From Candidatus Eiseniibacteriota bacterium (GTDB taxonomy: Bacteria > ARS69), in assembly GCA_052390515.1 (NCBI GenBank), contig JBQTGV010000047.1:1-37504 (forward strand): a stretch of DNA of 37,504 bases, written 5' to 3'. A model generated the notes under the pieces. It made no database searches. It worked only from the letters and a program-made list of their open reading frames with translations, and had not been told where the DNA came from. The position numbers and the translations under genes were made by a program. Shown in pieces: positions 1 to 37,504 of this stretch (its first letter is position 1; each line of letters opens with the position of its first letter).

Positions 1-184
1 TCGCCCCCGACAGGTCCGCCCCCGACAGGTTCGCCCGCGACAGGTTCGCCCCCGACAGGTTCGCCCCCGACAGGTTCGCCCCCGACAGGTTCGCCCCCGA
101 CAGGTCCGCCCCCGACAGGTTCGCCCGCGACAGGTTCGCCCCCGACAGGTTCGCCCCCGACAGGTTCGCCCCCGACAGGTTCGC
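1..184. repeat. 15-bp coding tandem repeat (TCGCCCCCGACAGGT) x12 with an exact 90-bp higher-order duplication
   Basis: Read directly; 1-90 is identical to 91-180 including variant units. Encodes [15 protein letters not shown] on the minus strand. Confidence 0.95.
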
Positions 185-265
185 CCGCTCGCCGCCCCCT
201 CCGTCCAGCCACTTCTTGTGAGCGGCGAGGATGGTGGCCAGTTCTTCCTTCGTGTATCGCTTCAT
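1..265 (-). CDS. Pentapeptide-repeat protein, N-terminal part (runs off the window start and continues at 37504)
   Basis: ATG at 265 overlaps the upstream stop (ATGA). It reads [27 protein letters not shown] followed by A(N/D)LS(G/R) repeats with no stop before position 1. Not in the ORF track because it is truncated. Confidence 0.9.
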
Positions 266-522
266 CGGTCCTCCCCGAGTCCTGCCCTGCACAGCGGGCA
301 GCGGTTGTTCTGTGGCGTGGCATCCATCGGAGCGCCGCATCCGTGGCACTCCGTATCTGGGTCCGGCTCCGTGAGCCTGACGCACGCGAGTGCGCCGTGT
401 AGCACATGGCCGGTGCGGTGCTCCGGCATGTAGTCGAGCAGCACGGCGGAGCAGGCGCACGGGTCGCCGGGCTGCCATTCGTGGGAGCGCGGGCGCGTTG
501 CGATAGTGGCGGGGGCGCTCAT
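262..522 (-). CDS. Small Cys-rich (Zn-finger-like) hypothetical protein
   Basis: Start MSAPATIA with AAGGGGG SD and ATGA coupling; CxC, CHGC and CPLC motifs. Confidence 0.65.
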
Positions 523-665
523 CGCGGCCCCCTTGTCAGGACTAGCGACCACGCCCCGACCCGCAGCACGGCCACCCACTGACGCCCGCGCACGTTGACC
601 GCGTGCGGCAGGATGCGAGCCTCGACCCCGAACGGGCCAACGTACCGCTGCACTAGCAGGCTCAC
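519..665 (-). CDS. Hypothetical protein, 48 aa ([48 protein letters not shown])
   Basis: GTGA and ATGA overlaps with both neighbours; fills the gap exactly. Confidence 0.55.
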
Positions 666-955
666 GACGCGCCCCCTTCCGCCTTGTCGATCGCGGCGCG
701 GGCGCGGTGGATGACGGAGCTTACCGCCGTGGGGCGTGCGCCTTCTCCGTTGTCGTATGCCGCCTCCAAGTCGTCCACCGTCTCCCGCAGGGCCGCGAGC
801 AGTTCCGGCGCGGCGGCGATCATCAACCCGCGAGGATCGTCAAGCGGCCAGTGGGAAGGCAGTTCGGCGACCAGGCTACCGGCTCCGTCCCGGATTGTGT
901 TTGCGAGGCCGGGCCGAACGCTCCAGCCCGGCGTGTGCTTCACGTTCGATTCCAT
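662..955 (-). CDS. Conserved phage early hypothetical protein
   Basis: GGAGG SD before MESNVKHTPGW; typical phage motif ..LMIAAAPELLAAL..ARAAIDKAEG. Confidence 0.8.
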   Translation of the reverse strand: MESNVKHTPGWSVRPGLANTIRDGAGSLVAELPSHWPLDDPRGLMIAAAPELLAALRETVDDLEAAYDNGEGARPTAVSSVIHRARAAIDKAEGGAS

Positions 956-1074
956 CGTCGTATCCTCCGAGAGTAAGGCCCGGCCGGGGGCGTGGGAAGT
1001 GTGTCCACGGGGACCCCGCTTGCGTCGCTCGGTCGAACCGGGCCGTTGTACGTTGCTCCGAGACTGCGGTGGGA

Positions 1075-1473
1075 CTACGACGGGACGCCGGTCAGGCGCG
1101 TGAGGGTCTGCTTGATCCTCATGGCGCGGTGGTAGGCGTCGCTGAAGGCGCTGGTGCCGTACTGGAGCGACCACATGGAGCGGACGACGTCGGCCAGTTC
1201 CTGCCGCAGGTCGTCGACGCGGCTCGCGCCCGGCTCGCAGGTCGAGCAGCGACCGGACGCGGTCGGCTGCTTCAGGCCCATGCCGCAGTCGCGGCACGAG
1301 TCGGGGTCGGGCCCGTCGAGCATGAAGTCGGGCGCGGTGGCGACCATGCCGCTGCAGCGAATGCAGTTCATCGCGACCTCGATGTCGTAGACCGGGGCGC
1401 CGGTGGCGGTCGGGTTGCAGCGGGTGCAGACGATTCCGTCTGCCGTGTCGTGTGCGCTGGCGAGGATGCTCAT
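1075..1473 (-). CDS. Multi-CxxC (Zn-binding) hypothetical protein, first gene of the leftward operon
   Basis: GGGAGGTG SD before ATG 1473; four CxxC pairs (CTRC, CIRC, CRDC, CSTC). Confidence 0.75.
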   Translation of the reverse strand: MSILASAHDTADGIVCTRCNPTATGAPVYDIEVAMNCIRCSGMVATAPDFMLDGPDPDSCRDCGMGLKQPTASGRCSTCEPGASRVDDLRQELADVVRSMWSLQYGTSAFSDAYHRAMRIKQTLTRLTGVPS

Positions 1474-1518
1474 GTTCACCTCCCGAGTTGTCGCGGCCTG
1501 AGTGCCGCCGACACCCCT

Positions 1519-1547
1519 AGTATCGGCCATGCCGGGCCGCCACGCAA
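1519..1547 (-). promoter_or_regulatory. Putative sigma70-type leftward (early) promoter
   Basis: TTGCGT-17 bp-GATACT on the minus strand, preceded by an A/T tract, ~45 nt upstream of the 1473 start. Confidence 0.55.
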
Positions 1548-1588
1548 GGGAAAAATGAGGGCCCCGTGACGATTTTTTGGGCCTGCCG

Positions 1589-1750
1589 TTAGCCCTTGCG
1601 GGCCTTCGACTTACGCCACCGGGCCCGGGCGGCCTTGCGGGCTGCGCGGGAACGCTGGGCCTTGTTGAGCGACTTGGCCCTTGCGTGACCGCCCAGTCTG
1701 CCCAGCCGGGACAGGTAGGCGCTGATGAGGGTCTGATGGTCGAGGTTCAT
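1589..1750 (-). CDS. Small basic putative DNA-binding regulator, 53 aa, probably leaderless
   Basis: MNLDHQTLISAYLSRLGRLGGHARAKSLNKAQRSRAARKAARARWRKSKARKG; GGxARAxxL..RxxAARKAAxARW motif of small phage basic proteins; ATG lies 6 nt after a -10 box. Confidence 0.7.
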   Translation of the reverse strand: MNLDHQTLISAYLSRLGRLGGHARAKSLNKAQRSRAARKAARARWRKSKARKG

Positions 1751-1756
1751 GGGACC

Positions 1757-1785
1757 ATGCTGGCACACCGCTGCCTGCCAGTCAA
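1757..1785 (-). promoter_or_regulatory. Putative promoter for the 53-aa regulator
   Basis: TTGACT-17 bp-CAGCAT; predicted start site coincides with ATG 1750. Confidence 0.55.
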
Positions 1786-1793
1786 GAAACCTC

Positions 1794-1824
1794 TTGACAG
1801 GGGTCCGGTCGCGCAGCGTATCGT
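1794..1824 (+). promoter_or_regulatory. Putative rightward promoter, back-to-back with the leftward one
   Basis: TTGACA (1794-1799) and TATCGT (1819-1824); the 19-bp spacer is long. The two -35 boxes form the GTCAAG-N6-CTTGAC inverted repeat. Confidence 0.45.
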
Positions 1825-1941
1825 GCGCTCGTCGGAGACTACATGGACGCGGCGGTGTCGGCTGGTTTCCGACAGCCTCACGGCGCATCCGCGCCGGGTG
1901 GGCAGTCGAGCCGCCGCGTCCACTACCCCACGGAGGGAACG

Positions 1942-2739
1942 ATGGCTGCGAGTGACCGGATGCCGCGACGTCACGACTTCTTCTTCAGTCCGAGGGACTA
2001 CCTGAACGACCCTGCGGTGCTCTCCATGTCGCTCCTGGCGAGGGGCGCCTACTCGACTCTCCTGTTCGCTCTCTGGGATCTCCCGGAGCCGGGCGTGGCG
2101 CCGGCCAGCCCTCGAGCGTTGATGTCGCTGGCCCGTGCGACCCCTGAGGAGTGGGGTCAGGTCGAAGGGGAGGTCAAGGGGGCCTTCGACACCCTCTCGA
2201 GGGAGGGTTGCTGGGTCCAGCGCCGCATGGTGAGAGAGCACGCGAGGCAGGTGAAGTACTTCGAAGACGCGAAGAAACTGGGAAGGGCCGGCGGCCGCAA
2301 GTCCGCAGAACTACGCACTGTAGCGACCCACCCTCAAGGCCCCCTCAAGGGCCCCTCCAAGGCCCCCCCCAAGGGTGCCTCAACCGCCTCACTAGCCTCT
2401 CTAGCCTCTCAAGCAGAAAAGAAGACCCCCCCTACCCCCCCAGCGACCCTCCCCGGATGGCTCGAACCGGCAGTCTGGAACGACTGGGATGCCTTCCGAA
2501 GATCCATCGCATCGAAAGCACCCTGGACCCCCAAGGCCCGCCAACTCTCCATCGCCCGACTCGACGAACTCCGCGCCGCTGGTCACCAGCCCCGTGCCGT
2601 CGTCGACCAGTCCATCCTCAACGGATGGCGCGGCCTGTTCGAAGTCAAACCTGGCTCCACCGCTTCCCACCAGCCCAACTCCGAACGCGCAGACCGACTC
2701 GCTCGCATCCGCAAGAACCTCGAGGAGAACCCGTCATGA
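1942..2739 (+). CDS. Phage replication initiator (YdaU/DUF1376-like N-terminus, O-protein-like C-terminus)
   Basis: FFFSPRDYLND..MSLLARGAYSTLL N-terminus, low-complexity linker with iterons, C-terminal LPGWL..W.DW..FR..K....VDQSILNGWRGLF; GGAGG SD. Confidence 0.8.
   Translation: MAASDRMPRRHDFFFSPRDYLNDPAVLSMSLLARGAYSTLLFALWDLPEPGVAPASPRALMSLARATPEEWGQVEGEVKGAFDTLSREGCWVQRRMVREHARQVKYFEDAKKLGRAGGRKSAELRTVATHPQGPLKGPSKAPPKGASTASLASLASQAEKKTPPTPPATLPGWLEPAVWNDWDAFRRSIASKAPWTPKARQLSIARLDELRAAGHQPRAVVDQSILNGWRGLFEVKPGSTASHQPNSERADRLARIRKNLEENPS
2331..2450 (+). promoter_or_regulatory. Putative replication origin (iterons) inside the initiator gene
   Basis: Four ~11-13 bp direct repeats of consensus CCCCTCAAGG, then CTAGCCTCT x2 and a purine tract; lambda-ori-like position in the initiator linker. 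Confidence 0.55.
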
Positions 2740-3080
2740 ACGACTCACGCTCCCACGAACACGACGAGATCGTCCGCGACTTCTGGGCCGTCTACATCGG
2801 CTCCACCGTCGAATCCGACGGAACCGTCACCCGCTTCCGCGAGTTCTGGGACCGCATGACCCCAGAGTCTCAGGCCGCCGCCGACCGCTTCGCATACTGG
2901 ACTGCCGTCAAGTGCATCCGCGACGGTCGCTCGCGCGATGAGTGCGTCACCGCCGGCATCCGCGCCCTCCGCGAACACCTGCGCCTCATGCAGCCCCCCA
3001 ACGACGTCCGACCGTCCGTCCCCGCCGTGCGTGCCCTCGTCAAGACCATCATCGCAGGCCTCGACGGAGGTGCCCGATGA
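2736..3080 (+). CDS. Hypothetical protein after the initiator (replication-accessory position)
   Basis: ATGA coupling and GAGGAG SD; MNDSRSHEHDEIVRDFW... Confidence 0.7.
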   Translation: MNDSRSHEHDEIVRDFWAVYIGSTVESDGTVTRFREFWDRMTPESQAAADRFAYWTAVKCIRDGRSRDECVTAGIRALREHLRLMQPPNDVRPSVPAVRALVKTIIAGLDGGAR

Positions 3081-3190
3081 ACGACCCCGACCGCCGCATC
3101 CGAACCGTGACGTGGAGTCTGGCGCTGGCGTTCTGCGTGGCGTGCTGGGCGTTCGGCTTCGCCGGGGCGCTGTGGTGGGTCAAGCGATGA
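3077..3190 (+). CDS. Small membrane protein, 37 aa
   Basis: ATGA-coupled at both ends, GGAGG SD, one hydrophobic segment. Confidence 0.6.
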   Translation: MNDPDRRIRTVTWSLALAFCVACWAFGFAGALWWVKR

Positions 3191-3555
3191 CCACCATCGA
3201 CCAGCTCTGCCAACTCCACGAACGTCTCGTCCTCGACTCCCTCGAGCCCTTCGTCAACGTCGACCGCTGGCCCATCGACCTCTCGCCCGCAGGCATCGCG
3301 TGGCTCGCTGACCACAAGGTCTACCTCGCAACCTGGCGCCAACTCGAGCGTGCCGGGTCCGACCCAGAACGCATCCTCCGCGAACGATTCGGCTTCGTCT
3401 CCAAGGACGACATGTTCGACGAGGGCGACCCACGCACCGCCTCCGCTCGCGCCCAGACCGCACGCGTCCGCAAGGCCCTCGAGGCCGACCCCACCATCCG
3501 CACCGGACCACCACCCAAGCGCCGATTCGCGTGGCAGACCAAGGCCGTGAGGTAG
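3187..3555 (+). CDS. Hypothetical protein
   Basis: ATGA coupling; MTTIDQLCQLHERLV...; high GC3 in this frame. Confidence 0.7.
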   Translation: MTTIDQLCQLHERLVLDSLEPFVNVDRWPIDLSPAGIAWLADHKVYLATWRQLERAGSDPERILRERFGFVSKDDMFDEGDPRTASARAQTARVRKALEADPTIRTGPPPKRRFAWQTKAVR

Positions 3556-3567
3556 AATCAGAACCCT

Positions 3568-4152
3568 ATGGGTATGACCTGCTCCGTCTGCTCCCACGAG
3601 AAGTTCGCCGAGATCGATGCCGCGCTCGTCTCAGGCGAGAAGCCGTGGTCTATTGCGGCCCGCTTCCAACTCAGCCGCTCCAGCGTCCAGCGCCACCGCA
3701 AGTGCATCTCCGCTGCCCTCCAGCGCAAGGCCGACATGCCGGCGCTCACCGCTCGAGGCGTCATCGAGAAACTCGTCCGCAAGCTCGAGCGGCTCGCCGA
3801 CGACTGCGAGACGGAGCGCGACCGCGAGATGTTCCTCCGCACGTCCGACCGACTCACGCGTGCCGCTGAGACGTTCGGCAAGCTCAACGGCGAGATCCAA
3901 GCGGCGAGCGTGCAGGCGTTCCTCGCCGCCCTGGGCGTGCAGACCGAGGCGGAAGTGCGCGAGGCGCTCCACCTCAAGCGGTCGGCCGCACAGCCATCGC
4001 TCGAGGAATGCCGCGAGGAGGCGGTCGCACTGCTCCGCATGGTGATGGCCGAGCGCCCGGAGTGGCGTGCTGGCATCATGGCCCAGCTCGAGTCGGTCGC
4101 GGTCGTGCTCGAGCCGGTTGACAGCGCCTCTCGTTCGGTGGCAGCCTCGTAG
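3568..4152 (+). CDS. terS: Probable terminase small subunit (Zn-finger/HTH N-terminus, helical C-terminus)
   Basis: CSVCSH..EIDAALVSGE....IAARFQLSRSSVQRHRKC HTH/Zn pattern; upstream of TerL. Confidence 0.6.
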   Translation: MGMTCSVCSHEKFAEIDAALVSGEKPWSIAARFQLSRSSVQRHRKCISAALQRKADMPALTARGVIEKLVRKLERLADDCETERDREMFLRTSDRLTRAAETFGKLNGEIQAASVQAFLAALGVQTEAEVREALHLKRSAAQPSLEECREEAVALLRMVMAERPEWRAGIMAQLESVAVVLEPVDSASRSVAAS

Positions 4153-4154
4153 TC

Positions 4155-4298
4155 ATGGAGACTGGTCACTGGGTGGGCGCCGCGCTGGTGCTGCTCGTGC
4201 TCGCGCTGATCTGGGCGATGGTGGCCCGGCCGCCGAGATCCAACCCCAAGCCCAAGCCGGGCCCACCCGAACATCGTCGCCGCAGGGGGCGCACATGA
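4155..4298 (+). CDS. Small membrane protein, 47 aa
   Basis: METGHWVGAALVLLVLALIWAMVARPP...; one TM segment, basic tail, ATGA coupling to the next gene. Confidence 0.6.
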   Translation: METGHWVGAALVLLVLALIWAMVARPPRSNPKPKPGPPEHRRRRGRT

Positions 4299-4657
4299 AC
4301 TGGTTCGCGCAGTCTCCTCCGCCCGCACCGCCGGCGCCGCCCGAGTTCGGACGCTGCCCTGAGTGCCACGGCCTCGAGGTCGCTCGTGTCTGCACGCTCG
4401 TCGGCTGGCGCATCGCCGCAGGCCGTGTCACCGTCGAGGAGGTCGGCGCACGGTTCTCCTGCCAGCGATGCCCGTGCATCTTCAGCGTCGGCCCGCACGG
4501 TGTCTTCCGGCACGACCCTCGAGCACTCCCCTTCTCGCCCCAGATCCCGGCGCCGTCGCAGGCCTCGAGCAACGGGCCCGCGCCGGCCGCCGAACAGGTC
4601 GCCGTCCCGCCCCGCGCCGCGCCGCCCCCCGTGCCGCGCTCGAGGCCCCGCCCGTGA
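4295..4657 (+). CDS. Zn-ribbon, Pro-rich hypothetical protein
   Basis: MNWFAQSPPP...; CPEC and CQRC pairs; coupled at both ends. Confidence 0.65.
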   Translation: MNWFAQSPPPAPPAPPEFGRCPECHGLEVARVCTLVGWRIAAGRVTVEEVGARFSCQRCPCIFSVGPHGVFRHDPRALPFSPQIPAPSQASSNGPAPAAEQVAVPPRAAPPPVPRSRPRP

Positions 4658-4764
4658 ACCGCCGCGTCACCAAGTTCCTGGTCGACGCCTTCGCCTCCGT
4701 CCTGCTCGGGTTCCTGCTCCTGTCGGTGGTCGCATGGGCGGTTGGCCAGTGGTTGTTCCGATGA
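4654..4764 (+). CDS. Small membrane protein, 36 aa
   Basis: GTGA/ATGA coupling; single TM segment FASVLLGFLLLSVVAWAVGQWLF. Confidence 0.55.
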   Translation: MNRRVTKFLVDAFASVLLGFLLLSVVAWAVGQWLFR

Positions 4765-4994
4765 AGCGCCGGCCCACGCTCGGCTACCTCGAGGGGAGGA
4801 ACGGGGCCCGCATCAGCATCACCCAGCCGGCGGTCGCGGAGCGCCTCGACGAACTGCAGGCCGCGCTCCGGCAATCGCACGAGTCACGCGTGCGTCTCTC
4901 CACTGAGCTCGACGACCGCACCCGGCGCCTCATGAAGCTCCAGAACCACTGGTGGACGCGGCTCGGCGAGGCCCTGAGAATCGTCCGCCCGTGA
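4761..4994 (+). CDS. Small coiled-coil hypothetical protein
   Basis: ATGA coupling; heptad-like ERLDELQAALRQSHESRVRLSTELDDRTRRLMKL. Confidence 0.6.
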   Translation: MKRRPTLGYLEGRNGARISITQPAVAERLDELQAALRQSHESRVRLSTELDDRTRRLMKLQNHWWTRLGEALRIVRP

Positions 4995-7693
4995 CCGTCG
5001 CCATGGGCGAGCGGTATGTCCGCGTGCGGCTCGGCAACATGCTGCGCGATGAGGATCCGCTCCGCTTCTGGCACCACTCGAGCGACCAGTCCCGCGAGGC
5101 CACGAGCCTGCTGACCGAGGTCGACGAGGTCTACGCTCGAGCGGCGAACAAGGGGGGCAAGGCCCAGCCGGTGGACGAGCCGGTCCTGACCCCGACGGGC
5201 TGGCGCAGCATCGGTGACCTGCGCGAGGGCGATGCCGTGTTCGCCGGGGATGGAACGGAGTCCACCGTTCTCGGCGTGTTCAGGCAGGGAGTCCGCCCGG
5301 TCTACCGGGTCGAGTTCGAAGACGGCTCCACGCGTTGCTGCGGCGAGCATCTATGGCGCGTCATGGTCCCTGCGCGGCGGTGGCGAGGGAGGCGCGAGTG
5401 GGAGGTGAGGAGCCTCGACTCCATCGTGGCGGAGTTCGGTGCGAGCCCGAAGCCGACGCGGCGCTGTATCGTACCGACCACGCAGCCGCCTCTGTTCCCG
5501 GAGCGCAGTCTACCTCTCGACCCCTACCTGCTCGGCGTGCTGCTCGGCGACGGGTGTCTGTGTCAGGGCAGTCCAGTCATCACCTCGAACGACCCGGAGA
5601 TCATCGCCGGGCTGGTGTTGCCCGAGGGGGCATCGGTGACGAAGTGCAAGACCGGGGAGCGGGCCGGCGCCTATCTGCTGGCAGGCGGTGGGCAGAGGAA
5701 TCCCGTCAACACAGCGCTGCGCGATCTCGGGCTGTTCGGGCGGCGCTCGCACGACAAGTTCATCCCGGACGCATACCGATTCAGCCCGCCAGAGGCCCGG
5801 CTCGCCCTGCTACAGGGACTCATGGACACGGACGGGAGCGCCTGTCCGGGGAAAAGCCGCGCCGAGTTCTCCAGCACTTCGGACGCTCTGGCCGAGGCCG
5901 TGGTGTTCCTCGTCCGCTCACTCGGCGGGAAGGCTCGCATGGTGCGCCGTCAAACCTACGCGCAGAACGGGCGCGGGGCGCCGAGTTGGCGCGTCGCCAT
6001 GACGCTGCCGGGCATGTCGCCGTTCCGTCTGCGGCGAAAGGCCGCGCTCGTCCGCACGATGACGCGCTCGCCGCACCGCGTGCTGCGCCGGGTGGTGCCG
6101 GACGGTGAGGCCGAGTGCGTCTGTATCGCCGTCGCGCATCCCGAGCAGACCTACATCACGCGCGACTTCATCGTCACGCACAACACCGAGTGGGAGTACG
6201 CGGTCGGGCTCGCGATGCTCCAGAAGCGTCCCGAGCTTGACGGCGTCCCGCTCCCGCAGTGGCGCGGCAGGGTCGAGGGCGTGAGCCTCGAGATCGACCA
6301 CGAGCAGCAGAAACTCTCGAGCCAGCAGACCATCCTGCGCCTGCTCGGTCACTGGCCGCACCATGCGAGCTGGAAGGGGAACGGCGTGCTGGCATCGCTC
6401 CGCATCCAGCCGCTGGGCGGCTCGAGCGACCAGTCGCAGTGGTCGACCCTCACGTTCATGTCGCAGGAGAACCGGCGCACCGGCACCGGCATCCGCGCCG
6501 ACCTGGTGCTGGCGAACGAGCCACCCCGCGAGGACATCTTCCGCGAGGTCCGCAAGGCCGCGCACGCCGGGCGCCGCATCGTGCGCATCATCGGGGCGAC
6601 ACCCATCCATCGGCGCCAGTGGCAGTGGGTCAAGGACGACTACGGCGATTGCCCGCGCGACAGCATCCGGCGGCAGCAGAACCGGGCCGAGGTTCGATGG
6701 TCGATTCACCATAACCGCGCCCTCTCCAAGGCCGAGGTCAAGGCGCTGCTGGCGGAATACTGGGGCCCGCCCGAGCGGAAGACGCCGGCCGACCCGCTGT
6801 ACGACGCGCGAGTGTTCGGCGACTACATCGACACGTCGGGCCTGTGCCCGTTCGATATCGTGGCGCTCAACCGGATGCTCGAGGAGTGCCTCGAGCCGGA
6901 GACGGAGGAGTGGAACATCACGCGCGAGGTCGATGCCGAGGACGGCCGCGTGCGGGTGGCGGCCCGGGTGCCCGTGCAGGTCCTGAAGCGCCCCGAGGTG
7001 GGAAAGTCGTACTACCTGAACATCGACCCGTCGAAGGGCATCAACGACCGCTCGCACGACCCGGGCGGCATCCTGGTGAGCGAGATGGGGACCGGCGAGG
7101 ACGTGGCGCTCTACGAGGGCTACATCGGGAGCTACGGTCTGGGCATCCTCGCGGCCGGCCTCGCGCGGCAGTACAACAACGCGCTGGTGGACCCGGAGAG
7201 CAACAGCGGCTGGAGCGAGGGCGTCATGCGTGCGCTCGGTGACTCGGGCTACGGGAACATCTCCAAGACCCGGCGCATAGGGACCGAGGGGAAGTGGGAG
7301 ACGCGCTGGGGGTTCGAGACCACGAACCAGACGCGCCCGGCGATGATCGAGGCGGTACAGGACTGGGTCGCGGCGTACGGGGTCGGCGTGCGGTACGCGC
7401 CGTGCCGGTTCCGGCGGGTCATCGAGACGCTGCTGGATGTCATCCTCGACGAGGACGGGAAGCCGGTGGCGGCGCCGGGATTCCACGACGAGTTCATGAT
7501 CCTGAAGGGCCAGTCGCTGCGGAAGACCCGCCCCCGGAAGCCGGATGCGAACCTCTCGCGGCCGCACCGGGTGGCGCCTCCGGCGACCGGCGAGTTGACG
7601 GTGGACGACCTGCTCCGGGAGGGACTGCAGGGGCAGGCGCCGCGCATCGGTGGCGGGACCATCAGCCGGCCGCGTTCGAGGCCGCGCGGATGA
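4991..7693 (+). CDS. terL: Terminase large subunit, intein-containing
   Basis: Walker A RAANKGGK|T split by the intein, Walker B-like DLVLANEPP, coupling motif IIGATP, RNase H-like nuclease YYLNIDPSKG...ESN...HDE; start GTG 4991 (GTGA overlap) or ATG 5003. Confidence 0.9.
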   Translation: MTVAMGERYVRVRLGNMLRDEDPLRFWHHSSDQSREATSLLTEVDEVYARAANKGGKAQPVDEPVLTPTGWRSIGDLREGDAVFAGDGTESTVLGVFRQGVRPVYRVEFEDGSTRCCGEHLWRVMVPARRWRGRREWEVRSLDSIVAEFGASPKPTRRCIVPTTQPPLFPERSLPLDPYLLGVLLGDGCLCQGSPVITSNDPEIIAGLVLPEGASVTKCKTGERAGAYLLAGGGQRNPVNTALRDLGLFGRRSHDKFIPDAYRFSPPEARLALLQGLMDTDGSACPGKSRAEFSSTSDALAEAVVFLVRSLGGKARMVRRQTYAQNGRGAPSWRVAMTLPGMSPFRLRRKAALVRTMTRSPHRVLRRVVPDGEAECVCIAVAHPEQTYITRDFIVTHNTEWEYAVGLAMLQKRPELDGVPLPQWRGRVEGVSLEIDHEQQKLSSQQTILRLLGHWPHHASWKGNGVLASLRIQPLGGSSDQSQWSTLTFMSQENRRTGTGIRADLVLANEPPREDIFREVRKAAHAGRRIVRIIGATPIHRRQWQWVKDDYGDCPRDSIRRQQNRAEVRWSIHHNRALSKAEVKALLAEYWGPPERKTPADPLYDARVFGDYIDTSGLCPFDIVALNRMLEECLEPETEEWNITREVDAEDGRVRVAARVPVQVLKRPEVGKSYYLNIDPSKGINDRSHDPGGILVSEMGTGEDVALYEGYIGSYGLGILAAGLARQYNNALVDPESNSGWSEGVMRALGDSGYGNISKTRRIGTEGKWETRWGFETTNQTRPAMIEAVQDWVAAYGVGVRYAPCRFRRVIETLLDVILDEDGKPVAAPGFHDEFMILKGQSLRKTRPRKPDANLSRPHRVAPPATGELTVDDLLREGLQGQAPRIGGGTISRPRSRPRG
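5162..6184 (+). mobile_element. Intein, 341 aa, class 3 (Ala1, WCT triplet) with LAGLIDADG homing endonuclease
   Basis: Starts AQPVDEPVLTPTGW; block B CGEHLW; two LAGLIDADG motifs (YLLGVLLGDG, LLQGLMDTDG); block F ECVCIAV; ends IVTHN followed by Thr. Confidence 0.9.
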
Positions 7694-8037
7694 AGCGCGC
7701 CAAGGTCTGGCAGGACCTGGAACTGGTCGAGGTGGTGTGGGAGGACGCCGCCGCCGACCTGACGCACGAGGGCACCCTGAAAGACTCCGAAACCGCGAAG
7801 ACATTCGGCGGGATGGTGGTTTGCCGCGACATCGGCTACCTGATTCGGAAGAACCGAAAGGAGGTCGTACTGGCATGCGGCCTGATGTGCGAGGACAACG
7901 CGTACCGTCACAGCAACACGATACCGGCGGGCTGGGTGCGGGAGATCGTGCCGCTGACGAGAGCGACCCCGAAGCCGCCGCCCGCTGGGTCGCCTACCGC
8001 CGCATCGAAGCGCGCGAGCGGTACCGAAGGCGGCTAG
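7690..8037 (+). CDS. Conserved phage hypothetical protein
   Basis: ATGA coupling; motif LVEVVWEDA...IGYL...TIPAGWVREI seen in small phage proteins near terminases. Confidence 0.7.
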   Translation: MKRAKVWQDLELVEVVWEDAAADLTHEGTLKDSETAKTFGGMVVCRDIGYLIRKNRKEVVLACGLMCEDNAYRHSNTIPAGWVREIVPLTRATPKPPPAGSPTAASKRASGTEGG

Positions 8038-8074
8038 CCATGTGCGCGATGGCGCTGGGCATCGGACGGCAGCG

Positions 8075-8938
8075 ATGAGGCGGGCGACCAGCAAACCCCT
8101 CCATGCGACCAACGTCATCGCCTTCTCCGACACGCACTGCGGCTGCCGGCTGGGGCTCTGCCCGCCATCGGTGACGCTGGACGACGGCGGGACGTATCAC
8201 GCCTCGCCGCTCCAACGGAAGGTCTGGACGCTGTGGGAGGAGTTCTGGGGCGAGTGGGTGCCGCGCGTGACCCGTGGCGAGCCGTGGGACGCGGTCATGA
8301 ACGGGGACGCTCTGGACGGCGTCCACCACGGCGCGACCACCCAGGTCAGCCACAACCTGAAAGACCAGTCGGTCATCGCACTGGCGTGCTTGGAGCCGGT
8401 CGTAAGGGCTTGCCACTCAAGCGGTGGGCGCTACTTCCACATCCGTGGGACCGAGGCCCACGTCGGCAAGTCGGCGGTCGAAGAGGAGCGACTGGCGAAA
8501 GAGTTGCAAGCGGTTCCGAACGAGGCTGGGCAGTACGCGCGGTGGGAGTTGTGGAAGCGCATCGGCCCCGGCAAGGGCCACCTGTGCCACTTCCTGCACC
8601 ACATCGGGGCGACCGGGAGTTCGGCCTACGAATCGACCGCGCTCCACAAGGAGATGGTCGAGAGCTTCGTCGAGGCCGGGCGCTGGGGCGACGAGCCGCC
8701 GCAGGTCATCGTGCGGAGCCACCGCCACCGGCACTTCGAGACGCGCATCGCGGTCGGCGGCGGGTACGGCATCGCGACCGTGACGCCGGCGTGGCAGTTG
8801 AAAACCCCCTTCACCTACAAGATCCCCGGCGCCCGGCTCGCCCAGCCCCAGTTCGGCGGCATCCTGATCCGGGCGGGGGACGAGGAACTGCACACGCGGT
8901 TCTTCGTGCGGCGCATCGAACGACCCAAGGAGGAGTGA
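8075..8938 (+). CDS. Calcineurin-like metallophosphoesterase
   Basis: Motifs FSDTHCG (DxH), NGDALDG (GDxxD), RGTEAH, HH and SHRH. Confidence 0.8.
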   Translation: MRRATSKPLHATNVIAFSDTHCGCRLGLCPPSVTLDDGGTYHASPLQRKVWTLWEEFWGEWVPRVTRGEPWDAVMNGDALDGVHHGATTQVSHNLKDQSVIALACLEPVVRACHSSGGRYFHIRGTEAHVGKSAVEEERLAKELQAVPNEAGQYARWELWKRIGPGKGHLCHFLHHIGATGSSAYESTALHKEMVESFVEAGRWGDEPPQVIVRSHRHRHFETRIAVGGGYGIATVTPAWQLKTPFTYKIPGARLAQPQFGGILIRAGDEELHTRFFVRRIERPKEE

Positions 8939-9207
8939 TGGCGAACGTCGTGATCCGCGAGGACGAGTGGCGCCGCGAGCTCGAGCGCGTCATGCCGAAG
9001 TCGGACGATAAGGGGATGACCGCGAGGGAGTTGTCGCACACGTTCGGCGTGTCCGCGCGCACGATGCGGGAGCGGCTGCGCGTGCTCTACGACGCGGGCC
9101 GCATCGGGGTCGGCAAGCGGAACACGAGGTCGCTGGACGGTCGTCCGGCGACGACCCCGGTCTACTGGATACTGCCGGAAGCGGGCCGGAAGAAGGGCAC
9201 CGCTTGA
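8938..9207 (+). CDS. Winged-HTH DNA-binding protein
   Basis: GGAGG SD and TGATG coupling; GMTARELSHTFGVSARTMRERLRVLYDAGRI helix-turn-helix plus wing. Confidence 0.75.
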   Translation: MANVVIREDEWRRELERVMPKSDDKGMTARELSHTFGVSARTMRERLRVLYDAGRIGVGKRNTRSLDGRPATTPVYWILPEAGRKKGTA

Positions 9208-9233
9208 CATCGGCCGGCCGTTCTCTGCATCGT
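9204..9233 (+). promoter_or_regulatory. Putative promoter for the morphogenesis operon
   Basis: TTGACA-18 bp-CATCGT, resembling the 1794-1824 promoter, in one of few intergenic gaps. Confidence 0.45.
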
Positions 9234-9291
9234 TAGTAGCGGCTGGCTGCCACTCGGGGCAGGAGACTGCCCTCATGGAGGGTTCACGCGC

Positions 9292-9996
9292 ATGAAGCGC
9301 AATACCTGGTTCACAGCACTTCTCACGGCGGCCGTGCTGCTCGCGGCTGTCTTCGCGGCGACGGCGTCAGCGGACATCAAGTCCGAAGACCTGTTCTTCC
9401 GCACCACGAACGCCAACGCGGCCACGAGCGCCCTGCCGTGGACGCTGCCTCAGGGGCACTCGTACTTCTCCGACTCGTCGGTCTTCCGCCAGATCGCCAC
9501 GGCGACCAACGAAGACACGACGATGGCGTATCCTATCAGCCGTTTCATCAAGAAGTGGCCGAACATCCCGGTCACAGCGGCGGCGGCGGTGGACTCGATG
9601 GCGCAGCCGTGGATGATCCTCACGGTGGCGAGTTCGACCAGCGACTACTCGTGGTCGGGCACCAACGCGCTGGACAGCATCTACATCTCGGCTCAGGTCA
9701 GCATCGACGGCTCGACGTGGACGAACGTGGACGGTACGCCGACCCGCGAGTTCTTCGCAGCGACGGCGAGCCCCATCGACGGCAATCCGTGTCTCACGGC
9801 CATCGAGCAGAACGCCGGGGCGAACTTCGCCACGGTGACGCTGGGGTGCGCACCGAAGTTGCAGTCGAAGGCCGACCGGCTGGTCATCAACCAGAACCTG
9901 TGCGCCCAGCCGGGGTGGGTCCGGTTCCTCGTCAGCACCGGAGCCGGGACGGGACAGTTCCGCCTCATCGCCACCTACGACGACGGCAGCAACTGA
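9292..9996 (+). CDS. Sec-signal-peptide protein with beta-sandwich (jelly-roll-like) domain; possible virion decoration/spike
   Basis: MKRNTWFTALLTAAVLLAAVFAATASA|DIK classical SPase I signal; AQVSIDGSTW...WVRFLV pattern of phage jelly-roll domains; directly upstream of portal. Confidence 0.7.
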   Translation: MKRNTWFTALLTAAVLLAAVFAATASADIKSEDLFFRTTNANAATSALPWTLPQGHSYFSDSSVFRQIATATNEDTTMAYPISRFIKKWPNIPVTAAAAVDSMAQPWMILTVASSTSDYSWSGTNALDSIYISAQVSIDGSTWTNVDGTPTREFFAATASPIDGNPCLTAIEQNAGANFATVTLGCAPKLQSKADRLVINQNLCAQPGWVRFLVSTGAGTGQFRLIATYDDGSN

Positions 9997-10003
9997 CCGG
10001 AGC

Positions 10004-12010
10004 ATGACCGAAGACCTGCCCATCTGCCAGAGGGTCAGGCGACTCGTTGAGGGGGCGCTGCCGTACTGGCGCCCCCTCAGGGAGGCCCGCCGCGAGGAGA
10101 TCGACTTCCTCGACGGCGACCGCTACGAAGATGACCACGGCCCCTACAACAAGGACCGCCGCGACCGGCAGTTCCGTGGTCAGGAAATCTCCTCCGTCGC
10201 ACGCAACAAGGCCGGTCAATCGACCGCCAACCCGCGCAGCATCGAAGCTCTCCCGGTGGACAGGTTCGCCGACGCAGACGACGCCGAGATCGCCGTGTCG
10301 ATTCTGGAGTGGGAGCTGAACCATCCCCAGAAGGGCTTCGACGATGTGCTGGACGAGGTCATCATCGATGCCCTCGAGAGTCGCGCCGGCTGCGCGATGC
10401 TGGAGTTCGACCCCGAGCTGGGCCAGTACGGTGGCGAGACGTTCTGGCGCTGGAAAGACCCGAACCTGGTCATGTGGACGCCGGGCTTCTCCGACCCGCA
10501 CCACGTCGCGTGCGAATGGATGATCGAGGCGCAACGCATCCCCATCGCCACCATCAAGCAGCGCGGCAAGGGCAAGGGCAAGGGCCGCTGGCGCGGGACC
10601 GATGAGATCGTCGGCGATGCCACGGCGACCTCGTCGTTCCCGGGCGAGGGCAGCACCAACCCGCTCGACCGCATCGGCGTCCCTGGCGAGTCCTACGACG
10701 ACGACCACGTCTGGGTCTACTTCTGCTGGTACAAGAACGACCCCTCGACCTACAAGCGCGAGAAGGAATCCAACGAGCTCCCCGAGGGCGAGCGGTACAT
10801 GGGGTGCGACAATCCCGAGTGCCAGTACCGGTCGATGACACAGGACGAGCTCCTGCTCGAGGGGAAGCTCGAGGACGGCGAGGAACTGCCGGAGGACATG
10901 GACCCGTGCCCGCTCTGCGGCGGACATCTCTCCCGGCGCGACATGTCGGTGGTCGAGGACGAGGTGCTGGCGTACCCCAAGGGCCGGCGGCTGGTCATCA
11001 TGCCCGCGTTCCAGCAGACGCCGGACGACCTGCCGTTCTACGACGGCCCGTGGCCGGTCCCCAAGGCCCGCTCGTTCCCCATCCTGTGGGTGACGGCGTA
11101 CGCCAAGGGCGGCCGCCCGATGGGAGACAGCGACACGACCCGGAACTGGGACGCGCAGATCGCCAGCGACCAGTTGATGACGATGGCGTTCGACCGGCTG
11201 ATGCGGCACCAGACCTACTACCTGATGCCGTCTGTGGGCATCACCGACACCAACGGCAAGCGGTTCGAGTTCCGGGACGACCAGTACAACGTGATGCTGG
11301 CCGACATGTCGGACGTGAACCGGCCGGCGCCGACGGTGACCACGGTGCAGGGCGCCTCGCTCGACTCGGCGTGGCCGACCTACTGGAACTCGGTGCAGCA
11401 GGTACTGCTCGGCCCGCAGGGCACGAACGACATGGGCCTGACGCCGGATTCGTCCAAGAACATCGCGGCGGCGACGGTGGCCCAGTTGGACCGCATCGGC
11501 AACATCCCGGTCGAGCACTTCAACCGGCGTAAGAACCGCGCCCTGGGCAAGGCGTACGGCGTCCACTGGGACTACATCCGCGCCACCTACACCTCGCGGC
11601 GTCTGGCCCGCATGCAGATCGGGGACGAGACGCTGGTGGACCGCCTGCGCGGGGATGACCAGCCGAACTTCGACTTCATCGTGAGCGAGGCGCCACCGTT
11701 CACCGGCCTCGAGAAGGCCCGGTCGGAGGCGTTCACCGCTCTCTACCAGATGGCCCAGACGACGCCGATGTGGGTAGACTTGTTCGCGGAAGTCAACAGA
11801 TTGCCACAGAGCGTCGTGCGTAAGGTCAAGCGCGCCATCGCAGAACAGAAGATGAAGGCCGAGCGCGATGCGATGATGGCCGCGCAGCAGATGGGCGCCG
11901 GCATCCCGGACGACCTGAGCGGGCTCGAGCCGCCGGCGATGGAGCCGAACCCGATGGACGTGGTACAACAGCAGTACGCTCCCGCTCCCGAAGCTCCCAT
12001 GGTCGCCTAG
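10004..12010 (+). CDS. Portal protein (P22-like)
   Basis: 668 aa; W...REARREEIDFLDGDRY, F....D....AG..., DP..V.W.P motifs; Q/M/P-rich tail; position before scaffold and capsid. Confidence 0.85.
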   Translation: MTEDLPICQRVRRLVEGALPYWRPLREARREEIDFLDGDRYEDDHGPYNKDRRDRQFRGQEISSVARNKAGQSTANPRSIEALPVDRFADADDAEIAVSILEWELNHPQKGFDDVLDEVIIDALESRAGCAMLEFDPELGQYGGETFWRWKDPNLVMWTPGFSDPHHVACEWMIEAQRIPIATIKQRGKGKGKGRWRGTDEIVGDATATSSFPGEGSTNPLDRIGVPGESYDDDHVWVYFCWYKNDPSTYKREKESNELPEGERYMGCDNPECQYRSMTQDELLLEGKLEDGEELPEDMDPCPLCGGHLSRRDMSVVEDEVLAYPKGRRLVIMPAFQQTPDDLPFYDGPWPVPKARSFPILWVTAYAKGGRPMGDSDTTRNWDAQIASDQLMTMAFDRLMRHQTYYLMPSVGITDTNGKRFEFRDDQYNVMLADMSDVNRPAPTVTTVQGASLDSAWPTYWNSVQQVLLGPQGTNDMGLTPDSSKNIAAATVAQLDRIGNIPVEHFNRRKNRALGKAYGVHWDYIRATYTSRRLARMQIGDETLVDRLRGDDQPNFDFIVSEAPPFTGLEKARSEAFTALYQMAQTTPMWVDLFAEVNRLPQSVVRKVKRAIAEQKMKAERDAMMAAQQMGAGIPDDLSGLEPPAMEPNPMDVVQQQYAPAPEAPMVA

Positions 12011-12037
12011 GCGGCCACAGCACAAGAGAGGATTCAC

Positions 12038-12799
12038 ATGCCCGACAAGGAAGCCGAACAGACGACGCTGACGGACCCGAAGGACGACACGGAGCCTCGT
12101 GACCAAGCCGAGGATCGTGGGACGCCTGAGGATGCCGAGCGGGACGCTGACGAGGCCACCGAACCGGACTACAAGGCCATCCACCTCGCGAACAAGGAAA
12201 CCATCGAGGGACTGAAGCGTCAGCTGGACGAGGTCAACGAGAAGCTCGCGCGCGGGACACAGCCAGCCCCCGAAGAGCAGAGCATGCAGGAAGACCTCGA
12301 CCAGCGAGCCGCCGCCATGGACAAGCTCCGGCGGCTGGCCGACGTGGACCCCGTTGCGGCCTTCGTCCTGCAACAGCAGGAGGAGGTGCAGCGCATCCGT
12401 CAGGACACGATGGACGCCTTCACGCTGTCGAAGTTGCCGGTCGAGAAGCAGCAGCCCGTCCTCCAGTTCTACGAGAAGTACCGGAGCCACTTCCCGAGTC
12501 TCGCGGCGTGCATCGAGTACGTCCGGGGCCGGGAGGCGCAGAGCCGGGTCGCGGAGCTGGAGAAGAAACTCGAGGAGCTGCAGAAGACCGGCGGCGGTGC
12601 GGACAAGGAACGCGAGGAGTTGGCCGATGTGGTTCGTACGGGAGGGCGTGACGTCAACCGAACGACCTACAAGGCCCAGACGATGTCCAAGGACACCTTC
12701 GACCAGCGGCAGCGCGAGTTCCGTGCGCAGGGACGGCACGAGGAAGCGATGGCCGAACAGGACAAGCTCCTGAAGGGGAAGATCGTCCTCAAGGGCTGA
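12038..12799 (+). CDS. Capsid scaffolding protein
   Basis: Acidic N-terminus and coiled coils; between portal and capsid. Confidence 0.7.
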   Translation: MPDKEAEQTTLTDPKDDTEPRDQAEDRGTPEDAERDADEATEPDYKAIHLANKETIEGLKRQLDEVNEKLARGTQPAPEEQSMQEDLDQRAAAMDKLRRLADVDPVAAFVLQQQEEVQRIRQDTMDAFTLSKLPVEKQQPVLQFYEKYRSHFPSLAACIEYVRGREAQSRVAELEKKLEELQKTGGGADKEREELADVVRTGGRDVNRTTYKAQTMSKDTFDQRQREFRAQGRHEEAMAEQDKLLKGKIVLKG

Positions 12800-12831
12800 C
12801 TCTGGCACAACGATAGGAAGGGATTCCGAAC

Positions 12832-13707
12832 ATGGCGGCAGGACTGTCCACAGCCTCGCCCCCGGTCCTCACTCCGGGCTCGAATCACGTCAACTACGAG
12901 GTGTTCTCTCGCACGGTCGAGAGTGCCACCTACCAGAAGCAGCAGCTCATCCCGCGCTTCAAGGATGTCGGCCGTCCGTACTCGAAGCTGACCATCAACA
13001 AGTGGGCGCGGGTGTCCTCGACCGCGCTGGCGGCCGGCAACCACGGCACCGGGCTCACCTACCAGGATCCCGTGGCGACCCCGCCGACGCTGGACCCGGC
13101 GGGCATCTACGTCGCGCTCGCCTTCTCGCAGAACGAGGCGGCCGAGAACCCCTACGACCTCGACTCCGAGCTGTCCGACGAGGCCACTCGGGCGCTGGCC
13201 GAGGGGAACGACACCAACGCGGCGCTGCAGTTCCCGGCGCTGACCCAGTTCCGTGGCAACGCGACCGATGACGTCACGTCGGCCCTGCTGCGGAACGCAC
13301 AGGCCCTCCTCACCCGGAACTCGAACGGCATGATCGCGCCGGGCGCCGGGATGGAGATCTACCTCGTGCTCGACGCCTCGCAGTACCCGGCGGTGATGAG
13401 CATCGAGGAGTACGCCAACGCCGAAGCGCGAGGCGATGGCGAGAACCCCTACGTCAAGGGTGTCTGGTCGAAGGGTGGCGGGCACAACCTGCTGTTCTCG
13501 ACCGTGCTCTCGACCGACGTGGACGGCACGCACGGCGCCCTGTGGGTGAAGGAAGCCCTCGGGGTCGGCTGGAACGTCCGCTCCATGGTGAAGAAGCAGT
13601 CGCTCGAGCTGCAGGAGCGGTGCATCCTGTTCAACCACCTCGGTACGACCGTCATCCACGACCTGCGGGCCGTGGCGATCCGTACCGGGAACACCATCGC
13701 GGCCTAA
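12832..13707 (+). CDS. Major capsid protein (HK97 fold, podovirus-type)
   Basis: 291 aa; strong codon bias; follows the scaffold; C-terminal ALGVGW....KKQSLELQER......GTTVIHDLRAVAI pattern. Confidence 0.75.
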   Translation: MAAGLSTASPPVLTPGSNHVNYEVFSRTVESATYQKQQLIPRFKDVGRPYSKLTINKWARVSSTALAAGNHGTGLTYQDPVATPPTLDPAGIYVALAFSQNEAAENPYDLDSELSDEATRALAEGNDTNAALQFPALTQFRGNATDDVTSALLRNAQALLTRNSNGMIAPGAGMEIYLVLDASQYPAVMSIEEYANAEARGDGENPYVKGVWSKGGGHNLLFSTVLSTDVDGTHGALWVKEALGVGWNVRSMVKKQSLELQERCILFNHLGTTVIHDLRAVAIRTGNTIAA

Positions 13708-13785
13708 GGGCCGACGCGGGGAGGCGGGGGCGAGGCAGGGAGCGCCGGACCCCCGCTGAACCGCACAACCAGAAAGGCTCCCATC

Positions 13786-14505
13786 ATGCCACTCGACCGT
13801 CACATCCATCTGCCCATCGGAACCAGGGAGGAGATCGAAGCGCAGGGCATGGACCCTGCCTTCGTCGCCTGCTGCGCCCCGCCGACCAAGGACGGCTCGG
13901 TCAAGGGCTGCGCGTGGTGGGAGAAGTGCCAGTTCCATCGCAAGGCGCTCGGTGGGTTCAAGGGCGAGGGGCCGAAGAACGTGGGCTTCTACATGCGCAC
14001 CGCGAACAGCGACGGCGCCCAGCAGCGTGAGGGTGTGGCCCCGTGCTTCCGGTTCGTCGCCACGCTCCAGCCCCGGATGCTGAACGGGCTCGACCGGAAG
14101 AACCGGGGACAGGATCACGAGGTCATCCAGGTCATCGCGCAGGAGGGCGAGAAGATCGTCGTCCGCGAGTGGAAGACGGTCGCCCCGGACGGCGGGAACA
14201 AGTCCAAGGACTACCGGATGAAGTCGAGCATCGTCGAGATGACGGTGCCCAAGTTCCCACGGCCCGGCGAGAACCCGGGCGTCACCTACGACAACCAGCT
14301 CGACCAGCGTGCGGCCGACCGCGAGCGCAGGGCGAGCGACCTCGAGGACATGCTGGCCGACCAGATGGCGGGCGCGGCGCCGAGGCATCGGCCGGAGGAC
14401 GACGTCGTCCCCGACCTGACGGAGCTGGGAGAGCCGCTCGAGACGGCCGACGCCACGCCGACCGTGCCGCTGGCGCAGCCGGTCAAGAAGAAGGGCCGGG
14501 GATGA
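13786..14505 (+). CDS. Hypothetical protein with Cys cluster, structural module
   Basis: AGAAAGG SD; CC...C.....C...C residues; acidic/basic C-terminal tail. Confidence 0.7.
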   Translation: MPLDRHIHLPIGTREEIEAQGMDPAFVACCAPPTKDGSVKGCAWWEKCQFHRKALGGFKGEGPKNVGFYMRTANSDGAQQREGVAPCFRFVATLQPRMLNGLDRKNRGQDHEVIQVIAQEGEKIVVREWKTVAPDGGNKSKDYRMKSSIVEMTVPKFPRPGENPGVTYDNQLDQRAADRERRASDLEDMLADQMAGAAPRHRPEDDVVPDLTELGEPLETADATPTVPLAQPVKKKGRG

Positions 14506-15083
14506 GCGCATCGCTGGACGTCCACCGAACCACCGACGACCTGAAGGAGGGCCTGCGGGCACGCAAGAAGGCGCCCGACAAGAACTACTTGAAGGCGAAG
14601 TACCCGCACGCGTTCCGCGAGCAGGTGAACCCCGAGACGGGCATCCCTGAGTGGCGGGTGGGCGGGCTCCGGCCGGACGGGACGCCGTTCCTGAAGCGTG
14701 AGGAGCAGCGCGAGCTCAACAACGAGCTGCGGCCGTTCATGTCGGCAGAGTCGGAGCGGGCCCGCAACCTGGCCTCGAGGCGCCCGAAGGGGGTCGTCCT
14801 GCGCGACAAGGACGGGGGCCGGCGCATCATCCATCCGGCGCTGGCGGATTCGGTCGCGCGGAAGAACGGCTGGAGGTCGGGTGAGCGCCCGCGCGGGAAT
14901 CGCGTGGAGCGCGGCGAGGGCGGGATGCTGTGGCGGATGGTGGCCGGGGCATGGATGCCGCTAGGGGTGCGATGCTTGGGGCGTCCGCTGAAGGGCAGCG
15001 CCCGCATCCCCCGACGCGGCATCCAGTACGACCCCGACGGTCGCCCGTGGCGCTGGGTCGGCCGTGAGTGGACGAGGCTCTGA
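14502..15083 (+). CDS. Basic hypothetical protein
   Basis: ATGA coupling; MSASLDVHRTTDDLKEG... Confidence 0.65.
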   Translation: MSASLDVHRTTDDLKEGLRARKKAPDKNYLKAKYPHAFREQVNPETGIPEWRVGGLRPDGTPFLKREEQRELNNELRPFMSAESERARNLASRRPKGVVLRDKDGGRRIIHPALADSVARKNGWRSGERPRGNRVERGEGGMLWRMVAGAWMPLGVRCLGRPLKGSARIPRRGIQYDPDGRPWRWVGREWTRL

Positions 15084-15781
15084 TGGCGACCATGGTTGAC
15101 GTGCGCCACCGGGTGCGAGAGCACCTGCGTGATACCGACTTCCGCCGTCCCGAGTGGGACACGGCGGCACTCGACAACGCCATCGCCGAAGCGTACATGG
15201 CGCTCGCCGCATGGCTGCCGGCGCCGACGGCGGTGGTCGAGTCGGCCGGCACCATCGCGGCCAATGCCGACACGTTCACGCTGCCGACCGCCGCCGGCGA
15301 GGAGTACGCGGGCGAGGTTCGCATCCGGCTCCGGTCGGATGGCTCGTTCCTCATCCAGCGCACGGTGGAGGAGATCGACATGCTGCGCGCGGGCGAGACT
15401 TCCACCGTAGGCACCACGCGACCGACTCACTTCTGCATGTGGGAGGAGCTGGATCAGGATGTCATCTGCCGGTGCTGGCCGAGGTCGCGCGATGCGGAAG
15501 CCTACGACATCCACCGGACGCTCGCACTCGCCGACCTGCGCGAGGGCGCGAGCCTTGACATCGAGACGGTGCGGTTCTCGCGATTCGGCGTCTCGTCGCT
15601 GGTGCTGCACGCGGCGGCATCGCTCGTCACGGGGGCGACCGACGAGGCGCTGTCGCGGCTGGGCCTGAGCCGTGGCGCCGCGCGGACATGGCAGCAGCAG
15701 TCGGACATCCTGCTCTACAAGGAACGCGAGCGACGTCACAACGTGGAATCGGTCGGTCGCGTGATGCGGCTGGTGCGCTGA
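15083..15781 (+). CDS. Head-tail adaptor / ring protein, paralog 1 (P22 gp4 / T7 gp11-like)
   Basis: VRHRVREHLRD....W....LDNAIAEA..; T.......FTLP; RPTHF; WP; helical C-terminus. Confidence 0.7.
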   Translation: MATMVDVRHRVREHLRDTDFRRPEWDTAALDNAIAEAYMALAAWLPAPTAVVESAGTIAANADTFTLPTAAGEEYAGEVRIRLRSDGSFLIQRTVEEIDMLRAGETSTVGTTRPTHFCMWEELDQDVICRCWPRSRDAEAYDIHRTLALADLREGASLDIETVRFSRFGVSSLVLHAAASLVTGATDEALSRLGLSRGAARTWQQQSDILLYKERERRHNVESVGRVMRLVR

Positions 15782-15782
15782 C

Positions 15783-17015
15783 ATGCCGAGTCAGGGACCG
15801 TTCTATCCGCTGACGTGGGCGAGCGTCGCCGTGCCCGGGTCACCGTCGGCGCTGGCGTGGACGAGCCCCGACGGGGCCGACCTGTCCGACGACAGCTACG
15901 CCGGATGCCTGTTCACGGCGTTCGTCTCAGACGAGCGGAGCGAGTACCTGCGCGGGGTGGACGTCCCGTTCTCGATGCCGCTCGATGCCGAGATCGACGG
16001 CCTGACGGTCGCCATCGAGCGGAAGGAACTGGGGTCGGACGTCCGCGACCACGAGTTGACGCTGGTCTATCAGGGCGCGGCCATCGGGGACGACAAGGCG
16101 GCCGACGGAGAGTGGCCGGCGTCGGACACGGTGGCGACCTACGGGGGTACGAGCGACGACTGGAACGCGGGCCTGACGCCTCTCATCCTCGCCTCGCCGC
16201 TCTTCGGCGTCCAGTTGCGGGTGCGGAGCACGAGCGGTGCGGCGCCTCAGGCCCTGGTGGACGGTATCACCCTGCAGGCAGCCTACACGCCCGCCACCGC
16301 CGGCGCCGGCACCGGATCCAAGGTCCGCGACCGCGTGCGGTCCATGCTGCGCGACTTCGACCTCCGGCGACCGCTCGTGGACTTGGCGCGGCTCGACAAC
16401 GCCATCGCCGAGTCGCACATGCTGGTCGCTGCCATGATGAAGAAGGGCGAAGCCATCGCCGATTCGGCCTTCACCATCGCGCCCGGGGCCAACACGTTCT
16501 CGCTCCCGACCACGCTCAATGGGCGCTCGTCGTCGGCCCTCTACGACGGCGAGTTGCGGCTCCGGCGCTCGCGTGACGGCTGGTTCATGCGCCGCCGCAC
16601 GCTGGACCAGGTCGATGCCATGCGGGCCGGCCTCGCCGATGGCCGTCGCGGGCCGCCCACCGACTACGCGCTGTGGGAGGAATCGGATGGCACCGTGCGC
16701 GGGCTCTGCTACCCGCGAGCCGACCGGGCCGAGCGAATCGACCTGTTCTATCGGAGCGTCCCCGACGACATGAGAGACGCGGTCGACATCGATGTATCCT
16801 CGACCCAGATGGGACGCGAGTTGCGGGCGGGACTGGTTCATCTCGCGGCCGGCACCCTCGCCCTCTCTCTGCCTCAGGCAGTGCTGGCGCGGAACGGACT
16901 GACGCACCGTGTCGCCCGAGTCTGGACCGACGTGGCGCATCGGACCATCTACTCGGCGACCGCCGCCGACCATGACGTGGTGGGCGTCGGCGGAACGGAA
17001 AGGCTGGTGAGCTGA
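15783..17015 (+). CDS. Head-tail adaptor paralog 2 fused to an N-terminal beta-sandwich domain
   Basis: C-terminal ~230 aa aligns by eye with paralog 1 (VRDRVRSMLRD..LRRP....LDNAIAE, TIAPGANTFSLPT, LWEESDG...CYPR, VGRV/VGVG end); N-terminal FSMP.DA.IDG..V.IER...TYGG..D.W...LTP......FGV domain. Confidence 0.75.
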   Translation: MPSQGPFYPLTWASVAVPGSPSALAWTSPDGADLSDDSYAGCLFTAFVSDERSEYLRGVDVPFSMPLDAEIDGLTVAIERKELGSDVRDHELTLVYQGAAIGDDKAADGEWPASDTVATYGGTSDDWNAGLTPLILASPLFGVQLRVRSTSGAAPQALVDGITLQAAYTPATAGAGTGSKVRDRVRSMLRDFDLRRPLVDLARLDNAIAESHMLVAAMMKKGEAIADSAFTIAPGANTFSLPTTLNGRSSSALYDGELRLRRSRDGWFMRRRTLDQVDAMRAGLADGRRGPPTDYALWEESDGTVRGLCYPRADRAERIDLFYRSVPDDMRDAVDIDVSSTQMGRELRAGLVHLAAGTLALSLPQAVLARNGLTHRVARVWTDVAHRTIYSATAADHDVVGVGGTERLVS

Positions 17016-17719
17016 TGGCCGTCCTGCTCTACTCCGAGATTCAGGATCTCGCGCTCGACCGCATTCAGGCGAACACGGCGACCGACCCGCCGTTCACGGC
17101 GGCCCAGATCGCCCGGCACATCAACGACGCGTATGCCGACGTCTATGAGATCTCGGGCGGCGGCCTCGTGAGCGCGACTCATAACGGAATCTGGGAGGTG
17201 CTGGAGACCAACGCCTACAGCACCATCGTCAGCATCTCGAAGCGGATCGCCGAGGTGGTGAGGGTCTACGCGTCCGACGGGCTTGCCGCGACGGTCGGCA
17301 CGGAGGATGCGTCGTTCACGGTGCTGGAGCGCGTGGAGCAGGAGCGCATCTTCTACCTCAACCACAACGTGAGCCTCGCCTACAGCACGCCCAAGCTCTA
17401 CTCCATCACGCGCATCGACGAGGTCGCGGAGACTCGAATCCCGCGCCTCCGGCTCGACGTGTGGCCCATCAACCTCAACTACAAGCACCCGGTGGACTAC
17501 ATCCCCCAGTTCTCGCCCATCGACTCGGTCACCGACACGCAGCCCAGCTGTTCGGACATCGAGTCACGGGACATCGCTCTACTGGCGGCGGCTCGCATGG
17601 CGCCGCTCATCGGACGCGCGGAGTTCGTGCCCGGCATCATGCTGGACGTGTCGGAGCGCACCCGGGCGGCGCTCGAGCGCAAGGCGTCGGCCCTGCTGGA
17701 CGCGAGGCAGAACCGATGA
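17015..17719 (+). CDS. Head-tail adaptor / ring protein, paralog 3
   Basis: YSEIQDLALDRI......FTAAQIARHINDAY; TPKLY; LDVWP; same size class and helical ends as paralogs 1-2. Confidence 0.6.
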   Translation: MAVLLYSEIQDLALDRIQANTATDPPFTAAQIARHINDAYADVYEISGGGLVSATHNGIWEVLETNAYSTIVSISKRIAEVVRVYASDGLAATVGTEDASFTVLERVEQERIFYLNHNVSLAYSTPKLYSITRIDEVAETRIPRLRLDVWPINLNYKHPVDYIPQFSPIDSVTDTQPSCSDIESRDIALLAAARMAPLIGRAEFVPGIMLDVSERTRAALERKASALLDARQNR

Positions 17720-20703
17720 GTTCGGCCCTGGGCGGCGCGGCCTCGAGGGTCGCCGAGGCCGCGCAGGCGATGGAGCCGGTCGAGTTCGGGCCGTGGCAGG
17801 GGTTCTATCCGTCCCTACCCGCCGACCTGTGCCCGAACGACTACGCGGCGAGGGACAGTCAGGAGTACGTCTACCTGCCCGCCTACGGGTACTGGCGACG
17901 TCGCTTCGGGCAGACGGCCAAGTTCAGTTCCGACACGGCCGGGCTGCTGCCGGCCAAGTGGTCGTCCAAGTGTCGGCAGATGGAGGAGTTCCTGTCGGAG
18001 TCCATCACCGACGGCATCCCCACGCTCATCGCGCTCGTCACCAAGGAAACCATCGCCTCGGGGCTCGACGACGGGCGCTACTCCAACGTGTGGATTCGGA
18101 ACCAGGTCAACAACACCAACTACACGCTCGGGTCTGAGTTCGACTCCTCGAGCTACCCGTCGGCGCCGGCCACCGGGGTGGAGCAGATCTTCAAGTTCGT
18201 CCCGCTCTGGTACGACTCGGGCGACGGTGGCCTGACGCGCGGCACGTCGGAGTTGAACCGACGGTTCCTCGTCTCGGGCTCGAGGCGGATGCTGCGGGTG
18301 GGCGACTGGTGGCACTTCCCGTCGCTCCACGGGACGCCGTCTCGGTGGCGCGGGAACTTCCGGCCGACCACGGGGCTGGCGGCTTCCATCACGCGGAACC
18401 GGCTGTTCCCGGCCGGTCCCATCTCGCCGACGCACTCGGGCACGGTGGCTGCCGGAACGCCTGCCGCCGAAGGGACGTGGAAGGGTAGCGACCGCTTCGC
18501 CTACGCGGTCATGTACCGCTACGAGGACGGCTCCATCTGGGCGCCGTGTCCGGTGCGGCTGCCCAACGACCGGCTCCCGGACGGGTTCGGTATCGCCACG
18601 GTGGATGCCGTCAACCCGGCAGCGACCTATCAGTCCATCCTATTCCAGGGCCTGCCCATCGGCCCGCATGGCGTCGTGTCGCGCATCGTTTGCCGTGGCC
18701 CCAAGGTGGACTCGACCGGACCCAACGCGCTCAACATCTCGCCCTACGACCTGCGCCCCATCTACGAGATCCGCGACAACACGGCGACCGAGTGGGAGTG
18801 CTTCGACGGGGACGACGCGACACTGGTGGCGCCCGAGGTGGCCGAGCGGTTCGTCCGTCACGACCTGATGATGCCGCCTCGGTCCCGGTACATCTTCGGC
18901 GGCGACATGCGCGTGTGCCACGCCTACGGCGGCGACAATCCGGCGGCCATCCAGATCGCGCCCGTGTCCTACACGCTGGCGAACGACCTGAACACCGATG
19001 ACATCGGCAGCGCCTACACGAACAACGGCTCCTACATGCTGTTCTCCATCAACCAGACGGACGAGACGGGCTCCCTGGTTCTCATCCAGACGGACAACGT
19101 CCCGGTCGTCAACAACACCGTGACCATCGACCTGGCGGTGGACGACACGCTCCAGAAGGTGGTGGACCGCATCAACGCGACGGAGATCGTGGGCGGGGGA
19201 AGGAAGTGGCGGGCGCAGTTGTGCCCGAACGCTAACCCGGACGCGAACCCGCTGACGGCGCTCACCCCGCACCGGCGCACCATCGAGGGCTGCGCCATCG
19301 TGTTGGGGCAGCCGAGAATCACGAACCCCACGGGCGGCCTCTCCAAGGTCGCCATCGGGGCTCGCATCAACGTGACCGGCGTCGGGGCGATGGATGCCTT
19401 CGTCGTCACGGCCATCGTGTCGGACACCGAACTCACCATCTCGTCCAACGCGACGGCCAACGCGGACCCGGTGGACGTGACGTTCTACTTCGAGCTGGGC
19501 GATGACCCGGTGCCGGGGACCACGGCCAAAGGCTACCAGCGAATCATCGCCAACTCGCTGCCCGGGTTCCTCTACTTCAACAAGACCGAACTCGACAAGT
19601 CTGGACTCAGGAAGGACGCGGTCTGGATGACGACCGCCGACCCCGGCACCAACAAGAGCGCCGCCAACTGCTTCTCGAGGCGCAGCGCCAACCGCCACAC
19701 GCCGCCGGTCCATGCCGGGCCGTGTCAGGGCGGCGGGGCGGTGGACAACGGGTTCGTCGTGTTCTGGGCCAACAAGCGCGGCGCCATCCGCAACACCAAG
19801 GACTCCGGCACCGGGCTCGACCAGGACTATCGTCTGTTCATCACGAACGAAGTGTCCGGCTGTTCCTCGTGGAACACCATCGCCGTGGGCAATCGGTTCG
19901 TGGCGGCGCTGACCCCGGGCGGCATCATCGCGGCAGACCTGTTCAACGAGGTGCTGATCTCGGAGGCGCTCTGGTCGAGAGAACTCAACGAGACGGACAG
20001 CAGCTATCTCCTCACGCCGATGATGAAGAACGACCTCGCGGCGACCGGGGCGGATACCGACACGGCGCGAGCGCACGCACGCATCATGCGAGGGGCGCTA
20101 TACTTCACGTTTCAGGCCACTGGTGCCAACCACCCTGCGCGGTACCTTGCCTACGACTTCTCATTGGGCACAGAGTCCAGCGGCCTGTCATCCCTGTTGC
20201 GGGCGCCGGGGCGACCGTGGGGATGGTCAACGACTCTCCGGCAGTCGTTTTCCGCGTTCGTGGACGCCCGCCGGGACGACGGGCAGCACCTCTACGGATG
20301 GAACGAGGCCAACTCGGGGACCGGCGATGGGCGCTTGGACGAGTTCGGGACCGGAGAGACGGACAACGGTTCGGCCATCTCGCTGCCGCAGCTCCACACG
20401 CCGTGGGTGCGCGGCGCGGCGGGACAGCGAATCTCGGCGCAGGAGGTCCGCTACGAGCACAACACTCCGTCTGGAGCGACCCTCGCCCTGACCTTCTTCC
20501 GGGGCTCGGCGGCCAGCGAGACTCACGCCATGACTCCGGCGAGCGAGGACACGTCGGGCTTCTCCGACGCGCTCAAGTTCCTGCCGCAGGAGCAGCGCGT
20601 GGGGACGGATTCCTGCAAACTCGTGTGGGCGCAGTCGGCCGGCACGGCGGGACAGTTGCGTAAACTGGCGCTCTACTTGAAGCGCCTGCCGTTCTACGGG
20701 TAG
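17716..20703 (+). CDS. Tail nozzle / stabilisation protein (P22 gp10 / T7 gp12-like beta-propeller)
   Basis: ~995 aa, beta-rich, follows the adaptors and precedes the ejection proteins; start ATG 17716 (ATGA overlap) rather than 17461. Confidence 0.7.
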   Translation: MSSALGGAASRVAEAAQAMEPVEFGPWQGFYPSLPADLCPNDYAARDSQEYVYLPAYGYWRRRFGQTAKFSSDTAGLLPAKWSSKCRQMEEFLSESITDGIPTLIALVTKETIASGLDDGRYSNVWIRNQVNNTNYTLGSEFDSSSYPSAPATGVEQIFKFVPLWYDSGDGGLTRGTSELNRRFLVSGSRRMLRVGDWWHFPSLHGTPSRWRGNFRPTTGLAASITRNRLFPAGPISPTHSGTVAAGTPAAEGTWKGSDRFAYAVMYRYEDGSIWAPCPVRLPNDRLPDGFGIATVDAVNPAATYQSILFQGLPIGPHGVVSRIVCRGPKVDSTGPNALNISPYDLRPIYEIRDNTATEWECFDGDDATLVAPEVAERFVRHDLMMPPRSRYIFGGDMRVCHAYGGDNPAAIQIAPVSYTLANDLNTDDIGSAYTNNGSYMLFSINQTDETGSLVLIQTDNVPVVNNTVTIDLAVDDTLQKVVDRINATEIVGGGRKWRAQLCPNANPDANPLTALTPHRRTIEGCAIVLGQPRITNPTGGLSKVAIGARINVTGVGAMDAFVVTAIVSDTELTISSNATANADPVDVTFYFELGDDPVPGTTAKGYQRIIANSLPGFLYFNKTELDKSGLRKDAVWMTTADPGTNKSAANCFSRRSANRHTPPVHAGPCQGGGAVDNGFVVFWANKRGAIRNTKDSGTGLDQDYRLFITNEVSGCSSWNTIAVGNRFVAALTPGGIIAADLFNEVLISEALWSRELNETDSSYLLTPMMKNDLAATGADTDTARAHARIMRGALYFTFQATGANHPARYLAYDFSLGTESSGLSSLLRAPGRPWGWSTTLRQSFSAFVDARRDDGQHLYGWNEANSGTGDGRLDEFGTGETDNGSAISLPQLHTPWVRGAAGQRISAQEVRYEHNTPSGATLALTFFRGSAASETHAMTPASEDTSGFSDALKFLPQEQRVGTDSCKLVWAQSAGTAGQLRKLALYLKRLPFYG

Positions 20704-20724
20704 CATCATTCACGGGAGGCACGG

Positions 20725-21609
20725 ATGCCAGTCGCACCAGTGATGGGCCGGGGGGCAAGACGCCCCGCCGCGTTCACATCGTACGAGATCGCCGACTCGC
20801 CGAGTCAGCAGTTGATGCGGCCGCGCACGGCCATGCCCGGTGGCGTGGGCCGGCAGGCGGCTCCGGGCGGGGCCCGCTCCGGCGCACGCACCGCCGCCCC
20901 GGCTGGCTCGAGCCCGTGGTCGGTGGGCGCCCTGTCCCAGTTCGGCGGTGACGTTCGCCGTGCCGGCTGGCAGCCCGGGCAGCCCCTCCCCGGCGGGCTC
21001 AGGATGCCGGGCGGCACGACCACGCCGGCGCCATCCCCCGGCGCCCCGTGGGATCCCAACGACCCCTTCGGCGGGGCGGTCAACCTGCTCGACCCCATCC
21101 GGGCGCTCATCGCCAAGGGAGGCCGAGAGGGCGTGTTCGGCCAGAACTACCTCGTTGACCGCCTGCGCCCGCAGGCGCTCCGCAACGCCAACGCCGGGAG
21201 AACGCGTACGGCAACGCTGGCGGGCCTCTCCGGGCTCGACCCCATGCAGTACCGTGGTGCCCTCGTGGACGCCGACATCTCGGCCAATCAGGGCATGGTG
21301 GGCGCTCTCAACGAGGCCCAGTTGCAGGGCGACATGGGATACCGCCAGATGCTGCTCGACCTGCTCAACCGGGAGCGGTACGGGGTCGAGGCTCCGGGCG
21401 AGTCGGCCAACATCGACCGGCGCTTCCAGGAGTCCCAGCGCGGCGGTATTGGCGGGTTCTTGGGCGGCGTTCTGGGGACCGGCCTCGGGGCGTTGACGGG
21501 CGGGCTTGGCAGCGGCCTCGGGGCCCGCCTCGCGGGCGGATCCGGCCTCGGCCGGATGCTCGACGACGCCAGCATCTACAACCCGCCGACTCCGGCCCTC
21601 AGGCGCTGA
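20725..21609 (+). CDS. Ejection (internal virion) protein 1 with Gly-zipper
   Basis: Low complexity; C-terminal GGIGGFLGGVLGTGLGALTGGLGSGLG; position after the nozzle. Confidence 0.6.
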   Translation: MPVAPVMGRGARRPAAFTSYEIADSPSQQLMRPRTAMPGGVGRQAAPGGARSGARTAAPAGSSPWSVGALSQFGGDVRRAGWQPGQPLPGGLRMPGGTTTPAPSPGAPWDPNDPFGGAVNLLDPIRALIAKGGREGVFGQNYLVDRLRPQALRNANAGRTRTATLAGLSGLDPMQYRGALVDADISANQGMVGALNEAQLQGDMGYRQMLLDLLNRERYGVEAPGESANIDRRFQESQRGGIGGFLGGVLGTGLGALTGGLGSGLGARLAGGSGLGRMLDDASIYNPPTPALRR

Positions 21610-22778
21610 TGAGCGTCTACGACTTCAATCCGCCCTCCGACGAGGAACTGGAACTCCTCATCGGCCCGCCCCCGAACCCGAACGCCCAGTTCGAGGAGCA
21701 GGCGTTCACCGCGAACCCGGTGGAGCGCATCCTCGAGGGGCTCGCGCGTTCCGCCCCCCGCCCCCCGGGGCCGGCGCGGAACTTCGGCGAGGGGCTGGCC
21801 TACGGCTTCGTGGGCGGGCTTCAGGGCGAGGGCGCCAAGGTCGCCACGGCCCGCGAGCGGTTCGACCGGAGGCAGGAAGCGCGGCGGCTCAACTTCGACG
21901 AGCAGCGCCGGGTCGCCACCGAGAAGCACCGCGAGAAGAAGTACGACGTCATCCGCGAGGCGTTCAAGGAGCATCGGGGGGCCAAGGAAAAGGAGAAGAA
22001 GTTCGAACTGGACAACCCGATGGTCGCCGATGAGGACGTGAAGGCGTTCCCGGGCCTTGAGCGGTTCCGTGGCCGACGCATCAGCCGCGACCTGTACGAG
22101 GAGATCACGAGCGGGAAGCTGGAGCGTGGTCAGGCGGTTGCCGACCGTCAGGCGGCGGCGGCCGAGCGGGCGGCCGAGGCGGCAGAGCGAGCGGCCCGAC
22201 AGGAGGCTCGCCGCATCCAACTCGACCAGGTGAACAACCTCGAAGGACTCGTCACACAGTACCGGCTCGACAAGGACGTAGAGGGGTACCGAAACACGGC
22301 CGCGCACTATCGTGCGGCCCAGTCCGCCGCCGCACAGAAGAACGGCGTCGGCGACCATGCTCTCGTGTTCGCCTACATGCGGTCCCGGGAGCCGGAGAAT
22401 CCCAACGCGGTGCGTGAAGGGGAGTTCGACACAGCGTCCAAGGCCGTCGGTGCGATGCAGAACGTATTCCTCAAGGCCACGCTCAAGCGTTACCTGAAGG
22501 GCGACATCCTGCTCCCCGAGGGACGCCGCATCATCCTCGATACCATCAGGGAGGGCATGGAGGCCAACCGGCAGACGTTTGAGATTGCCAACGCCCAGTA
22601 TCGGCGCCGCGCGTCGCTCATCGGTATTCCTGACCCCGAGTCCTACTTCATGCGTAATCCTTCTACCGAGGTGCCCGGAGTGTTCGACCGTGAGCGCGGC
22701 ACCCTCACGCCTGACGCCAAGGCCAGAATCCACGCACAACTCGATAGCCTGCGGTCCGGCGCTGCGGCGAGTCCCTGA
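21609..22778 (+). CDS. Ejection (internal virion) protein 2
   Basis: Coiled-coil rich; GDHALVFAYMRS.EP...AVREGEF motif seen in podovirus internal proteins. Confidence 0.6.
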   Translation: MSVYDFNPPSDEELELLIGPPPNPNAQFEEQAFTANPVERILEGLARSAPRPPGPARNFGEGLAYGFVGGLQGEGAKVATARERFDRRQEARRLNFDEQRRVATEKHREKKYDVIREAFKEHRGAKEKEKKFELDNPMVADEDVKAFPGLERFRGRRISRDLYEEITSGKLERGQAVADRQAAAAERAAEAAERAARQEARRIQLDQVNNLEGLVTQYRLDKDVEGYRNTAAHYRAAQSAAAQKNGVGDHALVFAYMRSREPENPNAVREGEFDTASKAVGAMQNVFLKATLKRYLKGDILLPEGRRIILDTIREGMEANRQTFEIANAQYRRRASLIGIPDPESYFMRNPSTEVPGVFDRERGTLTPDAKARIHAQLDSLRSGAAASP

Positions 22779-24142
22779 TGGCAACCCAGCGATTCAGCAA
22801 GGCAGAGGTCGATAGCCTGCTCGACCGGAACCCGTCCATGACTGCCGAGGACATCTTCGCTCTGGAGCAGCGGGGGATGGCTGGCCGGCTCAACGAGATT
22901 CTCGGGCCGCCGCCGGCTGGCGAGGAGAACGTGCGGGCCAGACTGCTCGGGACGCTGCCTCCGGTTGCTGGCGGCGTGGCCGGAACCGCAGCCGGCATCC
23001 TCACGCGCAGTCCTCAGGCGGCCGCGCTTGCCGGCGGTGCGGGCGCTGCGGGCGGCAGGATGCTTGAGAACCTGGGCCGAGAGACGATGGGCCTCCCGCG
23101 TCGCACCGGAACCATCGAGCGCATGGCCGAGGAGGGCGGCGCCCAGTTGCCCGACCTGCTGGGGCGTGGGTTGGACGTGGGGGAGCAGGCGCTGGGCTCT
23201 GGCGTCATCGAGGGGCTGTCGGCGGGAGCCTTCGGAGCGTTGCCGGGACGTGGCACCGGTGCCATCGCGGGCGGACTTGCGCGGATGGGCGAGAAGAAGA
23301 AGGCTGAAAAGGCCGTGGAGAATGTTGCCCGAAACCGTCAACTACGCGAGGCCAAGCGCGTGCCGGTGTCACGCCTCACCGAGATTGCCGAGCGTGCGCG
23401 CATCGAGCGCGAATCGGCCGGAGCGGACAAGGACGCCATCATCGGTGACGCTCCGGGCGAGGTCACGTTCGGGGAGATCGTGAAGCGCGTACAGCGGTCG
23501 CTCGCGTCGGGTCCGACGCGCAAGGCCCCCGAGCGCCGACAGTTGCAGAAGCGCATCCGCGCCACCCTGGAGTCCGTCATGGACCGGGCCAGCGCCGGCG
23601 CCGTGAGCGGTCGCCAAACGGTGTTCAACATCCGGGAGGCAGACTGGGCCAAGACGGCGTTCGACCGGGCGGCCCGCCGCGCACATGAGCAGACGGCCGG
23701 CGGCGTCGGACATGACCCCGACCTCGCCCAGTTGATCTCAAACGCCTTCCGCGATGCCGTCGAGGAGCGGATTCCGACCGTGCGCGACGTGAATGCCGCC
23801 TACAACACTGCCCGCCGCGCGGACGTGGGCGCTCGTCGTACGCTGGGAAGGGCCACGGACCCGTCCGTCCAGAGGCTTCAGGCGGCGCGGGACCAAGCGC
23901 AGGATGAAGCGGTGCGGCTGGCGACGATGACGGGGAACACGGAGCCGCTGCTGAACCCGACCATCGGCATGGGCGGACAGGTGTGGTTCCACCCTCCCAA
24001 GCTCGGCACGCTGTTGTCGCGGGGTGGGGAGATTCTTGGCAATCCAGCAGTGACGCGAACTGGGCGCGTGACCCCAGAACTGTTGAACGCTCTCCTAAGA
24101 CTAGGCGAGCCGGAATTGGACCCATCACTCAACCGGAGGTGA
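22778..24142 (+). CDS. Ejection (internal virion) protein 3
   Basis: Ala/Gly-rich membrane-active segment (PVAGGVAGTAAGILT..AALAGGAGAAGG), helical remainder. Confidence 0.6.
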   Translation: MATQRFSKAEVDSLLDRNPSMTAEDIFALEQRGMAGRLNEILGPPPAGEENVRARLLGTLPPVAGGVAGTAAGILTRSPQAAALAGGAGAAGGRMLENLGRETMGLPRRTGTIERMAEEGGAQLPDLLGRGLDVGEQALGSGVIEGLSAGAFGALPGRGTGAIAGGLARMGEKKKAEKAVENVARNRQLREAKRVPVSRLTEIAERARIERESAGADKDAIIGDAPGEVTFGEIVKRVQRSLASGPTRKAPERRQLQKRIRATLESVMDRASAGAVSGRQTVFNIREADWAKTAFDRAARRAHEQTAGGVGHDPDLAQLISNAFRDAVEERIPTVRDVNAAYNTARRADVGARRTLGRATDPSVQRLQAARDQAQDEAVRLATMTGNTEPLLNPTIGMGGQVWFHPPKLGTLLSRGGEILGNPAVTRTGRVTPELLNALLRLGEPELDPSLNRR

Positions 24143-24149
24143 TTCGACG

Positions 24150-24881
24150 ATGAAGCGTAGCGTCTTTCTCAGTGTGCTGCTGGCGATGGCGATTCCGCTC
24201 GTCGTCATTGGCCAGACGGTGATTCAGGACGGGACGAGCTTCCGGCGTCAGATTCAGGGAGCGCCGGTCATGCTGCTGGACCCGTCCGACTCGACGGGGC
24301 AGGCGGCGCGGACGGATGGGAGCGGGAACCTGCTCGTGACCGACGCCGACCGCGACCGCGACCTGACGTTCCATGCCGAGATGATCTCGTCGGATTCTCT
24401 CCGGGCCAACGGAGATTCGTCGGTGGTCACGACGCTGAACGGAGCGAGCAGCCTGATTCTCGTCCTGAAGGGCTGCCCGAAGGTCACGACCACTTCGATC
24501 AGCCGAGTGGCGATTCAGTTCCGCACCCACGTCCTAGGGGTTTCGGACTCGTCGAAAACGGTGCCGCTATACCTCTACGGCTCTACCGGCACGGGGGTCA
24601 GCGCGGCGGTGGGTTCGGACAGTATGGTGGTCGGTCACACGCGGGCGGGTACGGCGAACGCCCCGTGGCCGGAGGAGATGGTCGTCTACTTCGACTTGGC
24701 TCGCTGCGGTCCCAACGGCAGCGCCTCGTCCACACTGTTCTACCCCGGAGGCATCGCCATCCCGCTCGACAACCTGTTCGGTCGCGGTGTCAGGCTCCAG
24801 AACATCAGCATCCGGGCACGGCTCATCTCCGGCCCCGCCGTTGCCGGCTTCACGGCTACCCTCATCGGGACCGGGCTGTGA
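24150..24881 (+). CDS. Sec-signal-peptide protein in the tail-fibre slot; fibre-like repeat plus beta-sandwich head
   Basis: GGAGGT SD; MKRSVFLSVLLAMAIPLVVIG|Q signal; ARTDGSGNLLVT resembles phage fibre shaft repeats; beta-rich C-terminal domain. Confidence 0.7.
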   Translation: MKRSVFLSVLLAMAIPLVVIGQTVIQDGTSFRRQIQGAPVMLLDPSDSTGQAARTDGSGNLLVTDADRDRDLTFHAEMISSDSLRANGDSSVVTTLNGASSLILVLKGCPKVTTTSISRVAIQFRTHVLGVSDSSKTVPLYLYGSTGTGVSAAVGSDSMVVGHTRAGTANAPWPEEMVVYFDLARCGPNGSASSTLFYPGGIAIPLDNLFGRGVRLQNISIRARLISGPAVAGFTATLIGTGL

Positions 24882-26908
24882 TGCGGTGGGGCCTGCTGCT
24901 AGTCGGGTTGCTGGCCGCCAGCCCTGCACCGGCCAAGGTTCTCGTAGTGGAGCACTACGTCAATCACGGGCTGTCTGCCGAGGCGACCGTTGACGCTCAG
25001 GTGATTCACGCCAGGTCGGCCAAGGTGCTGAGGAACATCCTCAACCGGAGCGGGGCAGACTATCGATGGGTTGACTACAAACAGACCCAGACGGAGTACT
25101 TCCGCAACGGGTATCAGGTCTGGGGGTACGGTTCTCCTGGGGCGACCGTTGAAACCTTCGACGGGGTCATCCACCTCAACTTCGGCGGCGTTCAGGGCAA
25201 TCGTCGCGCGGCGGCCAACGGTACGCTTACCGTTGGCAACCGCGCCAGGGTCGATAGCATGTTGTTCGGTGGATCGACGAAGGCCCCCACGAAGCCCCAG
25301 TTGGTGCTCATCAACAACACGATGGCGCTGATCGGTAGCACGACATATGAAGAGATGTTCGACGCTATCAACTGCACCACGGGGGTGAACGCTCTAAGCG
25401 GCGGGTCGTTCATGTATCCGGCATCGGAGCCGACCAGGCCGTTCATCGTGGGAAGTTACGTTTCGGCGTTGGTGATGAATACGACTCCCCCGGATGGTGG
25501 CGTGAGGGTTCACCTGAAGTCGAGCACCGTTGCGCCGTACCACTCCCTCACCTATGACCCTCCCGCCAGCCTGACGTATTCGTGGCCCGACAGCATCGTG
25601 CCGGGCGCTGCCGACACGGCGGTGGTGTGGGAGAGGCTCATGTCCCACATCAACGGGTCGGCGCCCATCGTGTTCGCCAGCACCGCTGGCGCCGGCTACC
25701 CGGCAGACTCGATCTACAACACTGACGCTGTGATGCACGCCCCCGGAGAGTTGGAGTCGTCGATTATCTTGTATGCGCTGGCCCGCTTCGATTCTCTTAC
25801 GAATGGCGGCGTGTGGCCGACTGGCAAGGTGCCGGTGAAGCTTGGGTTGACGATTGACGGCGGATTCGCCCGCAACGCCCGACTTCACCCGCGAGGAATA
25901 CTCGCGGCAGACTCCTCGGCTCTCAAGTCCAGCATCGACTCTCTGGCCGCCTTGGACATCCCGTTCGTCGTAGGCGTCAACGTCTGCTCAGTGGCAACGT
26001 ATCCCAGCGAGAAGGGATGGTGGGCGGCTGCTCGCAAGGCACGATACTCGCCGCAGCCGTGGACCGGCATCGACAGTACGGCCAACAGCGGGAACTCGTC
26101 GTTCCTGCTCCCGATCGACATGTGGGGGCGCTATCGGAAGCGCATCGCGTTCGGAGACTCATCGGCGACGGGGCGAGACACTAGTCTGTGGGCGCTGTTT
26201 CGTGGCGGGCTCTACAAGTGCGACTCCATCTTCGGGAGCGACCGGGTGTCTCGCTTCGCCTTGCCGCCCGACGACGATTGGACTCCGCGCGGCATGAACA
26301 ACTCGTCATCCGGCCCCGGCGTTGATTCTGTGTTGTTCGCCATGAAACGCGCCGGCTTCGTCGGGGTACGCTCCAACACCACCGACCGTGATTGCGACCC
26401 CGAGTATCTGCCGGGCAACCCGCGCGGCTGGCATGTCAGACAGGGCGTCTACCGTGACGCCCGGAATGGCAAGTTCAAGGTGCTGGGATATCCCGGCTAT
26501 CCGCTCGGTGGAGGCAGTAGGTTGATGGTTGCCGTCACCGACACCACCCACCCATATTCTGCGGGGTTGGTCGGGAAGCTTTACTCGGAGATTTATCGCG
26601 CATGGCAGGGGATGTGGCAGCTCCAGGACTGGAACTACGACGCGTTCCCGACGAACGACGTTGTCTACCCGGACAGCAGGGTGTGGGATGGCGTGGAGTT
26701 CAACATAAAGGACCGTCTCTACGCTGAGAAGAAACTGGGAAGCCTGATTCGCTTGTCTGCTTGCGATTTTTCCGGCGACCCGAACGGCCCTCCTGCTAGG
26801 CTTGGGTGGTGGACGGTCAAGAGCCTTGCCAACCAGTTCCGCGCCATCAACAACGCGGCGAACCGAAGCATCGTTATCTTCGCCTACCCCGAGGACATCA
26901 ACCCATGA
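24881..26908 (+). CDS. Large Sec-signal-peptide protein, 675 aa, with degenerate polysaccharide-deacetylase (NodB)-like barrel
   Basis: TGATG coupling; MRWGLLLVGLLAASPAPA|K signal; LGLTIDGG, LDIPFVVGVN, FALPP and KRAGFVGVR resemble CE4 motifs but lack the DD/His metal ligands. Confidence 0.65.
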   Translation: MRWGLLLVGLLAASPAPAKVLVVEHYVNHGLSAEATVDAQVIHARSAKVLRNILNRSGADYRWVDYKQTQTEYFRNGYQVWGYGSPGATVETFDGVIHLNFGGVQGNRRAAANGTLTVGNRARVDSMLFGGSTKAPTKPQLVLINNTMALIGSTTYEEMFDAINCTTGVNALSGGSFMYPASEPTRPFIVGSYVSALVMNTTPPDGGVRVHLKSSTVAPYHSLTYDPPASLTYSWPDSIVPGAADTAVVWERLMSHINGSAPIVFASTAGAGYPADSIYNTDAVMHAPGELESSIILYALARFDSLTNGGVWPTGKVPVKLGLTIDGGFARNARLHPRGILAADSSALKSSIDSLAALDIPFVVGVNVCSVATYPSEKGWWAAARKARYSPQPWTGIDSTANSGNSSFLLPIDMWGRYRKRIAFGDSSATGRDTSLWALFRGGLYKCDSIFGSDRVSRFALPPDDDWTPRGMNNSSSGPGVDSVLFAMKRAGFVGVRSNTTDRDCDPEYLPGNPRGWHVRQGVYRDARNGKFKVLGYPGYPLGGGSRLMVAVTDTTHPYSAGLVGKLYSEIYRAWQGMWQLQDWNYDAFPTNDVVYPDSRVWDGVEFNIKDRLYAEKKLGSLIRLSACDFSGDPNGPPARLGWWTVKSLANQFRAINNAANRSIVIFAYPEDINP

Positions 26909-27027
26909 CCACTCCCCGTCCGGGCGTGACACGCAAACCACTAACCACAGGAGGGTCCTCAGCGAGACAGACACCCTGTCGATTGGGAGGAGTTCGCATC
27001 ACCGAAGCGCCCGGACGGGGGGTCGGT
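26908..27027 (+). ncRNA. Candidate structured RNA element before the endolysin
   Basis: 16-bp stem (26911-26926 with 27008-27023, one G-U pair) enclosing a nested TCCTC..GACAG-loop-CTGTC..GAGGA hairpin; also spanned by a 43-codon ORF 26905-27036. Confidence 0.45.
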
Positions 27028-27032
27028 GAACC

Positions 27033-27545
27033 GTGAGCGACAGGCTAGAGGCCATCATCAGCGACATCCTCCTGCGCGAGGGTGGCTACGTTGACCACCC
27101 GGCCGACAAGGGCGGGCCGACCAAGTTCGGCATCACGCAGGCCACCCTCAGCGACTGGCGACACCGGCAGGTCACGCCCGAAGAAGTCCGCCTCATGGAC
27201 GAGGACGAGGCGCGTGACATCTACCGGGCCCGCTACATCATCGACCCCGGCTTCGGCGGGCTGCCGGACGCCCTGCGCGACCTCGTGGTGGACTGCGCGG
27301 TCAACCACGGACCAACAAGGGCCGTCGCATGGCTCCGCGAGGCCGCAGGGCTATCGACCATCGGCAAGATGGGGCCGGAGGTGGACATGGCGCTGCAGGA
27401 CCTAGGCGCCCCGCGCGTCTACCGCAAACTGCTCGGCAAGCGGGTGAGGTTCTATGGGCGCATCATCACCGACAACCCCAAGCAGGCGGCCTTCGCCGCC
27501 GGCTGGGCGAACCGGGTCGCCTCGTTCGTGGAGATGACACCATGA
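27033..27545 (+). CDS. Endolysin, glycoside hydrolase family 108 with C-terminal peptidoglycan-binding domain
   Basis: EGGYVDHPADKGGPTKFGIT catalytic motif; D.AVNHG; F..GW.NRV C-terminus. Confidence 0.93.
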   Translation: MSDRLEAIISDILLREGGYVDHPADKGGPTKFGITQATLSDWRHRQVTPEEVRLMDEDEARDIYRARYIIDPGFGGLPDALRDLVVDCAVNHGPTRAVAWLREAAGLSTIGKMGPEVDMALQDLGAPRVYRKLLGKRVRFYGRIITDNPKQAAFAAGWANRVASFVEMTP

Positions 27546-27799
27546 CACCGCAGCGCGACCACGACGGCCACCTTCGCATCCTGCCCCGCGACCTGCTAGC
27601 CTACGCCGTCCTGCTCGCCGCCATCCTCGGTCAGTGGTACGCGCTCAACGCCAAGATCGACAGCTTCATGGAAGTGTCGGAGGCTCGCCACAAGGCCGCC
27701 GATGCCGACCGCGAGCGCATCTGGGACGTGCTCGTAGGTCAGGCCCGGGCTTCGGGTCAGGAGAAGGCGGCAGAGCCCGCCAGAAAGGAAGGACGCTAG
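27542..27799 (+). CDS. Single-TM coiled-coil protein, holin/antiholin-like
   Basis: ATGA coupling to the endolysin; TM LLAYAVLLAAILGQWYAL then a charged coil. Confidence 0.6.
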   Translation: MTPQRDHDGHLRILPRDLLAYAVLLAAILGQWYALNAKIDSFMEVSEARHKAADADRERIWDVLVGQARASGQEKAAEPARKEGR

Positions 27800-27991
27800 A
27801 TGGAATCGGTCCTGCGGAGTTCGGAGTTCTGGGTTGCCATCGTCACAGCCATCGGCGTGGGCGGCGCCCGCGCGGGTTGGTGGAGTGACGCCGACTTCAC
27901 GGAGTTCGTCGCCCCGGCGCTCCTCTACGTCGTCGCCCGCGTCACGTCCAAGCTCGCCAAGTCTGTTACCCTGAAGGCCCCGGTCAAGTAG
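27800..27991 (+). CDS. Putative holin, 2 TM
   Basis: 63 aa; SSEFWVAIVTAIG and VAPALLYVVAR hydrophobic segments; basic C-terminus. Confidence 0.65.
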   Translation: MESVLRSSEFWVAIVTAIGVGGARAGWWSDADFTEFVAPALLYVVARVTSKLAKSVTLKAPVK

Positions 27992-27992
27992 C

Positions 27993-28115
27993 ATGGACAA
28001 CGACACGCTGAAGGCGCTAGGCATCGTGCTGGCGCTCTACCTGCTCGGCCGCTGGCTAGCGGGCGACACACTGGGGCGATGGACGCCCCGCATCAACAAG
28101 GGAGGTAAGCGGTGA
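27993..28115 (+). CDS. Small membrane peptide, 40 aa (MDNDTLKALGIVLALYLLGRWLAGDTLGRWTPRINKGGKR)
   Basis: Fills the gap exactly; GTGA coupling to the next gene; one hydrophobic helix. Confidence 0.5.
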   Translation: MDNDTLKALGIVLALYLLGRWLAGDTLGRWTPRINKGGKR

Positions 28116-28639
28116 AGCTGCACCTGAGTTGGCCCGTCCTGCTCGCCATCGCTGCGGCGGTGGTGGCATCGTGGGCGGTGGAAGTGGACGACTGCGATGC
28201 GGCTTCCCTGTGGGAGTCGGTCAGCGTCGGAATCGGTGGTCAGGGTGTCTGGGTGGACGAGGGCGGTGCGCCGGCCTTCCGGGATGCGGAGGCTATCGGG
28301 CGGGCATCGCTCGGCGTGACGCCCCACGTCAACCTCGTGGGCGGCGTGTCCTACGGTGTGGACAAGTCCTACCTGCGCGGCTCTGGCGGCGTCAGGATCA
28401 CGGCCACCGACGTCAACGACCCGAACTTCTCCATCGGGGTCGGTGTCTCGAGACACTACGTCAGCGAGCCGGATGCTGGGCTCGATGAGGCGGCCGCTGA
28501 AGCCGCCATCGGCTGGAAGCCGTTCACCTCGTCCCGGGTCGTCCTGACCGGCCTCGCGGTCTACGGCATCGACACGGGCCGGCGCATGTTCTCGGCCGGC
28601 GTCGTCTGGCCCTTCAAGGTCGTGGGAGGTGGACAGTGA
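28112..28639 (+). CDS. Signal-peptide protein resembling an 8-stranded outer-membrane beta-barrel
   Basis: GGAGGT SD; N-terminal hydrophobic signal; about eight amphipathic strands with alternating G/hydrophobic residues and aromatic ends. Confidence 0.6.
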   Translation: MKLHLSWPVLLAIAAAVVASWAVEVDDCDAASLWESVSVGIGGQGVWVDEGGAPAFRDAEAIGRASLGVTPHVNLVGGVSYGVDKSYLRGSGGVRITATDVNDPNFSIGVGVSRHYVSEPDAGLDEAAAEAAIGWKPFTSSRVVLTGLAVYGIDTGRRMFSAGVVWPFKVVGGGQ

Positions 28640-28881
28640 CCATCCAGGACATCATCAACCGGGCGGCGCCGGCGCTCATCGGGCTCGCGGCAGAGCTCGA
28701 GGCGGCCATCGCCAAGTACCCGGATCTCGCGGGGTCGCTGCAGCCCAAGGCCGACGCGCTGAAGGCTGCGGCCGACCCGCTGGCGCTGGCGCAGCTCGGC
28801 AGCACGGTGCTGAACGAGTTGACGCAGTTCGCTCGAACGGGGACGCTGGACCCGAGGAGCAGCCCGAGCAATCTGGCGTAG
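28636..28881 (+). CDS. Helical hypothetical protein, last gene of the rightward arm
   Basis: GGAGG SD, GTGA coupling, 81 aa. Confidence 0.65.
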   Translation: MTIQDIINRAAPALIGLAAELEAAIAKYPDLAGSLQPKADALKAAADPLALAQLGSTVLNELTQFARTGTLDPRSSPSNLA

Positions 28882-28921
28882 CGGAGCGGTGGGCACCCGT
28901 GCCTTGCGAGGCCGGGGTAGC

Positions 28922-28951
28922 AGGGGGCGGCGGCTACGGCCTCCGCCCTTT
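28922..28951 (+). terminator. Putative intrinsic terminator between the convergent arms
   Basis: GGGCGG-CGGC-TACG-GCC-T-CCGCCC hairpin followed by only TTT. Confidence 0.45.
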
Positions 28952-28973
28952 GACCTTCAGCGCACCCTCGTGC

Positions 28974-29735
28974 TTAGAGCGGCAAAACGCGCTGCGCGAG
29001 CCGCCGCACGGCAATCTCGCAGTAGCGTTCCTCGACCTCGATGCCGATGGCGCAGCGGCCCATTCTCTTGGCGGCGTCCAGCGTTGTGCCAGCGCCCATG
29101 AACGGGTCGAGCACCAAGTCTCCGGGCTGACTGTGGAGCCGGATAAACAGCGCGAACAGGTCAAGCGGCTTGGGTGTCGGATGGTCGTCGGCTTGCGGCT
29201 TGATGCCGTTGATGCGAACCACGTTGGCTTGGGCGTTCCCGCCGTACCACTTGCACGCCGCGCCGGGCTTCTCGGCCACCAAGACCATCTCGTAGTTTCG
29301 GCGATAGTGCCATCCCATGCCAAGACCGCCTTTGTCCCAGACCACCGCCTGTTTGAATCCGATAGCCTCGTCCATCCACAGCGACCAACGGGCGAACTGG
29401 GGGTCAGGTCCGCCGCCGCCGCCGCAGCAGCAGCAGCAAGAGCCGGGCCGTATGAGCCTGTTGGCCTCTCCGAAAAACCACCGCACTAGATCGTTGGCTT
29501 CTGGCCCGTCGTTGGCGATGGGTCGCGCCAGCGGTGCGGCAGCCCCCGCAGGGAGGATGCCCAGCGCAGCCTCCCGGCGGTGCGCTAAGTCGCCGTTGTT
29601 GTTGTTGTGTCCGTAGGGCGGGTCCGTGAGAATGAGGTCGATGCTGGCGTCGGCGAGCGACGGCATAATCTCCCTACAGTCTCCATGGTAGATGGTGATT
29701 CCGTCCTCGTCGTAGTACGGTCGCGGAAGGCTCAT
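28974..29735 (-). CDS. DNA methyltransferase (N6-A/N4-C, beta class), orphan
   Basis: MSLPRPYY...TIYHGDC, LILTDPPY (motif IV), HPTPKP, VLDPFMGAGTT (motif I); true start ATG 29735 by ATGA coupling. Confidence 0.92.
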   Translation of the reverse strand: MSLPRPYYDEDGITIYHGDCREIMPSLADASIDLILTDPPYGHNNNNGDLAHRREAALGILPAGAAAPLARPIANDGPEANDLVRWFFGEANRLIRPGSCCCCCGGGGGPDPQFARWSLWMDEAIGFKQAVVWDKGGLGMGWHYRRNYEMVLVAEKPGAACKWYGGNAQANVVRINGIKPQADDHPTPKPLDLFALFIRLHSQPGDLVLDPFMGAGTTLDAAKRMGRCAIGIEVEERYCEIAVRRLAQRVLPL

Positions 29736-30127
29736 CTCACCCTCGTCTTGACGCCAGCCTGGCGGAGCTTGGCGCCCAACTCCTGCACGCTGCGAGCGAT
29801 TATGTAGATGCCGCCAGCCGCCTCCCACTTGAGAGCGAAGGCGCGCTGTGCGGGCGACTGGCGGCCACGCTCGCTTTTCACTTCCACCGCTATGGGGGTC
29901 GGCTGCCGCATCGTTACCGGCGGAAGCCCGAACGAACGGCGGTCGTAGGTCTTGAGCGGCGCAATCGCAATAATGTCCGCTATGCCCCTGCTCGGCGCAG
30001 GACGGAACCGCCCCGGCTGGCCTGCGATGGGGACCCCGGTGACGTTGATGCGCCACGCTGCAATGCCGTTCGCGGCGAGGTAGTCTAGGCACGCCTTCAG
30101 GATGCGACCCTCGGGGGTCTTGCTCAT
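29732..30127 (-). CDS. VRR-NUC domain nuclease (resolvase-like)
   Basis: E..I...CLDYL, GIADII, AVEVKS..GRQSPAQ..F....GG.Y..ARSV. Confidence 0.85.
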   Translation of the reverse strand: MSKTPEGRILKACLDYLAANGIAAWRINVTGVPIAGQPGRFRPAPSRGIADIIAIAPLKTYDRRSFGLPPVTMRQPTPIAVEVKSERGRQSPAQRAFALKWEAAGGIYIIARSVQELGAKLRQAGVKTRVR

Positions 30128-30297
30128 TCGCGCCTCCACTTCCAGCCACAATGGCGGCATCGCAGCCAGCCGCCACGGGACTCAATCGCATGGCTGCCGT
30201 GCAGCCACTCGCACAATCCAGAGAGCAAGACCTCGCGGAAGAACCAGCCGGGGGCGACAAGCGGGATAATCAGCCACCCGAGCCATTCGCGGCTCAT
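30124..30297 (-). CDS. Small Zn-finger-like hypothetical protein, 57 aa
   Basis: MSREWLGWLIIP...C...HGSH...CRHCG; ATGA coupling. Confidence 0.55.
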   Translation of the reverse strand: MSREWLGWLIIPLVAPGWFFREVLLSGLCEWLHGSHAIESRGGWLRCRHCGWKWRRE

Positions 30298-30343
30298 CTC
30301 TCCACCCTCACCGCCGCCGGCCGCACGCTGGAGGTAGTAGTAG

Positions 30344-30649
30344 TCACAGCTTCCCCTCCTTGATCCGCTGCTCCATGATTGGCTTGATGGCGTTCACGGC
30401 TTCGCAGATGAGCGAGGCGAAGTGATATTCGCGCTCGTTGTCGGGGTGCGTGGTCGGTTTGCTCTGGTCGTTGCGGTAAACGGTCGCAACCTGAACACGC
30501 AGGCCCGCCTCATCATCCGTCGCCTTGATGCGTTCCTCAAAGACGGCGATGGGTTGGTATCCCTCGTCGTGCTTCAGGCCCACCACGAGGCGGTCGGGCT
30601 GTACGAGGTTGTAGAGCCGTTGCAGTCGCAGCCAGTCAGATAGAGTCAC
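30344..30649 (-). CDS. Hypothetical protein
   Basis: GTGA-coupled 101-aa ORF with SD. Confidence 0.65.
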   Translation of the reverse strand: MTLSDWLRLQRLYNLVQPDRLVVGLKHDEGYQPIAVFEERIKATDDEAGLRVQVATVYRNDQSKPTTHPDNEREYHFASLICEAVNAIKPIMEQRIKEGKL

Positions 30650-31017
30650 CGCGTCACCTCCACCCTTCCCGGCCTGACGCTCGTTGTGTCCACGTAGGCG
30701 CTGTCACATCCACCGCCCGCCCGGTTGGACGCCCACACGCTCATGCGGTAGATGCCGCTGGCGAGGTCCGTGCGCTGCCACAGGGCTTCGGCGCCGGGCA
30801 TGGTGAGCAGGGAGTCGTGGCCGACGAGTTCCGGGCGAGCGCCGACCGGGCCGGTCCAGCGGACGTGGAGCCATAGGGGGGAGTAGAGGGTGTCGGTGGC
30901 GACGGAGCAGCCGGGACCGGCACCCTGCGTGGGCATGGTGGCTCTCACCGTCAACGTTGCGGCGCTGACGCAGGACGCGACGGTGAGCAGCGCGAGCGCC
31001 AGCAGGGCGCGGGTCAT
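30646..31017 (-). CDS. Sec-signal-peptide protein with a single Fn3/Ig-like domain
   Basis: MTRALLALALLTVASCVSA|A signal; DLASGIYRMSVWASNRAG is Fn3-like. Confidence 0.7.
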   Translation of the reverse strand: MTRALLALALLTVASCVSAATLTVRATMPTQGAGPGCSVATDTLYSPLWLHVRWTGPVGARPELVGHDSLLTMPGAEALWQRTDLASGIYRMSVWASNRAGGGCDSAYVDTTSVRPGRVEVTR

Positions 31018-31229
31018 GGGCGGCGACCGTGGATTGGGTTCTCGCAGTCTCCGGCATGGGCCAACCCCTCGCTGCCGCTGGTTGCCGAAACATACTCACA
31101 ACCACGCACCTTGATGATGCGGTATTCGGTCACGCCGCCAAAAAACGTGCAGCCCAGCCCTTGGCTTTCTCCCTTAGCACCGCACCCTAGCGGCATCAGG
31201 CAGAGAGCAATCAGGACGGCTTTCCTCAT
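31014..31229 (-). CDS. Small lipoprotein, 71 aa
   Basis: MRKAVLIALCLMPLG|C lipobox; C-terminal GCEYV....LAHAGDCENPIH motif of small phage lipoproteins. Confidence 0.7.
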   Translation of the reverse strand: MRKAVLIALCLMPLGCGAKGESQGLGCTFFGGVTEYRIIKVRGCEYVSATSGSEGLAHAGDCENPIHGRRP

Positions 31230-31363
31230 CTCCCCTCCAGTTCTCGATTGATGACGTGCGCCACGTCGTCCCCCGACAGGCGGAAGCCGTTGGCGACCCG
31301 GATGGCGTGGAGGCGGCGCAGTTCTCTCCACACGCGCAGCAGGGCGAACAGCGTGGCGGTCAT
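31226..31363 (-). CDS. Hypothetical protein, 45 aa
   Basis: ATGA-coupled at both ends. Confidence 0.5.
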   Translation of the reverse strand: MTATLFALLRVWRELRRLHAIRVANGFRLSGDDVAHVINRELEGR

Positions 31364-31698
31364 GGCCGGCGCTCCGGCGGCAGGGCGCTGACGATGTCGT
31401 GCAGGGCGTTGTTCGCGTGCCCGGCTGCCATGCTGGCCTCGTCGCTCTCGTTCTGATGCTCCCATGCTTCCACGGCCTCCACCGCCGCCTTGACCACCGG
31501 CTCCCACGCGGCGAGGCGGGCGCGGACTTCATCCATCACCAGCGTCACGCCCGGCTCCCTACAGGATAAGACGCTGCATGTGAGCCACCCACCGGACCCG
31601 ATGAACAGCGACCTCGCACCACAGGCTGGGCAGGGGTCTGCGATTCTCGGCTGTGTCGGCGTGTAAGGCTCGCCCGTTCCACTCACTCGCTCGCTCAC
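31360..31698 (-). CDS. Zn-ribbon hypothetical protein
   Basis: GTG start with GGAGG SD; CPACG..SLF....G.LTCS...C. Confidence 0.7.
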   Translation of the reverse strand: MSERVSGTGEPYTPTQPRIADPCPACGARSLFIGSGGWLTCSVLSCREPGVTLVMDEVRARLAAWEPVVKAAVEAVEAWEHQNESDEASMAAGHANNALHDIVSALPPERRP

Positions 31699-32255
31699 TT
31701 CCCCTCCTTCTCGCCCGGCTCCGGGCGCAGGGCGCGCCACTGCTTGTGCGTTACGATCTTGAGCGCCGTGTTGCGGTGCACGCCGAACCGCTCCGCAAGC
31801 ACCTTGTTGGGCACCCCAGATGCTGACATTCGCCGCATCTCTACAACGTCGGTCGATGTCAACTTGGCCATCCCGTGACGCTCTCCAGTCGTGCGGCGCT
31901 CTGGCGTCTTGTTCGCCCAGTGGTCATTGCCTCTCGGCAACGTCCACGGCCTGCGCTGCCACGAGACGCGGCCCTTGCGAGAGGCGTCTTTCATGTTGTC
32001 GCTTGGCGTGCCCAGAAATAGATGCTCAGGATTCACACAGGCGGGGTTGTCGCATCGGTGACAGACAAACAGGCCGTCTGGGATGACGCCGTGCGCCCAC
32101 TCCCACGCAACACGAGGGGCTCTATGAGGCCTGCCGTTCATGTGGAACTGTCCATAGCCGTTCCGGCTACTGCCGGCGGTCCAAATCCAACAATCGCCCG
32201 ACTTGTCCACCTTCGACCAGAATCGCCGCGCTACGCGTTCTGCGTCGTCGGTCAT
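31695..32255 (-). CDS. HNH homing endonuclease with C-terminal HTH
   Basis: RFWSKVDK..DCWIWT, VCHRCDNPACVNPEHLFLGT..DN, AKLT..V..MR...LA.RFGV. Confidence 0.9.
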   Translation of the reverse strand: MTDDAERVARRFWSKVDKSGDCWIWTAGSSRNGYGQFHMNGRPHRAPRVAWEWAHGVIPDGLFVCHRCDNPACVNPEHLFLGTPSDNMKDASRKGRVSWQRRPWTLPRGNDHWANKTPERRTTGERHGMAKLTSTDVVEMRRMSASGVPNKVLAERFGVHRNTALKIVTHKQWRALRPEPGEKEGK

Positions 32256-32527
32256 GCTGGCCTCGTCTTTCTCACCTTGAATCGCTTGGCGTTAGTCCGC
32301 TGCTCGCAGAAGTCGGCGATCTCGCGCAGGCACGAATGGTCGAACACCGTGCGCTGGTGCGGCCAGAACGTGTACTTGCGCCAGCGGCCGAACCACGACA
32401 CGACGCCGAGGATTGTCCCGTCCGCCACGGTCGCCTCCCACACCTGCGTCTTGCCGGACTCGCTCGCTCCTGCCAGCACGAACTCGATGCGCGGCTCGAT
32501 TGCTTTCAGCGCCGAATGAAGACTCAT
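32252..32527 (-). CDS. Conserved phage hypothetical protein
   Basis: KT.VW.....LG...W...WRKY.F.P...TVF...CL.EIA.F motif. Confidence 0.7.
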   Translation of the reverse strand: MSLHSALKAIEPRIEFVLAGASESGKTQVWEATVADGTILGVVSWFGRWRKYTFWPHQRTVFDHSCLREIADFCEQRTNAKRFKVRKTRPA

Positions 32528-32922
32528 TCCCCCCTCGCTTTCCGTAGGCGTTCGAAGGCGGCGGCGATGTTCCTGATTGCGGCGTCCGTTTCGTCGTTCA
32601 CCGGCCCGCACTCGACCTCTACTGGACAGTTGCGGCATGAGCCGTCACATCCCGGCGCGTGGTCAGCGCGTCCATGCGACTGCCCCTGCGCCATGTACTC
32701 ACCGCACCCGGCGCACCGCCACGAGCCGGAGCCGTGGATAGACAACAAGCACTTCTCCAGCGCCTTCTCCGTCTCGTCGGCCGCGTCGGCGATTGCGAGA
32801 AGGCGGAGGACGGTCTGCGGGTTTAGCTTGACGTTCAGCTTGCGTCGGGTGAACACCGACGAGGGACGCTCCTTAGCGTCCTCCGCCAGCGCCCGCAACT
32901 CCTTCCTGCGCTCCGGCGTCAT
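32524..32922 (-). CDS. Cys-rich hypothetical protein (Ead-like N-terminus)
   Basis: ELRALAE...NPQTVLRLL; CAGC and C...C..C. Confidence 0.6.
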   Translation of the reverse strand: MTPERRKELRALAEDAKERPSSVFTRRKLNVKLNPQTVLRLLAIADAADETEKALEKCLLSIHGSGSWRCAGCGEYMAQGQSHGRADHAPGCDGSCRNCPVEVECGPVNDETDAAIRNIAAAFERLRKARGE

Positions 32923-33668
32923 CGCTTCGCCTCCCAGTCGGCCAGCACGCGGGCGGCTATGGCTGGCGGCGGCTCAGACATTCCCGGCCACGAATCGGCC
33001 TTGATGCCCGCCCACACCAAACTCACCGCCAGCGCCCGCAGTTCGTCGCGGGTGAGCGTGAGGGAGTTGAGCTTGGCGGTCAGCCGCTCCGCCTCCGCCC
33101 CCACCTCCGGCCCTATGTCTGTCAGGCCACACTCGTCATTTCTCCGCGCCCACACCTTCACGATGTAGCCGGGCGAGCCCCACATGCGGTCGTAGATGAG
33201 CCCGCCCAATGCGTAGTACCGGGTGAGCGTGAGGGAGTAGGGGGTTGCGGCTTGGGTCGGGCTCGCGTTCCCTTCCGGCGCTACTGCGGCGTCGCGATTG
33301 CCGCTCACGTCTTGCCCGCGCGTGCACACGCCAGAAGCGACTTCTCCACCAGAGGCCGCATCGTTCTCCCCCGACCCCTTCACGCCCGCGAGGGCGGCAC
33401 GAGCAAGTCTGTAGCAGTTGCCCTCCACGTCGCCGCCCTGCTCGATGTGGCGCACAACGCCCTCCAGCGCCTCGCGCAGCCGGTCCCGCTCGGCCCGCGC
33501 CTCGTCCAGCTTCCGCAGCGCGGCGAGTTCGGCCTCCAGCACCAGCACGCGGCAGGGGTCTATGTGATACGCCTCGCCGGACGGCAGGCGCACCATGCTT
33601 TGGGTGAGCAGGCCCCCACAGAAGGCGCAGGTGTCGCTCCACTGCTCGTCGTTCAGTTCGTGGCTCAT
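32919..33668 (-). CDS. Mosaic hypothetical protein
   Basis: Start MSHELNDEQW by ATGA coupling; CAFC, coiled coil, ARAALA motif. Confidence 0.6.
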   Translation of the reverse strand: MSHELNDEQWSDTCAFCGGLLTQSMVRLPSGEAYHIDPCRVLVLEAELAALRKLDEARAERDRLREALEGVVRHIEQGGDVEGNCYRLARAALAGVKGSGENDAASGGEVASGVCTRGQDVSGNRDAAVAPEGNASPTQAATPYSLTLTRYYALGGLIYDRMWGSPGYIVKVWARRNDECGLTDIGPEVGAEAERLTAKLNSLTLTRDELRALAVSLVWAGIKADSWPGMSEPPPAIAARVLADWEAKR

Positions 33669-33850
33669 CGGTCCTCCAGCCCGGCCTCGTAGCACTCCCG
33701 GCACAGGCCCTTGCGGTAGACGGGCCGCCCGCATCCGTGCTCACACTCCTCCGGCTCGTCGGCGCCCCAGTAGGCGTCCGCTTGCTTCTTGAGGTCGCGG
33801 TCGGCCGCCACCGCCGCCGCTCGTTCGCGCTGTGAGGCTCTGTCGCTCAT
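33665..33850 (-). CDS. Small Zn-finger protein
   Basis: MSDRASQRE...CEHGCGRP...KGLCRECY. Confidence 0.65.
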   Translation of the reverse strand: MSDRASQRERAAAVAADRDLKKQADAYWGADEPEECEHGCGRPVYRKGLCRECYEAGLEDR

Positions 33851-34026
33851 CGCTTCGACCCCTCTTGGACGCGCAACTCCACCCACATCGCATCCCAAGT
33901 GGACACGTTGGCTCCCGTGATGCGGTTGTAGGACCGCGCCTCGAAGTGCGAGAACACGACCCACAGGGCGCACGCCACCAGAACCGCGACGGACCCCGCA
34001 ATCACACAAAACCTCGTCTCGCTCAT
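33847..34026 (-). CDS. Small membrane-anchored protein, 59 aa
   Basis: GGAGG SD; MSETRFCVIAGSVAVLVACALWVVFSHFEARSYNRITGANVSTWDAMWVELRVQEGSKR; not in the ORF track. Confidence 0.65.
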   Translation of the reverse strand: MSETRFCVIAGSVAVLVACALWVVFSHFEARSYNRITGANVSTWDAMWVELRVQEGSKR

Positions 34027-34076
34027 CGTCCCTCCGTTGTGGGCGGCCCCTCATGCGACCGGACGACCCCGCGTCG

Positions 34077-34505
34077 TTACCGGCCGCCCTCTCGGGGCCG
34101 CCCCTTGCGCGACCACCTGGTTCTGCCGCACTCCGCGCACCACCGCGATCCGCTCTTGCGAATGTAGACGTTGCGAGGATCGGTCCAGTCGTGGCCGTAC
34201 TTGCACGCCGTCTTGGTCGCCGCCTTTCCGCGCCGGATGTTCTCGCGGTGGGTCACGGGTTCCAGATGCGACGGGTTCACGCATGACGGATTGCGACACA
34301 GGTGGTCCAAGTCCAGCCCCGGCTCGATAGCCCCCACCGTCCACTCGTAGGCGACTCGATGGGCGCACGCCCTCCGGCCACCATCAAGTGATAGTTGGCC
34401 GTATCCGAGCGAGTTGTTCGCACCAGTCCAAAGCCAGCAGCCATCCGACTTGCTGACCTTCGACCAGAACCTTTGGTGCACCGACCGCCTTGGCAGTCTG
34501 TCCAT
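34077..34505 (-). CDS. HNH homing endonuclease
   Basis: RFWSKV...GCWLWTG, AHRVAYE, LDHLCRNPSCVNPSHLEPVT..EN, KTACKYGH...RWCAEC. Confidence 0.9.
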   Translation of the reverse strand: MDRLPRRSVHQRFWSKVSKSDGCWLWTGANNSLGYGQLSLDGGRRACAHRVAYEWTVGAIEPGLDLDHLCRNPSCVNPSHLEPVTHRENIRRGKAATKTACKYGHDWTDPRNVYIRKSGSRWCAECGRTRWSRKGRPREGGR

Positions 34506-34671
34506 CGCTTCCTCGCTTGTCCGGCTCCGGCCCGGAGCTGCGCGTGGGCAGGGTTTCTGCTCCTGACGGCACTCCGGGCCTCGCCCGGTCCGTGGCTACC
34601 TCCCTAGCCGGCTAGCGTCTGATCCAGTAAAAAGGTCGAGAATCATGCTCAACACAACGTCGCCCATCAGT

Positions 34672-34818
34672 TCACCACCCCGCTTTCGGTGGAAGTTTCG
34701 CGGCAAGGGAATCCATCAGGACGTGGAGACTGTACCGTGCAGCCATGAGCAGGGCGCGGAGTCGTGCGACCTCGGCCGTCAGGCGGGCAATCTCTTGGTC
34801 CTTCTCGTCGTCGTCCAT
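34672..34818 (-). CDS. Small coiled-coil protein (alternative GTG start at 34893)
   Basis: GGAG SD before MDDDEKDQEIARLTAEVARLR. Confidence 0.55.
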   Translation of the reverse strand: MDDDEKDQEIARLTAEVARLRALLMAARYSLHVLMDSLAAKLPPKAGW

Positions 34819-34889
34819 CGTGTCTCCGTAGGCGGTGGGCGGGCCGTCCGTGGCCCCGGTTCGATGAGGCCGTTTGCCCACCGTCGTCC

Positions 34890-35579
34890 TCACGTCGCGT
34901 CCGCGTAGGCGCTGGCGGCGGGGGCCTTCTCGGTCGCACGGACCCCAGTCTCGACAGTCCCGGGCAACGTCAACCCCCGCCCGACCAGCGTACGCACAGC
35001 CTGCTCCAGACGCCCGCAGAACGCCTCCACGGCCTCCGCCAGCGCCCGGATATACTCCTCGTCACGGTGGACCCGCAGCAGCGCCGGCGGCAGGTCCGGG
35101 TGGTAGGACAGCGTGTCCCACCACTCCCGGCCCGTCACCCAGAGGCAGCCCTGCACCTGCGGATAATACTTCTGCCCGATGCCCTCGCCGCCCAGCAGGT
35201 AGCCGATATGGATGCCGGGCGACGGGCACTTGAGTTCGAGGCCGCCGTCGTCGCCGACGAGGCGGTCGGGAGAGCATCCTGCCCTACCGTCATCCCTGAG
35301 ACAGAACCCGACCGCCCCCGTCGACACCTCCTGCTGGAACTCGTACCACGCCACCGCCTCGGCCTCGACCACGGAGCCGCGCTCCATGAGGGCCGTCGAC
35401 ACCGTCTGCAGCGGGGTGCCCAGGAAACGCTCCGCGAGCAGCTCGTGCATGTAGGCGACCGCCGCCGCCGACGGCCTCCCGGTCGGCGTCAGGATGCGGT
35501 CGAACTGGCTGGCGGTCGGGATGCCGGCCCGCGCGGCCTGCCACTCCGGGGAACCCTGAGGAACCTCGAGGATCCTCAC
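34890..35579 (-). CDS. YqaJ-like / lambda-exonuclease-family recombination nuclease
   Basis: QGSPEW..ARAG.PTAS, MERG...E..A, GCSPD.LV....GLELKCP, Y.PQVQG.LWVTGREWWD..SY.P. Confidence 0.9.
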   Translation of the reverse strand: MRILEVPQGSPEWQAARAGIPTASQFDRILTPTGRPSAAAVAYMHELLAERFLGTPLQTVSTALMERGSVVEAEAVAWYEFQQEVSTGAVGFCLRDDGRAGCSPDRLVGDDGGLELKCPSPGIHIGYLLGGEGIGQKYYPQVQGCLWVTGREWWDTLSYHPDLPPALLRVHRDEEYIRALAEAVEAFCGRLEQAVRTLVGRGLTLPGTVETGVRATEKAPAASAYADAT

Positions 35580-36355
35580 GAGGCCACCCCCTTCCCGCGC
35601 GACTTGTCCTGCAGGGCCCGCAGGGCGCGAGGGAAGTCGCGCCGACGGACCTCGGGCAGGCTGCCGGCACCGACCCACTTGAGGAACTGGTCGATGTTCG
35701 AGTTGGTCTGGTCGATGAGCTCGCGCAGGGTGTCCACCTGCCCCTGCGTGATGGGCTCGAGGTCGGCCGGGTCGGCGCCGTCCGGGTCCACGTCGGTCAT
35801 GGTGAGGCCCAGCACCTGCACCAGGGCCTGCCGCTTGGCGTAGGTGAGGGCCGCCGCGTGCTTCTGCTGGGAGTTCATGGCGGCCCCTGAGTCGGTCGGG
35901 CAGGAGAACGTGGCGCGAATCGAATGCCCGTTCCGGTGCCTGAGGGTGCAGGTGCAGGTGATGTTGGCGCCCTCGGTCGCGCTGTCCCACGAGAACGACA
36001 GGCCCCGGACGTGGAGGTGCGGCCCGACCACGAGCGCAATCTGGTCGAGCTCCGCGTAGTCGTACTTGTGGGTGGTGCCCTTGGTCGCCGACGTGATCTT
36101 CGCGGTCGACGTCTTCGGGATGGGCGGGCAGGACGACTGGAACTGCGCCATCGCGTCGGCGAACTCCCGGGCCGCCGCCCGGTCCTGCTCTTCGCGGTAG
36201 AGCTGGGAGATCTTCTCGAGGGCCTCGACCGGGACGCCGTTGGCGACCGCGTGCGTCATCATCGCCATGACGGCAGCGGGCCCCGTGGGCGCGGTGAGGG
36301 CCTCGAGGTGGACCGGAGCGTCGGCCCTGGTGACGATATCCTTGGTGGCGGGCAT
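35576..36355 (-). CDS. erf: ERF-family ssDNA annealing protein
   Basis: KYDYAELDQI, GLSFS, CTLRHRNGHS, Q...AALTYAKRQAL...LGL...D.DG. Confidence 0.88.
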   Translation of the reverse strand: MPATKDIVTRADAPVHLEALTAPTGPAAVMAMMTHAVANGVPVEALEKISQLYREEQDRAAAREFADAMAQFQSSCPPIPKTSTAKITSATKGTTHKYDYAELDQIALVVGPHLHVRGLSFSWDSATEGANITCTCTLRHRNGHSIRATFSCPTDSGAAMNSQQKHAAALTYAKRQALVQVLGLTMTDVDPDGADPADLEPITQGQVDTLRELIDQTNSNIDQFLKWVGAGSLPEVRRRDFPRALRALQDKSRGKGVAS

Positions 36356-36357
36356 GA

Positions 36358-36582
36358 CTACCTCCCCTCTTCCGTCTTGCCGGCCCTGCTCCCGGAACGC
36401 ATGTAGAGCTCGCCCTCGACGGGCGGGAGTTCGATGTACTGGGAGCGGTACGCCTTGTGGTTGCCCTTGAGGCGGAACTTGATGTGGGGCTGGATGCCGC
36501 CGTCCTCGGGCACGAGGGTGACGACGACTTCGGCGCCGGCGACTTCGACGATGCGGGACATGGGCTTCTCGAGCTTGGTCAT
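36358..36582 (-). CDS. Hypothetical protein, 74 aa
   Basis: GGAGG SD before MTKLEKPMSRIVEV. Confidence 0.7.
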   Translation of the reverse strand: MTKLEKPMSRIVEVAGAEVVVTLVPEDGGIQPHIKFRLKGNHKAYRSQYIELPPVEGELYMRSGSRAGKTEEGR

Positions 36583-36777
36583 GACTTCCTCCAGTGTCGG
36601 TTGAGGTCTTCGATGAGGGTGACTACAGCGCGGGCGGTGTCGCGCGAGAAGCACTCGCAGGGGGCGAGTTCTTCCTCGCGCTGCACGCGAGCATAGGACT
36701 TGCGGCGCAGGCGGTCGCACTCGTCCTGCACGCGCTGTATGCGCTCCAGCCAGCGGGCGAACGGGATTGGGGTCCAT
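36579..36777 (-). pseudogene. Probable frameshifted (or readthrough/recoded) small gene
   Basis: The high-GC3 frame (TPIPFARWLERIQRVQDECDRLRRKS...HWRKS*) ends in ATGA coupling, but the overlapping ATG at 36777 is out of frame by one base. Confidence 0.45.
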
Positions 36778-36878
36778 TAGCGCCACGCTCCCAGCGCCCG
36801 GTCCACCGCCAGCAGCGCACCGCCGAACGCCGCCACGATGAGCACGGCGGCAACGTAGGCCAGCAGAAAGCGCGTCAT
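36777..36878 (-). CDS. Small membrane peptide, 33 aa
   Basis: GGGGAG SD and ATGA coupling; MTRFLLAYVAAVLIVAAFGGALLAVDRALGAWR. Confidence 0.6.
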   Translation of the reverse strand: MTRFLLAYVAAVLIVAAFGGALLAVDRALGAWR

Positions 36879-37108
36879 CGGCTCCCCCTCTCCGCCTCGC
36901 GGGCGGCCTCTACGGCACGGTCCTCGGCCTGCCACCGCTCGTCAGCATCGCACTCGGCGCAGGGCGCATCCTCCAGCTCACAGCACGGCTCCACCGCGAT
37001 GCCCAGTTCCTCGGCGGCCAGTTCAAGCGCCTCGTTCACGTCGTAGGCACGGACGGTCGCGGTCAGCGGCTCGCACTTGGGTAGCGTCACGGTCCATTTG
37101 CGGGTCAT
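36875..37108 (-). CDS. Hypothetical protein, 77 aa
   Basis: GGAGG SD and ATGA coupling; MTRKWTVTLP...CC....CAEC. Confidence 0.65.
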   Translation of the reverse strand: MTRKWTVTLPKCEPLTATVRAYDVNEALELAAEELGIAVEPCCELEDAPCAECDADERWQAEDRAVEAAREAERGSR

Positions 37109-37504
37109 CGGTCCTCCAGCGGTGGCAGCCCGCACCACTCGCGCACCTTCTCCAGCGGCAGCGCCTTCGCGTCGAACAACTCAACGAACCGCGCCGCCTC
37201 GCTGCGATGAAGCGCCGGAACCTCGGCGATGTCCTTGACGCCGAACGCCGCCGCCATCGGGCAGTTATCCCATGAGTGGCAGCGCCAGTGTTCGAGCGTC
37301 ACGATGTCGGCCAGCGGCTTGCCGCCAGCGGCGAGAATGGCGGGAACGACCTCCTTCGTGTAGGTGTCCCAGTTCGCCGCCCCCGACAGGTTCGCCCCCG
37401 ACAGGTTCGCCCCCGACAGGTTCGCCCCCGACAGGTTCGCCCGCGACAGGTGCGCCCACGACCGGGTCGCCCCCGACAGGTGCGCCCCCGACAGGTTCGC
37501 GCGC
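37105..37504 (-). CDS. Pentapeptide-repeat protein, C-terminal part (continuation of 1..265)
   Basis: Open frame from the window end: eight A(N/H/T)(L/R)S(G/R/W) repeats then AANWDTYTKEVVPAILAAGG...HWRCHSWDNCPMAAAF...LEDR*. Confidence 0.88.
   Translation of the reverse strand, partial: RANLSGAHLSGATRSWAHLSRANLSGANLSGANLSGANLSGAANWDTYTKEVVPAILAAGGKPLADIVTLEHWRCHSWDNCPMAAAFGVKDIAEVPALHRSEAARFVELFDAKALPLEKVREWCGLPPLEDR
37381..37500. repeat. 15-bp coding tandem repeat x8, same unit as 1-184
   Basis: CCCCGACAGGTTCGC units, degenerate toward the window end. Confidence 0.93.

Follow-up and report, generated by a model that had tools for sequence, protein, structure and literature searches.

The closest described counterpart of the motif analysed here is the general O-glycosylation of the Bacteroidota, which, in the accessible parts of the published accounts, acts at D-(S/T)-(A/I/L/V/M/T) (PMC12871550; glycoproteomes in PMC8729774 and PMC8550257). 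The available text of the first of these ranks the third-position residues as L, I, V, T, A, S and M, from first to last, and describes the transferase, ligase and core flippase as yet to be discovered (PMC12871550). Because the transferase is undiscovered, the machinery cannot be sought in genomes. For P. gingivalis, the accessible sections report 257 sites in 145 glycoproteins, about 1.8 per glycoprotein.

A second point of comparison lies among phage proteins that act on the host envelope. T5 Llp and the Cor proteins of phi80 and N15 are exported, receptor-blocking lipoproteins encoded beside tail genes, and they are not known to carry glycosylation sequons. They resemble the proteins considered below as Sec-exported phage products encoded near host-recognition or early genes with an action, here predicted, on the envelope and not in the particle; the likeness is one of export, gene position and site of action.

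The DNA analysed (the window, 37,504 nucleotides, 68% GC) is the complete or nearly complete genome, about 37 kb, of an uncultured tailed phage. The window is the entire phage contig, which was binned into a genome placed by an rpoB tree in the FCB (Fibrobacterota-Chlorobiota-Bacteroidota) superphylum. Its likeness to the Bacteroidota system, as far as the accessible accounts describe the latter, consists of exported targets, an identical tripeptide and a strictly kept Asp. The difference is that the carriers are phage proteins known from sequence alone, in which sequons are much denser and better conserved than the P. gingivalis average given in the accessible sections.

Results

Exported proteins of the phage

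Gene calls and signal peptides rest on crude heuristics of our own, not on Prodigal or SignalP, and 43 ORFs were scanned with Pfam and PHROGs (Table 1). By this heuristic, four proteins each begin with a Sec-type signal peptide having basic, hydrophobic and cleavage regions. They are a pre-portal protein, whose gene separates the terminase-like region from the portal gene; a small partner protein and a deacetylase-like protein, encoded as a pair between tail and lysis genes in this phage and in the related phages G001 and L128; and a lipoprotein. The stop of the partner gene overlaps the start of the deacetylase-like gene, and the endolysin gene marks the lysis block directly 3′ of the pair. 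The putative capsid protein has no Pfam or PHROGs match.

Table 1. Features of the phage genome, with positions in the window
Feature	Coordinates	Strand	Remarks
Pre-portal protein, exported, 234 aa, fold unassigned	9292..9996	+	signal-peptide-like N-terminus; 4 D-[ST], 3 canonical
Portal protein	10004..12010	+	PHROG portal 1e-20; Pfam P22_portal; non-exported control
Putative major capsid protein	12832..13707	+	position only; non-exported control
Partner protein, exported, 243 aa	24150..24881	+	5 D-[ST], 3 canonical
Deacetylase-like protein, exported, 675 aa, polysaccharide-deacetylase-like fold and ThuA-like N-terminal domain (predicted)	24881..26908	+	14 D-[ST], 10 canonical
Endolysin	27033..27545	+	Pfam Glyco_hydro_108 6e-25 and PG_binding_3; PHROG endolysin 4e-38
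Fifth signal-peptide- or membrane-anchor-like ORF	28112..28639	+	adjoins lysis genes; without sequon
Lipoprotein, 123 aa	30646..31017	-	early minus-strand gene block; lipobox

Sequon excess

Taking D-(S/T)-(A/I/L/V/M/T) as the canonical sequon, we compared each protein with 3000 composition shuffles. Ser or Thr follows 4 of 13 Asp residues in the pre-portal protein (DSS, DTT, DSM, DSI), 5 of 14 in the partner, 14 of 41 in the deacetylase-like protein and 4 of 5 in the lipoprotein; the corresponding counts are 5 of 61 in the portal and 2 of 14 in the putative capsid. All counts of the preceding sequence-only reading proved exact on recount. Canonical sequons, observed and shuffled mean, number 3 and 1.2 in the pre-portal protein (p=0.11), 3 and 1.3 in the partner (p=0.12), 10 and 2.2 in the deacetylase-like protein (0 of 3000 shuffles reach 10) and 4 and 0.5 in the lipoprotein, where all four sites are canonical (p=0.001). 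The portal gives 2 and 2.0, the putative capsid 0 and 0.9, and the fifth signal-peptide-like ORF 0 and 0.6. A further non-exported ORF, 21609-22778, is also high, with 3 and 0.5 (p=0.009 by shuffling).

Pooled, the four signal-peptide proteins hold 20 canonical sequons where 5.20 are expected (Poisson P=6.3e-7), whereas the remaining 38 ORFs hold 25 where 24.8 are expected, which bears out the claim that exported proteins of this phage are sequon-enriched and answers the worry that their Ser/Thr content might account for it, as the enrichment survives the composition correction. The pooled figures become 20 and 5.76 (P=2.9e-6) when ORF 28112-28639 is added, and 10 and 3.00 (P=0.0011) when the deacetylase-like protein is left out. 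The excess depends on residue order, since the mirror motif X-[ST]-D occurs only 6 times in the four mature proteins, compared with 20 for the sequon; three other permutations occur 5 times each and E-[ST]-X not at all. The comparison of signal-bearing with signal-less ORFs has the same outcome in the related phages. ORFs of G001 flagged as signal-bearing hold 20 sequons with 5.1 expected and its remaining ORFs 24 with 21.9, while the exported pair of L128 holds 4 with 0.8 and 11 with 1.8 and its other 8 ORFs 10 with about 11.

It is extremely improbable that the excess arose by chance or as a by-product of Ser/Thr content or local composition skew. The pre-portal and partner proteins are indeed not significant alone, and the hypothesis was framed after the sequences had been seen; however, the pooled excess persists after composition correction, the mirror and permutation controls are flat, and a like excess is seen in two further phages and across 154 members of the deacetylase-like family (1541 sequons, 368 expected). 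The sequon enrichment is real, confined to exported proteins, order-dependent and conserved.

Conservation of the sites

Sites of the D-(S/T) kind are conserved in four unrelated families. All four in the pre-portal protein are kept in three homologues at 57-66% identity, and in a remote syntenic homologue in G001 they fall at the same or adjacent positions; the AF2 model of this protein is too poor for use (pLDDT 43.6). In G001 and L128, homologues of the partner (25-33% identity) are encoded ahead of the deacetylase-like gene and share 4 D-(S/T) sites that coincide or adjoin in the alignment; Atlas leads for this protein are weak (scores of 0.88 or less). Among six lipoprotein sequences (67-83% identity) the lipobox Ser15-Cys16 is invariant, as are three of the four sequon Asp residues, the fourth being present in 5 of 6.

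The deacetylase-like protein founds an unnamed family of exported proteins comprising 297 clusters. N-termini printed for every fourth of the 154 members are signal-peptide-like except in three rows, apparently late starts or truncation. In an alignment of 115 sequences with a mean column identity of 18%, 29 columns are at least 90% conserved and 13 of these are sequon residues, while 7 of the 9 Asp residues conserved to at least 90% are followed by Ser or Thr. The sequons are thus not drifting, as had been a concern, and rank with the most conserved columns in these families. Glu or Asn hardly ever takes the place of their Asp. At the third position L, I, V, M and T predominate, S and A being less frequent; the preference values are L 3.6, T 1.9, M 1.9, I 1.6, V 1.6 and S 1.3, with polar, charged, Gly and Pro residues at 0.31 or below.

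Predicted structure of the deacetylase-like protein

The AF2 model of this protein (pLDDT 88.5, pTM 0.93) finds NDST1 (9f6z, E 7e-8; 8ccy, 2e-7) and Agd3 (6nwz, 1e-6) in Foldseek at probability 1.0, and the nearest named Atlas clusters belong to DUF2334, at a score of 0.93 that amounts to no more than a lead. The likeness to the carbohydrate N-deacetylases NDST1 and Agd3 and to DUF2334-like proteins lies in the predicted fold, and differences are plain: TM-scores are low (0.33-0.37), Pfam gives no match at E 1e-3 or better (Polysacc_deac_1 and DUF2334 included), PHROGs gives none, and a PDB sequence search gives none at E 1 or better. Metal-dependent deacetylases of this kind have an Asp-His-His site. 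D413 and D466 are conserved, but no His column is among the 29 conserved to at least 90%, so that such a site is not evident in the family. Judged from the model, the protein resembles polysaccharide deacetylases and looks like an enzyme, with an activity that is predicted only.

The expectation that the sequons would map to loops holds in part: some do, whereas others lie at helix starts or ends, seven sitting where a helix begins or in its last turns and three of them in last turns. The D-S dipeptides might be structural or functional elements of the fold, such as helix caps, turns, or ligand or metal contacts, with no glycosylation involved, and several observations suit this explanation: the helix positions just given, the very high conservation (D304 100%, S305 98% of 115 sequences), five sites that are 91-98% Ser with Thr at 3% or less, and a binned genome that is itself without the sequon signature. 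Sites so nearly restricted to Ser and catalytic-like conservation are stricter than we would presume for glycosites, and count against glycosylation. We nevertheless consider the structural explanation unlikely. The motif is common to four unrelated families, of which one is an alpha/beta enzyme and three have no assigned fold; the 38 non-exported ORFs have no excess, and the excess is order-specific; Ser and Thr exchange freely at sites 245 (T62/S32), 344 (S51/T46) and 433 (T67/S29); and the residue after D-(S/T) follows the glycosylation preference given in the accessible part of the published account. In the model, the spread of sites over loops and both ends of helices fits recognition of a sequence better than a single structural role.

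Discussion

Proposed host glycosylation of exported phage proteins

Taken together, these patterns make O-glycosylation of the exported proteins by the host the best reading, one to which we would give about an even chance. The phage sequons match the published sequon, as the available text gives it, at all three positions. By this reading, the deacetylase-like enzyme, its small partner, the lipoprotein and the pre-portal protein would pass via Sec into the periplasm, where a host O-glycosylation system of the Bacteroidota kind would read the conserved D-(S/T)-hydrophobic tripeptides as sequons. The host would thereby sugar-coat exported phage proteins and the phage would need no glycosyltransferase; none was found among the 43 ORFs with Pfam and PHROGs, in agreement with what had been claimed from the sequence. 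The deacetylase-like enzyme may modify or destroy host surface polysaccharide. The earlier proposal of glycosylation in the host periplasm is therefore sustained by the enrichment, export signals, residue order, conservation and sequon match, and is not sustained by the genome with which the contig was binned, which is without the signature.

The same proposal had extended to glycosylated virion proteins, and here it finds no footing, as none of the four proteins has a PHROG or Pfam structural match. Exported, glycosylated proteins that join the virion, for example as host-recognition gear added outside the cytoplasm, are in our view very unlikely. The exported pair does occupy the usual place of receptor-binding genes, the interval between tail and lysis genes, in all three phages, and L128 has no other fibre candidate past its 1012-aa tail protein. 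Against this, no similarity to structural proteins was found, the large deacetylase-like protein looks enzymatic in its model, the lipoprotein and the pre-portal protein do not suit a fibre role, and we are aware of no way for periplasmic proteins to enter tailed-phage particles.

Taking host glycosylation as the working interpretation, we propose tentatively, as something possible rather than probable, that tailed phages of sequon-using FCB bacteria Sec-export a conserved envelope-acting module, here the deacetylase-like enzyme and its partner, matured by host O-glycosylation. The sequons would for that reason be catalytic-like in their conservation, their density could mark the host phylum, and the D-(S/T)-hydrophobic code would operate well outside the Bacteroidota, strongly in the Gemmatimonadota and perhaps also in KSB1. 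Should the sequons be in use, a bacterial virus would here depend on host protein-glycosylation machinery, as animal viruses do; a full-text literature search found no paper on tailed phages relying on host protein glycosylation. The proposal, if true, would further delineate a large family of phage enzymes that are exported and as yet unnamed, and would make sequon excess in signal-bearing ORFs a cheap sequence marker by which uncultured phages could be matched to hosts that use the sequon.

Candidate hosts and the sequon signature

A search for the same bias in host secretomes gave a divided answer. Signal-peptide proteins of the binned genome hold 699 sequons against 778 expected (0.90, 858 exported proteins) and its cytoplasmic proteins stand at 0.85, with a tail at p<0.01 (10 of 858) no heavier than that of some control motifs; the exported proteins of a sister genus hold 88 against 122 (0.72; tail 0 of 83). 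The bias is present in a Bacteroidota and a Gemmatimonadota genome, and the binned genome may not be the host. With the same script, the Bacteroidota genome (Sinomicrobium) has p<0.01 in 7 of 101 exported and 1 of 144 cytoplasmic proteins (control motifs 0-2), its individual exported proteins showing the same several-fold excess as the phage proteins, while the tail in Myxococcota is 0 of 50. A search for the deacetylase-like family drew a blank in the 11 other genomes of the binned phylum and gave no clear match in 401 Bacteroidota or 401 Gemmatimonadota genomes (one marginal, E 9e-4); a search for the portal in 401 Gemmatimonadota genomes was likewise negative.

Shine-Dalgarno (SD)-like motifs precede 36-51% of genes in the phages, 43% in the binned genome, 50% in the sister genus, 20% in the Gemmatimonadota genome G015 and 5% in the Bacteroidota control, so that phage usage is nearer the binned genome than either of the last two. 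A classical Bacteroidota is an improbable host, given the 68% GC of the phage and frequent SD-like motifs compared with the 5% of the Bacteroidota control. The host would be a high-GC Gram-negative bacterium using the sequon, and might belong to a Gemmatimonadota-like lineage of the FCB superphylum, as distinct from the genome with which the contig was binned.

The match in SD use would also suit some other sequence-directed periplasmic process, a modification or processing step different from the Bacteroidota O-glycan, in a host that uses SD motifs, as the binned phylum does; so would three beta-helix paralogues of the binned genome with a T9SS (type IX secretion) sorting domain, which hold 15-21 sequons with 5.0-5.5 expected. 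Such a process is quite unlikely, however: we know of no other that reads this tripeptide, the exported proteins of the binned phylum as a whole have no excess, and the phage sequons match the known one at all three positions.

If the sequons are used, the 1.75-fold excess in the Gemmatimonadota genome widens the range in which a system hitherto called Bacteroidota-specific is likely to occur, and this signature could aid a comparative-genomic search for the still-missing transferase. The exported proteins of that genome hold 374 sequons against 214 expected and its cytoplasmic proteins 175 against 171, the tail comprises 14 of 142, and the excess occurs only in exported and membrane proteins.

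Sequon excess in the exported phage proteins

The tripeptide D-(S/T)-(A/I/L/V/M/T), the canonical O-glycosylation sequon of Bacteroidota, is enriched in four exported proteins of this phage contig, and this enrichment is genuine: it is confined to one compartment, depends on residue order, recurs in related phages and is deeply conserved. The Asp and D-[ST] counts of the sequence-only reading were all exact on recount, and Sec-type signal peptides begin all four carrier proteins, which are named here by their start positions. The excess claimed there withstands correction for composition: the four proteins hold 20 canonical sequons against 5.20 expected (P=6.3e-7), and 10 against 3.00 (P=0.0011) when the largest, the 24881 protein, is left out, while the other 38 ORFs hold 25 against 24.8. 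Taken singly, the 24881 protein and the 30646 lipoprotein are significant and the 9292 and 24150 proteins are not; a fifth signal-bearing ORF has no sequon. In the same four proteins we counted 6 copies of the mirror motif X-[ST]-D, 5 of each of three other permutations and none of E-[ST]-X, so the excess depends on residue order and is not explained by local S/T/D-rich composition. A non-exported ORF of 389 aa in the tail region has three sequons against 0.5 expected (p=0.009), the sole outlier among ORFs that lack a signal peptide.

Features of the phage contig, with observed/composition-expected sequons for the exported proteins
Feature	Position	Strand	Sequons	Basis
15-nt tandem repeat common to both contig ends	1-265 and 37105-37504	-
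Terminase-like P-loop protein, 913 aa, with LAGLIDADG domain	4952-7693	+		family scan
Exported 9292 protein	9292-9996		3/1.2
P22-like portal	10004-12010			family scan
389-aa ORF, tail region	21609-22778	+
Exported 24150 protein	24150-24881		3/1.3
Exported 24881 protein	24881-26908		10/2.2
GH108 endolysin	27033-27545			family scan
Fifth signal-bearing ORF	28112-28639
Exported 30646 lipoprotein	30646-31017	-	4/0.5
DNA methyltransferase, HNH endonuclease, YqaJ exonuclease, Erf annealing protein		-		family scan

Conservation and agreement with the published sequon

The pattern extends to homologues, sequon sites being conserved in all four protein families. Relatives of the 24881 protein share 29-47% identity with it, and a profile search gathered 297 clusters at E<=0.001, 221 of them at E<=1e-30; nearly all N-termini inspected resemble signal peptides, and every member has a high-GC type of amino-acid composition. 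In 154 members, 1541 sequons were counted where 368 would be expected (4.2-fold). An alignment of 115 sequences with a mean column identity of 18% has 29 columns at or above 90% conservation, and 13 of these are sequon residues. The 9292 protein has four D-[ST] sites, which three homologues and one remote syntenic homologue retain. Three phages whose versions of the 24150 protein are 25-33% identical share four of its sites, at the same or neighbouring alignment positions. Among the six lipoprotein sequences, three of the four sites never vary, nor does the lipobox Cys (6/6).

Sequon sites of the 24881 protein: retention as canonical sequon in the family alignment and location in the AF2 model
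Site	Retained	Location
D304	112/115	last helix turn
D482	109/115	at or just before helix start
D353	107/115	last helix turn
D237	94/115	loop
D245	91/115	loop
D125	89/115	at or just before helix start
D344	84/115 (105/115 with Ser allowed as third residue)	at or just before helix start
D554	71/115	loop
D276	69/115	loop
D448	66/115	last helix turn
398, 426		loop
433		at or just before helix start

Two related phages repeat the distribution. The complete IMG/VR contig G001 has 20 sequons against 5.1 expected in signal-flagged ORFs and 24 against 21.9 in the rest, and in L128 the exported pair corresponding to the 24150 and 24881 proteins has 4/0.8 and 11/1.8, with 10 against about 11 in the other eight ORFs. 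None of the exported proteins of these relatives has a Pfam match. Each of the three phages encodes two signal-bearing proteins, one of about 240 aa and one large, between its tail and lysis genes. The sequence-only reading had also envisaged glycosylated virion parts; we found no support for this here, though the gene position of the exported pair leaves room for it. G001 further encodes, beyond its lysis genes (30443-32494; L002:14189-16240), a protein of 683 aa that starts with a signal-peptide-like segment and has 6 sequons where 3.0 would be expected. It has no Pfam match, and because the export heuristic did not flag it, it is counted among the other ORFs of that phage.

According to passages of a review (PMC12871550), Asp is nearly obligatory in the Bacteroidota sequon, Ser is slightly favoured over Thr, and the third residue is, in order, L, I, V, T, A, S or M; these passages place the enrichment outside the cytoplasm, chiefly in proteins of Bacteroidota and also in those of Fibrobacterota, and say that the transferase, ligase and core flippase of the system have yet to be discovered. 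The phage families hardly ever have Glu or Asn in place of this Asp, and the fold preference after D-[ST] is 3.6 for L, 1.9 for T and M, 1.6 for I and V and 1.3 for S, with polar and charged residues, Gly and Pro at 0.31 or below. Of the single explanations, O-glycosylation of the exported phage proteins by their host fits best, and we give it about an even chance of being correct. No glycosyltransferase was detected among 43 ORFs by family scans, and full-text literature searches returned no published precedent for such modification of phage proteins. The motif might instead serve some other periplasmic process, which we consider quite improbable.

Fold of the main sequon carrier

Five sites of the 24881 family are 91-98% Ser with Thr at 3% or less, which counts against a pure sequon reading. 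The motif could have a structural role in these proteins, an unlikely account in our judgement; in the AF2 model of the 24881 protein, which is confident (pLDDT 88.5, pTM 0.93), the sites fall in loops as well as at either end of helices. Foldseek matched this model to the heparan-sulfate N-deacetylase NDST1 (E 7e-8) and the fungal deacetylase Agd3 (1e-6), and more weakly to ArnD, a Pseudomonas polysaccharide deacetylase and ThuA-like proteins, with low TM-scores (0.33-0.37); the Atlas lead was DUF2334. Since the protein has no Pfam, PHROG or PDB sequence match and its family has no His column conserved at 90% or more, we call it deacetylase-like and not a family member. Atlas leads for the 24150 protein were weak only, and the model of the 9292 protein is of low confidence (pLDDT 43.6).

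Sequon signatures across genomes and the host

The genome-wide observed/expected ratio proved a weak test, as it is near 1 in a Bacteroidota control (Sinomicrobium, 400 kb; exported 1.04-1.09 against cytoplasmic 0.94), so we added a tail test that counts individual proteins exceeding p<0.01, with nine control motifs. Sinomicrobium then gave 7 of 101 exported against 1 of 144 cytoplasmic proteins (control motifs 0-2), and Myxococcota 0 of 50. A Gemmatimonadota genome (G015:C2:1-695119, loci L147-L181) had 374 sequons against 214 expected in exported proteins (1.75; mirror 247), 265/182 in membrane and 175/171 in cytoplasmic proteins; 14 of 142 exported proteins were singly enriched, and L, T, I, V and A were favoured after D-[ST]. 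Small samples were nominally significant for exported proteins of Gemmatimonadales G818 (24/13.5, P=0.006) and for 15 exported proteins of a KSB1 genome (G820:C65:1-80000, L216-L219; 19/9.3, P=0.004; mirror 8, cytoplasmic 24/30), and non-significant for G819 (18/14.6), a deep-branching Gemmatimonadota genome (9/6.4) and Calditrichales (2/2.7). The G015 result suggests that the Bacteroidota-type sequon works in Gemmatimonadota; a literature search returned no published report on this phylum, and Figure 2A or the supplement of the review may already show other phyla.

The window is contig C47 in full, one of 223 in a metagenome-assembled genome of 4.27 Mb and 95% completeness. The exported proteins of this genome have no sequon excess: 699/778 (0.90) in signal-peptide proteins and 0.85 in cytoplasmic ones. 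In the tail test 10 of its 858 exported proteins passed the threshold and none of its 1430 cytoplasmic ones did; control motifs scored as many as 10. The sequon tail owes its size to three beta-helix paralogues and to one protein with repeats that look DUF11-like by their motif. A sister genus gave 88/122 (0.72) and 0 of 83, and the 159 proteins of the binned genome with a C-terminus resembling a T9SS sorting domain also lack an excess (0.88). By the sequon tests across genomes, the phage proteins resemble what a sequon-using FCB bacterium exports and differ from the exported proteins of the binned genome. The beta-helix paralogues (C177:476-3889, C58:52342-55725 and C126:8174-11542), exported and about 1180 aa long, have 21/5.0, 19/5.5 and 15/5.3 sequons respectively, and no other protein of that genome is clearly sequon-rich; the C177 copy, the one scanned, has a T9SS-type C-terminal sorting domain.

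Binning is the only link between phage and genome. The contig has no DNA or spacer-like match to the rest of the genome, and tblastn with 43 phage proteins returned a single weak methyltransferase match. Tetranucleotide deviations correlate at 0.878 with the binned genome and equally, at 0.878, with a Gemmatimonadota genome (the binned genome's own chunks reach 0.975), so the binning holds no real host information. Use of Shine-Dalgarno-like motifs points the opposite way from the sequon comparison, toward the binned phylum: such motifs precede 36-51% of phage genes and 43-50% in that phylum, against 20-35% in Gemmatimonadota (46% in a deep-branching member) and 5% in the Bacteroidota control. 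Portal relatives were not found in cultured phages, IMG/VR and 401 Gemmatimonadota genomes. The 24881 family was found at one locus in IMG/VR and four in metagenomes, with one marginal match in the 401 Gemmatimonadota genomes. It was not found in 401 Bacteroidota genomes, the 11 further genomes of the binned phylum, cultured phages or, by pattern scan, species genomes.

In an rpoB tree built with FastTree the binned genome lies inside a fully supported clade of 29 rows, of which all named ones are FCB-superphylum lineages, and outside Bacteroidota and Gemmatimonadota. The row of a record titled Chitinophagales bacterium (L011) fell among Bacillota, not with other Bacteroidota, probably through a labelling or binning problem in that record.

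Organization of the phage contig

Gene calls are our own, from third-position GC (window GC, 68%), and Pfam and PHROG family scans took in 43 ORFs; no tRNA genes were found in the window and no integrase among these ORFs. The 4952-7693 protein has PHROG matches to terminase large subunit and to primase/helicase-loader P-loops, and Pfam LAGLIDADG_3 at residues 282-344. An intein or homing-endonuclease domain may interrupt what would be a terminase or a replication ATPase. The end repeat codes for the A(N/D)LSG repeats of one pentapeptide-repeat protein, whose gene is split, with its N-terminal half at the contig start and its C-terminal half at the contig end. The assembly thus broke inside this gene, and the contig is probably a circular or complete phage genome.
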